Shown here piece by piece: positions 1 through 64,000 of a DNA stretch of 64,000 nt. Numbering within the stretch: the first letter of the stretch is position 1; the number at the start of each line of letters is the position of its first letter. The stretch lies in the NCBI GenBank assembly GCA_043804415.1, contig JAZDJA010000184.1:7630-71629 (forward strand). Reading direction: 5' to 3'. Under the pieces are notes generated by a model. That model was not told the origin of the DNA. It searched no databases and worked only from the letters and a program-made list of their open reading frames with translations. Made by a program: the position numbers and the translations under genes. Source of the stretch: Candidatus Latescibacterota bacterium (lineage in GTDB: Bacteria > Latescibacterota > 4484-107).

Positions 1-59
1 ACCTTCCCCCGTCGGATGTTCGCACCGACCCTCTCACAGGACTGGAAGGGAATGACGGC

Positions 60-1406
60 ATGAAACAGTCGCTGATGAACCATCCCGAGATGGACTACGC
101 AACGGAGTGGAAGCGCACCAATCCGGATCTGAAGGTCTATATGCCGGAGGGCGAGAACGGTTTTGATGCAACCAATCAGCACTTTCTGGTTTCGCCAACC
201 CCCCGGGGCAGTTGGTTTGCCACGTGGACGCGCTCGGCCGAGGAGGGTTTCGGGAACCAGCATATCGTGTGTTCCCGCTCGGAGGACCGGGGGAGGACGT
301 GGAGCCCCCCCATCGTGATAGACGGTCCGGAGGGGGCCGATGATCCGAAGCACTGCGCGTCACTCCAGAACGAGGGTACCTGGGCAGCCCCCAAAGTCGA
401 AAGAGACTCGATCGGCATCGCGTCGTGGTGCTTCTCCATCTTTGCGCACGCGACGGGAAGGATCTACGTATTCTACCACAAAAACATTGAAAAAACTGAT
501 TTCCGCTACGACATGAGCGGCGCAATGTGCATGAAATACTCCGAAGACGACGGCAGGAGCTTTTGCGAGAACATCTATCAGTATCCCATCGAGAGCAAGG
601 CCATCGACAATCCGGATCCCACGGTCAACAAGAACTGGATCGTCTGGACCCAGCCCCATGCGATGCCGGATGGCACGGTCATTGCCCCGTATTCGAGGTG
701 GAGCAGCCCGAAGAGCCCGTGTGCCGGCGGCTCGGAAGCATTCTTCTTCCACTTCGAGAACGTCCTCACCGAGACCGATCCGGAGAAATTCCGCATCGTA
801 ACCTACCCGGAGGGACCCCACGGATTGCGTTCGCCTGCGTGCACCAAGCCCGCCTCCTCGTTATGCGAAGAGCCGGTCATCGTGGCCCTGTCCGATGGCC
901 GATTGTTCTGCATCATGCGAACCGATCACGGAATCATTTACTCGAGCATTTCATCGGATAGGGGGAAGAGTTGGACCCCGCCGATCCCCCTCATGGACAG
1001 GCCCGGGGGAGATTTCCTGCTCAACCCCGTGGTCCCCTGTCCAATCTACAAGCTGCGAGATGGCCGGTATCTGCTCCTTTACTACAACAACGACGGGTCA
1101 GCCCACGGGGGAAAGTGCCCTGCCGGGTACACCTACTTCCGCCAGAACCGCTACCCCGCCTACCTGTGCGTGGCTCGCGAGGCGCCGGGGGACAAGAACT
1201 ACCCACTCCGGTTCGGCAAGCCGAAGGTGATCGCAGATACCGAGGGCATCGAGATCGGACCGAGCGGGAGGAGGGAAGCGGCCACCTACCCCAGCCTGCT
1301 TGAGGACGGAGCGGATCGCATCCTCTTCTATCCGGACCGGAAACACTGGCTGCTCGGGAAGTATGTCACCGACGAGTGGCTTGCCGATATCGACCCGGGG
1401 AGATAA
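60..1406 (+). CDS. BNR/Asp-box repeat sialidase-like six-bladed propeller protein (exo-alpha-sialidase-like family), no signal peptide
   Basis: 448-aa ORF with Asp-box motifs (SRSEDRGRTWS, SSISSDRGKSWT) spaced as in sialidase-fold propellers; ATG at 60 preceded by a purine-rich RBS. Confidence 0.7.
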   Translation: MKQSLMNHPEMDYATEWKRTNPDLKVYMPEGENGFDATNQHFLVSPTPRGSWFATWTRSAEEGFGNQHIVCSRSEDRGRTWSPPIVIDGPEGADDPKHCASLQNEGTWAAPKVERDSIGIASWCFSIFAHATGRIYVFYHKNIEKTDFRYDMSGAMCMKYSEDDGRSFCENIYQYPIESKAIDNPDPTVNKNWIVWTQPHAMPDGTVIAPYSRWSSPKSPCAGGSEAFFFHFENVLTETDPEKFRIVTYPEGPHGLRSPACTKPASSLCEEPVIVALSDGRLFCIMRTDHGIIYSSISSDRGKSWTPPIPLMDRPGGDFLLNPVVPCPIYKLRDGRYLLLYYNNDGSAHGGKCPAGYTYFRQNRYPAYLCVAREAPGDKNYPLRFGKPKVIADTEGIEIGPSGRREAATYPSLLEDGADRILFYPDRKHWLLGKYVTDEWLADIDPGR

Positions 1407-1428
1407 CGGACAGCAAAGGAGTTTCGCC

Positions 1429-2646
1429 ATGAACAAGCAAAGAGCAGCGGGGGGCCCTTTGAGCGAAGATGCGCTGCGGGGTCCTATGAAAATCGCCAAG
1501 ATACGAACCTGGCTGGTGGAAGGGGTCCTATACAACTGGACGCTGATTAAGATCCATACCGACGACGGGCTCACGGGAATCGGAGAAGCCACCAACTGGC
1601 CCGGCAGCCCCCTGGTCGAAGCCGCCTGCCGACACGTGGCCGATTTGCTGGTCGGCGAAGACGCCACGCGTATCGACTATCTTTGGACCAAGCTCTACCA
1701 GGACATGAACTGGCTCGGGCAGGCGGGCCCGCTACTAAGTGCCATCAGCGCTGTCGATATCGCACTGTGGGACATCGCAGGCAAGCGCGCGGGGCTGCCG
1801 GTTTACCAACTCCTCGGTGGCGCCTATCGCACAGATATCGAACTCTATGCAAACTGCTGGTTCACAGAGAGCGATGGATCCCCGGAATCATACGCTTCGG
1901 ATGCGCGACGGATGCAGGCACTTGGGTATAGTGCCTGCAAATTCGATCCCTTCGCGCACACCAACTACACCTACGGCGCACACCTCTCCACCAATCTGTC
2001 GCTCTCAGAAGAGCAGAAGCGGCTGGCGATGGAGCGGCTTTGCGCGGTCTCCGAGGCGCTGGGCCCGGATTTTCCCATCGCGGTCGAAACCCACGCCATG
2101 CTCAACGGACCCGTGGCCATGGAGATGGCACACCGTATCGCAGCAGCAGGCATCAACTGCATGTGGTATGAGGAGCCGGCCGGTCCCGAGTTCCCCGAAC
2201 AGATCGCCGAGATCAAGCGCCGCATTCCGCTGCCCGTCTGCGTCGGTGAGCGACTGCACAGCCGTTTCATGTGCCGGCGGATACTGGACCTGCAGGCTAC
2301 CGATATCTTGATGCCGGACGTTACGCGCTGCGGCGGCATCAGCGAATTGCGCAAGATCGCCTATTTGGCCGAATGCTACAACGTGCCCATCGCTCCACAC
2401 AACCCCAATGGTCCCATCTCGACCATCGCGTCCGCGCACGTGGCGGCATCGATTCCGAATTTCTTCCGCCAGGAGTTTGTGGTCAACGACGTGCCGTGGC
2501 GGGATACGGTGCTGGACAAGCCCTTGCCGGTCCAAGAGGGCCACTTCCTGCTCGGCGACGAACCGGGGCTCGGCTTCGACCTGGTGGAGCGGGAACTGGA
2601 AAGGCATCCGGGGGTACGCACGCCGCGCCCGGGATTTTATATCTGA
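1429..2646 (+). CDS. enolase-superfamily (mandelate racemase/muconate lactonizing enzyme family) sugar-acid dehydratase, galactonate/fuconate dehydratase-like
   Basis: KIHTDDGLTGIGEAT N-terminal capping-domain signature and TIM-barrel metal-ligand region; ATG 1429 has a strong AAAGGAG RBS (an alternative start is 1486). Confidence 0.8.
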   Translation: MNKQRAAGGPLSEDALRGPMKIAKIRTWLVEGVLYNWTLIKIHTDDGLTGIGEATNWPGSPLVEAACRHVADLLVGEDATRIDYLWTKLYQDMNWLGQAGPLLSAISAVDIALWDIAGKRAGLPVYQLLGGAYRTDIELYANCWFTESDGSPESYASDARRMQALGYSACKFDPFAHTNYTYGAHLSTNLSLSEEQKRLAMERLCAVSEALGPDFPIAVETHAMLNGPVAMEMAHRIAAAGINCMWYEEPAGPEFPEQIAEIKRRIPLPVCVGERLHSRFMCRRILDLQATDILMPDVTRCGGISELRKIAYLAECYNVPIAPHNPNGPISTIASAHVAASIPNFFRQEFVVNDVPWRDTVLDKPLPVQEGHFLLGDEPGLGFDLVERELERHPGVRTPRPGFYI

Positions 2647-2757
2647 TACCCTCTCAGGTGAAAAGGAGCCCCTTCGATACAAACTCCACCGATGAGACCG
2701 ATACGATCTCATCGGTCTGCATGAAATCGTCTCAAGACCAGCCAAGAGGAGTATGCT

Positions 2758-3781
2758 GTGAAACTTGTCCTGTATGGCGCTTTCCGGCGGCCCTATCTTC
2801 CGGTGCTGCGCGAAGCGCTTGCGACACAATGGGAGATCACCACCGGCGAGAACGACCAGAGCTGGCTGCTGGGCGAGATCGCCGAAGCCGACGCGCTGTT
2901 GGCACAGAAGCTGCCGTTGGAGGCGCGCCCCACGGCTCGGAGATTGAAAGCACTGCTGGTCCCTGGCGCGGGAGTAATCCATTCCGACCCGGCGGAGTTG
3001 CCCGCGGGCTGCGTGCTGGCCAACGTATTCGAACACGAAATCCCGATCGCGGAATACGTGATGACTGCGATCCTCCTGCACGTCACGCAGGCGGTGCCCT
3101 ATATGAGATCGTTCGGCGAGGGCTCTTGGGAAGGCAGCGGACGATTGGGCGGGCAGTTACACGATGAGATCCATGGCAAGACGCTCGGACTTATCGGGTA
3201 CGGCCATATCGGGCAGGCGGTTGCTGCCCGCGCTCGGGCCTTCGGCATGAAGGTGTGCGCGATCTGCGCCCATCCGAGTACGGCAGCACCGGAACCGGCG
3301 GCGTGGGCAGATTTCCTCGGCGGCCCAGCGGATCTGGACCGCGCTCTGGAATCGTCCGACTTCCTGGTGATCGCCTGCCCGCTCACGACCGCGACCGAAG
3401 GCATGATCGGAGAACGGGAGCTTGCCCGCATGCCCACCCACGCCATGATCATCAACGTGGCACGTGCCGAGATCATACAGGAAGCACCCCTGTACGAGGC
3501 CCTGCCGGACGCGCGGCATCGCCGCGTCCGCGCTTGATGCCTGGTACCGCTATCCCGCGCACCTGGGCGAACGGATGCACGGTTCCGCGCTGCCGTTTCA
3601 CGAGTTGGACAACGTTATGGCCACCCCGCATTTTTCCGGATGGACGCACGCCCTGCTCGAACGGCGCGTGCGCAAGATCGCCGCTAACCTGGACCGCCTG
3701 GCCCGGGGCGAGGAACTGGAGCGCGTGGTGCTGCGCGGGACGTGGCGGCCCGAGTCGCAGCCGTCTCCGGCGGGAAGATGA
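2758..3781 (+). pseudogene. D-isomer-specific 2-hydroxyacid dehydrogenase, interrupted by a +1 frameshift near 3500-3515
   Basis: GTG start with an AGGAG RBS; NAD-binding GKTLGLIGYGHIGQAVA motif in frame 1; the C-terminal IAASALDAW...MATPHFSGWT catalytic region continues in frame 2 (ORF 3464..3781). Confidence 0.65.
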
Positions 3782-3789
3782 TTTTCAAA

Positions 3790-3877
3790 GGAATTAAGGC
3801 TTCAGCCTTTCAACGGGAGTGGCATTCTTAGCGAAACACTACCTCCTTCGGAATTAAGGCTTTAGCCTTTCATTGGG
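3790..3877. repeat. two direct copies of a 28-bp motif GGAATTAAGGCTTyAGCCTTTCAwyGGG, each containing the palindrome AAGGCT-N2-AGCCTT
   Basis: copies at 3790-3817 and 3850-3877, about 60 bp apart, in the gap between the dehydrogenase pseudogene and the next BNR gene. Confidence 0.7.
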
Positions 3878-3925
3878 GGTGGGGGCGGGTAAACAACGAA
3901 CCGATTCAGCGACTAGGAGGAAACC

Positions 3926-5161
3926 ATGAGCAAAGACAGTGTCAAACTCACGAATTGCATTCAGACCCTTCCGACGGAGTATGTGATAGAGAGCAATGAC
4001 ACGGATGCCTCCGGGCTCTACCCGTTTTCGCGGCTGATCTCCTCGGTCTCGCCCCACGTGGTCAGACAGGAGAATCCCAAGGGTCCGCGCTACCAGGAAG
4101 GACTGAGCTACACCTTCCTGATCAATTCGGCGAAGTTTCCGGGACTCACCAAACTGGATGATGGGAGGCTGGCACTTACCCTCAGTGGAGACCTCAAATA
4201 TGAATTTGTCAACGAGGGAGACCGGCGCGAAGCACTACTCCTTTTCTCCGACGACGATGGGATCACGTGGACCCAACCCAGGCGGGTCCCGATCCACCGA
4301 AGCATCCCGATCAATCTCGGGGGCGAAAAACTGATGCTCCGAGGCAATGCCGGGCCCGCCCATGCGCACTGCATCAGTAACGATGGGGGCGCGACCTGGG
4401 GAAATGTGGAACCCATTCCCCCTGCTCCCGATGGCCGGGAGGGCTACACCGACCTGGTCCTTCATCCCCTGGTCGAAGGGGACACCGTCACCGCCATCTT
4501 TTACTCCTCAGAGCCCGGCTCCGACGACCAGTATGGCAAGCTCATCACAGACGGCAAACGACCTCCTCTTGCGCACAGTTTCATCAGGCGCTACCACCTC
4601 TCCACGAAAACGTGGGACGACCCGGTATATTTCCCCCTCGAGTGGCGCACGATCGAAGGCATGCTCACCCGCGCCAAAGACGGCAGCTTGGTGGCCGCGT
4701 TTCGCACGGACATGCCGGCCGACGTGACAGCGCCCTCGGATCACTGGGACGGGATCATGACCACCCGATCGACCGACGATGGAAAGACATGGTCCGAGCC
4801 CGCCCGTCACTTCAAGTACGGGTATATGCACACGCACCTGCTCTCCCTCCCGGACGGCCGCATCGTGCTGACCTACGCGGCCCGGATCGGCGAGTTGGAT
4901 GGGAGGAACTACCACGGCATCGAGGCGGTTGTAAGCTCGGATAACGGCGTTACGTGGGACTGGGAACACCGGTTCATTCTCTTCCGCTGGACCGATCAAT
5001 GCACCCACAGTCCGCAGTCCGTGCAGCTTTCAGATGGGAGAATCCTCACCGTGTTTCTGCACGGCAAGAACTTCACCTGGACCGATCGACCCGAGCGTAC
5101 CGTCAAAACCAATCTCTTGTACCTTGGAAACGTCACGGTGGTGATCTGGAATATCACCTGA
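3926..5161 (+). CDS. BNR/Asp-box sialidase-like propeller protein, a distant paralog of the tandem pair at 10965/12355
   Basis: Asp-boxes FSDDDGITWTQP, SNDGGATWG, STDDGKTWSEP, SSDNGVTWDW; strong RBS AGGAGG before ATG 3926; the C-terminal half is roughly half-identical to 10965..12152. Confidence 0.7.
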   Translation: MSKDSVKLTNCIQTLPTEYVIESNDTDASGLYPFSRLISSVSPHVVRQENPKGPRYQEGLSYTFLINSAKFPGLTKLDDGRLALTLSGDLKYEFVNEGDRREALLLFSDDDGITWTQPRRVPIHRSIPINLGGEKLMLRGNAGPAHAHCISNDGGATWGNVEPIPPAPDGREGYTDLVLHPLVEGDTVTAIFYSSEPGSDDQYGKLITDGKRPPLAHSFIRRYHLSTKTWDDPVYFPLEWRTIEGMLTRAKDGSLVAAFRTDMPADVTAPSDHWDGIMTTRSTDDGKTWSEPARHFKYGYMHTHLLSLPDGRIVLTYAARIGELDGRNYHGIEAVVSSDNGVTWDWEHRFILFRWTDQCTHSPQSVQLSDGRILTVFLHGKNFTWTDRPERTVKTNLLYLGNVTVVIWNIT

Positions 5162-5313
5162 GGGCACGGCAGCCACCGCCCATCCACCAAGCCTTGGCAT
5201 GCGGCACACCAGCGATCCGGGAGCGGAGCTTCCCCCACGCAGGCGGGCGGACAGAACGGATGGCGAGGGTACAGACAGTGGTGCAACCGGTAGATTCGAA
5301 AAAGGGAGCAGAG

Positions 5314-6468
5314 ATGAAGATCACGAGGATTACGGCACATCTGATGGGAATCCCCGGACCGGGCGGGCACTCCCCCGCGCGCAACTGGACCTTTGTCAAA
5401 GTGGAAACCGACGAAGGCATCGTGGGGGTCGGCGAAGCAACTACCGAATGGCATGAGCAGGCAGTTGTCGCGATGATCGAGCACCATTTTGCACCCCTGT
5501 TGATCGGTCAGGATCCGACCGGAGTGACGCGTGCATGGCAGCAAATGCAGCGCTTTTTCTGGTGGCGAAACGGTGTGGTGGCCGCAAGTGCCGCCAGTGG
5601 TATCGAGCAGGCTCTGTGGGATATTACCGGCAAAGCATACGGACAGCCGGTATACAAGTTACTCGGGGGCGCCGTAAGAGATCGCGTCAGGGTGTATGCC
5701 CGAAGCGATCTTGGATTGAGCAACTACGTGGAGGAGATCAAGACTGCCAGGGAGGAAGGGATTACGGGGTTCAAGTTTGCGCCCGGCAAGCTCGTGGAGC
5801 CATTCGATGACGAAAAGCAAGTCGATGTTGCGCTTGACTTGGCTCGGGACCTTCGAAAGGCTGGTGGACCCGAATGCGACCTCATGATCGATTGTCACGG
5901 CAACTTCTCTTTGCAGGCGGCACACCGACTGATCGACCGGATCCGGGAACACAAGATGCTGTTTATCGAAGAGCCCACGAATGCGGATACACCGGGCCCA
6001 CTCGTGGCGCTTCGACGCGCCTTTCCAGACCAGCGGATCGCGGCTGGCGAACGGCTGATGACTCGCTGGGGATTTCGCGAGTGGTTGGAGACCGGAGCGG
6101 TGGATGTGATCCAGGCCGACATTTCGCACTGTGGGGGAATTGGCGAATTACTGCGGATTGCCTCTTACGCCGAGATCCACAACGTCCGGGTGGCTCCGCA
6201 CAACCCTTATGGACCTGTGGCTTTGGCGGCCAGCGCCCACGCGTGCGCGGCCATGCCCAATTTTCTGATTTTGGAGTACTGCCGTCACCGGCCCTGGATT
6301 CACGAGGTGGTCAAATTCGGCCCGCAAGTTGCGGAGGGATGCGTCCAGCTCGATGATCGCCCGGGCTTGGGAGTGGAACTGGATTGGGACTATGTGGCCA
6401 GGCACCCCTATCAGCCGCTGGACTATTGGATTTACAGCGATCGAGACAACGCCCTTCCCTGCATCTGA
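5314..6468 (+). CDS. enolase-superfamily sugar-acid dehydratase (mandelate racemase family)
   Basis: VETDEGIVGVGEAT capping-domain motif and barrel domain; RBS GGGAGCAGAG before ATG 5314; paralog of 1429..2646. Confidence 0.8.
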   Translation: MKITRITAHLMGIPGPGGHSPARNWTFVKVETDEGIVGVGEATTEWHEQAVVAMIEHHFAPLLIGQDPTGVTRAWQQMQRFFWWRNGVVAASAASGIEQALWDITGKAYGQPVYKLLGGAVRDRVRVYARSDLGLSNYVEEIKTAREEGITGFKFAPGKLVEPFDDEKQVDVALDLARDLRKAGGPECDLMIDCHGNFSLQAAHRLIDRIREHKMLFIEEPTNADTPGPLVALRRAFPDQRIAAGERLMTRWGFREWLETGAVDVIQADISHCGGIGELLRIASYAEIHNVRVAPHNPYGPVALAASAHACAAMPNFLILEYCRHRPWIHEVVKFGPQVAEGCVQLDDRPGLGVELDWDYVARHPYQPLDYWIYSDRDNALPCI

Positions 6469-6522
6469 GACCGCAAATCGTGGATCACAGGGCTGCGGCA
6501 AAAACCAAAAAGGAGGCACCCC

Positions 6523-7413
6523 ATGCCAGCTGTCAAACCGTACGACCTCAATAAGATCAGGTATTTCAAGTGGGTGGATCATCCGGAATCGATTTCCGTG
6601 GGTCCGGAAGGCGAGGCCTATACCACAGGAACCGGATTCCAGGTGTACCGGCTGGACGTGACGAACCACACCAGCGAGCAATACGCCTCGACCGCCCCGC
6701 GACGCATGCTCGGGCAGGCAGTGGATGCGGATGGAAACCTGTATTGTGCGGACATAGGGCATTATTCTTCTCCCGATATCCTCAGCAAGGTCATCCGCCT
6801 GACCCCGGATGGGAAGGAAAGCGTGTATGCCACTGCGCCAGGCGGCAAAGGTTTTCTATGTGCGAATTATCCTGCGTTCGATCGCAAGGGCAACATGTAT
6901 CTGTCGGACAGCGGGGACTGGTCAGAAGAGATAAACGGGCACATTTACAGAATCCCGCCCGGAGGGGGTGAGGCGCAGCTCTGGTTTCCCGAGCCGGTAT
7001 ACACGCCCAACGCGATCGCTTTGGATGCGGCAGAGGAGTTCCTTTATTTTGTGGACTCATTCGGGAACGGTGTCGCTCGTATTGCCATCAAGAAGGACGG
7101 CTCCGCAGGGGCGCTTGAATATGTAGTATATATGCCCCACCATATTCCGGACGGCATCGCTCTGGATGAGGAGGGAAACATTTGGATCTCCTGTCATCGT
7201 CCCGACGTCATCTACATCCTTGATATCAAGACCAGGCGCCTTGAAGTGTTTGCCGAAGACTGGCGGGGTGAAGCGCTTCGCGCGCCCACGGATGTGGCAT
7301 TTGCGGGGCCCGACCGGGATGTCCTGCTTGTGGCATCCCTTGGCCGCCACGATGTGCATCGCCTTGACCATGTCGGCGTGCGCGGTCTGCGTCTCAACAA
7401 TCCCAAACTATAG
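6523..7413 (+). CDS. SMP-30/gluconolactonase/LRE-family lactonase
   Basis: 296-aa beta-propeller lactonase-like sequence; RBS AAAGGAGG upstream; sits between a dehydratase and a dehydrogenase in a lactone-forming oxidative sugar pathway context. Confidence 0.7.
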   Translation: MPAVKPYDLNKIRYFKWVDHPESISVGPEGEAYTTGTGFQVYRLDVTNHTSEQYASTAPRRMLGQAVDADGNLYCADIGHYSSPDILSKVIRLTPDGKESVYATAPGGKGFLCANYPAFDRKGNMYLSDSGDWSEEINGHIYRIPPGGGEAQLWFPEPVYTPNAIALDAAEEFLYFVDSFGNGVARIAIKKDGSAGALEYVVYMPHHIPDGIALDEEGNIWISCHRPDVIYILDIKTRRLEVFAEDWRGEALRAPTDVAFAGPDRDVLLVASLGRHDVHRLDHVGVRGLRLNNPKL

Positions 7414-7425
7414 GAGATCCCTCTC

Positions 7426-8466
7426 ATGGATGCCCCTAAGCTGCGCTTCGCCATGTTCGGGACGGGGGTTTTCGGTCAGATCTTCGCCCCCTACATCAAC
7501 GAAGTGGCCGAACTCGTCTCCATCTGCGACCCCAGTCCCGAGGCAAGGTCAGCCTTCCGGGAAAAGACAGGTCTCGCGCTTCCGGAATTCGACAACGCGG
7601 AACGGTTACTGGCGGAAGTGGACATCGATGCCGTGGCACTGACCGGTCCGAACCACACCCATAAGCCGCTCGCACTCGCGGCCGCCCGTGCAGGCAAACA
7701 CGTTTACTGCGAGAAGACCATGGCCCCGACCGTTCCGAACTGCTGGGAGATGGTCCGGGCCTGCGAGGCCGCCGGAGTACGTCTGATGGTGGGCCACAAA
7801 CGCCGGATCAGACCTCCCTGGGCGCGGATGATCCAACTCTGCGACCAGCTCGGACCTGTGTATGCCATAAGTTCGTGCAAATATCACGACTCCAGCGGCT
7901 ACAATCCACAGGGCTGGTGGTGGCGCGATGCCGAGTGCGGGGGAACACTGCCGTTGGTGGGCGTACATACGATTGACTGGATGCGAGCCATGTGCGGCGA
8001 TGTGGAGAGCGTCAGCGCCCTGGCCGCTCCGCAGATTAACTCGCATTTCGATTACCCGGACACCATGCACGTTTCGCTTCGGTTCCGATCAGGTGCGGTA
8101 GGTGCGCTGTCCGTTTCGGCCTCGTATCCTATCCTCCAGTACCGCGAGGCCTGCAGTTCGGATGTCATCACCCGCGAGGGAGGGATGCGCATCCAGACCT
8201 ACCTCGATCATATTGACCTTTCCTATCGGCGCCGGGACGACTCCGAGACCCATTACGAAAGATTTGATGATCTGGGTCACGCTCACGCTTTCCGGAAAGA
8301 GCTGGGAGACTTCGTCCGATGGGTGACAGAAGGAGCAGAGCCCTGTCTGACATGGCGGGAAGGACTGCGGTGCGTCGAAGTCATGGAGGCTGCTCATCAT
8401 TATTCAGCAAGACAAAACGGGCGCTGGGTTGATCTTCCACTATACCCGGAGCTGGAGGCGGCATGA
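7426..8466 (+). CDS. Gfo/Idh/MocA-family NAD(P)-dependent sugar dehydrogenase
   Basis: N-terminal Rossmann motif FAMFGTGVFGQ..., EKTMAPT motif; stop overlaps the next start (ATGA at 8463-8466). Confidence 0.8.
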   Translation: MDAPKLRFAMFGTGVFGQIFAPYINEVAELVSICDPSPEARSAFREKTGLALPEFDNAERLLAEVDIDAVALTGPNHTHKPLALAAARAGKHVYCEKTMAPTVPNCWEMVRACEAAGVRLMVGHKRRIRPPWARMIQLCDQLGPVYAISSCKYHDSSGYNPQGWWWRDAECGGTLPLVGVHTIDWMRAMCGDVESVSALAAPQINSHFDYPDTMHVSLRFRSGAVGALSVSASYPILQYREACSSDVITREGGMRIQTYLDHIDLSYRRRDDSETHYERFDDLGHAHAFRKELGDFVRWVTEGAEPCLTWREGLRCVEVMEAAHHYSARQNGRWVDLPLYPELEAA

Positions 8467-10607
8467 ACGCAAAGAGGCATGTAGGAGTTGTCGTGGGAAG
8501 TGCGGCCCCGCAAGTCGAGCAGTACGCCGCCAGTCAGCTGTGCGGGTATCTGGAGAAACTTTTTGACATCCAGACGGAGCCGAGCACGTCCATCCCTCCG
8601 GATTCCGATTATCTCATTCTGGTGGGTAATCCTTCGACGAATCCCGCAGTGGAGGAAGCAACCGGGCGTAACCCCTTCCCAAAGATCGGTGATCAGGGCC
8701 TGGTGCTGCGGCACACGCTCCATCAAGAGTGCCCGGCCCTGATTGTCGGGGGCGGGAGCGCCCGCGCAACAATGTGGGCTGTTTACGAGTTGGTGGAACG
8801 GTGGGGGGTACGGTATCTGCAGCATCGCGACGTTCTCCCCGAGAATCGGGAACCGTTCGAGTTGCCTGAGCTTGATGTGGTGATCGAACCGACCCTCCCG
8901 GTTCGCTATGGGTGGGGGATCATAGACTTCGCCGGCGGATACGAATCTTGGGGTATGCGCGACTACCGCCCCGTGATCGACCAACTGGCAAAGCTCAAGA
9001 TCAACCGGCTTTTGATCGTTGTCTTTGCGTGGCAGCCGTTCCTGGATTACGAGGTCAGTGGCATCAAGCGTGAATCCGCGTGGCTTTGGTACGACTACCA
9101 CTACCCGATCACGGCGGACATGGTGGGGAGAGAATTGTTCGGGGACGCCCGGGAGTTCTGGAATCCCGACTTGCCGATGGATGCCGGCTACCAGGAATTT
9201 ACTGCGGCGGGCGAACAGCTGGTGCATAACCTGATAGACTACGCCCACCAAAGGGGCCTCGAATGCGTACTCCAGGCCAACTTACTTGAATTCCCCCCTG
9301 AGTTCAAACCGCTGCTGAAAGGCGCGCAGAAGGTTCAGCAACTGGGGGAACTGACCATTGTGCCGGGTGCGGATACAGACCTTGACGACCCCGGCCTCGT
9401 CGAACTGGGTTCCGCTGTTTTGCGGGCTACGGTGAACACCTATCCGGAAGCGGACTTCGTGGCGCTGTGGATGCAGGAGCATCGCCAGTGGACGGAAAAG
9501 ACCTATGAGGGTGCCTGGAGTGCACTGGACGCCAAATACGACCTCAGCCAGATCCGAGCCCTGGACGATGTGCTTGCCAGGGCTGGCAATCGTACCGCTC
9601 ATACCGGGGGGGCCGAACGGGCTGTGCGCGAAGTCAAAGGGGATATCACCGCGCTTTACTTCTACGATCGGCTCCTGACGGATCTGGACGTACTGAACGG
9701 CACGCGCCGTCCGGACATGAAATTCATCTACGGCGCCCTGGCCGAAGAGATGTATCCCCTGCTCCCCCGGTTGATACCGCAAGGAGGGGAGACGTTGAAC
9801 TTTATTGACTATACCCCCTCTCGCGTCCTCAATCGGCGCGAAGTCCTCAAGGATCTTCCCTGTCGGGAGATCCCGTGCAGTCTTATCTACACGCTGGACG
9901 ACGACAACATCGGCGTCGTACCGCAGCTGACGACCCCATCTCTGCACGAACTGACCCGTGACCTCATCAAATATGGGTGCGCGGGGTTTGAAATGCGGCA
10001 GCGGTATCTGGGCGATCATGATCCTGCCGTAGCCTATCTGGCCAAGGTGGCTTGGGACGCCAGCGCAACACCGGACGAGGTATACAGAGACCAGATTCGG
10101 GCGGTTTGCGGAGAAGGGTGCGTGGAGGAGATGCTGACGGCTTTCCACGAGGTGGAGGCAGTAACCGTTAACCTGGAATGGAAAAACCTGAGTTTCTCGT
10201 TCCCTGTGCCGGGGATGATGATGAAGTTCTGGAAGCCGGGGCCCATGTCCGCCGACCTGATCGAAGACCGAGCCGGCTATCGGCGAGCCCTGGAGGCAGC
10301 CCGACAAGCGCAGGAGAAGGCAACGACGTCCGGTCGTCCTTACGTGGACTACTGGGTAGGACGGCTGCAGTTTGCGGCAGGCTATCTGGACGCAGTCGAA
10401 GCCGTTACCCTTGCCGCCACAGCCGAAGCGGCGAACAACCCGGGCCAGACGCTGGAGTACACACAAGCTGCACTCGGGATGGCTCGTCAATCCATAGAAG
10501 CCTATGCCCGCGTCGCACAGGATCAAACTGACCGCGGCACGATCGCGGTGCTGAACGAATACGTCTTTCGTCCTTTGAAGGCCAAAGTGGCTGAGTTGAG
10601 GAAGTAG
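8463..10607 (+). CDS. putative glycoside hydrolase (GH20b-like N-terminal domain plus TIM-barrel; DUF4838-like), cytoplasmic
   Basis: 714-aa ORF translationally coupled to the upstream dehydrogenase; domain architecture recognised only by pattern, family uncertain. Confidence 0.45.
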   Translation: MNAKRHVGVVVGSAAPQVEQYAASQLCGYLEKLFDIQTEPSTSIPPDSDYLILVGNPSTNPAVEEATGRNPFPKIGDQGLVLRHTLHQECPALIVGGGSARATMWAVYELVERWGVRYLQHRDVLPENREPFELPELDVVIEPTLPVRYGWGIIDFAGGYESWGMRDYRPVIDQLAKLKINRLLIVVFAWQPFLDYEVSGIKRESAWLWYDYHYPITADMVGRELFGDAREFWNPDLPMDAGYQEFTAAGEQLVHNLIDYAHQRGLECVLQANLLEFPPEFKPLLKGAQKVQQLGELTIVPGADTDLDDPGLVELGSAVLRATVNTYPEADFVALWMQEHRQWTEKTYEGAWSALDAKYDLSQIRALDDVLARAGNRTAHTGGAERAVREVKGDITALYFYDRLLTDLDVLNGTRRPDMKFIYGALAEEMYPLLPRLIPQGGETLNFIDYTPSRVLNRREVLKDLPCREIPCSLIYTLDDDNIGVVPQLTTPSLHELTRDLIKYGCAGFEMRQRYLGDHDPAVAYLAKVAWDASATPDEVYRDQIRAVCGEGCVEEMLTAFHEVEAVTVNLEWKNLSFSFPVPGMMMKFWKPGPMSADLIEDRAGYRRALEAARQAQEKATTSGRPYVDYWVGRLQFAAGYLDAVEAVTLAATAEAANNPGQTLEYTQAALGMARQSIEAYARVAQDQTDRGTIAVLNEYVFRPLKAKVAELRK

Positions 10608-10751
10608 GACGGGCTCCGTGATGCACACCAACGCCCGCGTCCTCACGACCTTCCGTGATACCAGGCACTATTCGTGGCACGATGGCGCCTTCGGCCCAAG
10701 GAGCCGGAAGACGATCGGGGGGAGGTCTCGGTTGTGATTTGGAGGCCGTAG
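10608..10751 (+). pseudogene. 3'-terminal remnant (about 45 codons) of a third BNR sialidase-like paralog, fused directly to the stop of the upstream hydrolase gene
   Basis: nucleotide similarity to the last ~140 bp of genes 10965..12152 and 12355..13560 (...cctcacgaccttcc...gacgatcggg...tag), followed by the same conserved 3' tail and 5' leader. Confidence 0.6.
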
Positions 10752-10964
10752 TGGAGATTGGCGGCGGCTGAGAGGGCAAAGGGTCGCCTCACGGGAGGTC
10801 GCCGGACCGATGAGAACTGGGACGGCAAGCCCGTCTCAGTGGGACCAAATGAGCATGTGATGAGCATGTCAGGAAATGAGTGACGCCGCACGTAAATCTT
10901 TAGGCCACGGAGCGGCAGACCCGGTGAAAACCAGCGCAGCAATGCTGCCAAAGGAGAGAGGACT

Positions 10965-12152
10965 ATGACAACCGAGACCCCATCCGTACCCAACATGCAC
11001 CAGATTCCCCGCGAGCGGCTGCAACGGGACGAGCTGACCAACGAGAGTGGGAACTACCCGCGCGACTGGGTCACGTCGCCGTTGCAGGCCACGGTTATCA
11101 GGCAGAACACCCCCGCAGGGGCCAGTTACAGAGAAGCGATCGGGTACACGTTCCTGCTGTATTCGATGAAGTTCCCATCCGTCGTGCGAATGGACGATGG
11201 CCGGCTGCTGATGAATGCCAGTTACGAGGACAAGTCCGACGACAGACCGTGGGTGCTCCTCTTCTCAGACGATGAGGGCAGGTCGTGGTGTCAGCCCGCC
11301 CCGAGCCAGCTTGGGCGGTCCACTCTCATCAACCTGGGTGGCAATCGGCTCGTGTCGATAGCGTCTGCTGTGGCGCTGCGGTTCAGCGAGGACGGCGGGA
11401 AGTCCTGGAGTGAGCCGGAGACGATCCCGCCCATGTCGGACGGACGGCATTGGTGCAGCGATGTACCTTACTCTCATCTGGTGGAGGGTCAGAAGGTCAC
11501 CTTTGTGGGGTCCGTGGACCTGCATCCGGGTTACCAGCGTTGGGAGGAAAGCGACACCATCTGGACTCGCGGGGTTATGCGCGCTTACCATCTCGACACG
11601 CACGAATGGGATGAGCCTTACCTGTTCCCGATGGATTGGGGGCTCTGCGAGGGTTCCATTACGCGGGCGACGAATGGGGATCTGGTCGCAGTGTTCCGCA
11701 CTCAGCTTATGGATGGGATACGGATCACTACCGACCACTGGATGGGGCTGGCGACCACACGGTCAGTCGACGACGGCAAGACCTGGGAGAAGCCGGTGCA
11801 GGCATTCCTCTATGGGCATCACCACATGAACCTGAGGACGCTGCCGGACGGCCGACTTCTCATGACCTATGCCTCCCGGATCGGGGAGCTTGAGGGCATG
11901 CCCTACCACGGCATCGAGGCGGTGCTGAGCCACGACGACGGCAAGACGTGGGACTGGAATCGCCGTTACATACTCTTCAGAGAGCTGAGCGACCAACTTA
12001 CGCACAGCCCCGGTTCTGTAATGCTCTCCGACGGCAGCATCCTCACGACCTTCCTGCATACCAAGGGCTTCACTTGGGACGACGGAACCGTAGGCCCAAA
12101 GAGCCAGAAGACGATCGGGAATGTCTCGGCCGTGATCTGGAAGCCCTGGTAG
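10965..12152 (+). CDS. BNR/Asp-box sialidase-like propeller protein (tandem copy A)
   Basis: Asp-boxes FSDDEGRSW, SEDGGKSWSEP, SVDDGKTWEKP, SHDDGKTWDW; RBS GGAGAGAGG; about 88% aa identity to copy B. Confidence 0.75.
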   Translation: MTTETPSVPNMHQIPRERLQRDELTNESGNYPRDWVTSPLQATVIRQNTPAGASYREAIGYTFLLYSMKFPSVVRMDDGRLLMNASYEDKSDDRPWVLLFSDDEGRSWCQPAPSQLGRSTLINLGGNRLVSIASAVALRFSEDGGKSWSEPETIPPMSDGRHWCSDVPYSHLVEGQKVTFVGSVDLHPGYQRWEESDTIWTRGVMRAYHLDTHEWDEPYLFPMDWGLCEGSITRATNGDLVAVFRTQLMDGIRITTDHWMGLATTRSVDDGKTWEKPVQAFLYGHHHMNLRTLPDGRLLMTYASRIGELEGMPYHGIEAVLSHDDGKTWDWNRRYILFRELSDQLTHSPGSVMLSDGSILTTFLHTKGFTWDDGTVGPKSQKTIGNVSAVIWKPW

Positions 12153-12354
12153 AGAGTGGCAGCGGCTGAGAGGGCAAGGGATCGCCCCACGGGAGGCCAT
12201 GTCCGGACCGATGCGGATAGGGACGGCAAACCAACAGCAGTGGGAACAAATGAGTAGGACATGGAATGAGTGATGCCGCGCGCAAATCTTTAGACCACGG
12301 AGCGGCAGAGCCGGTGAGAACCGGAGCAGTCATGCTGCCAAAAGAGAGGAAACT

Positions 12355-13560
12355 ATGACAACTGAGACCCCATCCGTACCCAACATGCACGAGATTCCCC
12401 GCGAGCGGCTACAACGGGACGAGCTGACCGACGACCGAGGAAACTACCCGAACGACTGGGTCACGTCCCCGCTGCAAGCCACGGTTATCAGGCAGAACAC
12501 CCTCACAGGGGCCGGTTACAAGGAGGCGATCGGGTACACGTTCCTGCTGTATTCGATGAAGTTCCCGTCAGTCGTGCGCATGGACGATGGCCGACTGCTG
12601 ATGAATGCCAGTTACGAGGCTCAGTCCGACGAGAGACCGTGGGTGCTCCTCTTCTCAGACGATGAGGGCAGGTCGTGGAGTCAACCCGTTCCGAGCCAGC
12701 TTGGGCGATGCACGCTTACGAACCTTGGCGGCAACCGGCTCATGTCGCTTGGAACCATGCCCACCTCGGCGGCTCTGTTCGCGCTTCGGTTCAGCGCAGA
12801 CGGCGGGAAATCCTGGAGCGATCCGGAGGCGGCCCCTCCCATTTCGGACGGACGACACTGGGGCACCGATGTGCCATACTCTCATCTGGTGGAAGGCCAA
12901 AAGGTCACCTTTGTCGGGGCCGTGGACGAACATCCGGGCTACGAGCACTGGGAGGAAAGCAACAGCATCTTTACCCGTGGGATTATCCGCACTTACCATC
13001 TCGACACGCACGAGTGGGATGATCCCTATCTGTTCCCGATGGATTGGGGGCTCTCCGAGGCTTCCGTGACGCGGGCGAAGAATGGGGATCTGGTCGCAGT
13101 GTTCCGCACACAGCTCATGGATGGGATACGGATAACTACCGACCACTGGATGGGGCTGGCGACCACACGGTCCACCGACGACGGCAAGACCTGGGAGAAA
13201 CCGGTGCAGGCCTTCCTCTATGGGCATCACCACATGAACCTGAGGGCGCTGCCGGACGGACGGCTTCTCATGACCTATGCCTCTCGGATCGGGGAGCTTG
13301 AGGGCATGCCCTACCACGGCATCGAGGCGGTGGTGAGCCACGACGACGGTAAAACATGGGACTGGAATCGCCGTTACATACTCTTTAGAGAGCTGAGCGA
13401 CCAGATCATGCACAGTCCCGGCTCCGTGATGCTCTCCGACGGTAGTATTTTCACGACCTTCATGCACACCAAGGGCTACACGTGGGACGACGGCACCGTC
13501 GGCCCGAGGAGCCAGAAGACGATCGGGAATGTCTCGGCGGTGATCTGGAAGCCGTGGTAG
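12355..13560 (+). CDS. BNR/Asp-box sialidase-like propeller protein (tandem copy B)
   Basis: near-identical to 10965..12152, including the duplicated 5' leader and 3' tail. Confidence 0.75.
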   Translation: MTTETPSVPNMHEIPRERLQRDELTDDRGNYPNDWVTSPLQATVIRQNTLTGAGYKEAIGYTFLLYSMKFPSVVRMDDGRLLMNASYEAQSDERPWVLLFSDDEGRSWSQPVPSQLGRCTLTNLGGNRLMSLGTMPTSAALFALRFSADGGKSWSDPEAAPPISDGRHWGTDVPYSHLVEGQKVTFVGAVDEHPGYEHWEESNSIFTRGIIRTYHLDTHEWDDPYLFPMDWGLSEASVTRAKNGDLVAVFRTQLMDGIRITTDHWMGLATTRSTDDGKTWEKPVQAFLYGHHHMNLRALPDGRLLMTYASRIGELEGMPYHGIEAVVSHDDGKTWDWNRRYILFRELSDQIMHSPGSVMLSDGSIFTTFMHTKGYTWDDGTVGPRSQKTIGNVSAVIWKPW

Positions 13561-13729
13561 AGCGTGGCGGCGGCTGAGGCGGCATCCCCTCCTGAGTCCG
13601 CCCTGGCACGCGGGTCGAAACACAAACACCGAGGAACCGGCTTTCCCTTCGCGAAGCCCTAAAGATAGCGTCTCCAGTATAGCAGATTTCGAGATTCAGA
13701 CATTTGGTCTATAAAAGGAGGAACTGACT

Positions 13730-14914
13730 ATGAAACATTCAGAACACCCCATGGTGATCAGTACTTTCAACGATGCCCTCGATTGGTGCTGGTCCTATGG
13801 CAACTGGGGCAGCTCCGGAGTGGAGCGGCTGATGGAACGCTACCAGCAGGCCAATATCCAGCGGGTCTATTGGCGCGCGAACCAGGGGAGCCTTTGCTGG
13901 TGGCCGAGCAAGGTCGGCACTCCCTACCACGGCGTCCACTTGCGCCGTCCGCCGGATTTCGTCGGACGCGGTCAGGATTGGTATGCCGAAAGGGATGCAG
14001 GATTCGACACTCGTGCTTTCGACCAACTGGCTGTTGCTTGCAAGAAGGCCCCCGAATATGGCATCGATCTTTGGGTTTACTGGACCCCCTTCCTGGATGA
14101 TGACACCGGCGACGGATGGGCCGGCGATTGGGAATCGGCGCACCCGGAATGGTGGCGTGTGTTTCGCAACAAAGTGGTGTCAAATACCAACATGAGTTTT
14201 GCTTTCCCCGAGGTGATGGCCCACAAGCTGGCCCTGATGAAGGAACTCCTTCAGTACGATCTCAAAGGGATCCTCCTGGATTGCGTCCGGCAGCATTGTT
14301 TCCTCCTTGAGGAGGACGGCGCGGTTGTAGACGAGGATCTGGCCTACCTCGGCGGCTATGAGGGACCGATCGTAAACGCGTTCCAGGAGAAGACCGGCAA
14401 AGATCCCTTCGGGCTGCCCAATGCGGACGAAGAGTGGATTCAGTTCCGAGCGGATTACAATACGGAGTTCGTGCGCAGACTGCGTACCATCCTTCGCGAA
14501 GCGAAGCCGGAGGTCAAACTGGGCGCCATGGTGCGGGCTAAAGGCGCCAAATCGGGAAAGCGCATCCACCAGGGGAACGCCCTTCGGGAGATGCTGATCG
14601 ACCTTCCGACATGGTCCAAGGAGGGCTTGATCGACACCTTGCTGCAGGATTCTTACGCTCCCCCGGCCACAAGCGAGCAGCTGGTGGAACAACTCAATGT
14701 CTCGCGGTCTCAGGTGGACGCGCAGAAAATCGCGGTCGGTGTGGAAATGGCGCTGTTTGGAGAATGGGACCTCCACACCTTGGCTGCGGCCATGAAGGGA
14801 CCTGCTGCAGCCGGTGCCCGGGAATTTGCCTTCTATCAGGATACTTGTTTTGAGGATCTGAGCCTTCGACAGAACATCAATGCATGGAGAGAACTCGGCA
14901 AACTCGTAAAGTGA
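13730..14914 (+). CDS. putative glycoside-hydrolase-like TIM-barrel protein (GHL10-like), paralog of 15081..16391
   Basis: 394-aa ORF with an excellent RBS AAAAGGAGG; shares RVYWRA / FAFPEV / ILLD motifs with the downstream paralog. Confidence 0.5.
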   Translation: MKHSEHPMVISTFNDALDWCWSYGNWGSSGVERLMERYQQANIQRVYWRANQGSLCWWPSKVGTPYHGVHLRRPPDFVGRGQDWYAERDAGFDTRAFDQLAVACKKAPEYGIDLWVYWTPFLDDDTGDGWAGDWESAHPEWWRVFRNKVVSNTNMSFAFPEVMAHKLALMKELLQYDLKGILLDCVRQHCFLLEEDGAVVDEDLAYLGGYEGPIVNAFQEKTGKDPFGLPNADEEWIQFRADYNTEFVRRLRTILREAKPEVKLGAMVRAKGAKSGKRIHQGNALREMLIDLPTWSKEGLIDTLLQDSYAPPATSEQLVEQLNVSRSQVDAQKIAVGVEMALFGEWDLHTLAAAMKGPAAAGAREFAFYQDTCFEDLSLRQNINAWRELGKLVK

Positions 14915-15009
14915 GGATCGCCGTTTTCGCCCCTCTTGGGAGCGCCCGTCATCCGGGCGTGCCGTCAGGCACGATTCAGTTTAGTGCGGCAGCATGCAGA
15001 GTCCTCATG

Positions 15010-15035
15010 CCTGATCCCTGATGCCTGATCCCTGC
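15010..15035. repeat. tandem CCTGATN heptamers (3.5 copies) about 50 bp upstream of gene 15081
   Basis: cctgatc cctgatg cctgatc cctgc; the same heptamer array is found at 29065-29099. Confidence 0.7.
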
Positions 15036-15080
15036 ATTCCAGCTCCTTAGTACTCACAAACACAGAAGAAGGAAGAGACG

Positions 15081-16391
15081 ATGACAGACGGATCGAAACG
15101 CGCAATGATTCTCTCCGCCCCGCTGACGCATTCGGACTGGATGATCCACGCCGATGCCCCGGACTGGGGACCGGAGGGCGTTCGCACGATGCTCGATCAC
15201 TGCCGGGCATGTGGCTGGTCGCGAATCTACTGGCGGGTCTTCGACGCCGGCATGGCCCTGTATGCCAGCCGCCTCCTGGAACCGATGAAGTATGCCACCA
15301 GTCCGCAGCCAAACTGCCTGACCACGGGCGAACTGGCCTCCCAGGCCCCGCCGGATCTGGTGGCCCGGGCGATGAAACTCGACTATCACGGATTTGACAC
15401 GCTGGCTGCGGCAGTGCGGATCGGTCACGAACTGGGGCTGGAGATTCACGCCTGGTTGTCCATCAATGAAGACGATCACGGGTGGGGCTGGCCCAGCCGC
15501 TTCACGCAAGCGCATCCGGAGTGTCGCTGGGTGCGCCGGGATGGGCGCGCCTATCATTCGCAACTGAGCTTTGGGTTTCCCGAGGTGCGGGAATACAAAC
15601 TGGATCTGATCCGGGAGATGCTGGCCTACGAAGTGGATGGCATCTTCCTGGACTGGATTCGCACGGGCGATATCCGCGACAACCCCCGGAACGATCCACA
15701 GGGCGTGGCCAACTATGGATATGAAGCGCCGCTGGTAGAAAGCTTCCGCTCGCGTTACGGACTGGACCCCCACGAGGTGGAGAACGGGGATGAGCGCTGG
15801 GTTCGGTGCCGCGCTGAGCCGATCACCGATTTCATGCGGACGGTTCGAAATGCGCTCGATCAACACCCTCGCCGGATAGTATTGGCAGGGATGGTGCATC
15901 ACTGCTGGGCATATCGGGGACTTCAGGAAGAGGGCTTCATCGATGGTGCGCTGCGGGGCGTCCTGTGTGATATTCGCACGTGGGCGCGCGAGGGACTGGT
16001 GGACGAGCTGGTGGTGGGCGGCTATTATATGAAAGACGGCACTCCGGAATCCGGATACCGCTGGCTGGAGGAGGAGACCGAGGGCCGGGTGGCGCTGTGG
16101 CTGTATGGCTGGGTTCCGGAGAGCACCGAGGACTTCGAACGGGATCTGACTCTGGCGCGCAGGCTGGGGGCCCGGCAGTTATTGTTCTGGGAGGCGGACT
16201 ACATTGACATGCGGCCCGAACCGCAGCGCGAGCAGATCATGACGGATGCGGGAATCAACCTGCTCCGGATGAAGAAGCTAGAGGAGTTACTGGGAGGAGC
16301 GCTTCCAAGGCTCTGCGTGAAAGAACCAGTTTGCCGAACAGTTTCAAGCCCGGACAAAAAGGGTAATACTATGGAACCCATTGAACACTGA
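15081..16391 (+). CDS. putative glycoside-hydrolase-like TIM-barrel protein (GHL10-like), paralog of 13730..14914
   Basis: 436-aa ORF; conserved RIYWRV, FGFPEV and FLDW motifs shared with 13730..14914. Confidence 0.5.
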   Translation: MTDGSKRAMILSAPLTHSDWMIHADAPDWGPEGVRTMLDHCRACGWSRIYWRVFDAGMALYASRLLEPMKYATSPQPNCLTTGELASQAPPDLVARAMKLDYHGFDTLAAAVRIGHELGLEIHAWLSINEDDHGWGWPSRFTQAHPECRWVRRDGRAYHSQLSFGFPEVREYKLDLIREMLAYEVDGIFLDWIRTGDIRDNPRNDPQGVANYGYEAPLVESFRSRYGLDPHEVENGDERWVRCRAEPITDFMRTVRNALDQHPRRIVLAGMVHHCWAYRGLQEEGFIDGALRGVLCDIRTWAREGLVDELVVGGYYMKDGTPESGYRWLEEETEGRVALWLYGWVPESTEDFERDLTLARRLGARQLLFWEADYIDMRPEPQREQIMTDAGINLLRMKKLEELLGGALPRLCVKEPVCRTVSSPDKKGNTMEPIEH

Positions 16392-16483
16392 AAGACACGG
16401 AAACACACCGAAAACCCATTAGCTTCCTTCAGGAAAGGATGCTCTCATTCAGTGTTCCCATGATCCACACAGGAGAGCCGTTC

Positions 16484-17641
16484 ATGTCCAAATGCCCGTA
16501 TCAGCAGTATGATCTGTGGCGCGTTGCGGAGAAGCGCACCATCTGTGACCTGGCGGACAGTGGTCCGGGCCTGGCAAAAACGCAGGCAGGCCATCTGCTG
16601 GCCTTCTTCGGCACCCCGCACGGCACGGAGCAACACGACGCCATGGCCGAAGAGGTCGCTGCCCTGGGACCTGCCCGCGTCATGATGAGCCGCTCCACGG
16701 ATGGCGGTCTGACGTGGTCTGAGCCTTTGGCGCTTCCCGCACCGAATGGACTCGATGTGCACTACGGCATGCCCAGTTGCGCCCTCGCACTGCCTTCCGG
16801 GAGGATCGTCTTGGTCGTGCGCTCCCATGAACACGGCGCGGACCGGGACGACTGGTTTTTTGCCGACCATCATGCGTACCACTCCGACGACGACGGTCAG
16901 AACTGGACCATCGGCAAGGCCATTGACCGGGCTCCTGCCGTGGGCAACCGCGCCTATGCGGGTGGGGAAATTCAGCAGATGGGTGGGATCCTGATACTCG
17001 GGTATCAGGGGACGCTCTCTCCCGAGGAGCACGATGCCAACACCTACAGTGCGTTTTTCTACCGCTCCTATGATGAGGGGCTCACCTGGGAAGATCCCTC
17101 TGTGCTCATTCGGCCGCAGGGACACTGCAAACTGGCGGCGGAACCCAGTCTCGCCGTCCTGGAGGATGGCCGATGGATCGCTCTGGTGCGCTATCATGGA
17201 CCGGAGGACTGTTGTCGCACGGTCCGCATCGAAAGCAGCGATGAGGGACGCACGTGGTCGGAGCTGGCCCATCTTTTCGTGGGCGGAATGGGCTGCCTGC
17301 GGAGCCTGCCGGGCGGGGGCTTGATGGTCAGCCACGTGACCACGGCCGGCATCGTGGTGCGCTTCAGCTACGACGAAGGCTGGAACTGGACGCGGGAGGT
17401 GATGGCCTATGACATCTGGGCGGGAGGTCACTACCGAAACGGTGCGGCCTGGAACCAGTCCGCGCTGGTGATCGACGACGACACGATCCTCTGCGGGTAT
17501 ACCTCCGTGGCGCCGGACGATCCGAACAAGGACCTCTATTATGGGGCACGAAAGGCCGAATGGGGACTTGCTGCACGGATTCGTTTCCTCCGTCGTCAGC
17601 GGGATCGATCCCTGACTGTTCCCTTGGAGGCAGGAGCGTAG
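16484..17641 (+). CDS. BNR/Asp-box sialidase-like propeller protein
   Basis: Asp-boxes SRSTDGGLTWSEP, SDDDGQNWTIG, SYDEGLTWEDP, SSDEGRTWSEL; start 16484 chosen for the AGGAGAG RBS. Confidence 0.7.
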   Translation: MSKCPYQQYDLWRVAEKRTICDLADSGPGLAKTQAGHLLAFFGTPHGTEQHDAMAEEVAALGPARVMMSRSTDGGLTWSEPLALPAPNGLDVHYGMPSCALALPSGRIVLVVRSHEHGADRDDWFFADHHAYHSDDDGQNWTIGKAIDRAPAVGNRAYAGGEIQQMGGILILGYQGTLSPEEHDANTYSAFFYRSYDEGLTWEDPSVLIRPQGHCKLAAEPSLAVLEDGRWIALVRYHGPEDCCRTVRIESSDEGRTWSELAHLFVGGMGCLRSLPGGGLMVSHVTTAGIVVRFSYDEGWNWTREVMAYDIWAGGHYRNGAAWNQSALVIDDDTILCGYTSVAPDDPNKDLYYGARKAEWGLAARIRFLRRQRDRSLTVPLEAGA

Positions 17642-17909
17642 AAGTTGGCAAGTGGTCAGTGGGTGAGTAGTGAGTGGTGTATGCAGCAACGAGCTTGGAA
17701 GAATCCCTAACGCACCGGAAAGCGTACCATGAAGAAACTGCTCGAGAGTATTGCACACTTTGGAGCTGCGTTCTGCGCAGATGCGATGAATTTCTCGGCT
17801 TATCGAAACCGTTTCCTGTCACCGATCAGTGACACGGGCGTGCCATCTGCAGGGTCACCGCAAAAAAACAACCGGCCAATGGACACCCCCATACCTGAAG
17901 GAGTGTAAG

Positions 17910-19700
17910 ATGAGCAACGCGCAGGACCGATCCATACAGGCACATGACGTAACCATCAAGGAGATTTACCACCCGAAGGTACGTCCGGGGTATGCGTGCT
18001 GGACCAGCCTGTGGCGGGCGCCAACCGGGGAATTGCTCCTGGCATTCGCAGAGAAGCGGCGCGCTCCCAATCCCTCTTACCGACCCATTCCGCTGGATTT
18101 CTATGAATCCATGGCCCTGCCGATCAAATACCAGGCCTCCTTCTGCAACGGGTCACCGGATCTGTTAGATGAAAGCGTGATCATGCGTTCTAGGGACGAA
18201 GGGGCCTCGTGGGAGGAGATCGGAAGAAGCGGCACAGGCGGACTGATGAATGTCTTTGGCTATGCTTCCTTGCCCGACGGCACCATCCTCCGGGGGATCG
18301 ACACGGCGTATCTGTGTTTTTCTCAGGACGACGTTCCGGTTACCGGCATTGAACAATCCACCGATGGGGGAAATACATGGGTCCCAAAGTCCAAACTGCT
18401 GGAACCGGACTTCTGCGGGTGCATCTACCGGCTCAAACGCCTGCATGACGGCACCCTGGTGGCCTTGTGCATCTACTCCGTGCCCTTTGGGCCGGGAAAG
18501 GAGTCCAAACAGCGGGGCGGCAGCAAACCGAACATGGTCAGTACGAACATGGCAGGGCTCTGGACCTCCGGGGATGACGGGGCAACCTGGACTGGACCCA
18601 CGATCGTCCTGCCCGGGATCTCCGCGCCCGAACCGGATTTTGCCGAATTGCCCTCAGGGGATTTGCTCATCCTCAACTCCTCCGTACAGCACGGACCCCA
18701 GATGCGTCAGAAGATCCATCGCAGGAAAAGCGGCTTGCTGCCTGCCGCCATGTACCGTGTGGTGGACGGCACGGTACCGGAAACCGTCTGTGCCACTGGA
18801 ACCGGTCTGCTGGTGGGTGCCAGCAGAGGGGGCACGTATGTCTGCTGCAATGATGAGGGCGCCACATGGAAGGAGATCTCGAGCATGCCGAGGTGTGAGT
18901 ATCAACCCTTCATGATCGAGGGAATCGAGGACCGACTCCTGTGCGCATGGCATAAGCATGGAGACTGCGCATTTGGAGAACACCACCAGTTTGTGGGCAT
19001 GCACGCTTTCTCTCTGGATGACTCCAAACTTCCGGAGGCCACGCAACTGGTGCTCACTCGAGACCAGGATCGGGCGAAAACGCACTACACTAACTCCTAC
19101 ACGGCGCACCTTTCCTCAGGTGGGAAGGACCTGCCGAACCGGGAAATCCGTTTCCACACCCAGATGCGTTACCGGGACACCTACGACCTCGCCCCTCCCG
19201 CACCGGAGTCCAGAGAAATCGTCAAAGTGACGGACGGACACGGCAAGGCCCGGTTTCAGATGAGCGAGCTCTACCCGGATATAGCACGCGAGCTCAATAT
19301 CCACCAAGCCTTCGAAACCAAGGCCTTCTTCGCTCCCGGGGAGGGGGAACCCTTTGGTGCGGCGGAGAGTATGCAATATCAATCTTACGCTGTCACCCCC
19401 GAAATCGGAACGCCCAACAGCTGCCCTCTGTACGTGGCCGGGTGCAAGCTTTTTGTGACACCCGAAGTGATTCAAGCAGTTCCGGAAATTAAGGAACTAC
19501 TTCAGAAGATCGGTACCCCCAGAACAATCGACGCGCAAGAAAGCAAGCGAGTTCTGGGTTTATCCGATGCGCGCTTCGAAGCGGTCGTGGACTATCTGGC
19601 CCAGGAAAACGTGCTGGACCGAAAACCGGATGGGGACCGATGGCGCTATGATCTTTCCGGAGGATCGAGCGAAATCGAGATTCCGGATGACTTCGTATAG
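17910..19700 (+). CDS. BNR/Asp-box sialidase-like propeller protein with a ~200-aa C-terminal extension of unknown function
   Basis: Asp-boxes SRDEGASWEEIG, STDGGNTWVPKS, SGDDGATWTGP, CNDEGATWKEI; RBS AAGGAG before ATG 17910. Confidence 0.7.
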   Translation: MSNAQDRSIQAHDVTIKEIYHPKVRPGYACWTSLWRAPTGELLLAFAEKRRAPNPSYRPIPLDFYESMALPIKYQASFCNGSPDLLDESVIMRSRDEGASWEEIGRSGTGGLMNVFGYASLPDGTILRGIDTAYLCFSQDDVPVTGIEQSTDGGNTWVPKSKLLEPDFCGCIYRLKRLHDGTLVALCIYSVPFGPGKESKQRGGSKPNMVSTNMAGLWTSGDDGATWTGPTIVLPGISAPEPDFAELPSGDLLILNSSVQHGPQMRQKIHRRKSGLLPAAMYRVVDGTVPETVCATGTGLLVGASRGGTYVCCNDEGATWKEISSMPRCEYQPFMIEGIEDRLLCAWHKHGDCAFGEHHQFVGMHAFSLDDSKLPEATQLVLTRDQDRAKTHYTNSYTAHLSSGGKDLPNREIRFHTQMRYRDTYDLAPPAPESREIVKVTDGHGKARFQMSELYPDIARELNIHQAFETKAFFAPGEGEPFGAAESMQYQSYAVTPEIGTPNSCPLYVAGCKLFVTPEVIQAVPEIKELLQKIGTPRTIDAQESKRVLGLSDARFEAVVDYLAQENVLDRKPDGDRWRYDLSGGSSEIEIPDDFV

Positions 19701-19775
19701 GTCTTGATGAATGTTCCGGCCAAAACACATCGTGCAGTCTGCGCAGCAAATAGGTCCCCTACTGAAGGAGAAGAA

Positions 19776-20960
19776 GTGCCTGCAAACGTGAAGGTAAAGG
19801 TCGTGTCACATGGGGAATCCGTGACGGATCCGTTGGATTGCCGGATGCCCATCGTCGGGCCCGGCATCAACCAGCCGGATCCTTTTCCCGGGTATGGCGG
19901 ATTTGTGGGCTTTTCATCGCCGGCCCGGCTGAGGAACGGCACCTGGTTGGTTGGCTTTTTGGCCGGCTATTCCCACCTACACGGTCCCTCTCCGATGGAC
20001 TACTATACAGAGGAAGAGTTGGCGCATGTCCGGGAATCCGGATATGCGTTGGAGAATTACTACGCTCCCACAGGGGCCAGAGCGATGTTCGTTCGCTCGA
20101 ACGATGAGGGGAAAACCTGGTCGAAACCGGCGACGCTAATCGATACGCCCGCAAATGACGCCCATCCCTTCTTTCTGGAATTACCCACGGGCACGATCCT
20201 CTGCTCCTTCTTCACCGCGTGGGGGTGCCATCACAGAAATGATCCCGCCCTGGCCTATCACGTCCGTTTCATCCGCTCGTTTGATGGGGGATTCACGTGG
20301 GAGCAGGAACCCCGGCTCCTTCCGTCTCCTTTTCTGGCCGAGGAGACCGAGGCCCCCATGTTGCACCTCGAGGAGGGTGCGGTGCTGATTGCCGTTGATG
20401 GAGATCCCCGCGAAGGCGGGCCGCAACAGGCAGCGATATTCCGCACCATGGATCAGGGGGACACATGGGAACTCCTCTCCATCGTAAAGGCCGCCCATGA
20501 ACTGTCGGAGCCGGCCATCGCCCAATTGCCCGACGGCCGACTGGTTATGATCGCGCGTCCCAAAGGAGCGATCTCCTGGTCCGAGGATTGCGGACGGACG
20601 TGGACGCAGCCCCAGAGCTTTGGAATACCGATGTACGCCCCCAGCCTGCAGGTGTTGCAGGACGGAAACCTGCTCTGCCTGCACGGATCATACAGCCCTG
20701 GGCATGGCGCTCTGCGCGCCATTTTGAGCCCGGACGGCGGAAAGACATGGCGGGCACCGGCGCCGGACCATGGGTTCCTGGTGGATCGCACTTACGGGTA
20801 TGGCAAGGGAATGCTCCTTCCAGATGGCTCCCTGTTTATCTCCTATATGAGCACAGGCGGCCATGCTCCCCAGGATGCCCGAACCAACTGCCTCTGGTCT
20901 GTACGCCTGCGTGTCCGCGCCGACTGCGCCGGCATCGATCTTTTGCCCGCAGCCCGGTAA
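19776..20960 (+). CDS. BNR/Asp-box sialidase-like propeller protein
   Basis: Asp-boxes SNDEGKTWSKP, SFDGGFTWEQEP, TMDQGDTWELL, SEDCGRTWTQP, SPDGGKTWRAP; GTG 19776 follows an AAGGAG RBS (an in-frame ATG at 19704 is the alternative). Confidence 0.6.
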   Translation: MPANVKVKVVSHGESVTDPLDCRMPIVGPGINQPDPFPGYGGFVGFSSPARLRNGTWLVGFLAGYSHLHGPSPMDYYTEEELAHVRESGYALENYYAPTGARAMFVRSNDEGKTWSKPATLIDTPANDAHPFFLELPTGTILCSFFTAWGCHHRNDPALAYHVRFIRSFDGGFTWEQEPRLLPSPFLAEETEAPMLHLEEGAVLIAVDGDPREGGPQQAAIFRTMDQGDTWELLSIVKAAHELSEPAIAQLPDGRLVMIARPKGAISWSEDCGRTWTQPQSFGIPMYAPSLQVLQDGNLLCLHGSYSPGHGALRAILSPDGGKTWRAPAPDHGFLVDRTYGYGKGMLLPDGSLFISYMSTGGHAPQDARTNCLWSVRLRVRADCAGIDLLPAAR

Positions 20961-20986
20961 CCCCATGCCCTTTCAAGGAGGAACGC

Positions 20987-22114
20987 ATGAGAGAAAAAGA
21001 GCGCTTTTTGGATACGCTGCAGTTCAAACCGGTGGATCGGGTTCCCTTTATGGAATTGGGCGCATGGAACCAGACCATCGCCCGATGGGTGGGGGAAGGA
21101 TTGCCGGAGTCGGCTGCCAACTTCCGTTTCATGGAGGGCAATGCCTACTTCGGGCTGGAGGCGTACGAGAGCGCTCCCATCGATGGGGTTGGGCCCCATC
21201 CCCCCTTTGAGGAAAGAACGCTGTCCGAGGATGACCGTTATATCAAGTTCACCGATACCATGGGAAGAACCCGCCTGGCGCTCAAGGAGGGAACGGTAGA
21301 CGGCCAGCGAACCAGCATGGACAGCTATGTGGACTTCCCGGTCAAGAACAGACGGGACTTTCTAAACATGAAGAAGCGCTACGAGGAGAGTGAGTCCGTC
21401 CGGTACCCGAAAGACTGGGAGGAGATCAAAGAAAGGCTGAACAAATCCACCAGGCCGATCACCCTCCTCAATCCGCTGGATGGCACCTTCGGCTGCTACA
21501 GCATGCTCAGAAACTGGATGGGCACGGAGAACCTTTCCTATCTGTTTTACGACGACCGACCGCTGATCATGGAATGCCTGGATTTTCTGACCGATTTCTT
21601 CATTCGGGTCGTGGAGAAAGCCGTCACAGAAGTTCCTTTTGACTTCTACATGATCCACGAAGATATGGCAGGAAAGGGCGGGCCCCTCGTGTCCCCCCAG
21701 CTTTTCAGGGAGATATTCACGCCCTTTTATAGACGCCTCATCGACTCCCTGAAGTCGCACGGCGTAAAGCTCATACTCGTGGACACGGATGGCGATTTCG
21801 AAGCGCTGATCCCTGCCTTTCTCGAGGCCGGTGTGGACGGATTCAGTCCCATCGAACGGGCATCTAATATGGACCCCATCAGATTGCGGAAACAGTATGG
21901 CAACGCGTTTTCTATGCTCGGAGGCATCGACAAGCGGGTCCTGGCAAAGGGGAAAAAGAAAATAACAGAGGAGATCGAAAGAAACGTGCTCCCGCTCATC
22001 GAAAAAGGCGGGTATATTCCGATGGTGGATCACGCCGTACCGCCGGACGTTTCGCTGGATCATTTCAAGTACTACCTGGAATTGAAATGGAAGGCCATTG
22101 ATCATGCGTGGTGA
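20987..22114 (+). CDS. uroporphyrinogen decarboxylase (URO-D) superfamily protein (MtaA/CmuA-like fold), inside a glycan operon
   Basis: 375 aa; RBS AAGGAGG; N-terminal ...LQFKPVDRVPFMELGAW... and central ...YMIHEDMAGKGGPLVSPQLFRE... are typical of URO-D-family proteins. Confidence 0.7.
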   Translation: MREKERFLDTLQFKPVDRVPFMELGAWNQTIARWVGEGLPESAANFRFMEGNAYFGLEAYESAPIDGVGPHPPFEERTLSEDDRYIKFTDTMGRTRLALKEGTVDGQRTSMDSYVDFPVKNRRDFLNMKKRYEESESVRYPKDWEEIKERLNKSTRPITLLNPLDGTFGCYSMLRNWMGTENLSYLFYDDRPLIMECLDFLTDFFIRVVEKAVTEVPFDFYMIHEDMAGKGGPLVSPQLFREIFTPFYRRLIDSLKSHGVKLILVDTDGDFEALIPAFLEAGVDGFSPIERASNMDPIRLRKQYGNAFSMLGGIDKRVLAKGKKKITEEIERNVLPLIEKGGYIPMVDHAVPPDVSLDHFKYYLELKWKAIDHAW

Positions 22115-22191
22115 GGACGTGTATTCCCTGATCTGCGAGAGAACGATTTGCGGGAAAGACCGCTGACATCTCTTTGAAGGAGGAGACCGAG

Positions 22192-23883
22192 ATGAACCCA
22201 TATACTGCCTGCCAGAACGAGCTGGTTGAGATAACGCTTACTTCGGACAGGAGCTATCCGGACCCGTTCAATGACGTCGAGCTGGATGCCCTGATCGTAA
22301 GCCCGGATGGAATCAAAGCGATCATACCGGCCTTCTGGGCTGGGGGGACGACATGGAAGATTCGGTATGCGTCCCCTTTGGTTGGAAAACACCCGTTCCG
22401 GACCCGGTGTTCGGACCCAGAGAATACCAGTCTGCATGACCTGAGAGGAACCATCGAGGTATCGCCCTATTCGGGGGAGAACCCGCTACTCCGGCACGGT
22501 GCGCTGAAAGTGAGTCCGAGCCGAAAGTATCTGGAGCATGCCGACGGCACCCCTTTTCTGTGGCTGGGGGACACGTGGTGGTATGGATTGGCCGAAAGAC
22601 TCAAGTGGCCCGAGGAGTTTGGGGAACTCGTGCAGGACAGAGTCTCAAAAGGCTTCAATGTGGTACAGCTTGTGGGGGGCATGCTTCCGTATTTCACAAA
22701 GTTCGACAACTGGATGGCCAATGAGGCCGGACATCCCATGGATGAGGATTTCAAGACCGTCAATCCCGCCTATTTTGACATGGCGGATCGCAGAATCAGC
22801 TGTCTGACAGCAGCCGGGATCGTCCCGTGCATCCTCCCCGCCTGGGGCTATTTCCTGAAACTTGCGGGAATAGAAGGGATGAAGAAAATCTGGCGTTATA
22901 CGGTGGCCAGATGGGGCGCTCATTGTGTCATCTGGTGCCTGGCGGGTGAAGTGAGAATGCCCTATCCCCTCTATCCTTTGGTGGAGCATCCGAAGGAATG
23001 GGCGGAGGCCATACGGGAACTGCAGGACGGCTGGACAGAGATCATCAAGTATCTGAGGGACCTAGATCCCTATCACCATCCGGTGACTGCGCATCCCAGC
23101 CCTGCGGATGCCAGCTATTCCTCCCGCGACCTGTTTGACGACCCTTCCCTGGTCGATATCGATAGGCTTCAAACCGGTCATCTGGGCAACATGACCCAGA
23201 ATGTTTTTGAGTATACGCTGGAGAAACTGAACAAAGCCTTGTCCAATAGGGACGTAAAACCTGTCGTGAATGGAGAGCCCAGCTACGAAGGCGTAGGCGG
23301 CGGATTCTGCGGGGAGGCCACGCAACGATTTCTGTTTTGGACTCATCTCTTGAAGGGGGCAGCGGGTTACACCTACGGATCGGCGCCGGTGGTCTTTTTC
23401 ACGGACAGGGACAGTAGGTATAGTAAAGGCGACATGCTGGGATCATGTGATGCCACCTGGCAGGAAGGCGCCTACCATTTCCCGGGATCCGCGCAACTTG
23501 GATTGGGCAAGAGATTCCTGGAGCAATTCGACTGGAGCCGATTTGAGCCGCATCCGGAATGGGTCGAGCCGCACGCCAGCCCGTCCGATCCCTTTTCCCC
23601 CTACTGTGCCGGCATACCGGGAGAGGTCAGAATCATCTACCTCCCCTCCTTTGTGATGCCCAAAGGGAGAGACAGTTCCTACGAGAAAATACACGTCCTG
23701 GGCATCGAGGAGGACGTGGCCTATCGATCCTATTTCTTCAACCCCCGAAACGGCGATATCCTCAACAGAACCGAGGTCACGCCTTCAAGGGACGGAAAGT
23801 GGACCCTTTTCCCGGAGGGACACCTTTTCCTGGCCGTTCCCAATCTGGGGGATTGGATCCTGGTGCTGGAAGCCAAAAACTGA
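22192..23883 (+). CDS. putative glycoside hydrolase with DUF5060 (Ig-like) plus DUF4038 (TIM-barrel) architecture, GH140-like
   Basis: 563 aa; RBS GAAGGAGGAG; architecture recognised by motif pattern only. Confidence 0.5.
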   Translation: MNPYTACQNELVEITLTSDRSYPDPFNDVELDALIVSPDGIKAIIPAFWAGGTTWKIRYASPLVGKHPFRTRCSDPENTSLHDLRGTIEVSPYSGENPLLRHGALKVSPSRKYLEHADGTPFLWLGDTWWYGLAERLKWPEEFGELVQDRVSKGFNVVQLVGGMLPYFTKFDNWMANEAGHPMDEDFKTVNPAYFDMADRRISCLTAAGIVPCILPAWGYFLKLAGIEGMKKIWRYTVARWGAHCVIWCLAGEVRMPYPLYPLVEHPKEWAEAIRELQDGWTEIIKYLRDLDPYHHPVTAHPSPADASYSSRDLFDDPSLVDIDRLQTGHLGNMTQNVFEYTLEKLNKALSNRDVKPVVNGEPSYEGVGGGFCGEATQRFLFWTHLLKGAAGYTYGSAPVVFFTDRDSRYSKGDMLGSCDATWQEGAYHFPGSAQLGLGKRFLEQFDWSRFEPHPEWVEPHASPSDPFSPYCAGIPGEVRIIYLPSFVMPKGRDSSYEKIHVLGIEEDVAYRSYFFNPRNGDILNRTEVTPSRDGKWTLFPEGHLFLAVPNLGDWILVLEAKN

Positions 23884-23989
23884 ATCCCCTTCGCTCTGCC
23901 GTGCGACGGACCCTGCGATTCGGCGAACATGGCCGGGAGCTTCCCCCGCAACGCGCCGTTTCCCCACAATAAAGAAATAAGGAGCAGCG

Positions 23990-24661
23990 ATGAATACCCT
24001 CTTGGAAAAGCTCAAAGAGATTGACACCCCAACCTTATCCAACGCCATCGAGAAACTCGCGGTGCGCAACCGGATCAGTGGATTTGCCGATCGCCGTCTC
24101 AGATGCCTCTTTCCCGAACTGGGGATCATGTGCGGGACCGCCGTAACCGCACAAGTGGAGAGTGTCGCCCCGGATACACTGGGAGGATTGGATGAGGGAT
24201 TCCTGGCGCTTTGCGAAGCATTGGAGACATATGAGGGCCCGAGCGTCATCGCGTTTCAGGAGATCAGTGGCCATCCCGATTTTGCGGCCCACTGTGGGGA
24301 AGTGATGACCACCATCTTTCAGAAGCTGGGGGGCATCGGCCTGGTCAGTGACTGCGCGGTAAGGGATATGGCGGAAGTCCGATCGCTGAAATTCCATTAT
24401 TTCGCCACCGGACAGGTGGCCAGCCATGGCTCGTTTCGAGTCGTGCGCGCCCAGGTGCCGATCACCGTATGCGGGCTGCAGATTGCGCCAGGCGATCTGC
24501 TCCACGGCGACGAAAACGGCTTGATCCTGGTGCCGGCCGAAGGGCGGGACCAACTCCCCCGTCTGGCTGACGAAGTCCGGCAGGCAGAATCCGCCTTGTT
24601 GGATTTTGTGAACAGCGAGAGATTTACCGTCGAAGGGTTGCGAAAACGCGTCACCCACTGA
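23990..24661 (+). CDS. RraA-family protein (RraA / 4-hydroxy-4-methyl-2-oxoglutarate aldolase / oxaloacetate decarboxylase-like)
   Basis: 223 aa with the swivelling beta/beta/alpha fold pattern (…GDLLHGDENGLILVPAE…); RBS TAAGGAG. Confidence 0.75.
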   Translation: MNTLLEKLKEIDTPTLSNAIEKLAVRNRISGFADRRLRCLFPELGIMCGTAVTAQVESVAPDTLGGLDEGFLALCEALETYEGPSVIAFQEISGHPDFAAHCGEVMTTIFQKLGGIGLVSDCAVRDMAEVRSLKFHYFATGQVASHGSFRVVRAQVPITVCGLQIAPGDLLHGDENGLILVPAEGRDQLPRLADEVRQAESALLDFVNSERFTVEGLRKRVTH

Positions 24662-24799
24662 CCTCTCGTACGGCATATGCGAAAGAGAGATCTCTCTCCT
24701 TTCGCGGCGCCCCCCCCCATGGTTTCGGGTAATGCCCCGTCGCTTGGGGAGCCCGCCGGAGGAAACAGAACCGTCACCAGAACAACCTGACCCAAGGAT

Positions 24800-25400
24800 A
24801 ACCGCCAGTGAAGCTCCCCGCCCAAAGGGCGGGGCATCTACTTGCTAACACCAAACAGATCAAGCTGGGCGGGAATTTTCTCCTCCCGCCGATGATATTG
24901 GATATACCGCTTGATGGTCTCAGAAGTCACCTTGTTCCCCACTGTGCGAGCAAAATACCCATCTTCCCAAAGCTCCCCACCCCAGAGCTCCTTTTTTACT
25001 TCGGGATGAGTCTGGAAAATCCGACTCGCAGAAATACTCTTCAATATCCCAACTACCCTCGCTATCGAATATCGAGGCGGAAAAGACAAAAAAATGTGCA
25101 CGTGATCTTCTGAAACTTCAAGCTCTACAATGTCAAAACCAAAATCCTCAGAAATCTGGCAAAATAACGCCCGAACATCCTCGCGAAGGTCTCCTCGTAG
25201 AATCCATTTCCAGTATTTCGGGGCCCATACCAGATGATACTGAGCTTCATAAACTGCATGACTCGTCCGCCTTATTGCCATCGTATACCTACGAATCTTA
25301 ACACCCTAATCCATCTTATCAGTCAGCATACGATAACAAATCTGCTTGCCTTTGGCAAGCAGAACTTTTCCTCCCCTTCCAAAGGAAGGGGTATCCAAGT
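24800..25400 (-). mobile_element. IS200/IS605-family insertion sequence (tnpA only, about 600 bp) with subterminal hairpins
   Basis: tnpA ORF plus hairpins at 24816-24834 (CCCCGCCCaaaGGGCGGGG), 25342-25362 (CTGCTTGCCtttGGCAAGCAG) and 25373-25391 (CCCCTTCCaaaGGAAGGGG); ends are approximate. Confidence 0.8.
24838..25281 (-). CDS. tnpA: IS200/IS605-family Y1 (HUH) transposase TnpA
   Basis: 147 aa with the HUH motif SEDHVHIFLSFPP and a C-terminal catalytic Tyr region typical of IS200 TnpA. Confidence 0.9.
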   Translation of the reverse strand: MAIRRTSHAVYEAQYHLVWAPKYWKWILRGDLREDVRALFCQISEDFGFDIVELEVSEDHVHIFLSFPPRYSIARVVGILKSISASRIFQTHPEVKKELWGGELWEDGYFARTVGNKVTSETIKRYIQYHRREEKIPAQLDLFGVSK

Positions 25401-25412
25401 TCAAAAACCTTC

Positions 25413-26473
25413 ATGAATGAACTCTCCTCCCGGGAACTCATGTGCCGGAGCATGCGTCGTATGCCCACGGATCGCATCCCCACCATGCCCCAGCTTTGCC
25501 AGGATACGCCCATCCGAATCTACCACGAAGACTGCGGGGATTGGATAGACAGAACGGCCCGGTGTCTGGAAGTGCCTTCCACTGCCCATGAGTATGTCAT
25601 CCGACTGGCCAAACAGATCCACTGCGATGGATTGCGGCTGTTTGTCCTTCCGGATCCCATGGAGGTGCGTCGTGTGGGAGACGACCTTTTTGGGGTCAGC
25701 CCTTCGGGAGAGAGGATGGGGAGAGTGGATCTTTTCGGCGGCGGACAACTGGTGCCGGACAGGCCGCATTCACCGATGAGAAACTGGAGCAGCTTCGATC
25801 TGCCCGAAATCGTGTTCCGAAAAAGTTCGTCGCGTCCAGTCCGAGCGGGATCACGATGAACACCTACAGCGTGTTGCGCGGAAGAGAACAGGCCATGATC
25901 GATTTCTTCGAGCGCCCGGATTTTGTGCGTGCGGCCATGGATCTGCAGGCGGAGGCCGCCATTCGCCTCGGAGAAAAGCTCATTCCCACGGGCATTGATG
26001 CGTTCTACATCGGCGATCCCGCTGCCAGTGGCAGCATCATTAGCCCCCGGCATTTTGAGGCTTTCTGCCTCGCGCCCTACCAGAAATTCTGTCGCCATTT
26101 CAAGGGCCGGGACATGCTACTTTATATCCACATCTGCGGGAACTCCAATCCGATTCTGGATATGCTGTCGGATACGGGCGCTGATGCCGTGGAGCCGCTG
26201 GATCCCTTGGGCGGCGTTTCCGTGGCCGATGCGAAATCGCGCATCGGGGAGAAAGTGGCGCTTATGGGAGGGGTCAACACGCTCACCCTCTCCCGGGGCA
26301 CTCCGGCCCAGGTGCGCGCAGAGGCGATCCAAAAGTGCCGGGAAGGCGGCCCTTCCGGGTACATCCTGGCGGCAGGGGATATGGTACCCCCGGATACCTC
26401 TCTGGAGAACTTACAGGCTCTGGTGGATGTCAGCACCCAGAGCCTCTGGAAAACGGATGCAAGCGCCCTGTAA
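25413..26473 (+). pseudogene. URO-D-superfamily protein, disrupted by a -1 frameshift near 25856 and sited about 10 bp downstream of the IS200 end
   Basis: the N-terminal part (25413..25859) and C-terminal part (25856..26473) together align to the intact paralog 20987..22114; there is no RBS before ATG 25413. Confidence 0.6.
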
Positions 26474-26627
26474 CCTGCGCTATTGCTGCTTGCTGCCATG
26501 AGGGCTTTGTTGGGTGCCCACTCGAGGAATCAGGAAGCAGCTATTTCTCTGCGGCGTCCGACCGTGTCATTCCGTCTTTTCGGGACACCTATTTGCTTTC
26601 CTGCCCATCAAAAAAACATAAAACCCC

Positions 26628-26656
26628 TTGCATAATCCTCTATGATTTATTATATT
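26628..26656 (+). promoter_or_regulatory. sigma70-like promoter (TTGCAT-N17-TATATT) upstream of the MFS transporter
   Basis: near-consensus hexamers in an AT-rich island within an otherwise GC-rich intergenic region. Confidence 0.5.
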
Positions 26657-26838
26657 AACAAGTTTATGTTTTCTTGTGCTACAAGAGCGAAACTCAGGGG
26701 GTGTAGCCTTTCGATCACCGCGAGACGGAAACAGCACGAAGTGCCCATCCTATGAAAACGACATCCTCTATGATGGGAAGAGCAACCATGACCCAGGGGG
26801 CACGCGGATCGAAGGGACCCCTTATCCAAAAGGAGCGC

Positions 26839-28032
26839 ATGACGGTACACACAAAGAGCTGGACAGGCTATGCGATTGGCGTGATGATCCCCTCGTCGTT
26901 GTGCGTCGCCATTCTGTCCGTCGGATCCATTTCGATTTTGGAAGCACTGAGTTTGGGACTGGACAAGGGGGGATTGTTATTTGGGGCGCTCAACGGAGGT
27001 TGCCTGCTCGCCTATGTGTTTGGGGGCGGATTGTGCGATCGCTTTGGCGAACGCCCGATGCTCTTCGGCGGAAGCCTCATCTGCGCCGGCGGCGCCCTGC
27101 TTTGCAGGGGGGCCCATTCCTTTCTGCCGCTTGGGTTCGGGATCTTCTTGCTGGGTATCGGAAGCGGGTTTCTCTGGCTGGCATCTGTGGTGCTCCTGAA
27201 TCATCTCCATCAGGAGCGACGCCGGTTGGCATTGGGGGGATCCCAGATGGCCATCGCCATGGCCTGTGTAATCGGACCTCCGGTCATAGGGGTGCTCATT
27301 CGGTGGCACGACTGGCGCATGCTCTATGCGATCCTTGCGGTGTATATGATTGGGATGGCGCTTCCGCTGTATCTGCTTCGCTTTCCCACTTCCCCTTCCC
27401 GTGAGCACGAAAAATCCCGCCTCATCGACATCGGACTTTTTCGGGAGCGGCGATACGGGCTTTTGAACCTTTGCGCCATCCTGCACACCGGCGCCGAGGT
27501 GGGCATCTCTTCCTGGGTGTGCCTTTACATGGCCAGGCGCTTTGGAATGTCCCAGGTGTCGGCCAGTCTCGGGCTGATGCTCTATGCCTTGGGGATGGTT
27601 CTGGGGAGGGCGGTTCTCAGCAAACTCCCGGAGCGCTATTCGGATGTTTTCGTGCTGAAGGTTTGTGCATTGGGTTCGGGATGTTTCGTTTCTCTTCTTT
27701 TCCTCAACGGAAACTATGTCGTTTCGCTGGCTATTTTTGCAGCGATCGGGTTTTTTATCGGGGGCGATTGGCCTGCGATGCTGATGTATGCAGGCAGACA
27801 CTTTCCCGAGCGAACCGGCACGGCAACCGGACACTTGTCACTCAGTGGCAGTCTGGGGGGCATCCTCTCCCTTCCCCTGATGGGACTGATCTCCGAGCAT
27901 TTTGGGATTGGCGCGGGGATGGGCATACCCCTGGTCTCTCTCGCGGGTATGTATATTGCCGTCAGCGCACTCGGACGGACAGATTTGGGTAAGCACACAG
28001 AACAAACGCAAGTCGCAGATAATTCAAAGTAA
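26839..28032 (+). CDS. MFS-family transporter (12-TM-like)
   Basis: multiple hydrophobic helices and a G-rich MFS motif; start 26839 chosen for the AAAGGAG RBS. Confidence 0.75.
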   Translation: MTVHTKSWTGYAIGVMIPSSLCVAILSVGSISILEALSLGLDKGGLLFGALNGGCLLAYVFGGGLCDRFGERPMLFGGSLICAGGALLCRGAHSFLPLGFGIFLLGIGSGFLWLASVVLLNHLHQERRRLALGGSQMAIAMACVIGPPVIGVLIRWHDWRMLYAILAVYMIGMALPLYLLRFPTSPSREHEKSRLIDIGLFRERRYGLLNLCAILHTGAEVGISSWVCLYMARRFGMSQVSASLGLMLYALGMVLGRAVLSKLPERYSDVFVLKVCALGSGCFVSLLFLNGNYVVSLAIFAAIGFFIGGDWPAMLMYAGRHFPERTGTATGHLSLSGSLGGILSLPLMGLISEHFGIGAGMGIPLVSLAGMYIAVSALGRTDLGKHTEQTQVADNSK

Positions 28033-28115
28033 CGGAAGGTACCTAGCACAAAACCACAAACTGTCCCCTGATATTTCCATACGGGAAGCGATCCGGGGGC
28101 AAGAAGGAGCGATCC

Positions 28116-28982
28116 ATGGCGTTACATAAAGTGGAAGGCATTACAAGCAACCAGGGAGCGGAAAACTGGAAACCGCGCATGAAAGCCGCTTTGGCAGAAA
28201 AACGCGCTCAGTTTGGGTGCGCGGTGAATTTTGGTCATTCGGTTCCGGTGGAGATCGCCGGGTATGCGGGATTTGACTGGGTGTTCATCCATTTTGAGCA
28301 CGGATCGGTATCCGTGCCTCAGGCGGAGACGATGACCTTGGCAGCCCGGCTATCCGGCACGGCGCCCATCTGGCGCCTCAACGCGCTGAACCCGGGGGAG
28401 ATCAAACGCGCGCTGGATCTGGGCGCAGAGGGGATCATCATCCCGCACGTCAAAAGCGCGGAGGATGCCGAAGAGATCGTGAAAGCCGCCTACTATCCGC
28501 CCATGGGGATGCGTGGCCTCGGCAGCAGACGGCCCATTCAGTTTGGCATATTGGATGCCCGGGAGTATTTCAAGGTGGCCAACCAGAGTACGGTGGTCTG
28601 TATGATGATCGAAGACCACGAGGCCATAGAGGACATCGAGCGCATCGTGGAAGTGCCGGGGATTGACGTGTTTAATATCGGCACATGGGATCTGTCCAAG
28701 TCTCTGGGGGTGCCCATCGAAACGAGACATCCGAAGGTACTGGAAGCGATCGATCGCGTATTGGCAGCAGCGCTCCCCAAAGGGATCACCGTGGGCGTCC
28801 CGCCGGAATCCCCGGAAGATGCCGCTTACTGGATGGGCAGAGGCGTGCGCTTTTTCGAGAGCGCCTCTGCAGGGGGACTAATGGTGCAGGCTGCCGTAGA
28901 TCATCTCACGTCCTTCCGGGGTGCGGTTGAGGGAACTTCCGATCAGAACCAGGATGGCAAGAAAAAGGGGATGTGGGGATAG
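28116..28982 (+). CDS. HpcH/HpaI-family 2-keto-3-deoxy sugar acid aldolase
   Basis: 288 aa class II aldolase pattern (…HVKSAEDAEEIV…, …MIEDHEAIEDIERI…); RBS GAAGGAG. Confidence 0.8.
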   Translation: MALHKVEGITSNQGAENWKPRMKAALAEKRAQFGCAVNFGHSVPVEIAGYAGFDWVFIHFEHGSVSVPQAETMTLAARLSGTAPIWRLNALNPGEIKRALDLGAEGIIIPHVKSAEDAEEIVKAAYYPPMGMRGLGSRRPIQFGILDAREYFKVANQSTVVCMMIEDHEAIEDIERIVEVPGIDVFNIGTWDLSKSLGVPIETRHPKVLEAIDRVLAAALPKGITVGVPPESPEDAAYWMGRGVRFFESASAGGLMVQAAVDHLTSFRGAVEGTSDQNQDGKKKGMWG

Positions 28983-29064
28983 GGAACCCAGAGGAAATCA
29001 GAAGGCTGAAGTCGGAAGCCTGAAGCCTGGAGAATTTTCCGTGATCCGTGAGCTTTGGGTTTCC

Positions 29065-29099
29065 CCTGATCCCTGATTCCTGATTCCTGATCCCTGATC
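29065..29099. repeat. five perfect tandem CCTGATY heptamers about 35 bp upstream of gene 29132
   Basis: cctgatc cctgatt cctgatt cctgatc cctgatc; the same heptamer appears at 15010-15035. Confidence 0.8.
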
Positions 29100-29131
29100 G
29101 CTGGCCTGCCTCTCTCAAGAAAGGTGAAACT

Positions 29132-31171
29132 ATGACCACCCATTCCGCATCGAAAATGGCCCCCCGCAAACCGCTCCGCTATCATCTGAGATACCAGCTC
29201 ATCCCTGGGAAGGATCTTGAGCAGAATACCCACGATCTGGTGGATTTCTGCACGGAGCACGGTGTGGAGGAGGTCGTGCTGTTTTTTGCAGCCGAAGAAT
29301 GGAACAACGGGCTGCTGTCCGGCCAGGATGAGGACATCTGGTATGATACCATCCGCACGGCGAAAGAAATTCTGGGGGCATCCGGCGTAGTCGTGAGTCT
29401 GAATCCCTGGATGACTGTGCTGCACGTCGACAGGGGCCGCACGCTCCCCGAGGATCGAAATATGAAACCCATGGTGTCGCCTTTGGGAGAGGTGAGCAAA
29501 GCTTGCGCCTCATTCGCCGATCCGGGATGGCAACGCTATATCTTCGGCCTCTATGGTCGCTTTGCGCAATTGGGTTTTCGGGTAATCTGGGTGGAGGACG
29601 ATTTTCGATATCACAACCACGGACCGTTGACCTGGGGCGGGGGTTTCGAACCCGAGGTGCTGGCGATCTTTTCACAGAAGGTGGGACGATCTGTCCGTCG
29701 GGAAGAGGTGGTAGCCAACATCCTTCGTACCGGCGAACCGCATCCCTGGCGGGAACTGTGGATGGATACCTGGAGAGAGATCCAGCTTGACGTGGCCCGC
29801 GGGATAGCCCACGCGGTGACCGAGCACTCCCCCGGAGAGACCCGGCTTGGACTGATGAGTTCCCTTCCCAGTGTGCATAGCGTGGAGGGACGTCGTTGGA
29901 AAGAGCTCTTTGATGCGTTGACCCTGGACAACCACGTGGTTCATCGGCCCCACTACGCAGGGTACAGCGATTCGGTTGGGAAGCAGGCGACCTATTCCAT
30001 CATGATGCTGGATATCCAGCGGAGTTTGAGGCCCTCCGGCTGCGAGGTAGCCCCGGAGGTGGAGAACTGGCCCTTCACGCACTGGAACAAATCCGACACC
30101 CAGACATGGACTGAAATGGCGCTCGACATGTTCTACGGATCCGACGCACTGCTGCTGGACCTGTTCCCCTTTTCTGGAAATTCTCCGAGCACAGAACCTC
30201 GGATCGGTACGATGCTGGATCGCTCCCGTCCGGCTCTGGAGTGGATATCCGAGCGCTTTCCGAAGACGTTTGAAACGCGCGGCGTGGGTATCCCCTGGAA
30301 GGAAGACGCCCAGGCTCATGTGCGCACGACAGAAGGGAAAGCCATGGGGGAGCTTAACGCGGCCTCCTTCGGACCGGGCACCTTGCTTTTGTCCTATGGA
30401 GCGCCCGTATCTGCAAGCGCCCAGAAAGTGAATGCACTTTTCGGCACCCTCGCCTGGGCCTTTGACGATGGGGAAATCCGCCGAATGCTTTCCGGAGGAC
30501 TGCTGCTTGACGGAGAAAGCGCCGATATCCTCTGTCAGCGAGGTTTCGGGTCGGATATGGGAGTGGACTTTGACGGATGGTTGGGCAGAGAAGGAAGCAC
30601 CTACTCCGTTGAGGAGATCGTGTCTGAGCACGCCGGTGTCCAGAAGGGGCTTTACTTCAGCGCAAACTCACCTTCCAGAATGGGCCTATTGAACCCGATC
30701 CATGGCGCAGAAGCGTGGACGTCCATCCTGACTCCAGAGGGGGCGCGCGTGGGCGCAGGGATCGTGGCCCATGAGAATCGGATGGGGGGACGGGTGGTAA
30801 CGTATGCCATGCCCACTCCCGCTGAATTGCCCCCGAGCACGCTGAGGCAAAAGGTCGTCCATTCCGTCGTCGCTTTTCTATCCAGGGAAGAATTCGACTC
30901 TCCTATGATCAGCGGCGGGGCTCACCTTATGCCTATGCACTTTCAGGGAGATGGGAAGAATTTTGTTGTGGTCCTCAACGGATCGCCGGACGCCGCCTTC
31001 CCGGTCGCTCGGATCCCCTGCGTCGAGGTGAGTCTTCGGTCGGCCACCTTGCTGGCCCCGCTGCAAGAGCCCGCGGAGATCGCCGTGGACGTTCAGCAGG
31101 AGAAGGGGCAGCTGATCGTGACCTGCGAGAATCCGGTTCCCTACATGGGATTTCTTGTGCTGGAATGGTAG
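29132..31171 (+). CDS. large hypothetical protein, possibly glycoside-hydrolase-like TIM-barrel
   Basis: 679-aa ORF with coding-like composition; no family confidently recognised. Confidence 0.45.
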   Translation: MTTHSASKMAPRKPLRYHLRYQLIPGKDLEQNTHDLVDFCTEHGVEEVVLFFAAEEWNNGLLSGQDEDIWYDTIRTAKEILGASGVVVSLNPWMTVLHVDRGRTLPEDRNMKPMVSPLGEVSKACASFADPGWQRYIFGLYGRFAQLGFRVIWVEDDFRYHNHGPLTWGGGFEPEVLAIFSQKVGRSVRREEVVANILRTGEPHPWRELWMDTWREIQLDVARGIAHAVTEHSPGETRLGLMSSLPSVHSVEGRRWKELFDALTLDNHVVHRPHYAGYSDSVGKQATYSIMMLDIQRSLRPSGCEVAPEVENWPFTHWNKSDTQTWTEMALDMFYGSDALLLDLFPFSGNSPSTEPRIGTMLDRSRPALEWISERFPKTFETRGVGIPWKEDAQAHVRTTEGKAMGELNAASFGPGTLLLSYGAPVSASAQKVNALFGTLAWAFDDGEIRRMLSGGLLLDGESADILCQRGFGSDMGVDFDGWLGREGSTYSVEEIVSEHAGVQKGLYFSANSPSRMGLLNPIHGAEAWTSILTPEGARVGAGIVAHENRMGGRVVTYAMPTPAELPPSTLRQKVVHSVVAFLSREEFDSPMISGGAHLMPMHFQGDGKNFVVVLNGSPDAAFPVARIPCVEVSLRSATLLAPLQEPAEIAVDVQQEKGQLIVTCENPVPYMGFLVLEW

Positions 31172-31204
31172 AACGGTGTTGTCGAACTTCGGGCCTGCGG
31201 CGGC

Positions 31205-31915
31205 ATAGCCATTGTACGCCAGAAGTGCATTTTCTCGTTCCCACGCAGGCGTGTGGGAACTTCGGCATGTCGCTCCGCGTCTGTTAAGGAGTCCGATGCC
31301 AGGAAGCCACTACAGAATCTGTGAGCATTACCTGCTCCATTTCTGACGCACACAATCGTCAACAACCTGTCCTGTGTCGCAAGCCCACTCCTCGCCCAGA
31401 TCATGCTCGATCTATGGCGGCTATTGCATGAATCCCAGTGTTTGGCAATCAATGCCTACGTAATCACGAGAGATCATCTGCACATGAGGGTCTCATTGAA
31501 ACACTCAGATTTTCTCGTTCCCACGCTCTGCGTGGGAAAGTCGGCATGACGCTCCGCGTCTCTAAGGAGTCAAAGGACCAAGAAGCCACTTCAACATCTA
31601 TGTGGAGACAAACGCTCGGCATCTCCTCCGGCCATTGACGCTCCACATGCTGCAACACAAGAAGGAAAGGGCCCATAGGTTCTGGCAAGAGGGGGTCACA
31701 CACAGTTGATTCGGACCGAAGATGGGATGCGCCAGAAAGTAGCGTATATCCACAACACCCCTGCAGGAAGGGGCTACATGGATGATCCGACGCTTGGGCG
31801 GCATTCGAGTGCGAAGGACCATGTGGGCCAATCTGGTTCATTGGAGGCGACTTCCGCCTGGTGACGCAGAGCGTCGGGGCGGTGCGTTCCCACGCAGGAG
31901 CGTGGGAACGAGATG
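31205..31915 (+). mobile_element. degenerate REP-associated tyrosine transposase (RAYT / IS200-like TnpA_REP) remnant flanked by REP-like hairpins
   Basis: HUH motif ...NAYVITRDHLHMRV... at about 31450-31500; RFWQEG at about 31689-31706; frameshift; Y-motif VAYIHNTPAGRGYMDDP at about 31735-31790; palindromes GTTCCCACGC-N3-4-GCGTGGGAAC at 31237-31260, 31516-31537 (inside the gene) and 31886-31909 (inverted); about 150 bp internal duplication (31211-31365 vs 31498-31660). Confidence 0.6.
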
Positions 31916-31951
31916 ATTTGTATGGTTCTTCTTAGGAGGAGGTCATAACTT

Positions 31952-32752
31952 ATGAACCCCGCCCAGAAGTGCTCCGTAATCATCGCGATCACGAATAACA
32001 GGAAGGATCTCCAGATCGCCCGGGAGGAGCACTGGTATCGCATTCCCGTCAAGAGTGCACCCAAACGTCTGAAAGAGGCGACCTATCTGGCGTTCTATCA
32101 GACAAAGGAGTTCGGCGAGGACAAATGGGCGGTGCGCTATTACGCGGAAATTCGGAGCAAGCGTATTCTCCGGCGCATCGAGCTATTCCCCGACGAACCC
32201 TATCACCCCAGAGCCAATGAGGAATACTACAAAATAGAACTCGGCGACCTCCAGACGCGCGGCGAACCTATCCTCAGCCGAAAAGGGCGGCGCATCGCCT
32301 TCATCTCCACGACTTGGGAGAAGTTTCAGCGGGCCGGAGAGATCAACGATCTGTTCGACGAGAGTCCCTTGGAGGATGAGATGTGGGCGGCTTTCAAGCA
32401 GGACAAAATCGAGACGGAGCGGCAATATTATGTTCTAATAGCGGATGTAAACTACTACCTGGACTTTGCTGTCTTCTGTCAGAAAGGCCGCATTGACGTG
32501 GAATGCAACGGAGATACGTGGCACAGCGCGAAGGAACAAATCCCAAGAGATAACGCCAGGGATAACTCCCTGACCAGCGGAGGATGGGCTGTCCTGCGTT
32601 TTTCGACACCGGCGATTCGTGAGGACATGCTGGATTGCCTGAGCAAGGTAAAGCATACGATCAACAAGTTGGGCGGATTGGCCACGGCGGATGGGGAGAC
32701 CCTACATTTCACGGACGATGAATCCCAGTTGGATCTATTTGAGGAAAGATAA
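31952..32752 (+). CDS. hypothetical protein with a C-terminal DUF559 (Vsr-like, PD-(D/E)xK-type) endonuclease domain and an uncharacterised ~150-aa N-terminal domain
   Basis: RBS TAGGAGGAGG; C-terminal ...YYLDFAVFCQKGRIDVECNGDTWHS...GWAVLRF... matches the DUF559 pattern. Confidence 0.65.
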   Translation: MNPAQKCSVIIAITNNRKDLQIAREEHWYRIPVKSAPKRLKEATYLAFYQTKEFGEDKWAVRYYAEIRSKRILRRIELFPDEPYHPRANEEYYKIELGDLQTRGEPILSRKGRRIAFISTTWEKFQRAGEINDLFDESPLEDEMWAAFKQDKIETERQYYVLIADVNYYLDFAVFCQKGRIDVECNGDTWHSAKEQIPRDNARDNSLTSGGWAVLRFSTPAIREDMLDCLSKVKHTINKLGGLATADGETLHFTDDESQLDLFEER

Positions 32753-33015
32753 CCCTTCCCTCTCACCTCAGAGATCGCAGAGTACGCGGAACATGGGACA
32801 GAGGGCTCCTTGCGTCAAGTTTCACGTCTAGTGTTTGCACAGTTACGAGAACGAATGTCAAATGTCGGACAAACGATTCGATCTTCTCCTGCACAGCGTG
32901 GCTGGTACCGGCGCGGCCATGCACAGGAATTCATCTCTTTCCCGACGATTTGGCCGGGAAAGAGATGGACGCGACGGGAAATCGGACAGTCCAAAATAGA
33001 ATCATGAGAATTGCC

Positions 33016-34056
33016 ATGGAATTATCGGACTACGAATATACGCTCCCAAAGGAACTAATCGCGCAGCATCCTGTGTCGGAGCGGGACTGTTCCCGATTGT
33101 TGGTGCTCAATCGAACATCTGGAGAGATTGCCCATCGCCATTTTGGAGATCTGATCTCCTATCTGAACAAGGGGGACGCCCTGGTCGTCAATGAGACCAA
33201 GGTGTTTCCCGCGCGCCTGCTGGGGGAGAAAGAGGGGACCGGAGCGCAGGTCGAGGTTTTTCTGCTGCGGAAACAGGAGGAGCACACCTGGGAGACGCTG
33301 GTGCGCCCCGGACGGCGGATTCCCGTGGGCACCTGCCTGTCCTTTGGAAACGGGCGACTGCGTTGCCAGGTAATCGCCTGCACCCCCGACGGTGGGCGCG
33401 TCGTTCGCTTTGAGGAGACGGCGGAGCCGTTTGAGGAGGCACTGGAGCAAATCGGCAAGATGCCCCTTCCCCCCTATATCCATCGGGACGCGGAATCCTC
33501 GGACCTGAAACGCTACCAGACGGTCTATGCGAAGGAAGTCGGGGCTGTGGCTGCTCCTACTGCCGGACTGCATTTTACGCAGGAGCTTTTGGACCGGATA
33601 CGGGAAAAGGGCGTCTCCGTGGTCCCCATCGTGCTGCACGTGGGGATCGGAACGTTTCGGCCCGTCAGTGCCCCGGATCCGAGAGATCACCCCATGGAGG
33701 CCGAATACTACCAAGTAAGCGAAGCCGCAGCCGAGTGTATCGGTCGGACAAAGGCAACCGGTGGGCGCATTGTGGCGGTCGGGACCACGGTGGTTCGAAC
33801 GCTGGAGACGGTGGCCACGGAGGATGGAAAGGTGCCATCAGGGGCCGGTTGGACCCAGAAGTTCCTCTACCCGCCCTACACCTTCCGTCTCGTGGATGCG
33901 CTGGTGACCAATTTTCATCTTCCGAAATCCACGCTGTTGATGCTGGTCTCCGCCTTTGCCGGACGCGAGTCCGTGCTGAGGGCTTACGAAGATGCGATCG
34001 CGCATCACTATCGCTTTTACAGCTACGGCGACGCCATGCTGATCTGCGATTGGTGA
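33016..34056 (+). CDS. queA: S-adenosylmethionine:tRNA ribosyltransferase-isomerase
   Basis: MELSDYEYTLPKELIAQHP... and ...TNFHLPKSTLLMLVSAFAG... align along the full length with QueA. Confidence 0.9.
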   Translation: MELSDYEYTLPKELIAQHPVSERDCSRLLVLNRTSGEIAHRHFGDLISYLNKGDALVVNETKVFPARLLGEKEGTGAQVEVFLLRKQEEHTWETLVRPGRRIPVGTCLSFGNGRLRCQVIACTPDGGRVVRFEETAEPFEEALEQIGKMPLPPYIHRDAESSDLKRYQTVYAKEVGAVAAPTAGLHFTQELLDRIREKGVSVVPIVLHVGIGTFRPVSAPDPRDHPMEAEYYQVSEAAAECIGRTKATGGRIVAVGTTVVRTLETVATEDGKVPSGAGWTQKFLYPPYTFRLVDALVTNFHLPKSTLLMLVSAFAGRESVLRAYEDAIAHHYRFYSYGDAMLICDW

Positions 34057-34070
34057 TTTTTCCCCATGTT

Positions 34071-34173
34071 GGGGCGACCCTTTTGGGGCGACCCTTGTGG
34101 TCGCCCATTTTCCAGGATTCCGTGCCGTAGGGGCAACCCTTGTGGTCGCCCGATGTACCCACGTGGTCGCCCC
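34071..34173. repeat. cluster of GGGGCGACCC / GTGGTCGCCC inverted-repeat units: two 22-bp hairpins (GGGGCrACCCttGTGGTCGCCC) plus extra half-sites
   Basis: units at 34071-34080, 34085-34106, 34131-34152 and 34164-34173 between queA and ispD. Confidence 0.65.
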
Positions 34174-34193
34174 TCATCACCAAGGATGCAACC

Positions 34194-34898
34194 ATGACCG
34201 TCACAGCCATCATACCCGCTGCAGGAATGGGAAGAAGAATGGGCGGCGCAATCCCAAAACCGTTTCTTATGCTCGGAGGACGACCCGTCCTGGCGCATAC
34301 GCTGGCGCAATTTGAGCGGTGCGACGCCATTGATGACGTGATTCTGGTCATCGGGACCGGTGACCTGCACGCGGGTGCGTCCGAAGTGGTGGACTACTAT
34401 GGACTTACCAAAGTGCGCAAGATCATCTCAGGCGGAAAAGAGCGGCAGGATTCGGTATGGGAGGGGCTCAAGGCCGTCGAAGCGGGCACGGAGATCGTGG
34501 TCATCCACGATGGGGTGCGACCCTTTGTTTCCACGCAATGCCTCCTGGCATCCATCGAAGCGTGCCACGCACACAGCGCAGTGATCACAGCCGTGCCGGT
34601 CAAGGACACGATCAAGGAAGCGGAGGAGGGATCGGTCACCCGCACGTTGGATCGCGAAAAACTGTGGGCCATCCAGACCCCCCAGACCTTTACGCGCGAT
34701 CTGATCACAAAGGCGTATGGGCAGGCGTTTGCAGCCGGCATCACCGCCACCGACGATGCGGCCCTGGTGGAGCGACTGGGCCATGCCGTGCACCTGCTCC
34801 GAGGCTCCTACGATAACATCAAGATCACCACGCAGGAGGATCTGGCCTTGGGAGAGATAATTCTCAAAAATCTGCGCCGCAGAAGCACAGAGGATTGA
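34194..34898 (+). CDS. ispD: 2-C-methyl-D-erythritol 4-phosphate cytidylyltransferase
   Basis: MTVTAIIPAAGMGRRMGGAIPKPF... N-terminal signature and length (234 aa). Confidence 0.9.
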   Translation: MTVTAIIPAAGMGRRMGGAIPKPFLMLGGRPVLAHTLAQFERCDAIDDVILVIGTGDLHAGASEVVDYYGLTKVRKIISGGKERQDSVWEGLKAVEAGTEIVVIHDGVRPFVSTQCLLASIEACHAHSAVITAVPVKDTIKEAEEGSVTRTLDREKLWAIQTPQTFTRDLITKAYGQAFAAGITATDDAALVERLGHAVHLLRGSYDNIKITTQEDLALGEIILKNLRRRSTED

Positions 34899-35158
34899 TG
34901 CCTTGAGCAGGAATGGGCATGCTCGGTCTTTGCTCTGTGCGGCTTTTTCCTCTGATTTTGCGCGATGCGCAGACCGTCCCAAAACCCCTTTTTTCTGTTG
35001 TGCCACAAGATGCTTTGAGGTTTTGCTTCCAGGACCATTCCCGCTGAGAACGCCCCAAACACACGTTTCATGATCCTGGAATGGTGAAGCATGCAGGTGA
35101 TTTCTGTCTGCGGACAACCGGCCCCATCCATTGACCAGCAAGAACCGACGGAGGAAAC

Positions 35159-36508
35159 ATGGGCAAATCCAAGACCCCGGACCTGATGGAGAAAATCGTC
35201 TCCCTGTGCAAGCGGAGAGGCTTCCTCTTTCAATCCAGCGAAATCTACGGAGGACTCAACAGCTGCTGGGATTACGGTCCCCTCGGCGTGGAACTGAAGC
35301 GCAACGTGAAGGCGGCGTGGTGGAACGAGGTGGTGCATAACCGGGAGGACATCGTGGGCCTGGACGCCAGCATTCTCATGCACCCGGACGTGTGGAAGGC
35401 ATCGGGGCACGTAGACAGTTTTTCCGATCCCATGGTGGACTGCAAATCGTGCAAGATGCGTTTCCGCTCGGATGATCTGGAGGAGACGGTCTGTCCAAAC
35501 TGCGGTGGCGAGCTGACCGAGCCCAGGCAGTTTAACATGATGTTCAAAACCTTCATGGGGCCGATGGAGGACAGCTCCTCCGTGGTGTATATGCGCCCGG
35601 AGACGGCTCAGGGCATCTTCGTGAATTTCCTGAACGTCCAGGCCTCCATGCGCATGAAGCTGCCATTTGGCATCGCCCAGATCGGGAAGTCCTTTCGCAA
35701 CGAGATCACGCCCGGGAACTTCATCTTTCGCACCCGGGAATTCGAACAGATGGAGATCGAGTATTTCGTGGAACCCGACACGGACGAACAGTGGTACGAA
35801 TCGTGGATCCAGGAGCGGCTGGATTGGTATCTCCGCTATGGCATCCGTCCGGAGAAACTTCGGCTCGAAGCGCACCCTGCCGAGAAACTGGCGCACTATG
35901 CCAAAGCCTGTACAGACATCGAATATGAGTTTCCCTTCGGATGGAAGGAGTTGGAGGGGATAGCGAATCGCACGGACTACGATTTGAGGCAGCACGCCGA
36001 GCACAGCGGGAAACGACTGGAGTATTTTGACGACCAAACCCAGGAAAAAGTCGTGCCTTTTGTGATCGAACCCTCCGGCGGCGTGGATCGCGCAGTGCTG
36101 GTCTTCCTGGCGGATGCGTTTGACGAGGAGACGGTGCGCGGCGAGACACGCGTGGTGCTGCGTCTCCACCCCAAATTAGCTCCGATCAAGGCCGCGATCT
36201 TTCCCCTGGTCAAGCGCGACGGTATGCCGGAGAAAGCCCGCCAAATCGTGAAGATGTTGCAGCCGCACTTCACGGTGTTCTACGACGAGGGCGGCTCGGT
36301 GGGACGACGATACCGCAGGATGGACGAGGCCGGTACGCCCTTCGGCATCACTGTGGATTCCGAGACGTTGGAGAACGACACCGTCACCGTGCGGGATCGG
36401 GACACCATGGAGCAGGTCCGGGTACAGATCGCCGCTTTGCGGGATCACCTGGCCGAGCAGACGGAGCACTGGGCCCGGCAGGAAGCGCAGGAAGTGAAAG
36501 CTGGCTGA
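35159..36508 (+). CDS. glyQS: glycine--tRNA ligase (alpha2 dimeric type)
   Basis: 449 aa; ...[20 protein letters not shown]... and class II motifs; RBS GGAGG. Confidence 0.9.
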
Positions 36509-36562
36509 CGGGAGATGCTCGTTTCCTTCTTTCCGATGCTATCGTTTCGATTGGAGAAACCC

Positions 36563-37651
36563 ATGACTGGTTTGGAAAGGGTATTGACCGCGCTTGGGCG
36601 GGGCGAGCCCGACCGGGTTCCGGTGTGGGAGTTGATCGTAAATGAACCGGTGATCCACGAGCTCTATGGGGATGTTTCCTATTGGGACTTTGTGGAGCGG
36701 CTGGACCTGGATGGGCTTACGATCTTCGAGGATCAACGGGTCGTCGCGTGGATCAACCAGGACACCTACCGGGACGAGTGGGGCATCGTCTGGAAGATAG
36801 CGCCCAACGGGATCGCGTATCCGTCCGGGGGACCGATCCGGGAGGAGCGGGATCTGGACCGGTATGCGCCGCCGGATCCCGATGCGGATCACCGGCTCCG
36901 ATCCCTGGAAGCCGCCGCAAAGCGGTTCAAGGGAGAGAAAGCCCTGGTGTTTCTCGGTCACGAGACCTTTGAGTTTTGCCATTATCTGCTGGGCGGAATG
37001 GATAAGCTCTTCCTGAACTACGTGCTCAATCCCGCGTTTGTGGATCGGCTCTCGGAGATGATCTGGACCTATAAGAGCCGGGTGCTGGCCCGCGCGGCCG
37101 AGGTCGGAGCGGACATCCTCCTGACCGGGGATGATTACGCTTCCAGAAATGGCACCTTGATGTCACCCACGCACTTCGAGCGTTTTGTGCTGCCCTATCT
37201 GACCCGCGCGGTGGCGGTGGCTCACGCCCACAAACGTCCCTTCATCAAACACACGGACGGCAATTTGTGGAAAGTGATGGACATGCTGGTGGGCACGGGC
37301 CTGAATGGACTCGATCCCATCGAGCCGATGGCGGGGATGGACATCGGAGCGGTCAAGGCCCAATATGGAGATCGCATCGCAGTGATCGGAAATGTGGACT
37401 GCACGGAGATTCTGCCTCACGGTTCCAGGCAGGACGTGGTCGATGCGGTGAAAGAGACCCTCGCCAAGGCCTCGGTCGGAGGCGGACACATCCTGGCATC
37501 GAGCAACAGCATCCATCCCGGCGTCAATCCGGAGAACTACCGGACGATGGTGCAAGCAGCGCGAGAGTTTGGCGTCTATCCTTTGGATCCGAAGATGGTG
37601 GAGACGTATCGCACACAGGATTATATGGCAAAATGGGTGCATGAAACGTGA
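36563..37651 (+). CDS. URO-D-superfamily protein (third copy in the window)
   Basis: MTGLERVLTALGRGEPDRVPVWEL... start typical of the family; ...DGNLWKVMD... core. Confidence 0.7.
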   Translation: MTGLERVLTALGRGEPDRVPVWELIVNEPVIHELYGDVSYWDFVERLDLDGLTIFEDQRVVAWINQDTYRDEWGIVWKIAPNGIAYPSGGPIREERDLDRYAPPDPDADHRLRSLEAAAKRFKGEKALVFLGHETFEFCHYLLGGMDKLFLNYVLNPAFVDRLSEMIWTYKSRVLARAAEVGADILLTGDDYASRNGTLMSPTHFERFVLPYLTRAVAVAHAHKRPFIKHTDGNLWKVMDMLVGTGLNGLDPIEPMAGMDIGAVKAQYGDRIAVIGNVDCTEILPHGSRQDVVDAVKETLAKASVGGGHILASSNSIHPGVNPENYRTMVQAAREFGVYPLDPKMVETYRTQDYMAKWVHET

Positions 37652-37687
37652 AGCTTAAGGCGGAGGGCGTAAGGAGGTGAGCACATC

Positions 37688-38392
37688 ATGAGGAGCTTTC
37701 AAACCACTCTCTTAACTGCTCTCGTATGGCTGACGACAGCGATTTCTTCAGCCTATGCCAACGATCCCGCCGACTTCTTCCCATTGCATGTGGGAGATGT
37801 CTGGGAATACGACAACTATGACATCCAGACTGACTGGACTGTGGTGGAAGTGGTGGGAGACTCGGCGATCAATGGGAGGCAATACTACAAGATGCGGGAA
37901 ACCTCGTCTTCCGTGGGAAACGTGTATCGATACAGTCCCCTCTGGGTGAGGATCAATGACGCCTTCGAGGTCTTACAATATTCCTTCCACCGGCAGGCTG
38001 ACGTCTTGATGCTTCGGCTCGACGCGTCGGTGGAGGATAGCTGGGAGGGATACGAGCCACTGCGTTCGGCTGATTTCATTTATGAGTCTGATGAGAACTG
38101 GATGCCGACAGTGGTGTTGCGAGACCGCGGACGGATGCGAGACATCTCCATGAACAAGTTTCTGGATTTCCTCGAAGACGAGCGGGAGGCGCTTCGCTTC
38201 GTGTATGATTTTGTTGCTATTGAGAATACCTACGCATATGTGGATGGGATTGGACTCGTCGGGTGGGCAGGAGAAGGAAACGTGGGGCTCAGGCTGCGTG
38301 GAGCGATCATTGGCGGCGTGCGCTACGGCACATTGACCGTTGGGGTTGAACCCTCTTCCTGGGGACATATCAAAACTCTTTTTGTGCACTGA
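37688..38392 (+). CDS. secreted hypothetical protein with the C-terminal motif ...PSSWGHIKTLFVH
   Basis: signal peptide MRSFQTTLLTALVWLTTAISSAYA; strong RBS AAGGAGG; the C-terminus shares (S/T)WGx(I/V)K with the proteins at 46351 and 47281. Confidence 0.6.
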   Translation: MRSFQTTLLTALVWLTTAISSAYANDPADFFPLHVGDVWEYDNYDIQTDWTVVEVVGDSAINGRQYYKMRETSSSVGNVYRYSPLWVRINDAFEVLQYSFHRQADVLMLRLDASVEDSWEGYEPLRSADFIYESDENWMPTVVLRDRGRMRDISMNKFLDFLEDEREALRFVYDFVAIENTYAYVDGIGLVGWAGEGNVGLRLRGAIIGGVRYGTLTVGVEPSSWGHIKTLFVH

Positions 38393-38505
38393 CCGTTCCC
38401 CGCGCTTCTCTGGAAATGATAGGCGCCAGAAAGTGCCACGCTGAGCGTCCAGCATGCATTCCCACCCTAGAGCGGGGAGGGGGAAAAACGAACAAGATGG
38501 GGCAC

Positions 38506-38961
38506 ATGCCAGGAGAACACCCGAAGCTGCAGATCCGCCTTATGCGGTCGAAGGATCTTCCCGGAGTACTTCGCATCGAGCGGGAGACCTTCTCCAATCC
38601 GTGGCCGAGAAGGGAATTGACCGCTGCCATGGAGGATCCGGACTGTCAGGCCATAGTGGGGAGGGAGGACGGCATCCTGGTGGGTTATGGTATGGCCTGG
38701 TTTCTAAGTGAAGAGGTGCATATCGGGAACCTGGCAGTAGCCAAACCACATCGCAGAAAAGGCATCGCGAGCACGCTCCTCAGGCATATTCTGGCGCAGG
38801 CGGGGAAAGCGCACATGGTCCGGGTCACCCTGGAAGTCCGGATATCCAACGAAGCTGCCCAGGCACTCTATCGGGCGCATGGATTTCTGGAGGTCGCCAT
38901 TCGCAGAGCATACTATTTCCGCCCCACCGAGGATGCGCTGGTGATGATGAAGTCCCTTTGA
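38506..38961 (+). CDS. rimI: ribosomal-protein-alanine N-acetyltransferase (GNAT family)
   Basis: ...LRIERETFSNPW...GILVGYGMAWF...VAKPHRRKGIASTLL... acetyl-CoA binding motif; start uncertain (38497/38506/38542). Confidence 0.7.
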   Translation: MPGEHPKLQIRLMRSKDLPGVLRIERETFSNPWPRRELTAAMEDPDCQAIVGREDGILVGYGMAWFLSEEVHIGNLAVAKPHRRKGIASTLLRHILAQAGKAHMVRVTLEVRISNEAAQALYRAHGFLEVAIRRAYYFRPTEDALVMMKSL

Positions 38962-39035
38962 ATTATCCCTTCTCCCTCACTTTGTCGCTTCGTCACCTTC
39001 CTGTTTTGTCATTCCCCCGCATTCTTGGACATGAA

Positions 39036-39104
39036 ACCTCCCGCAGGTCCAAAGAAAACCTGCGGGAGGTCCTCTTTCTCACTTTCTCGCTTTCTCTTTC
39101 TTCC
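39036..39104 (+). terminator. hairpin ACCTCCCGCAGGT-N9-ACCTGCGGGAGGT followed by a CT-rich tract; probable rimI terminator
   Basis: 13-bp perfect inverted repeat at 39036-39048 / 39058-39070, then a pyrimidine-rich run. Confidence 0.5.
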
Positions 39105-39156
39105 GCGCTCCCATGCCCCATCGCATTCAGAGAACTCCCTACAAGGTGAACATCGG

Positions 39157-39681
39157 ATGACCGCATCGTGTGCAGAACAGATTGAGATCGTGGACGAGCA
39201 AGGCCGTGTGATCGGTCGCGCGCTTCGCTCCGAGTGCCACGGCAATCCCGCCCTGATCCATCGAACCGTCCATGTGCTGGTCTTCAACACTGCGGGGGAG
39301 CTGCTGCTTCAGAAGCGCGGAGAGGACAAAGATATTCAGCCGGGAAAATGGGATACGTCCGTGGGGGGTCATCTGGATATCGGGGAGGACTACGAGGAAG
39401 CGGCGTATCGGGAGATGGGCGAGGAAGTGGGCATTCGGAATACGCCACTGGTACCGCTCTACGCATATCCGATGCGCAACACAATCGAATCGGAAGATGT
39501 GCGAACGTACAGGTGTACCTACGATGGCCCCATCACCCCGGATCCAGGGGAGATCTCCGAGGCGCGATTCTGGACGACGAAGGAGATCGAGGGAGCTTTG
39601 GGACGCGGATGCTTCACGCCCAATTTCGAGGAGGAGTTGGCTCGCTATAAGGACAGAAGACGGGAAGACAGGCAGGTGTGA
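39157..39681 (+). CDS. NUDIX hydrolase (Idi type-1-like)
   Basis: Nudix box GGHLDIGEDYEEAAYREMGEEVGI; the RBS is weak. Confidence 0.8.
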   Translation: MTASCAEQIEIVDEQGRVIGRALRSECHGNPALIHRTVHVLVFNTAGELLLQKRGEDKDIQPGKWDTSVGGHLDIGEDYEEAAYREMGEEVGIRNTPLVPLYAYPMRNTIESEDVRTYRCTYDGPITPDPGEISEARFWTTKEIEGALGRGCFTPNFEEELARYKDRRREDRQV

Positions 39682-39750
39682 AGAATCCTCAGGATTCTAC
39701 CCAACCTCCCGCAGGTCAAAACTCATTGTCTCCATCTTGAGGCGCTTCCC

Positions 39751-39785
39751 AACCTCCCGCAGGTCGGAAAAACCTGCGGGAGGTT
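39751..39785. terminator. hairpin AACCTCCCGCAGGTC-ggaaa-AACCTGCGGGAGGTT between convergent NUDIX and dnaG genes, preceded by a direct extra half-site at 39703-39717 and followed by a ~95-bp CT-rich tract
   Basis: same 12-bp stem sequence as the hairpin at 39036; plausible bidirectional terminator. Confidence 0.5.
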
Positions 39786-39873
39786 TCCTTTCTCACTTTC
39801 CCGCTCTCCTGTTTTCCCTAACCTCAACCCGTTTGCCCCTGACTTTCCTGCTCTCCTCTTCCTTTCCCTGCCT

Positions 39874-41643
39874 CTAGGCCTCTTTGCTCAGCAGGATAAG
39901 CTTCTCATACAACACGCCTACAAGGGCATCGTTGCCCTGCTGCTCCGCTTCCTTCAGATGGAGGCGGATGGCCTCGATGGCACGGCGCGCATTCTCTTTC
40001 CGAAGTTGAGCGATGCTGTCGGAGAGGGATTGATCGATCTGTTTTTCGTCGAAACCCTCCGAGGCCAGCCGCGAGATCACCCCCACGAGATCCGATCCCT
40101 GGAACCGATCCATCAGACTTCCCACATCGGATTTCCCTTCGCCCGTAACCATCTCGGCCATCCCCGCTGCAATCTGCCGAAACGGCCCCTCCTGAAAATC
40201 CTCCATGCGAATCAGACTGATGACCCGCACCGCGATATCGCCGCCGGAGAGCATGATCCGCACCAGCTCGCGTTCTGCTGAGGATCCCTGACGCAGGACA
40301 ATCCCCTTCTCGTTGGTCTCCCCGCCTTTCCCGCGGGTTTCTCCGCGCCCTTTCCGCCGCTCCCGCCTGATCGCCCGATGCAGCACCTCCTCGCCTATTC
40401 CAAGACGTTCGGAAACTTGCTGGGTCAGCAGGTTGCGTCGGATCTCGTCTCCAATCTTGGAGAGGGTCTGGATAAACTCCTCGATGCTTCGGCGTCTGCC
40501 CTCTACGGTGGCCAGATCCAGGGAACGGCTCATCTGATCCAGTTTATAGTCCAAGAGCGGCTGCGCATCCCGCAAGAGCTTCAGGAAAGGCTCCGGGCCC
40601 GCATCGCGCACAAAACTGTCCGGATCGTGCCCCTCGGGAAGGGCGATCACCCGGACCTCCAGATCCGCTTCCAGCAGGATGTCTATTCCACGCAGCGTGG
40701 CGGTGGATCCGGCCTGATCCGCGTCGAACACCAACACCACCCGGTCGCCGTACCGAGCAAGCAGTTTGGCCTGCTCCGGGGTGAAGGCCGTGCCGGATGA
40801 GGCCACCACATATTCGATTCCGCATTGCACCAGACGCAACAGATCGGTATACCCCTCCACGATGAGGGCCTGGCCCGCCTTCCGGATGGCATCTTTCGCC
40901 TGGCAGAGACCATAGAGAATGTGCCCCTTACGATAGATGGGGGTCTCGGGGGAATTCAGGTATTTGGGCTGGCCTTCCGGGTCCAGCGTACGCGCTCCGA
41001 ACGCCACCGGACGCCCTCCAATGTTGGTGATCGGGAACATCAGCCGGTCTCGGAACCGGTCGTAGTGCCCTCCCTTGGGCTTGGCAACGGCCAATCCCGC
41101 CTTCTCAAATGCAGCACCATCCAGGCCCCTTTTTGCGCCCACCTTCAGCAGTCCATCCCAATCCGGTGCCGCCACTCCCAATCCGAATCGCTCCGCAGTC
41201 TCTTGGGAGATCGCCCGCTCCGAAAGATAAGCTCGGGCCACCCTGCCGCTCGCATCCTTCCACAAAAGATGCTGGAAATATTTCTGCGCCAGATCGTTCG
41301 CCCGGTAGAGCGCATCGCTCACTTCGCCGGATGCGGGTCCGGAACGCTCCTCCGGCAGCAGGATTCCCGCCTTGGCGGCCACCAGCCGGACCGCTTCCAG
41401 GAAGCTGATCTTTTCCACGTCCCGGAGGAAGGTGAACACGTTTCCTCCCGCGCCACATCCGAAGCAGTGGAATATCTGTTTCTCCACATTGACGCTGAAT
41501 GAAGGGGTCTTCTCCACGTGAAAAGGGCAGAGACCAAAATAGTTCTGCCCTTTCTTCTTCAGCGCCACATAGTCGGAAACCACGTCTGCTATATTGACTT
41601 GCGCGCGAATGTCTTCGATCGTTTCTTCGGGAACACGGGCCAT
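39874..41643 (-). CDS. dnaG: DNA primase
   Basis: zinc-ribbon CPFHVEKTPSFSV...CFGCGAGG and TOPRIM EGYTDLL...VLVFDADQAG motifs. Confidence 0.9.
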   Translation of the reverse strand: MARVPEETIEDIRAQVNIADVVSDYVALKKKGQNYFGLCPFHVEKTPSFSVNVEKQIFHCFGCGAGGNVFTFLRDVEKISFLEAVRLVAAKAGILLPEERSGPASGEVSDALYRANDLAQKYFQHLLWKDASGRVARAYLSERAISQETAERFGLGVAAPDWDGLLKVGAKRGLDGAAFEKAGLAVAKPKGGHYDRFRDRLMFPITNIGGRPVAFGARTLDPEGQPKYLNSPETPIYRKGHILYGLCQAKDAIRKAGQALIVEGYTDLLRLVQCGIEYVVASSGTAFTPEQAKLLARYGDRVVLVFDADQAGSTATLRGIDILLEADLEVRVIALPEGHDPDSFVRDAGPEPFLKLLRDAQPLLDYKLDQMSRSLDLATVEGRRRSIEEFIQTLSKIGDEIRRNLLTQQVSERLGIGEEVLHRAIRRERRKGRGETRGKGGETNEKGIVLRQGSSAERELVRIMLSGGDIAVRVISLIRMEDFQEGPFRQIAAGMAEMVTGEGKSDVGSLMDRFQGSDLVGVISRLASEGFDEKQIDQSLSDSIAQLRKENARRAIEAIRLHLKEAEQQGNDALVGVLYEKLILLSKEA

Positions 41644-41780
41644 CTTGTCCTGCCTTGGAGGCATAGCGGCATGGGGACGCTAAGAAATGAAAAATGCAGC
41701 ATGGAAAATGACTTCGCCACTCACCCTCTCGGACTCCAATAGTTGCACTTTACAATCTGCATTTCTTGGGGTCTTCGTGG

Positions 41781-43091
41781 CTAGACGGCCTCTCTCATCA
41801 CCAGTCCGGTCAACAATTTCGGATAGAAGTAGGTGGATTTCTGGGGCATCACTTCCCCGCTTTCGGTGATGGCCTTCACCTGTGACACTTTGGTGGGATT
41901 GAGGAAGAGCGCCAGCTGATGCTGACCTTGATCCACCATCTGGACCGCCTTTTCCGCATCCGAACAGTAGGAGATGAACGCCCCCTTCTGGAGCACGTCC
42001 GGCCGCATCTTCAAAAGGTGCTCGATTAAAACTGCGTGGATGATCGCCACGTCCAGCGTCCTGCTCGCCGGGGAGTCGCTTTCTTTCATCAGTGCGTCCA
42101 CCCCCGCTCTGTTTGTCAGGGTCAGCAGGAAATAATCGCCGTGGCCGAAATAGAGCCCAAACGTGTTTTGTTCCGACTCCCGCTCCACCGCAGCCATCCG
42201 ATCCAGCAATTCCGAGGCGTCCTCCATCGGCTGAATTTCGAAGAACTTCCTCAGATGCGCCAGAAGAACCGATTCGTCAAAATCGGCCAGTTTGTGCAGC
42301 AGCCGATGGGTGGGCAGAACGGCCAGACCCGGGTGCTCAAGGTTGGTGAGGTACATCATCACGTAGTTGTAGGGAGCGTCCCCTTCGCGATCCGGATGGC
42401 ATGTTTGCTGCTCATTTCGGAAACTCAGGGCGGTTTCATACCGATGATGTCCGTCGGCGATGATGACCGTTTTCTCCGCCAACTTCCGGGTCACGACTTG
42501 GATGAGGTCCCCGTCGGTGATTCGGATCAGGCTGTGGTGATTCCCCTGACGGTCTGCCACGTCGCAGATGGGTGGCTCCGATGCCAGCCCGGAGAACAGG
42601 TGTTCCAGGTCTTGCGAGGGATCGTCGTAAAGTCCGAAGATCGGATTGAAGTTTGCCCGGGTGGCTCTGAGCAGATTCAGACGATCCACCTTGGGGCCGG
42701 ATAGCGTTCTTTCGTGGGGCTTGATCGAGCCGGAGCCCAGCTCCTCCAATCGAACGGCCGCAAGAAAACCCGTGCGCACGCGCGCCTCTCCCCCCGCGGT
42801 GTAAGTTTCCCGGCACAGGTAGATCGCCGGTTGTTCGTCGCGGATCAGGATGCCGTCTTTGAGCCATTGTTCCCAGAGCTCTGCCGCACGGGTATAGCAG
42901 TTCTCCTGATCGTTGTCCCCGGGGTACTCTTTCCCAGAGTCAATCCGCACAATATTGTTTGCCGTTTGCTCATATAGTTCCTCCCGCATCTGGGGAGAGA
43001 TCACGTCATAGGGGGGGGCCATTACCGAGCTGAGGTCGCCCGCTTTTTCTTCATTGTATAGGATGCCTCTAAAAGGTACAAGGTGTGCCAT
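41781..43091 (-). CDS. DUF1015-family protein
   Basis: MAHLVPFRGILYN... start with RBS AAGGAG; conserved ...IADGHHRYETAL... motif. Confidence 0.8.
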   Translation of the reverse strand: MAHLVPFRGILYNEEKAGDLSSVMAPPYDVISPQMREELYEQTANNIVRIDSGKEYPGDNDQENCYTRAAELWEQWLKDGILIRDEQPAIYLCRETYTAGGEARVRTGFLAAVRLEELGSGSIKPHERTLSGPKVDRLNLLRATRANFNPIFGLYDDPSQDLEHLFSGLASEPPICDVADRQGNHHSLIRITDGDLIQVVTRKLAEKTVIIADGHHRYETALSFRNEQQTCHPDREGDAPYNYVMMYLTNLEHPGLAVLPTHRLLHKLADFDESVLLAHLRKFFEIQPMEDASELLDRMAAVERESEQNTFGLYFGHGDYFLLTLTNRAGVDALMKESDSPASRTLDVAIIHAVLIEHLLKMRPDVLQKGAFISYCSDAEKAVQMVDQGQHQLALFLNPTKVSQVKAITESGEVMPQKSTYFYPKLLTGLVMREAV

Positions 43092-43173
43092 AGATCTCCT
43101 TCTTTTAAAATGCAAAACGTAGGGCAAGCAGCATACCCAGCCCTTGCGCCGCTCATCCATCCGGCATCTGCAG

Positions 43174-44238
43174 TCACCAATCCCCTATCGCCTCCCGAAT
43201 CTCTCCGAGAAGGGCCTCCAACAGGGCTTCTTCCTTCACCTTCCGCACAATTTCTCCCCTGCGAAAAACCACGCCTACACCCCGCCCCCCTGCGATACCA
43301 AAATCCGCCTCCCTGGCCTCTCCGGGCCCGTTGACCGCACAGCCCATCACCGCCACCCTGATGGGTTCCTTCACCTCGCGCAGGGCCCGCTCAACCTCCT
43401 CCGCCAGGGGAATCAGGTTGATCTCCGTCCGCCCGCATGTGGGACAGGAGATGATCGTAGGTCCCCGCTGGCGAAGGGAAAGGGCTTTGAGGATCTCGAA
43501 GCCCACGCGGATCTCCTCTACCGGATCGGCGGTCAGGGAGACCCGGATCGTATCCCCGATGCCATCGCCGAGGATCGCTCCGATACCAGCAGCGGATCGA
43601 ATCGTTCCCGTCCCCATCGTGCCCGCTTCGGTGATGCCCACGTGCAGGGGATAGGTCACCTTTTCCGAAATCAGACGGTACGCGGCAAGGGACAGCGGGA
43701 TGTCCGAGGATTTCAGCGAGATCACGATGTCCTCAAACCCCAACGCCTCCAGGATGCGCACGTGCCCCAACGCGCTCTCCACCATTGCTTCGGCCGACGG
43801 GCTTCCGTATTTCTCCAGCAGGTCTTTCTCCAGGGAACCGGCATTTACCCCAACGCGGATCGGGATGCCCCGTTCCTGCGCCGCCCGCACCACGCGCTCC
43901 ACTTTCTCCCGGCCTCCGATATTTCCCGGATTGATTCGAAGCTTGTCCACGCCCGCCTCAATGGCGGCAAGCGCCAAGCGGGCACTGAAGTGGATGTCCG
44001 CCACCAGGGGAATCGAGATCGCACGTTTGATCTCCGATAGTGCGGCAGCAGCTGTTTCGTCGGGCACGGCCACCCGGATCATCTCGCACCCGGCCCGTTC
44101 CAGGGCCTGGATCTGCCCGACGGTCGCCGCCACATCCCGAGTGTCCGTGTTGGTCATCGATTGCACGGACACGGGCGCGCCGCCGCCCACGGGCACGTTG
44201 CCCACGAGAATCTGTCGGGTCCCTTGTCTGTGATTCAT
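43174..44238 (-). CDS. ispG: 4-hydroxy-3-methylbut-2-en-1-yl diphosphate synthase
   Basis: ...[12 protein letters not shown]...[11 protein letters not shown]... GcpE signatures; start MNHRQG with a GGGAG RBS. Confidence 0.9.
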
Positions 44239-44634
44239 CGGGAATACTCCCATCAAAGGCTATCGGACACGGATGTCACGGAGTTCAGGAATCCAACCCA
44301 GGAAAAAGGGGCGGATAATTCAATGAGGGCCTACCCGCTGTATTTTCAGGGGTCCTCCCCAACGAGATTATTGTTCTAAATCTAATCAGTGGGCCCCGAA
44401 AAGTCAAGCGCTTTTCGAGGGACGCACACGTGCGGATCAGCCGACAACTCGCTATGCGGAATCTGGGAATGCTTCAGCATCACCGAACCCTTCCGCCCCG
44501 GATAGGCTGTCCGCACAAGAGTGCAAACCCGGGTATAAAAACGCTTGCTTTTTGCAGGCAAACTTTTTATGTTTCGAAAAGAGGGACTGCATTTCAACTA
44601 TTCTTTACCCCACGGAGCGCGAAAGGAACGCACG

Positions 44635-46041
44635 ATGTTACTCTTAGATCATGCCGCAAAACAGCGTATTCATGAGGGCAGTCTTTCGATCCTCTCCGAG
44701 CTGGGCGTACGGGTGGAACACGCGGAAACCTTAAGCCGCCTGGAATCGCGCGGGGCCAAAATCGACCGCACCGCCCGAATCGCCCATCTTCCAGAAACCC
44801 TCGTCGAATGGGCATTGGAGAGAGCGCCCTCAGCGATCACACTCTCGGATCGGAGAGGTCGACGGTTTGACCTGCACCCACGTGGGGACTCGATGTATTG
44901 GACGGGCAACGCTCTCTATATGATCGAGGGCGACCGGCGGGTGGACATCGATTCCGACCGGTTTATCCAAATGGCGCGGTTGGTGGATGCCCTGGATCAG
45001 CCGGATGCGATGGTGGGAACCAGCCTGTGCGATGTGCCACCCGTATGTCGGGATTTTGTGGGCTTCCGCCTGATTGCGGAGCATACCACCCGGCACATCC
45101 GACCGGTCATCTTCACCGCCCAGGGGGCCAACGCCATCCTGGAGATGGCCGAGGTGCTCTCGGAGGGAGCGGACATGGCCGAACACCCCCTCTTCAGTCT
45201 CGGATACAGCAACGTCAGTCCCCTCCGCTGGACGGAAACGGCGATGGGGCTGATGACCCTGACCTCCGGGAAGAAGATTCCCATGATGATCAATGCGGAA
45301 CCGATGGCAGGCGGCACGTCCCCGGTCACCCTCGCGGGTTCGATCCTGGCGGCCAATGCGGAAATTCTCAGCGGCATCGTGATCGCCCAACTGTTGGAGG
45401 AAGCGCGTCCGTGTATCTACAATCTGGGTTTCGCGCACGTCTTGGACATGCGCACCACCGTGGCCCTGACCGGCTCCCCGGAACCGTGCCTGTTCGCGGT
45501 CAGCGGGGCGGAGATGGCAGCACATTACGATCTCCCATGCGCCTCATGGGTCAGCACGGACGCGACTGTAATCGATTCCCAAAGCGCGTATGAGAAGATG
45601 ATGGGATTCCTCACGCACACCTCCGCCGGGGTCAATGCGATCTGGGGCATAGGCCAGATGGAGGCGCAACTCTCGCTCTCTCTGACCCAGGCGGTGCTCG
45701 ACGATGAGATGCTCGGAATGGTGCATCGTTTCCTCCGGGGATTCGAGACGGACGCGGAGCATCTCGCCCTGGACGTAATCCGGGAGGTCGGATTTGACGG
45801 GGATTTCCTGAGCCACGATCACACCCTGGACCACTACCGCGAGGAGCTGAGCACCAGCGAACTGGCCAACCGGAATCGGCGCGGAACATGGGAACAGGAC
45901 GGAAGGAAGAGCATCGAGCAGCGCGCTCAGGAGAAAGTGAAAAAACTCCTGGCAGTCGAAAAGGAATGTGTCACAGGGGACCAGAAGAGGGAACTTGGGA
46001 GGATTGAGAAAAGCTGGCGCAAAAAGTTGGGAGCCTTGTGA
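44635..46041 (+). CDS. MttB-superfamily (trimethylamine methyltransferase-like, non-pyrrolysine) methyltransferase
   Basis: 468 aa; TIM-barrel MttB-like sequence along the full length, with no in-frame amber. Confidence 0.75.
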   Translation: MLLLDHAAKQRIHEGSLSILSELGVRVEHAETLSRLESRGAKIDRTARIAHLPETLVEWALERAPSAITLSDRRGRRFDLHPRGDSMYWTGNALYMIEGDRRVDIDSDRFIQMARLVDALDQPDAMVGTSLCDVPPVCRDFVGFRLIAEHTTRHIRPVIFTAQGANAILEMAEVLSEGADMAEHPLFSLGYSNVSPLRWTETAMGLMTLTSGKKIPMMINAEPMAGGTSPVTLAGSILAANAEILSGIVIAQLLEEARPCIYNLGFAHVLDMRTTVALTGSPEPCLFAVSGAEMAAHYDLPCASWVSTDATVIDSQSAYEKMMGFLTHTSAGVNAIWGIGQMEAQLSLSLTQAVLDDEMLGMVHRFLRGFETDAEHLALDVIREVGFDGDFLSHDHTLDHYREELSTSELANRNRRGTWEQDGRKSIEQRAQEKVKKLLAVEKECVTGDQKRELGRIEKSWRKKLGAL

Positions 46042-46111
46042 ATCCGGGCCGCTTCACAGCTTCCCAGAGTCTGCTGATCCGCGGGAGGTCGCCCGTCCGG
46101 AAGGAACAAAG

Positions 46112-46150
46112 AAACCGCCCTGAGCTTCCTCCTCAAGGCGGTTTTTCCCG
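46112..46150 (+). terminator. rho-independent terminator AAACCGCCCTGAGcttcctcCTCAAGGCGGTTTTT downstream of the mttB-like gene
   Basis: GC-rich hairpin plus T-run; a near-identical copy is at 48721-48757. Confidence 0.75.
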
Positions 46151-46350
46151 TCTCACCTTTCACGTGTTGCACCTTCCGGAAACAATTTCCCTCGTTTCTT
46201 CACCGAATCGCCAAGGGAAGACAGCGCATGAGAAGCGTCTTCTCTTGGACAAAGCTTTTGTCCCCTAACCTGTCTCCTGGGCGCACGGGGGGATACCTCG
46301 AATGGGCATCTCCTTTCTTGAACCAGAGACGGCTGGGAAAACCGCGCTAC

Positions 46351-47190
46351 CTAGCGATGCGATGACTTGATCTGTCCCCAGGTGGCAGATCTTACGGCTA
46401 TTCGAGCGTGCCCCATCGAAATGGTCTCTTCCTGGGTCCAACCGGCGGTAAGCATTGAAGCATTGGTAAACACAATTTCAGGGGTGAGTGGATCAAATGA
46501 AAACGTCACAGTGAAACTAATCCAAACCCGATTCGGAAGAAAAGATTCCGTAATCGTGATTGTAACAGAATCGCCGGTTAGGATATACGTTCCTCGTTCT
46601 GCGGTAAATCCAACATCCTGACGAAACGAATAGAACGAACCCCCTTCCAACTGAATACCAATAATTGCTGAGTACTCTGCTTTCTGTTCCGGGGGATAGA
46701 TCTCCCACCATCCCTCGAACGGTTCAGGATCGTCATAGTCCCTATCATAAAAGGTAACCTGCTCTTCGCCAGCATAGCCAAAGGTCAACTCCAGAGCGTT
46801 TGTAAACGTAATATAACCTCCAGATCGTGAGACAGTTACGGTGAACGTAATCCCAATCCGATCGGCAATATCGGATCCGGTAATATCTATGATGACCGAA
46901 TCTCCTGAAACGGTGTATACACCCCGTTCACAGATAGTTTTCAGGGTATCTTCTCCAGGGGTAAAGTATCTATCCTGACCGGCCCCTTTCCGCTCAACAA
47001 AATCCTGATCGTAACACTCAGAGCCAAACGAGCCAGTTGTCGAGAATCTTAAAATGAAAGCCTCTGCTTTATAAGGTAATTCAGAGAAGAACTACAATCC
47101 CTCTACTCCACTATCTTCTGCGAATACCAGACCGCTCAATCCCATCGCGACAACCAACAGCACAGCAAGCATTGAGACGATTCCTCTCAT
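46351..47190 (-). pseudogene. secreted protein with the C-terminal motif ...SATWGQIKSSHR, interrupted by an in-frame TAG 9 codons after the predicted signal-peptidase site
   Basis: signal peptide MRGIVSMLAVLLVVAMGLSGLVFA-ED at 47190 with RBS GGAGGTG; TAG at 47092-47094; the open frame continues to 46351 without an alternative ATG until 46788. Confidence 0.5.
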
Positions 47191-47280
47191 AGTACACCTC
47201 CCTTTCGTGATCCAGAGACGGTTGAGAAAACCGCACCCTCTACTGATGCGATGACTTGATCTTGCCCCACGAGTTTGCCC

Positions 47281-48198
47281 TTACTTGAGACTCGCCTTCA
47301 CCGCACCCCAGGACGTGGGTGCCACCGCCACAGGTACATCATAGAGCGGATTGCCCACGAGGTAAGCATCGTTCAAGTAATCGGCACTCGTACCGGGGTA
47401 TGTGAGGTACTCGGGACCCGCAGTTCCGATCTGGGTATCCCTAGTGCCCAACTTCACATCGCAATCATCCCACCAGATGGCCAACCCTATAGGCACCCCA
47501 GCCTCGTAGGTTGCCATAGCGTCGTGCATCCTGGACTCCCCAACGGAAAGCCCAACTTCGTCCCAAAGGGCCAGCTTGAACTCATACGCATAGGTCACAT
47601 CCGTCGTGCCGGCGGGATAGTCAGTCACGGCGTAAAAAAACTCCGGGCTTGTTATCCACGCAGCTTCGTCCGAAGCCCAGATGTGGCACACGGTATCGTC
47701 ATCATTCCCACCGGGCCCCATGGCAACGCCCTGCTTAAGCCGTACGCCGAACATCTGGGCGTACTCAGCGTCCAAGTCGCCCCACCTGTAGTTCCCGCCG
47801 ATGTTGCCGGCATCCGTCATAATTTCGAGGTTGTCCTCCGTCCAGCAATTGCCGTTGGTGGGACGACCGACCTGCAGGACGTCGTCGGTCACCCGGCTGT
47901 ACCCATAGAGCATATTGTCGGTACTCCAACCGAGGTACAGGACAGCGGAAAAGTCCTCCGGTCCGGAAAGCTCGGAACCCCCCACCAGCCCGAAGTAATC
48001 GGGATCATCCACAGATGAGAGCATATAAGCCTGAGGATACACCGCAGGGTCCTCCCAATCAATACCCAACCCATCAATGGTGATGAGTGCTGGGTTGATG
48101 TAAGGAATGGTGAGATCCGGACGAGTGACCTGGGCATACACGGCGCCGGCCAACACACATATCATCAACACACCTATCGCCAAAATGATTCCTCTCAT
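47281..48198 (-). CDS. secreted hypothetical protein with the C-terminal motif ...PTSWGAVKASLK
   Basis: signal peptide MRGIILAIGVLMICVLAGAVYA-Q; RBS GGAGGTG; the 5' and 3' flanks are duplicated at the neighbouring gene 46351..47190. Confidence 0.6.
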   Translation of the reverse strand: MRGIILAIGVLMICVLAGAVYAQVTRPDLTIPYINPALITIDGLGIDWEDPAVYPQAYMLSSVDDPDYFGLVGGSELSGPEDFSAVLYLGWSTDNMLYGYSRVTDDVLQVGRPTNGNCWTEDNLEIMTDAGNIGGNYRWGDLDAEYAQMFGVRLKQGVAMGPGGNDDDTVCHIWASDEAAWITSPEFFYAVTDYPAGTTDVTYAYEFKLALWDEVGLSVGESRMHDAMATYEAGVPIGLAIWWDDCDVKLGTRDTQIGTAGPEYLTYPGTSADYLNDAYLVGNPLYDVPVAVAPTSWGAVKASLK

Positions 48199-48234
48199 AG
48201 TACACCTCCGTTGTGTATTGGATGCTGCAAAAAA

Positions 48235-48320
48235 GAACCTCCCGCAGGTTGGTGAGCGTTTGGCCAAACGTTCGCCTGAATTATGCGCCGGAGATTCGCT
48301 GGGAAACCTGTGGGAGGTTC
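48235..48320. repeat. composite inverted repeat: outer GAACCTCCCGCAGGTT ... AACCTGTGGGAGGTTC arms enclosing the 14-bp palindrome CGTTTGGCCAAACG
   Basis: arms at 48235-48250 and 48305-48320 (1 mismatch); inner palindrome about 48256-48269; same motif family as 39036/39751. Confidence 0.55.
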
Positions 48321-48720
48321 AGGAGCCCTGTTTCCCATCCATCATACCCCGAAATGCAAAAACTCCGGTCAAGGCCCATCCCGCGCCCACATACCGGAGT
48401 TGTACGACAAACGAAGAAAGGCTTAAGTTGCGGATAGATAGAAGTTGTCGCATGACTCCTCCTTCATCTTCCCCTGTACCCGAATCCTCTCCCTTATCCA
48501 ATTGCCATCAATATATGCAGAATCTCCCAAAAAGTCAAACTGTTTTTTAGGCATTCCCCCCTCACAGCTCGGACGAAATGCGATGCTCCCACCTCTCCCC
48601 GACACTCGAACTGAACATCCCCCAAAACATCAAAGCCCCCTCCCAAGACGAAGGGAGCCACGCAAAGACCTCCCGCAGGTTGGCATTGCTGGAGGTTTCC
48701 CGCCTCGAAGAAACACAAGA

Positions 48721-48757
48721 AAACCGCCCTGAGCTTCCTCCTCAGGGCGGTTTTTCC
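48721..48757. terminator. bidirectional rho-independent terminator AAACCGCCCTGAGcttcctcCTCAGGGCGGTTTTT (duplicate of the 46112 module)
   Basis: perfect 12-bp stem with T-runs on both strands; ends the minus-strand gene 48826..51489. Confidence 0.75.
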
Positions 48758-48825
48758 CTTTTCACGTTCCACGCTTCACGTTTTGCACTTTGCGTTCTTC
48801 GCGTTCACGTTTCAGTCTTCACTTC

Positions 48826-51489
48826 TCATTTCTCTCTTCTGGCACGCAGCACCGACAGCCCAGCACCATCGGTACCGAACCATATCCTCCCATCCGGCCC
48901 CTGAACGATGGACCGCACGCCCTCGCTACCGATCCCTGAGACCCACTCCCGGCCATCGAAACGGCTCAGGCCATTGTTCCTTGTGGCCACCCAGGCGAAT
49001 CCTTCGCTGTCCGCCATCAATGCCTGCACATCCAATCCAGGCAGACCGTCCTGTTCCCCAAAGTGGCTCCACGTCTCTCCGTCAAAGCGGCTCACTCCGT
49101 TCCCATCCGTGGCAATCCAGATGGTCCCCGCCGGATCGGTCGCAATCAGGTTGACCTGGTTGCTGAGCAACCCCTCTTCGGTGGTGTAGTGCGTCCACGT
49201 TTCCCCATCGAAGCGATTCACGCCACCCCCCCGGGTAGCCATCCAGATGGTCCCGGAGGCATCTTCGGCAAGATCGGTCACATTGTTGCTGCTCAGCCCG
49301 TCGCTCTCAGTGTAGGTCTTCCACCCCTTTCCGTCGTATACGGTGACGCCCTTCCCCTTCGCCGAATCCCAGTCCCTGGTCCACACCGAGCTCCACACCC
49401 TTCCCAGGTGATCCACGGTCACAAATCCAGTGCTCCCATCCAGATGGGGGATGCCTTTCTTCCCATCGTACCGGGAGAGGCCGTCGCGACTCGCGATCCA
49501 TGCCCCGCCCTCCAGATCCACTGCCAGGTCCCGAATGCCCCACATGGAGAAACTCTCATCCGCCTCGAACGCCCGCCAGCCTTCCCCGTCAAAGGTGCAC
49601 AAACCTCCCGCCAGCACCCACGGAAGGCCGCCCTTATCGAAGGCGATCGATCTGACCTGGTTTCCGGAGAGACCATCCTCAGTGGTCAGGGCCGTCCATG
49701 TGCCCCAATCCGACCGGTCGTCCCGATCCCCCACATTGAGCCATTCGTTGATCTGAAAGGTCACCACTTCCTTGACATCCACGCTGGCCGTCTCCGCCTG
49801 CGTCTCGGGAATATCGAACTTGAGCCCCATTACCCGGTTCCCGTCATAGCGGGGGTCGGTTTCGGGCTCACAAATATTCACGCTGAAGTCGAATCCGCCC
49901 CGAGACTGCTTCGCCTGCACCAACAGCGTGTTGCGCCCCTCGGTCACGGGAAGCTCCTTGCGGTCATTGGGCAGCTTATGACGCCGCACCCCCTGGTAAT
50001 CATACACTTCCGATCCGTTGATCCAGACCTTCAAGTCCTCCCCGGATCCGATCCAAAGTTCGGCAGTCTGTGATCTGGGGGCCACGAACTCCGTGTACGC
50101 ATACACCAGGCAGTTGACCGGATCCTTGTAGTAGGTGTCCAAGTCAATCCGGTCATCGTGGAAATACACCGGTTTGCTCCAACCGTCCTGATCCGGCACC
50201 ACCTGAAGCGCCTGAGGATCGGGCAACATACTTTCCTTCTCCGATATCCCGAAGGGACCGCTCAGCACCCACGTGCGCGCGCCCTGGCCGTAATGTCCCT
50301 GCTCACCCCATTTCCCAGTGCCCACCGGGCACTTCTCGAAACGGCGGGCCACCTGGTCAATGGTATTCCCATTCACCTTGATGTACGCCATGTCGGATTT
50401 TCCCAGCCCTTTGGTGGCTGCCAAGGTCAGGTACTCGATGTCATCCGGGTTGAATCCGATCAGTCGGGCCGAGACCGCGTCCGCTGCCACGATGTCCGCG
50501 CTGGCCACAATCATGTTCATCCGCACGGGCCGGCCGCCGCCGTATTCGTCGGTCTTGCGCCGCTCCATACACATGAGGGCATCCACCACCACAAAATCCA
50601 CACCGGACAGGGAGGTGAGATCCACGATGGTCTCATCCAAGATCGCCGGCGTATGCGCAAGTCCCGGGTTTCCGCTGCCCGGGGGAAAGCCCATGTTCTT
50701 GGACCACCCGTAGATCATGCCCGGAGCAATGCCCACAAAGTTCTTCATCGCATTGGTCATCCCCACCCCATCGTGAATTTTGAGCACCGGGACGGAAATC
50801 AGCACGTCGCATTCCAGCACCGTGGCCGGGATGAAATACTTCTCGCGCGCATACCACTGGTCTGGAACACTCACCTCGATGGCCTCATCGAAGTTTAGAT
50901 CCACGATGTCGAGCTGAATGCCGGCAAGGGCCTCATCCTTCAAAAGGGCCCGGTACCCGGCCACCTCAAAGCCATCTCCCAGATTGGACTGGGGGATCCT
51001 CGCCTGGATGTCGGCGTGGTCGGCGGTGATCCACTCCCCGTTGCCCTCGGCAATGGTGATCCGCGCCTCCGGAGCGATCGCATGCACGATCTTCACCAGC
51101 GCCTTGATCACCCGAACATCGGTGATCACGCCCGATCCGCTGGGCTTTAGTTCCACGACGTTCGCCTTGAGCACCACCCAGTCCGTGCCCGGCTCAATGA
51201 TCGTGTGCAGCCCGCCGGCCTCGGTGATCGCGTAACGGACCATGGCCTCCACCTGCGCCTCGGTCAGCGCCGAGTCCGGGGATGCCGGTTCTCCCAACTG
51301 CGCGAAGTCGGAGCGAATCACGCCAACCACGGATTGGTCCGGCTTGGTGGCTGCCGAGACCGCATCTACTATGCCATACCCGGCGCCCGTATGCTCCTCC
51401 GGAGACTTTGCCATATCCAACACGACCATCAGAACCAAGCCCACCCCAACCAGCCCCCACGATATGTGCTTCCTGGCACATTTGCTCAT
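48826..51489 (-). CDS. membrane-anchored or secreted protein with an N-terminal DUF362 domain fused to two-component-regulator-type beta-propeller repeats (Reg_prop)
   Basis: start MSKCARKHISWGLVGVGLVLMVVL (signal/anchor); DUF362-like ...VLKANVVELKPSGSG...LKIHDGVGMTNAMKNFVG...; repeated GL(S/C)RFDGExW propeller units. Confidence 0.65.
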   Translation of the reverse strand: MSKCARKHISWGLVGVGLVLMVVLDMAKSPEEHTGAGYGIVDAVSAATKPDQSVVGVIRSDFAQLGEPASPDSALTEAQVEAMVRYAITEAGGLHTIIEPGTDWVVLKANVVELKPSGSGVITDVRVIKALVKIVHAIAPEARITIAEGNGEWITADHADIQARIPQSNLGDGFEVAGYRALLKDEALAGIQLDIVDLNFDEAIEVSVPDQWYAREKYFIPATVLECDVLISVPVLKIHDGVGMTNAMKNFVGIAPGMIYGWSKNMGFPPGSGNPGLAHTPAILDETIVDLTSLSGVDFVVVDALMCMERRKTDEYGGGRPVRMNMIVASADIVAADAVSARLIGFNPDDIEYLTLAATKGLGKSDMAYIKVNGNTIDQVARRFEKCPVGTGKWGEQGHYGQGARTWVLSGPFGISEKESMLPDPQALQVVPDQDGWSKPVYFHDDRIDLDTYYKDPVNCLVYAYTEFVAPRSQTAELWIGSGEDLKVWINGSEVYDYQGVRRHKLPNDRKELPVTEGRNTLLVQAKQSRGGFDFSVNICEPETDPRYDGNRVMGLKFDIPETQAETASVDVKEVVTFQINEWLNVGDRDDRSDWGTWTALTTEDGLSGNQVRSIAFDKGGLPWVLAGGLCTFDGEGWRAFEADESFSMWGIRDLAVDLEGGAWIASRDGLSRYDGKKGIPHLDGSTGFVTVDHLGRVWSSVWTRDWDSAKGKGVTVYDGKGWKTYTESDGLSSNNVTDLAEDASGTIWMATRGGGVNRFDGETWTHYTTEEGLLSNQVNLIATDPAGTIWIATDGNGVSRFDGETWSHFGEQDGLPGLDVQALMADSEGFAWVATRNNGLSRFDGREWVSGIGSEGVRSIVQGPDGRIWFGTDGAGLSVLRARREK

Positions 51490-51514
51490 GGTGCGCTCTC
51501 TTTCTTTTACGCTC

Positions 51515-52522
51515 TCATTCCAGTGATACCGGCGCTCCCTGCCGGTCCATCGAACGTTGACATGCATCCAGCACCCGAAGTACGCGCAGACCGTCTCGTC
51601 CGTCGCTTCTCGGGGGAATGCGCGTTTGTACACTGGCGACGAAATGCTCGCACTCCGCGCGCAACGGCTCTGTCATGGCGATCCTCGGAATCAGCACATC
51701 GCCCCAGCGCAGAGAGAGCGATTCCCCGTAGGTGCTGTAGTCGCCGCTCTGTTCCACGCCCTTATCGTAAACCCGGATACTCTCCCCGGTGGCCATATCG
51801 TCGAACACGGCCATCTTTCGGCTGCCCACCAGCGTGAGTTTTCGGATCTTGTGGGGATCCAGCCAACTCACGTGAATGTGCGCCATTGCGCCTCCCTCAA
51901 AATGAAGAATGGCAAAGGCCACGTCCGGGACGCCGTCCTGAAGATAGGACTGGCCCACGGCAGTCACCCGGACCGGCTCCTTTCCCATCAGAAAAAGCAC
52001 CATCGACACATCGTGCGGCGCAAGGCTCCACAGGGCGTTCTCGTCCTTGCGCACCTTTCCCAGATTCACGCGCTCGGAATACAGATAGTAGAGATCTCCC
52101 AGATCCCCCTGATCCACATAGTCCTTCAGTTGGAGCAGTGCGGAGTGATACTCCATCAAATGCCCGACCATCAGGATGCGCCCCCGCTCCTCAGCCAGGC
52201 GCACCAGGCGCTCCCCGTCCGCCACAGCGAGCACCATGGGCTTCTCCACGAACACGTCCTTGCCCGCCTCCAGAGCCTGAGCAGCCAACGCATAGTGCGT
52301 GACAGGCAACGTGGCAATGACCACCGCATCCACTTCCGGATCGGAGATGACCTCGTCGGGCACCGCGGTCGTCCGAATCGCAGGGAAATTTTGGCCGATC
52401 CCCACAAGCACGTCCGGATTGGCATCGCACGCCATCACCACCTGGCTGTCCCGAAGCCCGTCAAAATTCCGGAGCAGATTCCTGCCCCAGCTTCCCACCC
52501 CGATCTGCCCAATACGTATCAT
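51515..52522 (-). CDS. Gfo/Idh/MocA-family oxidoreductase (nucleotide-sugar dehydrogenase-like)
   Basis: MIRIGQIGVGSWGRN Rossmann motif; RBS AGGAGGG; EKP catalytic motif. Confidence 0.8.
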   Translation of the reverse strand: MIRIGQIGVGSWGRNLLRNFDGLRDSQVVMACDANPDVLVGIGQNFPAIRTTAVPDEVISDPEVDAVVIATLPVTHYALAAQALEAGKDVFVEKPMVLAVADGERLVRLAEERGRILMVGHLMEYHSALLQLKDYVDQGDLGDLYYLYSERVNLGKVRKDENALWSLAPHDVSMVLFLMGKEPVRVTAVGQSYLQDGVPDVAFAILHFEGGAMAHIHVSWLDPHKIRKLTLVGSRKMAVFDDMATGESIRVYDKGVEQSGDYSTYGESLSLRWGDVLIPRIAMTEPLRAECEHFVASVQTRIPPRSDGRDGLRVLRVLDACQRSMDRQGAPVSLE

Positions 52523-52540
52523 GGCCCTCCTCATCCGTTA

Positions 52541-52719
52541 GAGGATTTTTTTCCTATGCGTGTGCTCCTGACTTTTCTTTTGCTCTTGACGTTGCCTTTG
52601 CTTTTGCTTTTGCTTTTGCTTTTGTCTTTGTTTTTTTGCCTGTTACTTTGTTTTAGCCTTAACCTCAACCTGCTTTTTCTCCACCTGCCTTTTCCTTACC
52701 TTTCCCTTTCCCTGCCGCC
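52541..52719. repeat. CT-rich low-complexity tract with (GCTTTT)n-like microsatellite units (purine-rich on the coding strand) between rfbB and the Gfo gene
   Basis: gcttttgcttttgcttttgcttttgtctttg... then ccttaacctcaacctgc...; a related tract is at 53785-53880. Confidence 0.7.
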
Positions 52720-53727
52720 CTACCCCTTCCCATACTGCTTCTCATAGTAAGCCGCAAAACTGCCATCCTTGATTTTACGCCACCACGATTCGTTCTTCAC
52801 GTACCAATCGATCGTCTGATCGAGCGCCTCCTCGAACGAGTGTCGGGAGCGCCATCCCAATGCCTTTATCTTGTCGCAATTCAGGGAATACCGGCGGTCG
52901 TGCCCGGGACGATCGGCCACATGGTGGATCAGGCTTTCGGGCTTGCCGAGGCGCCTCAGAATATGGCGGGTCATGTCGATGTTCCGAGTCTCCACCCCCG
53001 TGCCCAGATTGTAAATCTGGCCCGGTTTTCCATTGTGCAGGACCAGATCGATCCCTTCGCAGTGGTCCTGGACATACTGGTAGTCCCGCATCTGCAGTCC
53101 ATCCCCGTAGATGGGAAGGGGCAGGTCGTCTAGGGCGTTGGTGATGAAAAGGGGAACGACTTTCTCCGGGTATTGAAAGGGGCCGATGTTGTTGGATCCG
53201 CGCGTGATCGTGGCCGGCACGCCGAAGCTGACGAAGTATGCAGAGACCATGTGATCGCCGCCCGCCTTGCTCGCCGAATAGGGACTTCGCGGCTCCAATA
53301 AGTCCGTCTCCCTGGAGGAGCCTTCCATGACCGCGCCATAGAGTTCGTCGGTTGAAACCTGATGAAAGCGCTCCACGCCGTACCTTCTGGCCGCCTCAAG
53401 CAGCACGTAGGTGCCGTATACGTCCGTGTTGATAAATGCGCCGGGTTCCATCAACGAGCGGTCCACGTGGGTCTCGGCCGCAAAGTTGACGATCACGCTG
53501 ATCCGGTGTTGCTCCATGACCCGATCCACCAACGCCGCATCGCAGATATCTCCATGGACAAACGCATAGCGCGGGTCCTTCTCCACGTCCCGCAGATTTT
53601 CGGGATTGCCCGCATAGGTCAACTTGTCGAGATTGACGATTCGATATTCGGGGTATTTCCCCAGCATCCCGCGTATAAAATTGCTTCCAATAAAACCGGC
53701 GCCGCCCGTGACCAACAGGGTTTTCAT
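52720..53727 (-). CDS. rfbB: dTDP-glucose 4,6-dehydratase
   Basis: MKTLLVTGGAGFIGSNF Rossmann start, YxxxK catalytic motif (...SPYSASKAGGDH...); RBS AAGGAG. Confidence 0.85.
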   Translation of the reverse strand: MKTLLVTGGAGFIGSNFIRGMLGKYPEYRIVNLDKLTYAGNPENLRDVEKDPRYAFVHGDICDAALVDRVMEQHRISVIVNFAAETHVDRSLMEPGAFINTDVYGTYVLLEAARRYGVERFHQVSTDELYGAVMEGSSRETDLLEPRSPYSASKAGGDHMVSAYFVSFGVPATITRGSNNIGPFQYPEKVVPLFITNALDDLPLPIYGDGLQMRDYQYVQDHCEGIDLVLHNGKPGQIYNLGTGVETRNIDMTRHILRRLGKPESLIHHVADRPGHDRRYSLNCDKIKALGWRSRHSFEEALDQTIDWYVKNESWWRKIKDGSFAAYYEKQYGKG

Positions 53728-53784
53728 AGACGCTCCTTGCACGCTCAGTGGAAAAACCAAAAGAAACATCATGTTGAGGTTGAG

Positions 53785-53880
53785 AACGCCCCTCTAAACT
53801 TTCACTTTCGCTTTTGCCTTTGTCTTTGCCTTTACCTCTACCTTTGTCTTTTCCCTTACCCTCACCTCAGCCTTAACCTT
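53785..53880. repeat. CT-rich low-complexity tract (ctttygcctttg / ccttaacc units) upstream of rfbB
   Basis: shares motifs (gccttaacct, cttttgcctttgtctttg) with the 52541-52719 tract. Confidence 0.65.
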
Positions 53881-55201
53881 ATTCTTCCCTTGTCCTTCCA
53901 AAACACAAACACGCCGCAAAGGACCCATCCGTCCCGTGTCGATGCGGATAGGTTCTCACAAAATCTCCGAAGGGGGGTCCGATGCTCTTTGATGCCGGCT
54001 CCAAAACGAATTCCGGATGGCGCGACAGAAAATCTCCGACCACGCCCTCGTCCTCCTCCTCCTCCATCGTGCACGTGGAATATACGAGCCGCCCTCCGGG
54101 CCGGAGCGTTGAGGCCCCTTTCTCCAACAACTGCCCCTGGAGCGCGACCAGCTCCCCGATATCCTTTTCCTCCAAGCGCCACCGCGCATCCACTCTGCGA
54201 GCGAACACCCCCGTGCCCGAACACGGCGCATCCACCAGCACCCGATCGAATGCTCCGCCCTGATAGGCCAGCGCATCGATTGCCGCGGTCTGAACGATCT
54301 CAATCCCCAGCCTTCGAACATTTTGGACGATCCGATCCACCCGGCGAGGATGCCTGTCCAGGGCCACAATGGTTCCCACATTTCCCATCAGTTCCGCGAG
54401 GTGCGTCGTCTTGCCCCCTGGCGCCGCGCACAGATCCAATACTCGCTCCCCAGGTTGGGGATCCAGCAGCAGACCGGCCAATCCCGCACTCGGATCCTGC
54501 GCCTGAAACCAGCCCGATCTAAATACGTCCGTTTCAAAGAGCCCCTGCGCTTCGGGAATTTCCACAAAGCCCGGCGTCAACTCGCTCGGCACCCCGGAGA
54601 ATCCCTCTTTCTCCAGACGTGCCAGGAAATCCTCCACCGTGCCCTTCAGGCGATTTACCCGGACGGATACCGGGCGTCGCCGGTTGTTCGCTGCGCATAG
54701 GAGCGCAGCCTCCTCCATCCCGAATCGTTCGATCCATCGCGTACAAAGCCAGCGGGGATGCGATCCCACGACACAAAGATAGCCCGCCGGATCCCGCTCC
54801 AGATCCGGATAAGCCATCCGATCCCGCTCCTGGGATACCTTTCTCAGCACCGCATTGACCAATCCAACCGTTCCCCGATGGCCGACCCGTTTGGCCAATT
54901 CCACCGACTCGTGCACGGCCGCCCGATCCGGCACGCCATCTGAAAAGAGGATTTGATAGGCCCCGAGGCGCAGCACGTTTCGAATCGGAAGGGGCAATCC
55001 TTCCAAATCCCCTTTCAGACAGAGAGAAAGTGCCCAGTCCAGCCGTCCGCGCCAGCGCATCGCCCCCAACGCCAACTCCCGGCAAAACGCACGATCCTTC
55101 AGGCTCAGCCCGGACAGGCCCTCCCGCAAGAGCTCATCCACATAGGCACCATCGGTCTCCACACGCCGGAAAATCTCCAAAGCAGCCGCACGAGCATTCA
55201 T
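53879..55201 (-). CDS. rsmB: 16S rRNA (cytosine967-C5)-methyltransferase
   Basis: NusB-like N-terminal domain plus SAM-MTase motifs (...DLCAAPGGKT..., ...DAPCSGTG...). Confidence 0.85.
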   Translation of the reverse strand: MNARAAALEIFRRVETDGAYVDELLREGLSGLSLKDRAFCRELALGAMRWRGRLDWALSLCLKGDLEGLPLPIRNVLRLGAYQILFSDGVPDRAAVHESVELAKRVGHRGTVGLVNAVLRKVSQERDRMAYPDLERDPAGYLCVVGSHPRWLCTRWIERFGMEEAALLCAANNRRRPVSVRVNRLKGTVEDFLARLEKEGFSGVPSELTPGFVEIPEAQGLFETDVFRSGWFQAQDPSAGLAGLLLDPQPGERVLDLCAAPGGKTTHLAELMGNVGTIVALDRHPRRVDRIVQNVRRLGIEIVQTAAIDALAYQGGAFDRVLVDAPCSGTGVFARRVDARWRLEEKDIGELVALQGQLLEKGASTLRPGGRLVYSTCTMEEEEDEGVVGDFLSRHPEFVLEPASKSIGPPFGDFVRTYPHRHGTDGSFAACLCFGRTREE

Positions 55202-55590
55202 ACACCTGAGTCCTTATCTCGCAATTGGGAATGATGCGCTACGAGGGCGAACACACTATTGCCCCAAGTCAGGCCAATTGCGAAAGAACCAGAAACCTGA
55301 AGGGGGGGGTGCTTGCGGGAGTGGATTCCTATGGGATTGCTTGGGTACTTCGTGGCTGAGGATGACGCAAAATGGGACATGTACTTACAGGCCAATAGGT
55401 TTCTTGTCCGTTGGTACACTCTTTCAAGACGTTCAAGATAGAACAACCAAGGAAGGATGAAGGTTCCCTCTGCCGGTCGATCTGTGCTGTGAATCTGTTC
55501 TGGGCCGCCTCCTTCATCCCTCCCAACTCCGTGATTGTCGCACAGATTTCGTTCGCCGATTCTTCCCAATCGCTGATGATCCTTCCCCCA

Positions 55591-55731
55591 CTATCCCAAC
55601 AGATCGGTCATGAATTGATCGCCGATCTCAAAGGCCTCCCGCCAAGAACACTTTCTAAGAAACTTGATCGCGATCACCCCGCCAAACATGATCAACGCCG
55701 TCAACATCATCAATCTCAAGATGGTCTTCAT
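55591..55731 (-). CDS. possible small membrane peptide (46 aa)
   Basis: ATG with a strong RBS GGAGAGGGGAGCC; hydrophobic MKTILRLMMLTALIMFGGVIAI; below the ORF-track size cutoff. Confidence 0.2.
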   Translation of the reverse strand: MKTILRLMMLTALIMFGGVIAIKFLRKCSWREAFEIGDQFMTDLLG

Positions 55732-55830
55732 GGCTCCCCTCTCCTCTTCTGATACCCGGCAATGAGAAATCCCACACCCACCATGCCGAATCGTTTTGGG
55801 GGTGCGTGAGGCCGCTGCTCATTCCTCCGA

Positions 55831-64000: not shown

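Follow-up and report, generated by a model that had tools for sequence, protein, structure and literature searches.

What would a bacterium do with seven sialidase-like propellers that are encoded side by side with enzymes of sugar-acid catabolism? The question is raised by an island of about 31 kb for glycan catabolism (60-31171, with almost all genes on the plus strand) in a Candidatus Latescibacterota MAG, analyzed here within a 64 kb stretch of DNA that we call the window. An earlier note on this DNA had listed seven Asp-box genes, here B1 to B7, starting at 60, 3926, 10965, 12355, 16484, 17910 and 19776; open reading frames are indeed present on the plus strand at all these positions, which are also the NCBI PGAP starts (by exact-sequence look-up: MFH1007763, 767, 776 and 777, with 100% matches P0001 and P0121), and the PGAP product name for all seven is "sialidase family protein". 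The region with these genes forms the left two-thirds of the island, whose features are as follows:

60-1406, plus strand: B1, BNR_2 sialidase-fold protein, 448 aa, own subfamily by sequence (PGAP MFH1007763)
1432-2646, plus strand: enolase-superfamily sugar-acid dehydratase, galactonate dehydratase-like (MR_MLE_N, MR_MLE_C)
2758-3781, plus strand: D-2-hydroxyacid dehydrogenase, apparently frameshifted near 3520 (2-Hacid_dh_C)
3926-5161, plus strand: B2, BNR_2 protein, 411 aa, B3/B4 family
5314-6468, plus strand: second enolase-superfamily dehydratase (MR_MLE_N/C)
6523-7413, plus strand: SMP30/gluconolactonase-type lactonase (Pfam SGL, 69.7 bits)
7426-8466, plus strand: GFO/IDH/MocA sugar dehydrogenase (Pfam GFO_IDH_MocA and C-terminal domains)
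8463-10607, plus strand: 714-aa protein, "hypothetical protein" in PGAP
10612-10734, plus strand: B3/B4-type 3' remnant, pseudogene fragment (tblastn)
10755-10962, plus strand: spacer 5' of B3, repeated 5' of B4 at 12153-12350 (blastn)
10965-12152, plus strand: B3, BNR_2 protein, 395 aa
12355-13560, plus strand: B4, BNR_2 protein, 401 aa, recently duplicated in tandem from B3
13730-14914 and 15081-16391, plus strand: two GHL10 (PF02638) glycosyl-hydrolase-like genes (Pfam, 44.6 and 40.7 bits)
16484-17641, plus strand: B5, BNR_2 protein, 385 aa, own subfamily by sequence (PGAP MFH1007776)
17910-19700, plus strand: B6, sialidase-fold propeller (about residues 1-400) with a C-terminal beta/helical extension, 596 aa
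19776-20960, plus strand: B7, BNR_2 protein, 394 aa, from a subfamily that is very widespread and highly conserved
20990-22114, plus strand: URO-D/MtaA-like gene (Pfam URO-D, 63.8 bits)
22192-23883, plus strand: GH140 apiosidase-like gene (Apiosidase, 206 bits, and DUF5060)
26752-28032, plus strand: MFS transporter (Pfam MFS_1)
28116-28982, plus strand: HpcH/HpaI-family 2-keto-3-deoxy-acid aldolase (Pfam HpcH_HpaI)

Translated in all six frames, the 64 kb window contains the strict Asp-box pattern S-x-D-x-G-x-x-W 26 times, and all 26 occurrences lie inside B1-B7, as against a mean of 0.03 (maximum 1) in residue shuffles. From B1 to B7 the genes have 2, 4, 4, 4, 5, 3 and 4 strict boxes, and 3, 4, 4, 4, 5, 4 and 5 under a relaxed match; by these per-gene counts the four to five boxes earlier claimed for each are right for most genes and too many for those at 60 and 17910. 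Six of the seven pass the Pfam BNR_2 gathering score of 31.4 bits, at 49.5-82.8 bits (B1 59.3, B2 51.7, B4 49.5, B5 63.5, B7 82.8). B6, at 16.6 bits, falls below it, but its AlphaFold2 model (pLDDT 92.6) matches GH33 and GH93 propellers in Foldseek, namely GH33 2bzd (E 6e-14), 1eus (TM 0.63, normalised by target length), the pseudaminidase 2w38, 5hx0 and GH93 structures. The proposed sialidase fold, a six-bladed propeller, is thus recovered by profile in six proteins and by structure prediction in B6, GH33 and GH93 hydrolases being clearly the nearest folds. Against GH33 chains, sequence E-values reach just 1e-7 to 1e-9 and derive from the Asp-box blades.

Judged by their sequence relationships, the seven propellers fall into five distinct BNR_2 subfamilies: B1; B2/B3/B4 together with the remnant; B5; B6; and B7. 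The paralog expansion suggested by the earlier note holds for the genes at 3926, 10965 and 12355 plus the remnant, and the other four are separate, old subfamilies, much closer to proteins of other phyla than to one another. Likewise, the identity range of 88% down to below 40% given there becomes 85.5% for the top pair (B3 and B4), 44.5% for B2 against either of these, and at most 29% for any other pairwise alignment of more than 150 residues. B7 has 892 matches, the best 120 of which are 56-64% identical and come from many phyla, including Armatimonadota, Verrucomicrobiota, Omnitrophota, Acidobacteriota and others; the B6 family is small (56 matches); B1 has 107 cluster representatives at E<=1e-30, and in some relatives B1-type domains are fused to SGNH esterases, Laminin_G_3 or GH28 plus tannase; for B5, one pattern scan of metagenome contigs retrieved no close relatives.

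The sole recent growth of a gene family is the tandem array of remnant, B3 and B4. The remnant, already recognized as an eighth copy in the earlier note, begins directly 3' of the stop of the 714-aa gene and is 51% identical to the final 39-41 residues of B3/B4 (tblastn E 6e-8 to 1e-7). The spacers upstream of B3 and B4 are 79% identical over 211 columns (blastn), and the tandem repeat unit is therefore gene plus spacer; unequal crossing-over probably produced the array. The B3/B4 pair has a dS of 0.34 and a dN/dS of 0.20, and both full copies are kept under purifying selection. Across 53 members of the B3 family, which are 36-87% identical, there is no variation at R46, E57, E229, R245, D257, H287, R305, R339 or H347, and 47 of them have K69 as well. 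One relative, P0014, is 45% identical to B3, is closer by eye to B2 over its N-terminal ~40 residues, and bears a lipoprotein-type signal peptide.

Between the BNR genes lie the two enolase-superfamily dehydratases, the 2-hydroxyacid dehydrogenase, the SMP30 lactonase and the GFO/MocA oxidoreductase, in agreement with the embedding among cytoplasmic sugar-acid enzymes described before. The top NCBIfam models of the first dehydratase are galactonate/gluconate dehydratases, below their curated cut-offs; the second reaches 294.5 bits with the galactonate dehydratase model (cut-off 311), and the aldolase has HpaI, GarL and KDR aldolases as its top models, again below cut-off. In the apparently frameshifted dehydrogenase, ORF 2758-3537 covers positions 2-144 of the 178 of the 2-Hacid_dh_C profile, and by eye a typical 2-hydroxyacid dehydrogenase C-terminus resumes in another frame (ORF 3464-3781). 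The 714-aa protein has no Pfam match, no PDB sequence match and a single NCBIfam match of 16.5 bits (cut-off 100). The island encodes no N-acetylneuraminate lyase, kinase or epimerase of sialic-acid catabolism, its aldolase being of the HpcH family. Its sole transporter is one MFS protein, and it lacks both ABC systems for oligosaccharides and SusC/D systems, so that oligosaccharide import is not evidenced by its genes; of the 75 kb contig, about 11 kb extends beyond the window. Near homologues elsewhere, we observed genes for GH123, GHL10, GH29, GH31/36-type glycosidase, GH2, sulfatase, FGE-sulfatase, a NanM-like kelch protein and enolase-superfamily proteins; GHL10 genes adjoin BNR_2 genes at the loci L013 and L014 too.

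Export signals were sought as an uncharged hydrophobic 11-residue stretch with a mean Kyte-Doolittle value >= 1.6 within the first 60 residues, a crude heuristic rather than SignalP. By this measure no such stretch is found in any of B1-B7, as the earlier note had it, whether read from the PGAP start or from the longest alternative start, nor in the remaining enzymes encoded between 60 and 31171, the URO-D/MtaA-like and GH140-like ones included; four proteins elsewhere in the window, our positive controls, do show one. The B2 reading frame opens just 9 nt upstream of its ATG, too short a stretch to hide a signal peptide; that of B1 is open as far as the window's left edge, and GGAAGGGAA, Shine-Dalgarno-like by eye, stands 8 nt upstream of its ATG at 60. 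Because a signal-peptide-like N-terminus is seen in 91 of 109 B7-type, 36 of 61 B3-type and 16 of 52 B6-type homologues, the absence is a trait of the lineage, not of the families. Dehydratases, NAD-dependent dehydrogenases and aldolases of the types found here come from families whose members normally stay in the cytoplasm.

We then compared catalytic residues in an Asp-box-anchored alignment with the verified sequence of Salmonella typhimurium NanH, in which the GH33 catalytic set appears incomplete in B1-B7. In this alignment none of the seven has the RIP-motif arginine (Arg37, with which the GH33 arginine triad begins); B2-B4 carry Lys there, none of 53 members of their family has Arg at the position, and its partner Glu361 is not conserved. 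The position of the nucleophile, Tyr342, is replaced in B2-B5: B2-B4 have His-Ser, and B5 has Trp/Asn. The putative equivalent of Glu231 is kept in all seven and that of Arg246 in all except B6, which has Ser in that column; a loss of catalytic residues in every copy is thus seen for the RIP arginine and not for the Glu/Arg pair. For B1 hhalign agrees with both equivalences, and in global hhalign the blade register is shifted for the B3 and B7 families. A Tyr-to-His change also marks the T. cruzi PDB entry 3pjq, titled "trans-sialidase-like inactive isoform".

We favor, at somewhat better than even confidence, the view that B1-B7 are a five-subfamily set of intracellular hydrolases feeding a co-encoded oxidative sugar route, and not canonical sialidases. 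Each subfamily would be a glycoside hydrolase taking a different terminal sugar off fragments of a complex glycan, and all would act within the cell, since export signals are lacking throughout the island's enzymes, the seven included. One or more of the sugars set free would then be oxidized by a non-phosphorylative route, passing from the GFO/MocA dehydrogenase to the SMP30 lactonase, an enolase-superfamily aldonate dehydratase and finally the HpcH-family aldolase. B1-B7 are probably intracellular sugar-cleaving enzymes; the exo mode of action and the import of oligosaccharides proposed in the earlier note are inferences. The seven may represent new specificities on a familiar fold, a useful lead rather than a new kind of system.

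A distinctly unlikely reading makes B1-B7 true GH33 exo-alpha-sialidases, or else hydrolases of KDN, Kdo or pseudaminic acid, which would remove nonulosonic/ulosonic acids from the glycans of hosts or algae; surveys of Latescibacterota and of sponge symbionts that rely on CAZy assume as much. The PGAP label, the structural matches that rank best among those with an annotated function (GH33 sialidases, KDNases and a pseudaminidase), the retained Glu231 and Arg246 equivalents, a NanM-like kelch gene adjoining a B3 orthologue at the locus L018 and the reported GH33 enrichment of Latescibacterota MAGs (PMC8163846) speak for it, but it has to contend with the unconserved Glu361, the replaced Tyr342 and the modest E-values from Asp-box blades; true sialidases are unlikely because the RIP arginine is missing from all seven and the island has an HpcH-family aldolase and no sialic-acid catabolism genes. 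The same incomplete catalytic set could mean that some or all are non-catalytic, carbohydrate-binding or scaffold propellers derived from sialidase-fold enzymes, which would fit the Tyr-to-His change of the T. cruzi entry titled as an inactive isoform and the propeller lectins among the weaker structural matches. We regard this as quite improbable given the many buried-type polar residues strictly invariant across the divergent B3 family, the between-phyla conservation of the B7 family (best 120 of 892 matches), the dN/dS of the B3/B4 duplicates and the lack of an obvious role for a cytoplasmic lectin in a catabolic operon.

That the proteins are same-fold enzymes other than glycoside hydrolases is unlikely; they might, for example, be lyases, isomerases or cyclases that use sugar acids or the glycosides of small molecules and directly feed the dehydratase/aldolase pathway. 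In favor of this, the BNR genes are interleaved with sugar-acid enzymes and not with transporters, and B2-B4 have an unusual invariant His/Arg/Asp/Glu-rich set with no Tyr at the nucleophile position. However, hydrolases are the nearest folds, homologues are fused to or lie beside classical glycosidases, esterases and CBM-like domains, and export of most homologues from other phyla would suit enzymes that act on polymers. Signal peptides on most homologues of the B7 and B3 families, together with the open frame upstream of B1, speak for B1-B7 being exported after all, through mis-called starts, a non-classical route or lysis, in an ordinary extracellular/periplasmic polysaccharide-degradation locus. 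We deem this most improbable, as B5, B6 and B7 show no hydrophobic stretch even when read from their longest alternative starts, B2 lacks upstream room, PGAP makes the same start calls with the full contig in view, a Shine-Dalgarno-like motif precedes B1, signal peptides are readily detected on other window proteins, and the partner enzymes are of normally cytoplasmic families.

Compared with known systems, B1-B7 share with S. typhimurium NanH (GH33; 2SIL/1DIL) the six-bladed beta-propeller, Asp-boxes in the same blades and the putative Glu231 (all seven) and Arg246 (six) equivalents, but differ in the RIP arginine, Glu361, the nucleophile Tyr (replaced in four of seven), an identity of 10-17% in structural alignments and the absence of nan catabolic genes nearby. 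The closest solved structure, Dfer_1899 of Dyadobacter fermentans (5HX0), is a structural-genomics BNR_2 protein of just 17-19% identity for which a literature search found no paper and no assigned function, and it therefore adds nothing on mechanism. The GH93 exo-alpha-L-1,5-arabinanases in the PDB, Fusarium graminearum Arb93A (2W5N/2W5O) and the Penicillium chrysogenum enzyme (3A71/3A72), are fungal and 10-16% identical to the seven. Human Neu2 is a cytoplasmic sialidase. A cytoplasmic GH33 enzyme thought to work on imported glycans, and likewise devoid of export signals, has been described in Clostridium perfringens NanH (PMC11525138). Furthermore, MAGs of sponge-associated Latescibacterota (class UBA2968) and of Poribacteria are reported to be enriched in "GH33" genes, multi-copy sialidase-like genes being read there as a laterally transferred lineage trait (Robbins et al. 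2021, PMC8163846); that study concerns the same phylum and kind of annotation, but it counted HMM matches per genome and described no clustering, missing signals or incomplete catalytic set. With these precedents and the PGAP naming, calling the locus type "not well described" was an overstatement. Tandem BNR_2 clusters also occur in other bacteria that are uncultured, at the loci L001 (Lentisphaerae; three to four adjacent genes), L013 (three adjacent genes with two GHL10 genes and a URO-D-like gene) and L014 (two adjacent genes). Signal peptides are absent from those of L013 and L014, as from B1-B7, whereas two of the L001 copies bear them, and all three clusters have fewer copies and subfamilies than the island described here.

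The seven genes that the earlier note had taken for sialidase-like propellers (hereinafter B1 to B7) all exist, with starts identical to those called by PGAP, and belong to an island of glycan-catabolism genes (60-31171) in a portion of a 75,089-bp contig from a Candidatus Latescibacterota MAG; the NCBI records MFH1007763-MFH1007786 are identical to proteins of the window. All genes called within 60-23883 lie on the plus strand and are separated by short gaps:

60-1406, +, B1, first gene in island order
between B1 and B2, +, enolase-superfamily dehydratase, then 2-hydroxyacid dehydrogenase
2758-3781, +, the D-2-hydroxyacid dehydrogenase, two ORFs, apparently frameshifted near 3520
3926-5161, +, B2
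between B2 and B3, +, in this order: second dehydratase, SMP30 lactonase, GFO/MocA oxidoreductase, 714-aa orphan, remnant of a further B3/B4-type gene
8463-10607, +, the 714-aa orphan, no Pfam and no meaningful NCBIfam match
10612-10734, +, the remnant
10965-12152, +, B3
12355-13560, +, B4
between B4 and B5, +, two GHL10 genes
16484-17641, +, B5
17910-19700, +, B6
19776-20960, +, B7
20990-22114, +, URO-D/MtaA-like gene directly after B7
22192-23883, +, GH140 apiosidase-like gene (Pfam Apiosidase, 206 bits, plus DUF5060)
24838-25281, −, IS200-like (Y1_Tnp) transposase interrupting the island
25592-26473, +, URO-D-like ORF, apparently 5'-truncated (profile positions 145-342 of 346 only)
29132-31171, +, 679-aa orphan, no Pfam and no meaningful NCBIfam match

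Past the transposase the island resumes up to about 31171 with the URO-D-like gene, whose apparent loss of the 5' end is perhaps due to the adjacent insertion, then genes for an MFS transporter, for an aldolase of the HpcH family and for the 679-aa orphan, beyond which housekeeping genes follow. The first dehydrogenase ORF (2758-3537) ends within the NAD-binding domain (profile positions 2-144 of 178) and a typical C-terminus (…NVMATPHFSGWT…) goes on in another frame (ORF 3464-3781); either the gene has decayed to a pseudogene or the assembly is wrong at this point. The two orphans, which are candidates for uncharacterised carbohydrate-active enzymes, show no kinship to each other or to the 761-aa neighbour in a comparison locus (L014), and a PDB sequence search with the 714-aa protein returned no match.

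Strict Asp-boxes (S.D.G..W) number 2, 4, 4, 4, 5, 3 and 4 from B1 to B7, and relaxed ones 3, 4, 4, 4, 5, 4 and 5, so that the four to five canonical boxes originally ascribed to every gene are found in B2-B5 and B7, with fewer in B1 and B6. In a six-frame translation of the 64-kb window all 26 strict motifs fall within the seven genes, as against a mean of 0.03 expected from residue shuffles, and their spacing fits that of propeller blades. The Pfam check proposed at the outset bore out the assignment for six genes, which match BNR_2 (PF13088) at 49.5-82.8 bits, above the curated gathering score of 31.4 bits, but not for B6 (16.6 bits); this low score reflects divergence, and several B6 homologues carry precomputed BNR_2 matches. 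The AlphaFold2 model of B3, built from a 53-sequence alignment (pLDDT 93, pTM 0.92), is a six-bladed beta-propeller with GH33/GH93-type folds as its nearest structures: it scored 30.9 against 5hx0 (Dfer_1899 of Dyadobacter fermentans, with no function assigned), 24-28 against about 20 GH33 sialidases, including human cytosolic Neu2 and Salmonella typhimurium NanH, 24.2 against a GH93 exo-arabinanase, and at most 20.7 against all other six-bladed propellers. Foldseek gave the same picture. The B6 model (pLDDT 92.6) likewise matches GH33 enzymes, a pseudaminidase, 5hx0 and GH93, and has additional C-terminal beta and helical domains. All seven proteins thus belong to the sialidase-fold superfamily. 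With phmmer and hmmsearch, GH33 PDB chains gave only weak (E 1e-7 to 1e-14), local matches; sub-threshold matches to the NCBIfam F510_1955 and Ycf48 models were set aside as uninformative. A literature search found no paper on Dfer_1899, nor any on BNR_2 together with the term ‘cytoplasmic’.

We then compared the active sites using NanH, our reference sequence of which is 100% identical to 1DIL/2SIL. Its textbook residues Arg37, Asp62, Glu231, Arg246, Arg309, Tyr342 and Glu361 all map to its known motifs; Glu361 is the partner of Arg37. As hhalign displaced blades, equivalences were drawn from a MAFFT alignment with the Asp-boxes of blades 1-4 in register, and are provisional, resting on sequence. 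In this alignment the first arginine of the GH33 triad, that of the (F/Y)RIP motif (Arg37), is absent from all seven: B2-B4 have Lys and B1, B5, B6 and B7 no Arg. The lysine (K69) is found in 47 of 53 B3-family members, none of which has Arg; for B1, hhalign places Leu there. Glu231 is Glu throughout, and Arg246 is retained in B1-B5 and B7 and replaced by Ser in B6, in which the invariant R266 and R306 lie near this column. At Tyr342, B1 and B7 have Tyr, B2-B4 His-Ser with a family-invariant His, B5 Trp-Asn, and B6 a Tyr one column off. Glu361 is conserved in none, and the Arg309 column aligns reliably in none. The proposed comparison with GH33 thus appears to recover a Glu231 equivalent in 7/7 and an Arg246 equivalent in 6/7, but neither Arg37 nor its partner. 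The strictly invariant polar residues of the B3 family (R46, E57, E229, R245, D257, H287, R305, R339 and H347) look like an active site differing from that of GH33. His347 of B3 may be the Tyr342 equivalent, but the provisional alignment places Ser348 there and His347 one residue earlier. When hhalign compared the B3 family with NanH in local mode, it put blade 6 on blade 1; this alignment was rejected, as was global mode, which reproduced the B1 assignments but slipped blades for the B3 family (probability 0.26) and the B7 family (one blade off).

Export was assessed with a heuristic, not SignalP, that seeks an uncharged 11-residue stretch of mean Kyte-Doolittle value ≥1.6 in the first 60 residues, and that flagged four unrelated window proteins with obvious signal peptides as positive controls. 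It detected no such stretch in B1-B7, upholding the earlier claim, or in any other island enzyme, the GH140-like protein included. Nor did hidden signal peptides, named in the earlier note as a possible refutation, emerge at the longest alternative starts; B2 has no coding room upstream, and GGAAGGGAA lies 8 nt 5' of the B1 ATG and is Shine-Dalgarno-like by eye. Among homologues the heuristic flagged 91/109 of the B7 type, 36/61 of the B3 type and 16/52 of the B6 type, and many of these show, on inspection by eye, a signal peptide of the classical or the lipoprotein type. The absence of signal peptides in B1-B7 is therefore genuine, but a trait of this lineage, the families being exported in most other organisms. 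Tandem BNR_2 genes lacking signal peptides recur in two loci (L013 and L014) of the ENA assembly set that also holds close B3 relatives. A mixed-localisation counterpart is seen in a Lentisphaerae MAG contig (MHBL01000265; L001:5676-10906), where three to four BNR_2 genes adjoin within ~5 kb, two with and at least one without a signal peptide.

The expanded paralog family envisaged in the earlier note holds only for B2, B3, B4 and the remnant. B3 and B4 are the closest pair, at 85.5% identity and not the 88% given before; B2 is 44.5% identical to each of them, and the remaining pairs reach at most 29% in any alignment longer than 150 residues. The B2/B3/B4 type has ~70 full-length relatives at 36-90% identity in Latescibacterota, Pirellulaceae and unclassified metagenome contigs, the B1 type 107 cluster representatives at E≤1e-30, and the B6 type 56 matches only; for B5 a metagenome pattern scan yielded one weak match, so that no family alignment could be made. 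The B7 type has 892 matches, of which the best 120 are all 56-64% identical and take in Armatimonadota, Abditibacteriaceae, Omnitrophota, Verrucomicrobiota, Acidobacteriota and Acidimicrobiia. Every one of the seven is thus far more similar to proteins of other phyla than to those encoded beside it in the window. The island gathers five old BNR_2 subfamilies and is no burst of paralogues; recent growth is limited to the tandem array remnant-B3-B4. The remnant, which the earlier note had recognised, aligns with the final 39-41 residues of B3/B4 (51% identity). Divergence between B3 and B4 (dS 0.34, dN/dS 0.20) indicates that selection maintains both. Their ~200-nt upstream spacers (10755-10962 and 12153-12350, +) are 79% identical, about the level of synonymous divergence, and may contain a promoter or leader common to both genes; a search of them with Rfam gave no RNA element. 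Retrieved B7-type proteins (P0122-P0240; 56-64% identity over at least six phyla, mostly exported) include no characterised member and are often labelled ‘photosystem II stability/assembly factor-like’ by JGI.

Contextual information from the island agrees with the sugar-acid catabolic setting recognised earlier, as a dehydrogenase, lactonase, dehydratases and aldolase share it with the BNR_2 genes. They form a non-phosphorylative oxidative sugar route comprising a GFO/MocA dehydrogenase, SMP30 lactonase, two galactonate-dehydratase-like enolase-superfamily enzymes, an HpcH/HpaI-family 2-keto-3-deoxy-acid aldolase and a 2-hydroxyacid dehydrogenase; all score below curated equivalog cut-offs, and these matches therefore identify no particular sugar. 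Sialic-acid catabolism genes (nanA/K/E) are absent from 60-31171, where neither a Neu5Ac lyase of the DHDPS type nor a ROK kinase or an epimerase is encoded. Unlike a Bacteroidota-type polysaccharide utilisation locus, the island has no SusC/SusD pair or dedicated oligosaccharide importer, only one MFS_1 transporter (26752-28032), the search having covered the window, i.e. 64 kb of the ~75-kb contig. Elsewhere, B3/B7 relatives neighbour GH123, GHL10, URO-D-like and FGE-sulfatase genes (L013), and the other loci offer GHL10, a TonB receptor, MFS and DUF4838 (L014); enolase-superfamily genes, RraA-like, cupin, a NanM-like kelch protein and a GH29 fucosidase (L018); a GH31/36-type glycosidase (Glyco_hydro_31_2nd, Melibiase, Glyco_hydro_36C), GH2 and GFO/MocA (L021); and a sulfatase (L016). 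B1-type domains occur fused to SGNH esterases, Laminin_G_3 and GH28+tannase. Neighbours and fusions together point to glycan breakdown but to no particular sugar; the GH140-like gene is a hint that the substrates may include apiose-containing glycans resembling rhamnogalacturonan II. For GHL10 our literature search found only the Cwp19 and DogH papers. Six loci (L001, L004, L012, L013, L014 and L018) have two to four BNR_2 genes per cluster, seven being the largest number in this small sample. The window also has three URO-D/MtaA-like (methylcobamide methyltransferase-like) genes and one MTTB-family methyltransferase (20990-22114, 25592-26473, 36515-37651, + and 44569-46041, +), and in L013 a URO-D-like gene (14427-15488) comes after BNR_2/GHL10 genes. 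This is a hint that a corrinoid-dependent demethylation, with methylated sugars as possible substrates, is tied to the glycan module.

We consider it somewhat probable that B1-B7 are exo-acting glycosidases that work inside the cell, have five different non-sialic-acid specificities and feed the oxidative sugar pathway. True ulosonic-acid hydrolases would be in keeping with the fold and the Glu231 equivalent, but not with the missing RIP arginine and nan genes, and we hold this reading improbable. Slightly less so, though still a minority view, is that these are enzymes other than hydrolases; their nearest folds are those of GH33 and GH93 hydrolases, and relatives are fused to or lie beside glycosidases. 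The proteins might also be non-catalytic propellers, as the loss of Arg37 and Glu361 could suggest; with the invariant polar set of the B3 family and the selection on B3 and B4 in view, we think this quite unlikely. Hidden export, despite the many exported homologues, is the least credible reading, the alternative starts having disclosed no signal peptide. A bolder reading, possible but in our view less likely than not, is that one or more of the five subfamilies represent a new glycoside-hydrolase (or lyase) family whose substrate is not an ulosonic acid. The best candidates would be the B2-B4 type, in which invariant Lys/Glu/Arg/Asp/His-Ser stand in for the triad and tyrosine of GH33, and the very conserved, widespread B7 type. 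Latescibacterota would then have shifted such proteins from periplasm to cytoplasm, within a recurring signal-less module of BNR_2, GHL10 and MtaA-like URO-D proteins acting on fragments imported from an algal or sponge glycan that is methylated or acidic.

The locus type had been thought poorly described, which applies to only part of it. PGAP labels all seven ‘sialidase family protein’; GH33 enrichment and lateral transfer have been reported in sponge-associated MAGs, with the Latescibacterota class UBA2968 among the GH-rich lineages (Robbins et al. 2021, PMC8163846), and one single-cell genome of Latescibacteria was found to carry a GH33 gene (Youssef et al. 2015). NanH of C. perfringens is a GH33 enzyme without export signals that probably acts on imported glycans (Medley et al. 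2024, PMC11525138) and human Neu2 is cytosolic per its PDB title; by our heuristic B1-B7 likewise lack Sec, Tat or lipoprotein signals. Hence the fold, its multi-copy presence in the phylum and the cytoplasmic location are not new in kind. As far as we found, there is no description of five subfamilies in one signal-less island, of the consistent loss of the RIP arginine, or of the contrast with exported orthologues elsewhere.

If active, B1-B7 would add to the sialidase fold several specificities not yet characterised, and ‘GH33 sialidase’ counts in genome surveys of sponge symbionts and Latescibacterota may name the wrong substrate. For enzyme discovery the cluster is a solid lead, and for such counts in metagenomes it counsels caution. 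The signal-less copies here, set against exported orthologues in other phyla, offer a clean natural case of a glycan toolkit relocated to the cytoplasm, which would suggest that these uncultured bacteria take up larger fragments. With hundreds of members at ~60% identity across phyla and no assigned function, the B7-type family stands out as a target for biochemistry. Just beyond the island lies a DUF559/MTES_1575 restriction-endonuclease-like gene (31952-32752, +), and the sole Rfam match in the window is a tRNA gene (59754-59825, +).

Follow-up and report, generated by a model that had tools for sequence, protein, structure and literature searches.

A block of four plus-strand genes (5314-10607) in an uncultured Latescibacterota bacterium encodes a dehydratase, a lactonase, a dehydrogenase and a GH115-like hydrolase which, at a probability we put at roughly 0.6, function together in a non-phosphorylative oxidation of sugar. 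We infer the steps of this pathway from gene order, the conservation of that order, active-site motifs and predicted folds. The pathway is of an ordinary kind, with two uncharacterised hydrolase families attached to it. The conserved unit is this four-gene block and not the five-gene block that begins with the BNR gene upstream.

In the window, namely the whole stretch of 64,000 nucleotides analysed here, the ORF listing and its translations place five plus-strand genes in the sugar-breakdown cluster at 3926-10607. The first three intergenic gaps measure 152, 54 and 12 bp, the last two genes overlap by 4 bp (ATGA), and a purine-rich Shine-Dalgarno sequence precedes each of the five starts. The original prediction had described exactly this layout (five co-directional genes, no gap above 152 bp, one 4-bp overlap), and the domain content it had assigned is likewise borne out, by Pfam for four of the five genes (BNR_2, MR_MLE_N/C, SGL and GFO_IDH_MocA) and by a predicted fold for the fifth. 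Given that the plus strand carries all genes between 60 and about 39877, the shared orientation of these five carries little weight by itself; it is the conservation of gene order at other loci that lifts the arrangement above chance.

The conserved four-gene core opens with the gene for a DgoD-type enolase-superfamily sugar-acid dehydratase of 384 amino acids (5314-6468, plus strand; Pfam MR_MLE_N, 87.9 bits; MR_MLE_C, 202.4 bits). Its frame is open back to a GTG at 4954, and the start was set at the ATG at 5314 on the basis of the Pfam domain register and a GGGAG ribosome-binding site. The protein scores 293.3 bits against the NCBIfam galactonate dehydratase model PRK14017, below the equivalog cut-off of 311, compared with 132 bits against the talarate/galactarate dehydratase model and 35 against that for glucarate dehydratase. 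Its closest PDB match, 3rr1, is a putative D-galactonate dehydratase, and it shares 39% identity with annotated dgoD genes and 61-84% with its orthologues in related modules. The full D-galactonate dehydratase set of catalytic motifs is present (D193-x-H195, E219, E246, D269, H296 and E321), at a spacing that we take to be almost identical to that of E. coli DgoD. Judged by these residues, the predicted active site is that of a sugar-acid enzyme of the DgoD type and not that of a racemase, in keeping with the role originally proposed for it. The DgoD-like character of the dehydratase favours a D-galacto-configured substrate, namely D-galactose, L-arabinose or a C6-modified galactose. A second DgoD-type dehydratase, recognised by Pfam and NCBIfam matches, is encoded at 1429-2646 (plus strand); it is 34% identical to the first in pairwise alignment, and its first metal-ligand motif takes the variant form E-x-H.

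The two genes that follow encode a putative aldonolactonase and a putative aldose 1-dehydrogenase. The former (6523-7413, plus strand) is a beta-propeller of the SMP-30/gluconolactonase family, 296 amino acids long, that matches Pfam SGL at 69.7 bits (cut-off 26.3). Its family is conserved at 58-95% identity, is labelled gluconolactonase by database sources and keeps the SMP-30 metal ligands E22, N115, N163 and D210 invariant in our alignment. The latter (7426-8466, plus strand) is a Gfo/Idh/MocA NAD(P)-dependent sugar dehydrogenase of 346 amino acids with matches to three Pfam GFO domains (GFO_IDH_MocA, 85.5 bits) and a GTGVFG motif at residues 12-17. Its top PDB match is the C1-oxidising aldose-aldose oxidoreductase of Caulobacter (5a02, 96 bits). 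It has EKT in place of the EKP motif and, in the D-x-x-x-H region, lacks the Asp that is usual there, both of which weaken the putative C1 regiochemistry.

Enzymes of this superfamily may also act as glycoside 3-dehydrogenases, priming an intact glycoside for elimination in the manner of DgpA or BT2158, and the PDB matches do include the DgpA C-glycoside oxidoreductases (69 bits) and a glucuronide 3-dehydrogenase (31 bits). AP_endonuc_2 (xylose-isomerase-like) genes, moreover, lie near three related loci. We nonetheless consider such oxidative cleavage highly improbable here: the top PDB match oxidises C1, the NCBIfam models for glycoside and disaccharide 3-dehydrogenases reach 25-28 bits against cut-offs of 650-750, and an AP_endonuc_2 gene was not found in the island. 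The invariant partners of the dehydrogenase, a lactonase and a sugar-acid dehydratase, moreover make sense solely after C1 oxidation.

That these partners belong together is evident from their relatives. Many metagenome loci show the order MR_MLE-SGL-GFO again, with identities of 53-73%, and 12 loci have it exactly, besides the locus most closely related to the module (L147). Among the 44 loci whose flanks extend far enough in both directions, the lactonase has a GFO neighbour on the same strand in 23, an MR_MLE neighbour in 22, both in 13 and at least one of the two in 32. The dehydratase-lactonase-dehydrogenase trio, which the original prediction had read as the core of an oxidative sugar-acid pathway, is thus a genuine and widely conserved module. 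L147 preserves all four genes in order, namely MR_MLE (84% identity), SGL (86%), GFO (78%) and the gene for the 714-residue protein (69%), with just a BNR-like fragment upstream, on the opposite strand. Of 54 module loci, 9 carry a gene of the 714-residue family.

Fourth and last in the conserved block comes a gene (8463-10607, plus strand) that overlaps the dehydrogenase gene by the 4 bp noted above. It encodes a 714-residue, apparently cytoplasmic protein that constitutes the hydrolase stably linked to the trio. Sequence searches of Pfam, NCBIfam and the PDB returned no match, and neither a GH115 nor a GH67 catalytic domain was found with Pfam. Its AlphaFold2 model (pLDDT 93.5) comprises an N-terminal alpha/beta domain, a TIM barrel and a helical bundle, and Foldseek places it nearest to the alpha-uronidase families GH115 (best, E=2.8e-16), GH138 and GH67, with E values from 1e-13 to 3e-16 and TM scores of 0.46-0.57. 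The earlier description of this protein as a large putative glycoside hydrolase is supported to the extent that the predicted fold is glycosidase-like, an assignment at the level of the fold with 10-13% identity. A profile of the family, which numbers 1296 clusters, gives a weak collinear match to the GH115 enzyme AxyAgu115A (E=0.012), and homologues match the GH67-N domain PF03648 weakly.

The gene upstream of the conserved block (3926-5161, plus strand) encodes BNRb, a 411-residue propeller of the BNR_2/sialidase superfamily (Pfam BNR_2, 51.7 bits). Its AlphaFold2 model (pLDDT 92) is a six-bladed beta-propeller with four Asp-boxes, and its best Foldseek matches are Dfer_1899 and GH33 sialidases (TM 0.55-0.59, 11-18% identity). 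The family alignment reveals invariant R47, E244, R260, R320 and H361. Topologically, the Glu and the Arg residues of this set coincide with the Glu and the Arg triad of sialidases; the position aligned with the nucleophilic Tyr of sialidases is an invariant His-Ser-Pro. The term sialidase-like therefore holds for the fold but not beyond it, as sequence matches to sialidases are blade-level and out of register, none of them collinear, and the nucleophile Tyr appears to be replaced. We advise against naming BNRb a sialidase; the island, furthermore, contains neither a sialic-acid lyase nor a sialic-acid epimerase. Both BNRb and the 714-residue protein are glycosidase-like and lie outside every described family.

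BNRa, BNRc and BNRd are further BNR genes of the window, each on the plus strand. BNRa (60-1406; BNR_2, 59.3 bits), a divergent BNR_2 paralogue by paralogue comparison, lies directly upstream of the second dehydratase gene across a 22-bp gap, so that two separate BNR-dehydratase pairs are present (60/1429 and 3926/5314). BNRc and BNRd (10965-13560; Pfam and blastp) are tandem duplicates with 85.5% identity to one another, and they share a subfamily with BNRb (44%).

The original prediction coupled BNRb to the pathway as its hydrolase, and in that form this part of the interpretation finds no support in the comparison of loci, although the observations behind it are confirmed and the oxidative trio is supported. 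In L147 the four-gene module persists, but no intact BNR gene accompanies it. Conversely, the closest relative of the BNRb gene itself (91% identity, locus L001) stands in a locus that retains BNRa-BNRb with a GHL10 gene and has no pathway genes nearby, and of 43 genome loci anchored on BNR genes just 3 contain a pathway gene, the neighbours in the remaining 40 being mostly DUF1501/PSCyt genes. One could suppose that BNRb is simply a neighbour, one of a separate set of propeller paralogues scattered through the island and functionally unconnected with the oxidative module, and that the 152-bp spacer, the largest gap of the block, holds the module's own promoter. Against this supposition, which we judge improbable, six independent loci have BNR_2 genes within the module or next to it, BNRb-type domains are fused to proteins of the 714-residue family in four cases and in both orders, no terminator-like site was found between 5161 and 5314, and the BNR-dehydratase pairing occurs twice in the window. 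The link of BNR proteins to the module is accordingly looser and indirect, but real. BNRb, hydrolase-like and variable in position among relatives, belongs as an accessory to the same hydrolase set as the 714-residue protein and in this genome is placed upstream of the conserved block.

That set includes two GHL10 (glycosyl-hydrolase-like 10) genes (13730-16391, plus strand; Pfam GHL10, 44.6 and 40.7 bits). GHL10 adjoins BNRb in L001 and a 714-BNR fusion in another locus, and an added region in one protein of the 714-residue family matches GHL10 weakly, at 26.5 bits, under the Pfam cut-off of 27.9. The GHL10 genes and the BNR_2 and 714-residue families form one recurring gene set.

BNRb may or may not be co-transcribed with the four-gene block, and we found no promoter or terminator signals delimiting the transcription unit. 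Reading of the sequence revealed a pair of tandem repeats in the spacer upstream of the BNRb gene (3786-3880), two copies of GGAATTAAGGCTTYAGCCTTTCA placed 60 bp apart and carrying the hairpin core AAGGCT-TY-AGCCTT. A pattern search identified this as the sole such site in the 64 kb (0.41 matches expected by chance), and a related copy precedes the BNRb orthologue in L001. The repeats may serve as a terminator/insulator or else as an operator. All island proteins look cytoplasmic, as had been predicted for the BNR hydrolases: no N-terminus resembles a signal peptide, and within the first 45 residues the 12-residue Kyte-Doolittle score peaks at no more than 1.49, whereas exported BNR relatives reach 2.2-2.8 on the same measure.

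The proposed pathway would begin with import of a small glycoside or oligosaccharide, probably through the MFS transporter encoded at 26752-28032 (plus strand; Pfam MFS_1, 125 bits), and its cytoplasmic breakdown by the 714-residue hydrolase, with assistance from the island's BNR_2 and GHL10 paralogues. The released aldose would then be oxidised at C1 to a lactone by the dehydrogenase, the ring opened by the lactonase, and the resulting aldonate converted by the dehydratase to a 2-keto-3-deoxy acid. Cleavage of the latter to pyruvate and an aldehyde, with no phosphorylation, would fall to a probable 2-keto-3-deoxy-acid aldolase of the HpcH/HpaI class II type (28116-28982, plus strand; Pfam HpcH_HpaI, 107.9 bits). 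A non-phosphorylative aldolase ending is typical where the terminal carbon of the sugar cannot be phosphorylated. Transporter and aldolase lie 16-18 kb from the module in this window, but a relative in which HpcH-MFS-MR_MLE-GFO-SGL form one compact cluster, with HpcH and MFS directly upstream, supports the distant pair as the missing steps and bears out the original choice of this aldolase; MFS genes also flank the module in four other loci. The RraA-like gene (23990-24661, plus strand; domain search), another candidate of the original prediction, is present as stated, as are the second dehydratase and the aldolase. SDR genes, in 11 module loci, and DHDPS-family genes, in 5, replace HpcH, so that the end of the pathway varies between lineages.

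The same genes could be arranged into a uronic-acid route, in which the GH115-like protein frees an alpha-linked uronic acid, the dehydrogenase oxidises this to an aldarolactone and the lactonase turns the latter into an aldarate. The enolase-superfamily enzyme would dehydrate the aldarate to 5-keto-4-deoxyglucarate, the HpcH aldolase, acting like GarL, would yield pyruvate and tartronate semialdehyde, and the 2-hydroxyacid dehydrogenase would reduce the semialdehyde. That the 714-residue protein is nearest in fold to three families, all of them alpha-uronidases, speaks for such a route, as do a glyoxylate/hydroxypyruvate-reductase-like gene at 2758, the best PDB matches of the aldolase (2-dehydro-3-deoxyglucarate/galactarate aldolases, 121 and 118 bits, the former highest), the DHDPS-family genes beside the module in five loci (the family of KdgD) and the arginine-rich invariant set of the BNRb family, which would suit a carboxylate. 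We regard it as unlikely, since the dehydratase fits the galactonate model far better than either aldarate model, GarL leads HpaI and YfaU (98 bits for YfaU) by little, and the dehydrogenase is of the Gfo/Idh/MocA type, whereas the characterised bacterial uronate dehydrogenases known to us are SDR enzymes. Moreover, the D-2-hydroxyacid dehydrogenase gene that would complete the route (2758-3781, plus strand) is frameshifted near 3505-3525: its Pfam 2-Hacid_dh_C match ends at profile position 144 of 178, with the C-terminal remainder in another frame, which points to a pseudogene or else to an error of assembly.

The aldonate pathway that we prefer follows the order of the De Ley-Doudoroff route for D-galactose, the Weimberg and Dahms routes for pentoses and the L-arabinose route of Azospirillum, namely aldose dehydrogenase, lactonase, aldonate dehydratase and 2-keto-3-deoxy acid. 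Azospirillum employs Gfo/Idh/MocA aldose dehydrogenases with SMP-30 lactonases, and Haloferax an enolase-superfamily dehydratase; the dehydratase described here differs in its 39% identity to annotated DgoD. To our knowledge, this precise set of three families, together with an HpcH aldolase and a GH115-like hydrolase in the cytoplasm, has no counterpart among characterised pathways. The modelled 714-residue protein shares its three-domain layout with the alpha-glucuronidases and alpha-galacturonidases of GH115, GH67 and GH138, yet is set apart by its low identity, its lack of a signal peptide and a family of its own of some 1300 clusters. BNRb similarly shares the six-bladed propeller and four Asp-boxes of GH33 exo-sialidases and differs in its modest structural similarity, its His-Ser-Pro and its apparently cytoplasmic location. 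Its best structural match, Dfer_1899 of Dyadobacter fermentans (PDB 5hx0), also matches the profile of the BNRb family collinearly, but has no assigned function and is thus uninformative as to activity.

The sulfofucolytic Entner-Doudoroff pathway of Paracoccus wurundjeri (SfcH, SfcD, SfcF and SfcE) has the same reaction logic, and this non-phosphorylative route for sulfofucose was demonstrated biochemically with PF08450, PF13378/PF02746 and PF03328 enzymes plus a dehydrogenase (PMC12421959). Three of the four families are held in common, namely the PF08450 lactonase, the PF13378/PF02746 DgoD-like dehydratase and the PF03328 HpcH aldolase, and both pathways are non-phosphorylative and end in pyruvate and an aldehyde. 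The Pfam search revealed no sulfolactate genes in the island, whereas P. wurundjeri carries sulfolactaldehyde-processing genes downstream. Where P. wurundjeri relies on an SDR dehydrogenase (PF13561) and ABC uptake and has no glycosidase, the Latescibacterota island encodes a Gfo/Idh/MocA dehydrogenase, an MFS transporter and a translationally coupled GH115-like hydrolase.

The core of the locus is a three-gene module of dehydratase, lactonase and dehydrogenase (5314-8466, + strand), which lies within a five-gene block at 3926-10607 between a gene for a BNR_2 protein (BNRb) and one for a 714-residue protein. The genes, coordinates and spacing of this block agree with the original prediction, the successive gaps measuring 152, 54 and 12 bp and the last two genes overlapping by 4 bp, and four of its five domain calls were confirmed by Pfam. 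The open frame of the dehydratase gene reaches upstream to 4954; a GGGAG ribosome-binding site and the register of the domain place its start at 5314.

The dehydratase (5314-6468) comprises two Pfam domains, an MR_MLE_N capping domain (87.9 bits) and an MR_MLE_C barrel (202.4 bits). Its metal ligands D193, E219 and E246, at the ends of strands 3, 4 and 5, align with those of the putative D-galactonate dehydratase 3rr1, as do the acid/base residues. The His-Asp dyad base (H296/D269), the acid H195 of the DgoD-specific D193-x-H195 motif and the strand-8 glutamate E321 are all present, and the spacing of H195, D269, H296 and E321 almost equals that of residues 185, 258, 285 and 310 of E. coli DgoD. 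The NCBIfam galactonate dehydratase model scores 293.3 bits, below its equivalog cut-off of 311, and the talarate/galactarate and glucarate models score 132 and 35 bits; identity to annotated dgoD genes is 39%. The enzyme is predicted to be a DgoD-type sugar-acid dehydratase of the mandelate-racemase subgroup of the enolase superfamily, with D-galactonate as a candidate substrate. A racemase-type active site, which the original prediction had named as evidence against itself, was looked for, and the residues found are the DgoD set. This motif set rules out mandelate racemase and muconate cycloisomerase for the 5314 gene. The second dehydratase of the window (1429-2646) is 34% identical to the first and has the same catalytic set, with E-x-H replacing D-x-H. 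Both dehydratase genes are directly preceded by a BNR_2 gene (60-1406, gap 22 bp, and 3926-5161, gap 152 bp), a repeated pairing that could be chance given six BNR_2 genes in 21 kb.

The second enzyme of the module (6523-7413) scores 69.7 bits against the Pfam SGL model (gathering score 26.3) and belongs to a tightly conserved family whose members are named gluconolactonase in their sources. Residues E22, N115, N163 and D210 are invariant across 32 sequences; they are presumably equivalent to the SMP-30 metal ligands E18, N103, N154 and D204, which have similar spacing, the correspondence being mapped by motif and not by structure. The product is a putative lactonase of the SMP-30/gluconolactonase/LRE family. 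The adjacent dehydrogenase (7426-8466) matches three Pfam domains, with GTGVFG (GxGxxG) at residues 12-17 of an N-terminal Rossmann fold and a C-terminal alpha/beta domain; the EKP motif appears as EKT (C-E-K-T, residues 95-98), in which the lysine is kept and the proline is not. Glycoside 3-dehydrogenase models of NCBIfam give negligible scores. Because its closest solved relative in the PDB is the Caulobacter aldose-aldose oxidoreductase 5a02, a C1 oxidiser, and because the lactonase is its constant partner, the enzyme would oxidise a free aldose at C1.

Conservation of the module was assessed in a metagenome scan anchored on the lactonase, the resulting loci then being searched with the proteins of the window. 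The exact order dehydratase-lactonase-dehydrogenase recurs at 12 loci, with identities of 61-73%, 58-71% and 53-62%, respectively. Of the 44 loci whose flanks are long enough on either side, 23 have the dehydrogenase gene next to the lactonase gene and 22 the dehydratase gene; 13 have both neighbors, and 32 have one or both. Recurrent neighbors are MFS transporters, SDR genes (11 loci), 714-family genes (9 of 54), DHDPS-family genes (5) and BNR_2 genes (5). The closest relative, locus L147, has the same order as the window through the 714-family gene (dehydratase 84%, lactonase 86%, dehydrogenase 78%, 714-residue protein 69% identical); GH36 and GHL6/GH42-like genes lie upstream, and a BNRb-like sequence occurs only as a fragment on the other strand. 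Contigs of Planctomycetota, Poribacteria, Acidobacteriota and Latescibacterota are among those that carry the module, which is frequent in metagenomes of marine, sponge-associated and soil origin. In two loci, L063 and L064 (ENA ERZ25072076 and ERZ25072670), the place of the Gfo/Idh/MocA dehydrogenase is taken by a gene of the NAD-dependent epimerase/SDR type, and GH31, DHDPS, PhyH and adh_short genes flank the module.

One JGI contig holds HpcH, MFS, dehydratase, dehydrogenase and lactonase genes in a single cluster, with a divergent BNR-like gene alongside. Since HpcH and MFS genes are clustered there with the module, the MFS-HpcH pair of the window (26752-28982) is supported as supplying the transport and cleavage steps. 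The HpcH protein (28116), a class II aldolase of the HpcH/HpaI family by its Pfam score of 107.9 bits, resembles characterised 2-keto-3-deoxy-acid aldolases, matching GarL, HpaI and YfaU in the PDB with 121, 110 and 98 bits.

The fourth gene of the conserved core encodes the 714-residue protein (8463-10607), which the original prediction called a large putative glycoside hydrolase. Support for this name at the level of sequence families is absent: no match was found to the Pfam catalytic-domain models of GH115 or GH67, or to any other Pfam or NCBIfam family. The predicted fold is glycosidase-like. The AlphaFold2 model (pLDDT 93.5) has the three-domain layout of the GH115/GH67 type, with an N-terminal alpha/beta domain, a TIM barrel and a helical bundle, and Foldseek ranks GH115, GH138 and GH67 (all alpha-uronidases) ahead of GH84, GH20 and GH89, with TM scores of 0.46-0.57 and 10-13% identity. 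A profile of the family, which numbers 1296 clusters in a search of 1.84 billion representatives at E<=1e-3, yields one weak collinear match, to GH115 (E=0.012), covering the N-terminal domain boundary. The modeled structure suggests a distant structural relative of GH115 and an uncharacterised hydrolase-like family.

BNRb (3926-5161) is predicted by AlphaFold2 to be a six-bladed propeller (pLDDT 92), with Asp-boxes at residues 108-115, 151-158, 282-289 and 337-344. Its best structural matches are 5hx0, whose function is not described, and GH33 sialidases (TM 0.55-0.59, identity 11-18%). No collinear GH33 homology was found; phmmer and profile matches are at the level of single blades and out of register. 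Sialidase catalytic positions were mapped onto BNRb in two ways, by blade topology and by transitive alignment via the paralogue BNRf, whose alignment to the C-terminal blades of GH33 structures is collinear. Both mappings place the sialidase glutamate, second arginine and third arginine at the invariant E244, R260 and R320, and the nucleophilic tyrosine at the invariant H361-S362-P363. R47, R260 and R320 are invariant in the BNRb family and have a triad-like placement by topology. If this mapping holds, BNRb represents a sialidase-fold family that probably lacks the tyrosine nucleophile. The description of BNRb as sialidase-like is borne out for the fold, with its six blades and Asp-boxes, but not for collinear homology to GH33, and probably not for the nucleophile position. 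A true sialic-acid locus was rejected because of the absence of a lyase or epimerase, of collinear GH33 homology and, on these mappings, of a tyrosine at the nucleophile site.

The connection of BNR_2 proteins to the module varies among loci. The 91% identical orthologue of BNRb lies in the context BNRa-BNRb-unknown-GHL10b, with no pathway gene (L001), and pathway genes occur near BNRb-family anchors in only 3 of 43 genome loci; the neighbors in this BNR-anchored genome scan are mostly planctomycete DUF1501/PSCyt genes and are uninformative. Locus L004 carries a co-directional series of dehydrogenase, lactonase, unknown and BNRb-homologue genes. In L103, L128 and L144 a BNR_2 gene for a protein with a signal peptide sits between lactonase and dehydrogenase and an MFS gene follows, which in L103 and L144 shares 4 bp with the dehydrogenase gene. 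BNRb-type domains are fused to 714-family proteins, N-terminally in P0239 and P0370 and C-terminally in P0147 and P0380, and a further member, P0362, has an extra region with a weak match to GHL10 (26.5 bits, under the Pfam cut-off of 27.9). The link between BNR proteins and the module is variable, yet not accidental. Given the fusions and the neighboring BNR_2 and GHL10 genes, the hydrolase families of the island form one functional set, and this set is tied to the oxidative module via the 714-residue protein gene. The proposal that a hydrolase is coupled to the pathway stands, but the tightly coupled one is the 714-residue protein and not a BNR protein. Overall, the interpretation in the original prediction is supported in part: the central pathway and the connection to the aldolase stand up, but the coupled hydrolase is another one, and the sialidase likeness of BNRb extends to the fold only.

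The block belongs to an island of glycan-related genes in the first 31 kb of the window; the ORF listing places every gene from 60 to ~39877 on the + strand. The window stems from an uncultured Candidatus Latescibacterota genome, and its 714-residue protein is 100% identical to an NCBI protein of a Candidatus Latescibacterota MAG, encoded on a 75-kb contig. Pfam and blastp identify six BNR_2 proteins (60, 3926, 10965, 12355, 16439 and 19704), and profile searches identify two GHL10 proteins and one GH140-like (Apiosidase-like) protein. A 623-residue protein (17829-19700) has no Pfam match, is weakly propeller-like and shows weak similarity to the BNR paralogues; a 679-residue protein (29132-31171) has no match in Pfam or in a PDB sequence search. 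Besides the two dehydratases (1429-2646 and 5314-6468), the island encodes one apiece of a D-2-hydroxyacid dehydrogenase, an SMP-30-type protein, a Gfo/Idh/MocA dehydrogenase, an RraA-like protein, an MFS transporter and an HpcH aldolase, as well as two URO-D-like proteins (20987-22114 and 25856-26473); a third URO-D-like gene lies outside it at 36515-37651. No signal-peptide-like N-terminus was found among the island proteins.

BNRc (10965-12152) and BNRd (12355-13560) are a tandem duplicate with 85.5% identity, which points to a probable recent paralogue expansion within the island. The D-2-hydroxyacid dehydrogenase gene (2758-3781) has a frameshift near 3505-3525, its C-terminal part carrying on in another frame; it represents either a pseudogene or an error in the assembly of the MAG. 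Of the URO-D-like gene that ends at 26473, the C-terminal half alone is retained, with an N-terminal-like stretch in another frame at ~25400-25850, and within the region 24661-26473 the interval 24700-25350 is devoid of ORFs; decay or mis-assembly of this gene is probable. URO-D-like genes recur beside the lactonase-dehydrogenase module and a 714-BNR fusion gene in unrelated contigs (L007, L107, L125 and L135). A 23-bp element that has the hairpin core AAGGCT-TY-AGCCTT stands twice in tandem upstream of BNRb, at 3786-3880 and nowhere else in the window. A related copy precedes the L001 orthologue (L001 ~2255-2290), with changes that preserve pairing, and the element could be a terminator, insulator or operator. 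A promoter and terminator scan gave no signal above shuffled expectation, no conserved element emerged when the 152-bp spacer was aligned with the sequence preceding the dehydratase gene of L147, and the only Rfam match in the window is a tRNA gene at 59754-59825, distant from the block.

From the gene order and its conservation, the active-site motifs and the predicted folds, we infer the following pathway. A small glycoside would be imported and hydrolysed in the cytoplasm by the 714-residue protein together with the BNR_2 and GHL10 proteins. The sugar would then be oxidised at C1, the lactone opened and the product dehydrated, and aldol cleavage would yield pyruvate and an aldehyde. Hints about the substrate diverge in three directions. 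The DgoD-like dehydratase and the GH36/GH42-like neighbors in L147 point to the D-galacto configuration; an acidic sugar would fit the uronidase-like fold, the aldolase match to GarL and the BNRb site with its many arginines; and the non-phosphorylative ending suits a sugar blocked at its terminal carbon. A further-reaching reading, speculative and given a probability of roughly one in five, is that the 714-residue protein and the BNR_2 proteins with histidine in place of tyrosine constitute two new cytoplasmic glycoside hydrolase families. The fusions suggest that the two cooperate, and their target would be an imported glycoside that is acidic or modified at C6. The module would then be a dedicated route for a sugar to which no bacterial pathway has been assigned in these phyla, such as a 6-deoxy- or 6-sulfo-D-galacto sugar. 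In a still more radical variant, proteins with the sialidase fold may bind the 3-deoxy-2-ulosonic acid intermediates of the pathway itself instead of glycosides.

As a pathway type the locus is unsurprising. Its hydrolase partners are without described function, and they are numerous, with ~1300 sequence clusters in the 714-residue protein family and several hundred in the BNRb family; knowing the substrate would provide an annotation for thousands of genes in glycan-degrading phyla that are poorly known, and could add one or two glycoside hydrolase families. Literature searches turned up no paper on this combination of genes. For Latescibacteria, earlier genome analysis had predicted routes of the phosphorylative and microcompartment kinds, with no homologue of GH33 reported (PMC4454575). 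The pathway type is well known, and the locus is best filed as a non-phosphorylative oxidative sugar pathway to which two uncharacterised hydrolase-like families are attached. In L063 and L064 the gene set recalls Entner-Doudoroff loci for sulfosugars. The protein families combined in the window have their biochemically demonstrated counterpart in the sulfofucose route of Paracoccus, which employs an SDR where the window encodes a Gfo/Idh/MocA enzyme (PMC12421959).

Follow-up and report, generated by a model that had tools for sequence, protein, structure and literature searches.

A tandem array of sialidase-fold BNR_2 genes with a probably deletion-truncated leftmost unit in a Latescibacterota sugar-degradation cluster

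Tandem arrays of paralogues that carry pseudogene relics, as in CAZyme clusters subject to birth-and-death evolution and unequal crossing-over, are the closest described counterpart of the locus analysed here, which lies in a 64-kb stretch of DNA (hereafter the window, meaning the whole stretch that was analysed) from an uncultured Latescibacterota. The locus resembles such arrays in its head-to-tail units of constant length with common internal junctions, its intact members under purifying selection, the truncated and frameshifted member at its edge, and local multiplication of the family. Nothing essential is different, the sole oddity being a breakpoint 0-4 nt from a neighbouring gene’s stop codon. 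Six BNR_2 genes lie within 21 kb of the window, and the family is therefore expanding here. GH33-type genes are reported to be enriched in sponge Latescibacteria and Poribacteria, and to have been transferred laterally among sponge-associated bacteria including Latescibacteria (PMC8163846). We consider it very probable that the locus is a tandem array of BNR_2 genes in a large sugar-degradation cluster, its leftmost unit truncated by deletion. The array is real but ordinary gene-family growth and decay, with little import beyond annotation: it documents that Latescibacterota sialidase-fold genes multiply through local tandem duplication and also decay, and such expansion and decay fits the enrichment reported for the sponge lineages (PMC8163846).

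Copy 1 (10965..12152) and copy 2 (12355..13560), on the forward strand like the other parts of the locus, are open reading frames of 395 and 401 aa. The initial annotation had put the identity of these two genes at about 88%, and with its coordinates upheld the measured values are 1056/1188 (88.9%) for the coding DNA and 344/396 (86.9%) for the protein, with a single 6-codon indel. The tandem duplication with conserved leader and tail that it described is also genuine: self-alignment recovered both the repeat and the fragment where it had placed them, the spacers are 83% identical and the tail is present three times. It had pictured a gene with a separate 160-bp leader, and this leader is indeed conserved, but the repeated unit is instead the whole ~1.4 kb, comprising the gene, a 15-nt tail and a ~200-nt spacer, with a start-to-start spacing of 1390-1408 nt according to the repeat finder. 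Head-to-tail copies with a constant period and a common novel junction identify a tandem segmental duplication.

The spacer between the fragment (copy 0, described below) and copy 1, at 10752..10964, is homologous over its full length to the spacer between copies 1 and 2, at 12153..12354. The alignment has 164/197 identities (83%) and 21 gap positions, one gap being an 11-nt tandem duplication at 10849-10870 that can be read from the sequence. Motif positions place the tail at 10758-10772, with the junction next to it, and the leader at 10802-10964, which contains a small stem-loop, GCAGCAATGCTGC, at 10936-10948 and a ribosome-binding site, GGAGAG, at 10953-10958. The corresponding elements of the second spacer are the tail at 12156-12170, again with the junction next to it, the leader at 12203-12354, a stem-loop with one G-U pair, GCAGTCATGCTGC, at 12326-12338, and a ribosome-binding site, AGAGAGG, at 12343-12349. 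The tail, GTGGCGGCGGCTGAG, begins at 10758, 12156 and 13564 and occurs nowhere else in the 64-kb window; shuffled sequences gave a mean of 0.36 matches, and 0/100 reached three. Two leader motifs of ~27 nt are likewise confined to these two spacers (0 expected), and from CCGGACCGATG onward the leader is also found upstream of the orthologue P0002 in loci L001-L004. An intrinsic terminator scan between the genes found none on the plus strand (minus-strand hits only, at chance level), nor was a sigma-70 promoter found there with an E. coli-type consensus, which may not suit this phylum; the genes are thus probably read in one long transcript, in which the spacer would give each copy its own translation start. 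A small open reading frame at 10758..10883, with a counterpart from 12156 and an apparently conserved peptide, was rejected as coding because substitutions are, by eye, even over codon positions and because L002-L004, compared with L001, have a 1-nt insertion in this frame.

The junctions are informative about the former size of the array. The sequence GGCTGAG/AGGGCAA (the slash marking the junction) follows both the fragment and copy 1, which have the internal junction ...GGCTGAGAGGGCAA... in common, and it is absent after copy 2 and in the single-copy L001. Copy 2 and the orthologue in L001 have a different, terminal trailer in common. In the window this trailer spans 13561..13650, with the tail at 13564-13578 and then sequence like that of L001 and L002; its homology is to the sequence that follows the single-copy orthologue in these two loci, and not to the internal junction, with GGCTGAGGCGGCATCCCCTCCTGAGTCCGCC...AAACACCGAGGAACCG after copy 2 pairing with GGCTGACGCGGTACCCACTCCTGCGTCCGCC...AAACACCGATCAACCG of L001. 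Because the fragment ends in copy 1’s tail-to-spacer junction, the best reading is a former array of at least three units.

What appears to be left of the third unit is copy 0, at 10608..10751, which represents the final ~46 codons of a BNR_2 gene and is 75-76% identical to the 3’ ends of the two copies. The initial annotation had noted a third copy of about 45 final codons plus the tail right after the upstream TAG, and had named similarity below random expectation as grounds for dropping it. The similarity is far above that level: 10612-10747/10749 matches the last ~46 codons of copy 1 at 103/137 positions and those of copy 2 at 106/139, with local scores of 96 and 105 where shuffled sequences average ~19.7 (sd 2.3-2.4), giving z values of 32 and 38, and tblastn aligns the fragment with residues 350-388 at 51% amino-acid identity (E = 2e-7). 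Only residues ~350-395 are left, with no start codon; 2 nt are inserted near 10718-10719, and a TAG at 10749-10751 comes one codon early, in place of the last Trp codon. After frame correction the translation TGSVMHTNARVLTTFRDTRHYSWHDGAFGPRSRKTIGEVSVVIWRP aligns to SPGSVMLSDGSILTTFLHTKGFTWDDGTVGPKSQKTIGNVSAVIWKPW, each running to its stop. Homology is thus combined with loss of the start, a frameshift and a premature stop, as in truncated relics, and because of the insertion and the early stop we read the fragment as a pseudogene relic. It starts 0-4 nt past the TAG of gene 8463..10607. Leftward, into the 3’ end of that gene, no similarity was both significant and consistent (the score of the 150 nt preceding the boundary in copy 1 was matched by 2/500 shuffles, that of copy 2 by 30/500), and tblastn found no further copy-1-like fragment elsewhere in the window, the 5’ part of copy 0 included. 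We rejected the idea that readthrough or frameshifting fuses the upstream gene to the fragment, as the fragment lies in another frame and the in-frame continuation ends after 16 codons. Positions 10608-10751 should be flagged as a remnant that gene callers do not join to its neighbours.

The upstream flanking gene (8463..10607, 714 aa), which lies outside the repeat, is intact and belongs to a widespread but uncharacterised family of hydrolase-like proteins. It has no Pfam match and no sequence relative was found for it in the PDB; its homologues number 536 at E <= 1e-5, most of them ~720-740 aa long, and some match PF03648 weakly. Its C-terminus, ...VAELRK, agrees with the ends of the homologues, which marks the stop as natural, and the gene closes a block of MR_MLE, SGL, GFO and hydrolase genes whose four-gene order is kept in a relative, L007, the contig Ga0394675_057471. 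This only syntenic relative ends 115 nt past the stop of the gene. Those 115 nt contain GGCGGCGGCTG and were rejected as evidence of the ancestral state, since their similarity to the window’s spacer is not significant (15/500 and 189/500 shuffles reach the observed score).

From these features we propose that a ~1.4-kb unit, consisting of the gene, about 155 nt of leader that include a ribosome-binding site of its own, and a short tail, underwent head-to-tail duplication, likely by unequal crossing-over, giving at least three units of which two remain intact under purifying selection. A single deletion or rearrangement, with its left end just past the upstream gene’s stop codon, would have removed the leader and about 350 codons of the leftmost unit, and the remaining 144 nt would since have decayed as a pseudogene. 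The deletion of copy 0 is what we infer here, no orthologous locus with an intact copy 0 having been found. That the breakpoint lies 0-4 nt from a stop codon is a coincidence for which the deletion does not account.

Of the two origins that the initial annotation had allowed for the missing part of a three-copy array, deletion and overwriting by insertion of the hydrolase gene, the former is favoured and the latter did not hold up, while the count of at least three units did. Insertion of the upstream gene or its block into copy 0, overwriting the 5’ part, would explain why the fragment begins right at that gene’s stop codon, and since the two protein families are functionally linked, with natural fusions in P0147 and P0239, bringing them together could have been favoured. 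However, the four-gene block ending in this gene keeps its order in L007, and no 5’ portion of copy 0 is present beyond the block or elsewhere in the window, so this scenario needs an insertion and a further deletion; we regard it as quite unlikely. Given the natural stop and the conserved block, deletion or rearrangement of copy 0 appears more likely than insertion. An assembly artefact, in which strain variants were placed in tandem or 10607/10608 is a chimeric join, has to be weighed because the source is a metagenome-assembled genome, each copy is known from a single contig and related contigs break nearby (L007 ends 115 nt past the hydrolase stop, and L032 begins 59 nt ahead of the gene). 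A collapsed or expanded repeat would have identical copies, however, and here copies 1 and 2 differ by 11% and a 6-codon indel, the spacers by 17% and an 11-nt indel, and the fragment, with its pseudogene lesions, by 25% from both copies. Strain variants are also not assembled with two distinct diverged junctions, and the same subfamily occurs as a tandem pair on an independent contig. Because the three copies differ by 11-25% and carry indels, an artefact seems exceedingly unlikely.

It is also conceivable that the array arrived already truncated, by transfer or translocation of a segment starting in copy 0, with the unit behaving as a movable cassette. The same leader, gene and trailer lie beside toxin-antitoxin modules in an unrelated setting (L001-L004), where the module content of L001 is not that of L002 and both have a 126-nt repeat containing a hairpin; in L032, P0005 is likewise flanked by the leader’s last 59 nt and the ~20-nt tail, and the gene downstream of it there is a different one; and the reported lateral transfer of GH33-type genes (PMC8163846) points the same way. 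As a compact, promoter-proximal unit in varied contexts, one of them a toxin-antitoxin-rich region with a repeated hairpin (L002), it resembles integron-type gene cassettes, but its tail motif is gene-specific and the unit in the window sits in a metabolic operon. The surroundings of the array, moreover, showed no recombinase, no terminal repeats and no target duplication, this BNR_2 gene is the only one with which the tail and leader motifs occur, and flanks would also stay conserved if rearrangements cutting into a gene’s own control regions are lost; on balance, arrival as a truncated segment is rather unlikely. The hairpin near the ribosome-binding site that the initial annotation pointed out is present, with a 5-bp stem, yet a regulatory role for it is unsupported. 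Were the spacer a structured cis-regulatory RNA, the hairpin or a long-range tail-to-leader helix would control translation of each copy. In keeping with this, six gene lineages retain the ~35 nt before the ATG (with GCAGY-NNN-GYTGC and GGAGAG), even those in which other sequence stands in place of the remaining leader (L005, L006), all stem changes are G-U compatible, and in the minimum-energy folds of both spacers (z -2.1 and -1.8 for the whole spacer) the tail TGGCRGC is base-paired to GCTGCCA immediately ahead of the ribosome-binding site. Against it, no Rfam family matches the spacers, a scan of 10400-13900 at E <= 10 giving one chance hit on the opposite strand inside copy 2 (17.4 bits, gathering threshold 100); hairpin energies are ordinary for the composition (z -0.43, -0.67, -0.62 and +0.10, with only L032 at -1.75); and the hairpin shows no compensatory double change, three of three wobble-compatible transitions being expected by chance about 1 in 8 times. 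Leader identity (81%, 79%, 77%) is in line with third-codon-position identity of the genes (79%, 84%, 75%), which argues against extra constraint, and beyond the ~35 nt before the start codon the leader evolves at about the synonymous rate; distinct leader sequences of full length number three. We find RNA control of this kind highly unlikely, and hold it highly improbable, too, that the ~1.45-kb unit is a self-contained movable cassette or that the complementary tail and pre-ribosome-binding-site segments (TGGCRGC/GCTGCCA) form a helix that insulates or processes each copy in a polycistronic transcript. If either of these last readings were true, a specific mechanism would lie behind the array in place of plain unequal crossing-over.

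We return to the tandem array and its history. Between copies 1 and 2 dN/dS is 0.20 and dS 0.34, values that point to purifying selection on both full copies. Copy 1 is closer to the orthologue P0002, from another metagenome (90%), than to copy 2, and the quartet-informative sites divide into 34 that group copy 1 with P0002, 13 that group copies 1 and 2, and 5 for the third grouping, so the duplication predates the split of the copy 1 and P0002 lineages and is old. The sites grouping copies 1 and 2 cluster at the 5’ end, which is only suggestive of gene conversion, an unproven mosaic (runs test, p = 0.18). Most differences between the copies lie in propeller blades two and three, to which the 6-residue loop is added, and for this reason they probably have slightly different substrate preferences, or serve dosage only. 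Another contig holds a tandem pair of the copy 1/2 subfamily; scans of genome and metagenome contigs with copy 1 returned no orthologous array, only distant relatives at 25-40% identity.

The products of the array are putative cytoplasmic sialidase-fold proteins, as part of the overall explanation that we hold to be very probable. Both pass the gathering threshold of Pfam PF13088, BNR_2 (31.4 bits), with 51.3 bits for copy 1 and 49.5 for copy 2. Copy 1, named ‘sialidase family protein’ at NCBI, is a 100% match to P0001 from a Candidatus Latescibacterota metagenome-assembled genome, and copy 2 matches P0003 from the same NCBI contig; the 6-residue loop insertion of copy 2 (GTMPTS) is common to P0005 and P0006. 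NCBIfam yielded no informative family. The translation contains four Asp-box-like motifs of the form S-x-D-x-G-x-x-W (SDDEGRSW, SEDGGKSW, SVDDGKTW and SHDDGKTW), which agree with the S-x-D-x-G-x-T-W repeats that define Asp boxes, and the Pfam BNR repeat model matches at 30.5 bits (cut-off 27). An AlphaFold2 model of copy 1 is all-beta (pLDDT 91.8, pTM 0.91), and Foldseek places it among the solved six-bladed sialidase-type propellers, with probability 1.0 and TM 0.52-0.56 for sialidases and a best match, at TM 0.60, to 5hx0 (Dfer_1899), a protein of unknown function. Both copies keep 35/35 invariant columns of a 42-sequence family alignment, and R46, R245, R305, E229 and D257 are invariant in the 42 homologues. 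We tentatively take R46, R245, R305 and E229 to be compatible with a sialidase-like active site, whose catalytic set in GH33 enzymes comprises an arginine triad, a Tyr-Glu nucleophile pair and an Asp acid/base; the invariant H347 presumably sits where a Tyr might be expected.

The BNR_2 score, the four Asp-box-like motifs and the propeller placement are features that the array proteins have in common with GH33 exo-alpha-sialidases such as those of Porphyromonas gingivalis (8t26/8gn6). They differ in having only ~15% identity to solved sialidases (phmmer E = 3e-7 over 233 residues), in that the closest structure is 5hx0 and in the lack of a signal peptide evident by eye. Their neighbours, too, are not those of a classic sialic-acid pathway but enolase-superfamily dehydratases (MR_MLE), an SGL lactonase, a GFO/IDH/MocA oxidoreductase and GHL10, and the genes scanned in the region included no nan genes. 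A more useful by-product of the analysis is the link between BNR_2 and the hydrolase-like family, adjacent here and fused elsewhere, which could guide biochemistry on both. In a Poribacteria genome the hydrolase gene has no BNR neighbour, unlike in the window, where it is directly followed by BNR_2 genes. In P0147 and P0239 the ~720-aa hydrolase-like family and BNR_2 form one polypeptide, with the BNR domain at either end; these fused BNR domains belong to another subfamily, as they are only 27-29% identical to copy 1.

The region 10608-13580 consists of repeats of one ~1.4 kb unit, and the tandem repetition is real and highly significant. The two BNR genes located there by the initial annotation are both present as copy 1 (10965..12152, 395 aa, P0001) and copy 2 (12355..13560, 401 aa, P0003), and their proposed identity of ~88% agrees with the 88.9% measured pairwise on coding DNA (86.9% on protein); one 6-codon indel is the sole difference in gene length. 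A repeat finder gives a start-to-start spacing of 1390-1408 nt and places a partial third copy at 10612-10798. Over their full length, the spacers that precede the two genes (10752-10964 and 12153-12354) are homologous (83% identity); the repeated stretch takes in the entire spacers and not just the leader described earlier as ~160 nt. Most of the difference in spacer length is due to an 11-nt tandem duplication (ATGAGCATGTG ATGAGCATGTC) at 10849-10870, absent from the second spacer and from L001, a contig bearing P0002, the ~90% orthologue of copy 1. Within the 64-kb window, two leader cores are found only in these spacers, and the tail motif GTGGCGGCGGCTGAG, correctly noted as shared, occurs only at 10758, 12156 and 13564 (shuffle mean 0.36 matches).

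The truncated third copy, copy 0, is borne out by alignment of 10612-10749 to the last ~46 codons of the intact genes (103/137 for copy 1, 106/139 for copy 2). Local scores lie 32 and 38 SD, respectively, above dinucleotide-preserving shuffles, far from the below-random similarity across 10608-10751 that would have spoken against a third copy. By tblastn the piece corresponds to residues 350-388 at 51% amino-acid identity. It is a pseudogene relic, because it bears a 2-nt insertion (GATCGGGGGGAGG vs GATC--GGGAATG in the intact genes), has a TAG at the site of the last Trp codon, and lacks a start codon and upstream coding part. Its identity to both intact copies and to the orthologues P0002 and P0005 is uniformly 75%, the pattern expected if an old array member had decayed neutrally. 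The same junction, GGCTGAG|AGGGCAA...CACGGGAGG...CCGGACCGATG, follows both the relic and copy 1, and another, GGCTGA(G/C)GCGG(C/T)A...CTCCTG.GTCCGCC...AAACACCGA, follows copy 2 as well as the orthologue that L001/L002 carry in single copy. The presence of the internal junction twice means that the array once held at least three units, in line with the three-unit array first proposed.

The relic breaks off ~0-4 nt from the TAG of the upstream hydrolase-like gene (8463..10607), and in alignments against shuffles its similarity does not extend into the 3′ end of that gene. The simpler route to this arrangement would be one deletion, or one rearrangement junction, that removed the 5′ part of copy 0. 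The initial annotation also offered insertion of the hydrolase gene, overwriting this part, but that reading is not supported: the order MR_MLE, SGL, GFO/IDH/MocA, hydrolase is identical in the syntenic contig L007 (hydrolase 72% identical) and tblastn finds the 5′ part of copy 0 nowhere else in the window, so insertion requires an additional second deletion. The hydrolase gene is also complete, because the C-terminus of its product (...VAELRK) falls where its homologues end. An assembly artefact is unlikely since the three copies and both junctions are clearly diverged and carry indels. Local deletion and arrival of the array at the locus in already truncated form both fit the data: L007 ends 115 nt past the hydrolase stop, with no significant similarity to the window in those 115 nt, and scans of public contig collections with copy 1 gave distant relatives only.

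Both intact copies have been retained under purifying selection, with dN/dS of 0.20 at dS of 0.34, and each keeps all 35 columns that are invariant in an alignment of 42 family sequences. Non-synonymous change is densest at codons ~100-225, the stretch that surrounds the loop insertion of 6 residues, and lowest in the C-terminal third. The duplication predates the split from the P0002 lineage, because at the nucleotide level copy 1 is 91% identical to P0002, found in other metagenomes, and 89% identical to copy 2, the loop insertion of copy 2 is shared by the homologues P0005 and P0006, and 34 of 52 quartet-informative sites group copy 1 with P0002, vs 13 that group it with copy 2 and 5 for the third grouping. 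The 13 sites concentrate near the 5′ end, which hints at a gene-conversion patch (runs test p = 0.18, not significant). Tandem arrangement recurs in this subfamily, because the contig of the 71% identical P0007 (JGI 3300075153) bears an independent pair of adjacent BNR_2 genes (6329-7504 and 7759-8940; 391 and 393 aa; ~255-nt spacer) of the same subfamily, adjoining an alpha-L-fucosidase. Assemblers tend to break contigs at repeats, and the end of L007 just past its hydrolase and the start of L032 59 nt before the BNR start of P0005, both at or close to the spacer/leader region, hint at tandem BNR arrays in those organisms too. On the minus strand of L007, 1436-1873 matches residues 229-363 of copy 1 by tblastn (33% identity, E = 5e-17); the ORF called there is just 124 aa with no Pfam match, and the locus is a candidate for a further truncated BNR_2 relic.

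The leader from CCGGACCGATG (10802; 12203) to the ATG also precedes P0002 in L001-L004, among toxin-antitoxin genes, and its last 59 nt precede P0005 in L032. Leader identity follows third-codon-position identity of the attached genes (81% and 79% for copy 1 vs copy 2; 79% and 84% for copy 1 vs P0002 in L001; 77% and 75% for copy 2 vs P0002 in L001), so by this measure no added constraint is visible over the full leader. L005 and L006 keep only ~35 nt before the ATG, with GCAGC-NNN-GCTG(C/G) and GGAGAG, a stretch best read as a translation-initiation region. A regulatory role suggested for the 5-bp hairpin is not supported: it varies by G-U changes only, its folding energy is ordinary for composition in 4/5 lineages, and an Rfam scan of 10400-13900 returned no family. 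Whole-spacer folds (z -2.1 and -1.8) pair the tail with a pre-RBS element, and 3/3 variable positions of this helix are single transitions, an outcome compatible with chance (~1 in 8). Scanning between the genes gave no plus-strand terminator and no sigma-70-like promoter. A small spacer ORF was rejected as it is not conserved as coding. L002, another bearer of the copy 1 orthologue (90%), has a 126-nt direct repeat (1-126, 3827-3952 and 5560-5685; also in L001; 75-94% identity; hairpin ACCTCCGGCCTGTCACGCCGGAGGT) between toxin-antitoxin modules (VapBC, DUF433/DUF5615), whose unequal number in L001 and L002 suggests a variable, cassette-like island.

The array is an ordinary tandem gene-family expansion with decay in a carbohydrate-degradation cluster, which agrees with the enrichment and transfer of GH33-type genes reported in Latescibacteria and Poribacteria (PMC8163846). 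P0001 and P0003 share one 75-kb contig in a Candidatus Latescibacterota MAG, are named 'sialidase family protein' and 'exo-alpha-sialidase' in NCBI's annotation, and exceed the Pfam BNR_2 threshold. AlphaFold2 models copy 1 with confidence (pLDDT 91.8) as an all-beta protein, and Foldseek groups the model with six-bladed sialidase-type propellers, with 5hx0, a protein of unknown function, on top (TM 0.60) and a Porphyromonas sialidase next (TM about 0.55, 15% identity). Searches by sequence alone reach PDB sialidases at no better than E = 3e-7. We therefore call both copies sialidase-fold BNR_2 proteins with a putative sialidase role.

No Pfam match was found for the hydrolase-like product (~714 aa) and no PDB sequence relative for its family; its 536 homologues (mostly ~720-740 aa) come from Poribacteria, Planctomycetota and others, and a subset matches GH67-N weakly. 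Natural fusions (locus L009 8001-11396) place BNR_2 at the C-terminus in P0147 (1131 aa) and at the N-terminus in P0239 (1111 aa), their BNR parts being 27-29% identical to copy 1. Such Rosetta-stone fusions suggest that the two proteins work together, and the adjacency of the hydrolase and BNR_2 genes in the window probably reflects a functional partnership. Six BNR_2 genes lie on the same strand in 21 kb (60..1406, 3926..5161, copies 1 and 2, 16439..17641 and 19704..20960), of which 3926..5161 shares 45% identity with each of copies 1 and 2. Interleaved are two enolase-superfamily (dehydratase) genes, two GHL10 genes, and lactonase-like, GFO/IDH/MocA oxidoreductase, URO-D-like and apiosidase-like genes. 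By gene content, window 60-20960 is a large same-strand cluster for sugar degradation in which the family has expanded strongly in place. Just 5′ of 3926..5161, GGAATTAAGGCTTYAGCCTTTCA occurs twice, 60 nt apart (3790-3813 and 3850-3873), each copy including the palindrome AAGGCT-NN-AGCCTT; the paired elements may be an operator or terminator pair.

Follow-up and report, generated by a model that had tools for sequence, protein, structure and literature searches.

A URO-D-superfamily protein with a rebuilt putative metal site, encoded among glycan-catabolic genes of a Candidatus Latescibacterota bacterium

The focal gene of this study, which lies in a 64,000-nucleotide stretch of Candidatus Latescibacterota DNA (the whole of which is referred to here as the window), encodes a member of the URO-D superfamily that is neither HemE nor an MtaA-type methyltransferase. 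The family to which it belongs is a large, so far uncharacterised clade (448 clusters at 50% identity, E<=1e-30; 533 loci among GTDB species genomes), with hosts that include Planctomycetota, Armatimonadota, Spirochaetota and Bathyarchaeia and are for the most part anaerobes. We favour the reading, with a probability of about one half, that the protein is a corrinoid-independent metal-dependent enzyme of the UroD/MetE-like superfamily, from a clade specialised for carbohydrate catabolism. A preliminary description of this DNA had suggested that the URO-D family was recruited to carbohydrate catabolism, a role that it considered not established; adjacency of the family to glycosidase and sugar genes recurs in more than 15 phyla, in support of recruitment, and no published carbohydrate role for URO-D-superfamily proteins was found in the literature.

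The focal gene belongs to an array of cytoplasmic sugar genes that spans 24 kb and runs in one direction (Table 1). Both its coordinates and the Pfam matches agree with its earlier placement, with a BNR_2 gene ending 26 bp ahead of it and a gene for a DUF5060 protein starting 77 bp behind it. Neither gap contains promoter-like or terminator-like sites, and signal peptides are absent from all three proteins. The BNR_2 gene begins with GTG and has GAAGGAGA ahead of its start, the focal gene begins with ATG and has AAGGAGGA in the corresponding position, while the ATG of the third gene (at 22192) directly follows GAAGGAGGA. The GH140-like assignment of this third gene reflects the presence of both the PF13204 catalytic domain and the N-terminal DUF5060, and by this domain match its product is a candidate apiosidase. 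The upstream part of the array carries five further BNR_2 genes and one weak BNR-like gene, two MR_MLE enolase-superfamily dehydratases, a 2-Hacid_dh gene, an SGL lactonase, a GFO_IDH_MocA dehydrogenase, two GHL10 genes and a 714-aa protein of unknown type. These neighbouring Pfam families bear out the view that the focal gene is embedded in a glycan or sugar-acid island.

Table 1. Positions of the focal gene and of surrounding features in the window
Feature	Coordinates	Strand	Basis
Upstream co-directional array	60..19700	+	Pfam scans
BNR_2 (sialidase-like beta-propeller) gene, directly 5' of focal gene	19776..20960	+	PF13088 E 3.6e-23
Focal URO-D-superfamily gene	20987..22114	+	375 aa; PF01208 E 1.9e-17
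DUF5060 + apiosidase-like (GH140-like) gene	22192..23883	+	PF16586 E 2.7e-11, PF13204 E 1.2e-60
RraA-like aldolase/decarboxylase-family gene, closes co-directional array	23990..24661	+	PF03737 E 1.3e-21
IS200-type Y1 transposase	24838..25281	-	PF01797 E 3.6e-39
Hairpin, 10-bp stem, listed with IS200-type transposase	25341-25363		
URO-D paralogue 2, MtaA-like	25413..26473	+	PF01208 E 2.3e-33 for C-terminal ORF
MFS transporter + HpcH/HpaI-family 2-keto-3-deoxy-acid aldolase	26752..28982	+	PF07690 E 3.8e-36, PF03328 E 6.1e-31
URO-D paralogue 3, motif K-H-T-D-G	36515..37651	+	PF01208 E 6e-31

Three PF01208 genes lie within 16.7 kb and one of them is frameshifted (three copies in 17 kb, one a pseudogene, had been noted), but a local expansion is not supported: identity among them is just 20-25% over the C-terminal halves (23% between paralogue 3 and the focal protein), so that they represent different subfamilies or distant paralogues rather than recent copies. 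Paralogue 2 keeps the H-I-C-G zinc motif and scores 115 bits against PRK06252, under the cut-off; one frameshift somewhere in 25700-25860 splits it into two overlapping frames, both open over 25700-25859, and could mark either a pseudogene or an assembly error. Paralogue 3 lies directly 3' of a class II tRNA-synthetase-like gene, amid housekeeping genes in this window, and forms its own conserved family (homologues at 60-85% identity) that in other genomes sometimes adjoins GHL6, GH4 or GFO genes. The focal gene is the only one of the three placed between glycosidase genes.

The PF01208 score of the focal protein (63.7 bits against a gathering score of 23.9) places it in the superfamily, with a match confined to residues 173-365, and its AF2 model (pLDDT 95) has the URO-D barrel fold, matched by Foldseek with probability 1.00 to 4ay7, 1r3y and 2inf; the best matches, MtaA 4ay7 and UROD, align with TM about 0.6 at 13-16% identity. 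HemE/UROD (1r3y, 2inf; TIGR01464) shares the fold (TM 0.6-0.7), and its C-terminal half aligns with the focal protein (hhalign probability 90%), pairing His349 with the L-G-H-G histidine and D315 with the GN-x-D-P aspartate. The N-terminal half is not alignable, the hhalign match to E. coli HemE spanning residues 185-369 only, and the TIGR01464 score is 18.3 bits against a cut-off of 302.95. HemE carries its substrate-binding arginine motif, PVW-x-MRQAGR, in this N-terminal region; the focal protein reads VPFMELGAWNQT there, with MELGAWNQ in place of MRQAGR. By this score and the missing motif it does not cluster with bona fide HemE; such clustering would have overturned the preliminary description. 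HemE in addition lacks a metal site, and the context of the focal gene is glycan catabolism rather than tetrapyrrole synthesis. MtaA/MtbA (4ay7; TIGR01463, NF040654) is the best structural match (Foldseek E 2.5e-11, TM 0.59-0.65), with the same barrel and the same metal-ligand positions, but is only 15% identical to the focal protein, which has an extra beta-rich insertion (residues 60-116). Scores against the models of MtaA/MtbA/CmuA-type MT2 enzymes are 27.5-45.9 bits, compared with cut-offs of 235-600 (TIGR01463, NF040654, NF041608, NF004889).

In the focal clade the zinc ligands of these MT2 enzymes are replaced. The His-x-Cys...Glu...Cys site of MtaA and MetE becomes Asp266-x-Asp268...Glu290...Asp348-His349, a replacement invariant in the family: the MtaA H-I-C-G motif aligns with focal D266-T-D268-G, the distal Cys is substituted, and D348-H349 align with the L-G-H-G position of HemE, while Glu290 is, judging by spacing, presumably the glutamate of MtaA and MetE. 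The full signature of the clade reads E225-D226 / D266-x-D268-G / P288-x-E290 / D315-K316 / D348-H349. These residues (E225, D226, D266, D268, E290, D315, K316, D348, H349), together with R139 and R175, recur in 243 or more of the 258 family proteins, among which identity falls as low as 31%, and in almost every one of the 69 genome loci; E23, D112, R139, R175, E225, D226, D315 and K316 are the further invariant acidic and basic residues around the site. From residue identity and alignment position we infer that the clade binds a divalent metal (Mg, Mn, Fe or a non-thiolate Zn). MetE (1u1h, 3bq6) is a distant structural match (E about 1e-4) of the same clan with the same four-position metal site, but it is a double barrel whose His-Cys-Glu-Cys zinc alkylates homocysteine, and the focal protein lacks those cysteines. 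Positions 90, 94, 96, 172 and 224 form specificity subtypes that track the partner gene, and the focal subtype has two additional arginines, R94 and R96.

In other genomes, family genes adjoin and often overlap genes for glycosidase-like proteins (ADP_ribosyl_GH, GH2, DUF6259, GH38), many of the pairs overlapping by 4 bp. ADP_ribosyl_GH lies no more than four genes away in 15 of the 69 scanned loci, mostly as the immediate neighbour, and GH2 occurs in 10 loci and DUF6259 in 6, with L001, L003 and L007 in addition. The cultured species Subdoligranulum variabile has a member, 31% identical, whose gene shares 4 bp with a GH38 gene. An alternative setting combines the family gene with a rhamnulokinase-like kinase and with lactonase and dehydrogenase genes; in Spirochaetota the family gene comes after genes for a DeoR regulator and a sugar ABC transporter, overlaps the gene of a rhamnulokinase-like FGGY kinase, and has two Amidohydro_2 genes and an SDR gene behind it. 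Rhamnulokinase-like, FucI-like, RhaI-like and Lra1-like genes give the loci a 6-deoxyhexose flavour. Because orthologues and close relatives in other phyla again adjoin glycosidase-like or sugar-catabolic genes, the adjacency of the focal gene to glycan genes is more than chance. The partner genes are heterogeneous across loci, and action on a glycosidase product is a generalisation over them.

In the favoured reading the focal protein would act in the cytoplasm as a TIM-barrel member of the UroD/MetE-like superfamily that retains the metal position of the methyltransferase branch, exchanges the soft, thiol-activating zinc ligands for a hard Asp-x-Asp...Glu...Asp-His set, and works without a corrinoid protein. 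Its substrate would be a sugar or sugar acid supplied by neighbouring cytoplasmic exo-glycosidases (here the BNR_2 and GH140-like proteins; in other genomes GH2, DUF6259, ADP_ribosyl_GH or GH38), and its product would enter a nearby-encoded dehydrogenase, lactonase, dehydratase and aldolase route, or a ketose-kinase route. The extra arginines R94 and R96 suggest that the substrate of the focal subtype is probably anionic (a uronic, ulosonic or aldonic acid). The likeliest specific chemistry, which we propose tentatively and consider doubtful, would be breakage of a C-C bond in a keto-acid sugar with the help of the metal, either through decarboxylation or through a retro-aldol reaction. Simple metal-dependent decarboxylation requires a beta-keto acid, and no enzyme that would supply it was identified. 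It also counts against the explanation that a full route of dehydrogenase, lactonase, dehydratase and aldolase is already encoded in the window, in addition to the RraA-like and HpcH aldolases, and leaves no obvious gap.

Two other readings appear improbable, to a similar degree. The first is that the protein is a corrinoid-dependent O-demethylase of the MT1 type, acting in anaerobes on sugar methyl ethers such as 2-O-methyl-fucose, 3-O-methyl-rhamnose or 4-O-methyl-glucuronate. The anaerobic hosts and the 6-deoxyhexose flavour of the loci are consistent with such an activity, as is the occurrence of an MttB-family gene and the MtaA-like paralogue in the same genome. The zinc of MtaB polarises a C-O bond, and a hard metal could do likewise; a sugar alkoxide, however, leaves far less readily than the phenolate of known substrates, and the family gene also occurs in simple operons for monosaccharides, alongside ABC transporter and kinase genes. 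The superfamily does contain MT1 demethylases and dehalogenases (MtvB, OdmB, VdmB, MtoB, CdmB) that cleave C-O or C-halogen bonds in anaerobes, some of them without need of zinc (PMC13222342), but these are set apart by description, with hydrophobic, aromatic-lined pockets in place of the highly charged pocket of the focal clade, and their genes are syntenic with those for a corrinoid protein and an MT2 enzyme (PMC13222342). Neither the window nor any of the 89 related loci showed a protein with the corrinoid-binding motif DxHxxG...SxL...GG, a pterin methyltransferase or an activase, most of these loci being MAG fragments with flanks of 6-10 kb, from which distant partners would escape; Pfam-annotated contexts held no corrinoid-protein (B12-binding) gene, their sole B12-binding match being a radical-SAM enzyme in locus L003. 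The absence of these partners, together with the loss of the thiol-activating zinc site, disfavours corrinoid-dependent demethylation; demethylation of a modified sugar had been suggested at the outset, with decarboxylation as the other option. The adjacent corrinoid partners that would have explained the context differently were not found.

The second envisages a metal-dependent aldose-ketose isomerase or epimerase, which would ready the released sugar for an adjoining ketose kinase. The overlap with a rhamnulokinase-like FGGY gene in 3 of the 69 scanned loci (L013, L023, L035) fits the canonical isomerase-kinase gene order of xylAB, araAB, rhaAB and fucIK, and the seven carboxylates, one His and one Lys of the site resemble binuclear sugar isomerase sites, which include a D-x-D pair. 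Against this, a RhaI-like AP_endonuc_2 gene is already present in the same Spirochaetota locus and a FucI-like gene in the Bathyarchaeia loci, the kinase is absent from most loci, and several active-site arginines suggest an anionic substrate. Somewhat less probable still is a hydrolase, either a new TIM-barrel glycosidase whose strands 4 and 7 would end in the acid and the nucleophile, respectively, or an esterase or deacylase that depends on a metal and removes a sugar substituent. Placement among glycosidase genes (GH2, GH36, GH38, DUF6259, GH140-like) would suit it, and in the AF2 model invariant E225 ends strand 220-225 while D315 lies just past the end of strand 309-312; D315 is nevertheless conserved superfamily-wide (the HemE GN-x-D-P motif) and hence is not a family-specific nucleophile, the weak Foldseek matches to Cwp19/GHL10 and amidohydrolases reach TM 0.25-0.3 only, and a glycosidase fits poorly in an operon of monosaccharide ABC transporter and kinase. 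Finally, a genuine haem-pathway decarboxylase, as the NCBI label ('uroporphyrinogen decarboxylase family protein') might imply, or an unrelated gene in the island by chance, given that CAZyme-rich genomes make accidental GH adjacency fairly likely, is effectively refuted by the HemE equivalog score (18 versus 303 bits), the motif loss and an adjacency that recurs across phyla with 4-bp overlaps, the expectation for ADP_ribosyl_GH alone being well under one locus if copies per genome are few.

The focal clade probably performs an undescribed step in sugar breakdown, as its residues and gene neighbourhoods suggest. With considerable reserve, we raise the possibility that it and probably sister clades such as that of paralogue 3 form a new UroD-superfamily class performing a corrinoid-independent step of glycan catabolism; in bacteria as well as in Bathyarchaeia, its subtypes would then pair with different glycosidases. 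Candidate reactions would be the decarboxylation of acidic sugars, their retro-aldol cleavage, or the removal, without oxygen, of a sugar substituent such as a methyl ether. Thousands of genes in many phyla of glycan degraders, including sediment Bathyarchaeia, gut Clostridia, and marine Planctomycetota and Kiritimatiellae, bear the label "uroporphyrinogen decarboxylase family protein", which wrongly suggests haem synthesis or methylotrophy. Should the enzyme prove to strip methyl ethers from sugars anaerobically, this would bear on how methylated sugars of algae and plants are used by anaerobes. If the clade is a distinct sugar enzyme paired with glycosidases, its rebuilt metal site would clearly exemplify the repurposing of a thiol-alkylating zinc barrel for oxygen chemistry, and current pathway maps, like CAZyme and PUL predictions, would lack a recurring step of polysaccharide catabolism.

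The focal URO-D-like gene lies in a co-directional array made up of six clear BNR_2 (sialidase-like β-propeller) genes, one weak BNR-like gene, two GHL10 genes, two enolase-superfamily (MR_MLE) dehydratases, a 2-hydroxyacid dehydrogenase, an SGL lactonase, a GFO_IDH_MocA dehydrogenase and a 714-aa protein of no known family. Gaps of 26 and 77 bp, as given in the preliminary description, separate it from the flanking BNR_2 and GH140-like genes; neither gap contains a promoter-like or terminator-like site, and AAGGAGGA-type ribosome-binding sites precede the focal and GH140-like genes. Signal peptides are absent from the BNR_2, focal and GH140-like proteins, so that the trio forms a cytoplasmic processing module. 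The BNR_2 paralogues (one examined, without signal peptide) alternate with MR_MLE dehydratases, the lactonase and dehydrogenases, an unusually dense concentration of cytoplasmic sialidase-like propellers. Neither Pfam nor NCBIfam gives a significant match to three large proteins of the glycan island (714, 623 and 679 aa), save a weak BNR_2 match for the 623-aa protein. None of the three matches the DUF6259 or ADP_ribosyl_GH partners found at other loci; they are candidates for new glycosidase-like families.

Features of the window and their positions
Feature	Position	Strand	Remarks
Co-directional sugar array	60-24661	+	all convincing genes on this strand
BNR_2 paralogues	60-20960	+	six clear, one weak, within 21 kb
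714-aa protein	8463-10607	+	
623-aa protein	17829-19700	+	
BNR_2 gene	19776-20960	+	3′ part of array
Focal URO-D-like gene	20987-22114	+	3′ part of array
Segment matched by designed β-trefoils	about 21230-21346		
GH140-like gene	22192-23883	+	DUF5060 + apiosidase-like (PF13204); 3′ part of array
RraA-like gene	23990-24661	+	last gene of array
Homopolymer of ~11 C	24708-24718		intergenic
IS200-type Y1 transposase	24838-25281	-	PF01797, E 3.6e-39
Hairpin	25341-25363		perfect 10-bp stem; just upstream of transposase start
URO-D paralogue, copy 2	25413-26473		PF01208; frameshift-split; adjoins transposase
679-aa protein	29132-31171	+	
URO-D paralogue, copy 3	36515-37651		PF01208
MttB-family gene	44545-46041	+	PF06253, E 5e-75; uninterrupted
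935-aa protein	48826-51633	-	DUF362 + two-component-regulator propeller repeats (Reg_prop); adjoins CBM9-like gene

The focal protein has a barrel of the URO-D type but belongs to neither the HemE nor the MtaA branch. Clustering with HemE was looked for and is rejected, since the protein scores 18 bits against the HemE NCBIfam model (cut-off 303), hhalign aligns it with E. coli HemE over residues 185-369 only, and VPFMELGAWNQT stands in place of PVW-x-MRQAGR, the substrate motif of HemE. The MtaA/CmuA, MtaA, MtbA and PRK06252 models give 28-46 bits against cut-offs of 235-600, and PDB sequence searches return only marginal HemE and MtaA matches, both with the focal protein and with a 41-member family profile (E 0.006-0.19 for the latter). 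The best solved structural matches of the confident AlphaFold model (pLDDT 95) are MtaA (4ay7) and UROD (TM ~0.6, 13-16% identity), with MetE a distant next. Model scores, alignments and structural matches thus secure the URO-D fold while excluding membership of either branch. Designed β-trefoils (Phifoil, Symfoil; phmmer E 1e-4 to 0.04) match residues 82-120, a ...DGTVDG(Q/T)R... segment within a family-specific β-rich insertion; this match is probably due to chance, as the threefold DGTVDG repeat of the designs amplifies the score.

With MtaA and MetE the focal protein shares a barrel carrying a predicted four-position metal site on its C-terminal face, while it lacks the defining features of MtaA, MetE and HemE. 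In the alignment to MtaA, V-D266-T-D268-G falls on the zinc motif H-I-C-G; Glu290 is spaced like the glutamate ligand of MtaA/MetE, and D348-H349 coincides both with the histidine of the HemE L-G-H-G motif and with the position of the methyltransferases' distal cysteine. Fifteen residues (W34, R139, R175, E225, D226, D266, D268, G269, P288, E290, G312, D315, K316, D348 and H349) are kept in at least 243 of 258 family proteins, with identity down to 31%, and in nearly every one of 69 genome loci; the AlphaFold model places them all at the C-terminal ends of barrel strands or immediately beyond. Alignment and conservation therefore indicate that the metal position known from the methyltransferase branch has been retained with altered ligands, the predicted set changing from a thiolate-rich zinc site to all-oxygen plus histidine in a highly charged pocket.

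The URO-D-like gene recurs across genomes as a partner of genes for cytoplasmic exo-glycosidase-like proteins or of operons for sugar kinase, lactonase and dehydrogenase, and the pairing often involves translational coupling. Among eight Pfam-annotated contexts of close orthologues, DUF6259 stands directly upstream in three independent ones, and GH2 either precedes the gene, overlapping it by 4 bp, or follows it directly. The eight also contain sulfatases, MR_MLE + 2-Hacid_dh pairs resembling those of the window, and a BNR gene that forms a pair with a URO-D paralogue. One Spirochaetota MAG carries an operon that runs from a sugar ABC transporter through a DeoR regulator, the URO-D-like gene and an FGGY kinase (nearest in similarity to rhamnulokinase) to two Amidohydro_2 genes and an SDR gene; its locus also holds RhaI-like, Lra1-like and fuculose-phosphate-aldolase-like genes. 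Genes were then called in 69 GTDB loci and neighbours clustered within four genes on each side: ADP_ribosyl_GH proteins of about 640-700 aa, mostly immediate neighbours, occur at 15 loci, GH2 at 10, further URO-D paralogues in tandem arrays at 9, GFO_IDH_MocA at 9, aldo-keto reductase at 7, DUF6259 and FucI-like genes at 6 each, sulfatase at 5 and FGGY kinase at 4. One of the three glycosidase-like families is nearby at 28 or more of the 69 loci, and a recurrent sugar-related family at no fewer than 42. The recruitment to glycan catabolism proposed in the preliminary description is real and general; the analysis confirms what that description observed and supports its interpretation in part.

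The commonest immediate neighbour, the ADP_ribosyl_GH partner (for example at loci L028, 3949-5985, L021, 7168-9279, L033, L053 and the Bathyarchaeia loci L054-L063), carries its ADP-ribosylglycohydrolase domain in the C-terminal half, the N-terminal ~350 aa having no Pfam match. At L043 (3621-11426), L095 (4817-8095), L075 and L061 two to four divergent URO-D-like paralogues stand in tandem, and such arrays often alternate with large glycosidase-like genes (DUF6259, URO-D, URO-D, ADP_ribosyl_GH, URO-D), suggesting repeated glycosidase + URO-D-like modules. Apparent gene fusions at L077, L024, L084 and L081 are long upstream-open ORFs without an extra Pfam domain and were set aside as start-codon artefacts; a convergent 260-280 aa neighbour at 8 loci is a coiled-coil protein without family and is uninformative.

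Substrate-pocket subtypes follow the partner gene, residues 90, 94, 96, 172 and 224 varying as blocks. The focal type, D-R-R-S-H, accompanies DUF6259, GH2 and kinase/lactonase operons, and BNR_2 in the window; H-I-T-S-F lies downstream of a bacterial ADP_ribosyl_GH gene; D-R-R-W-N occurs in Bathyarchaeia with a divergent ADP_ribosyl_GH gene and with GFO_IDH_MocA and FucI-like genes; and G-I/V-H-S-F is found beside GH2 or DUF6259. Such a distribution is consistent with a single chemistry acting on several related substrates.

The family is large. A word-indexed search returns 3657 homologues (the top 120 at 54-65% identity), an exhaustive search of 50%-identity representatives gives 448 clusters at E<=1e-30 and 2289 at E<=1e-10, and two family-specific peptide patterns locate 533 loci among GTDB species genomes. 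Of these 533, the best 80 are all MAGs, from Spirochaetota, Planctomycetota, Armatimonadota, Kiritimatiellae, Verrucomicrobiota, Latescibacterota, Gemmatimonadota, Actinomycetota, Chloroflexota, Omnitrophota, Bacillota, Bathyarchaeia and others; only 3 records of a plasmid collection match. A cultured carrier, Subdoligranulum variabile, has a member at 31% identity (locus L091, 8001-9002), whose gene overlaps a GH38 α-mannosidase gene by 4 bp alongside sugar ABC permeases. Full-text literature searching found no published description of the clade and nothing linking the family to glycans, the UroD-superfamily papers PMC10418091 and PMC13222342 being confined to corrinoid methyltransferases.

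To speak of three copies in the window, as the preliminary description did, is misleading: the three proteins share only 20-25% identity over their C-terminal halves, and the genes are thus distant paralogues. Elsewhere the copy-3 family shares the sugar-gene tendency of the focal family (GHL6 upstream in one case; GFO, GH4 and three tandem URO-D genes in another), and copy 3 itself lies among housekeeping genes in the window and in a related Latescibacteria contig. The IS200-type element, flanked by the RraA-like gene and by the frameshifted, MtaA-like copy 2, may lie at the edge of a rearrangement within the island. Just before it, after the RraA-like gene, the C run is a possible assembly-error hotspot, which bears on whether the nearby copy-2 frameshift is real.

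We infer that the focal-family enzyme binds a hard divalent metal and acts on a sugar or sugar acid released by the partner enzyme. For the focal subtype the substrate would be anionic, to judge from R94, R96, R139, R175 and K316, and an anionic substrate agrees with both the sialidase-like BNR_2 neighbours and the island's genes for sugar-acid pathways. The single best guess, at a probability of about 0.25-0.3, is that the metal helps to cleave a C-C bond in a keto-acid sugar, either by decarboxylation or by a retro-aldol reaction. The window encodes a complete oxidative route and two aldolase-type genes, so no pathway step is obviously missing. Isomerisation or epimerisation preceding a ketose kinase is a less probable reaction.

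Corrinoid-dependent O-demethylation, one form of the demethylation raised in the preliminary description, is comparably improbable. Known UroD-superfamily methyltransferase genes adjoin genes for a corrinoid protein and a second methyltransferase (PMC13222342). Adjacent corrinoid-dependent partners had been set beforehand, beside clustering with HemE, as an observation that would count against recruitment to the glycan island; a six-frame scan for the DxHxxG...SxL...GG motif finds no credible corrinoid protein in 89 loci or the window, and Pfam annotation of the whole window and eight contexts finds none, the sole B12-binding match being a radical-SAM enzyme at locus L003. Demethylation is disfavoured accordingly. 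Separately, the window holds an MttB-family (trimethylamine methyltransferase-like) gene that scores 330 bits with TIGR02369, below cut-off. It is free of in-frame amber codons, lacks a corrinoid-protein partner in the window, and probably encodes a non-pyrrolysine quaternary-amine methyltransferase. This gene and the zinc-motif-bearing copy 2 make corrinoid methyl-transfer chemistry probable in the genome; nothing ties the focal gene to it. Hydrolysis is the least likely of the candidate reactions, among which the evidence does not firmly discriminate. The focal family is best described as an uncharacterised clade of the UroD superfamily, associated with carbohydrates and set apart by a catalytic signature of its own.
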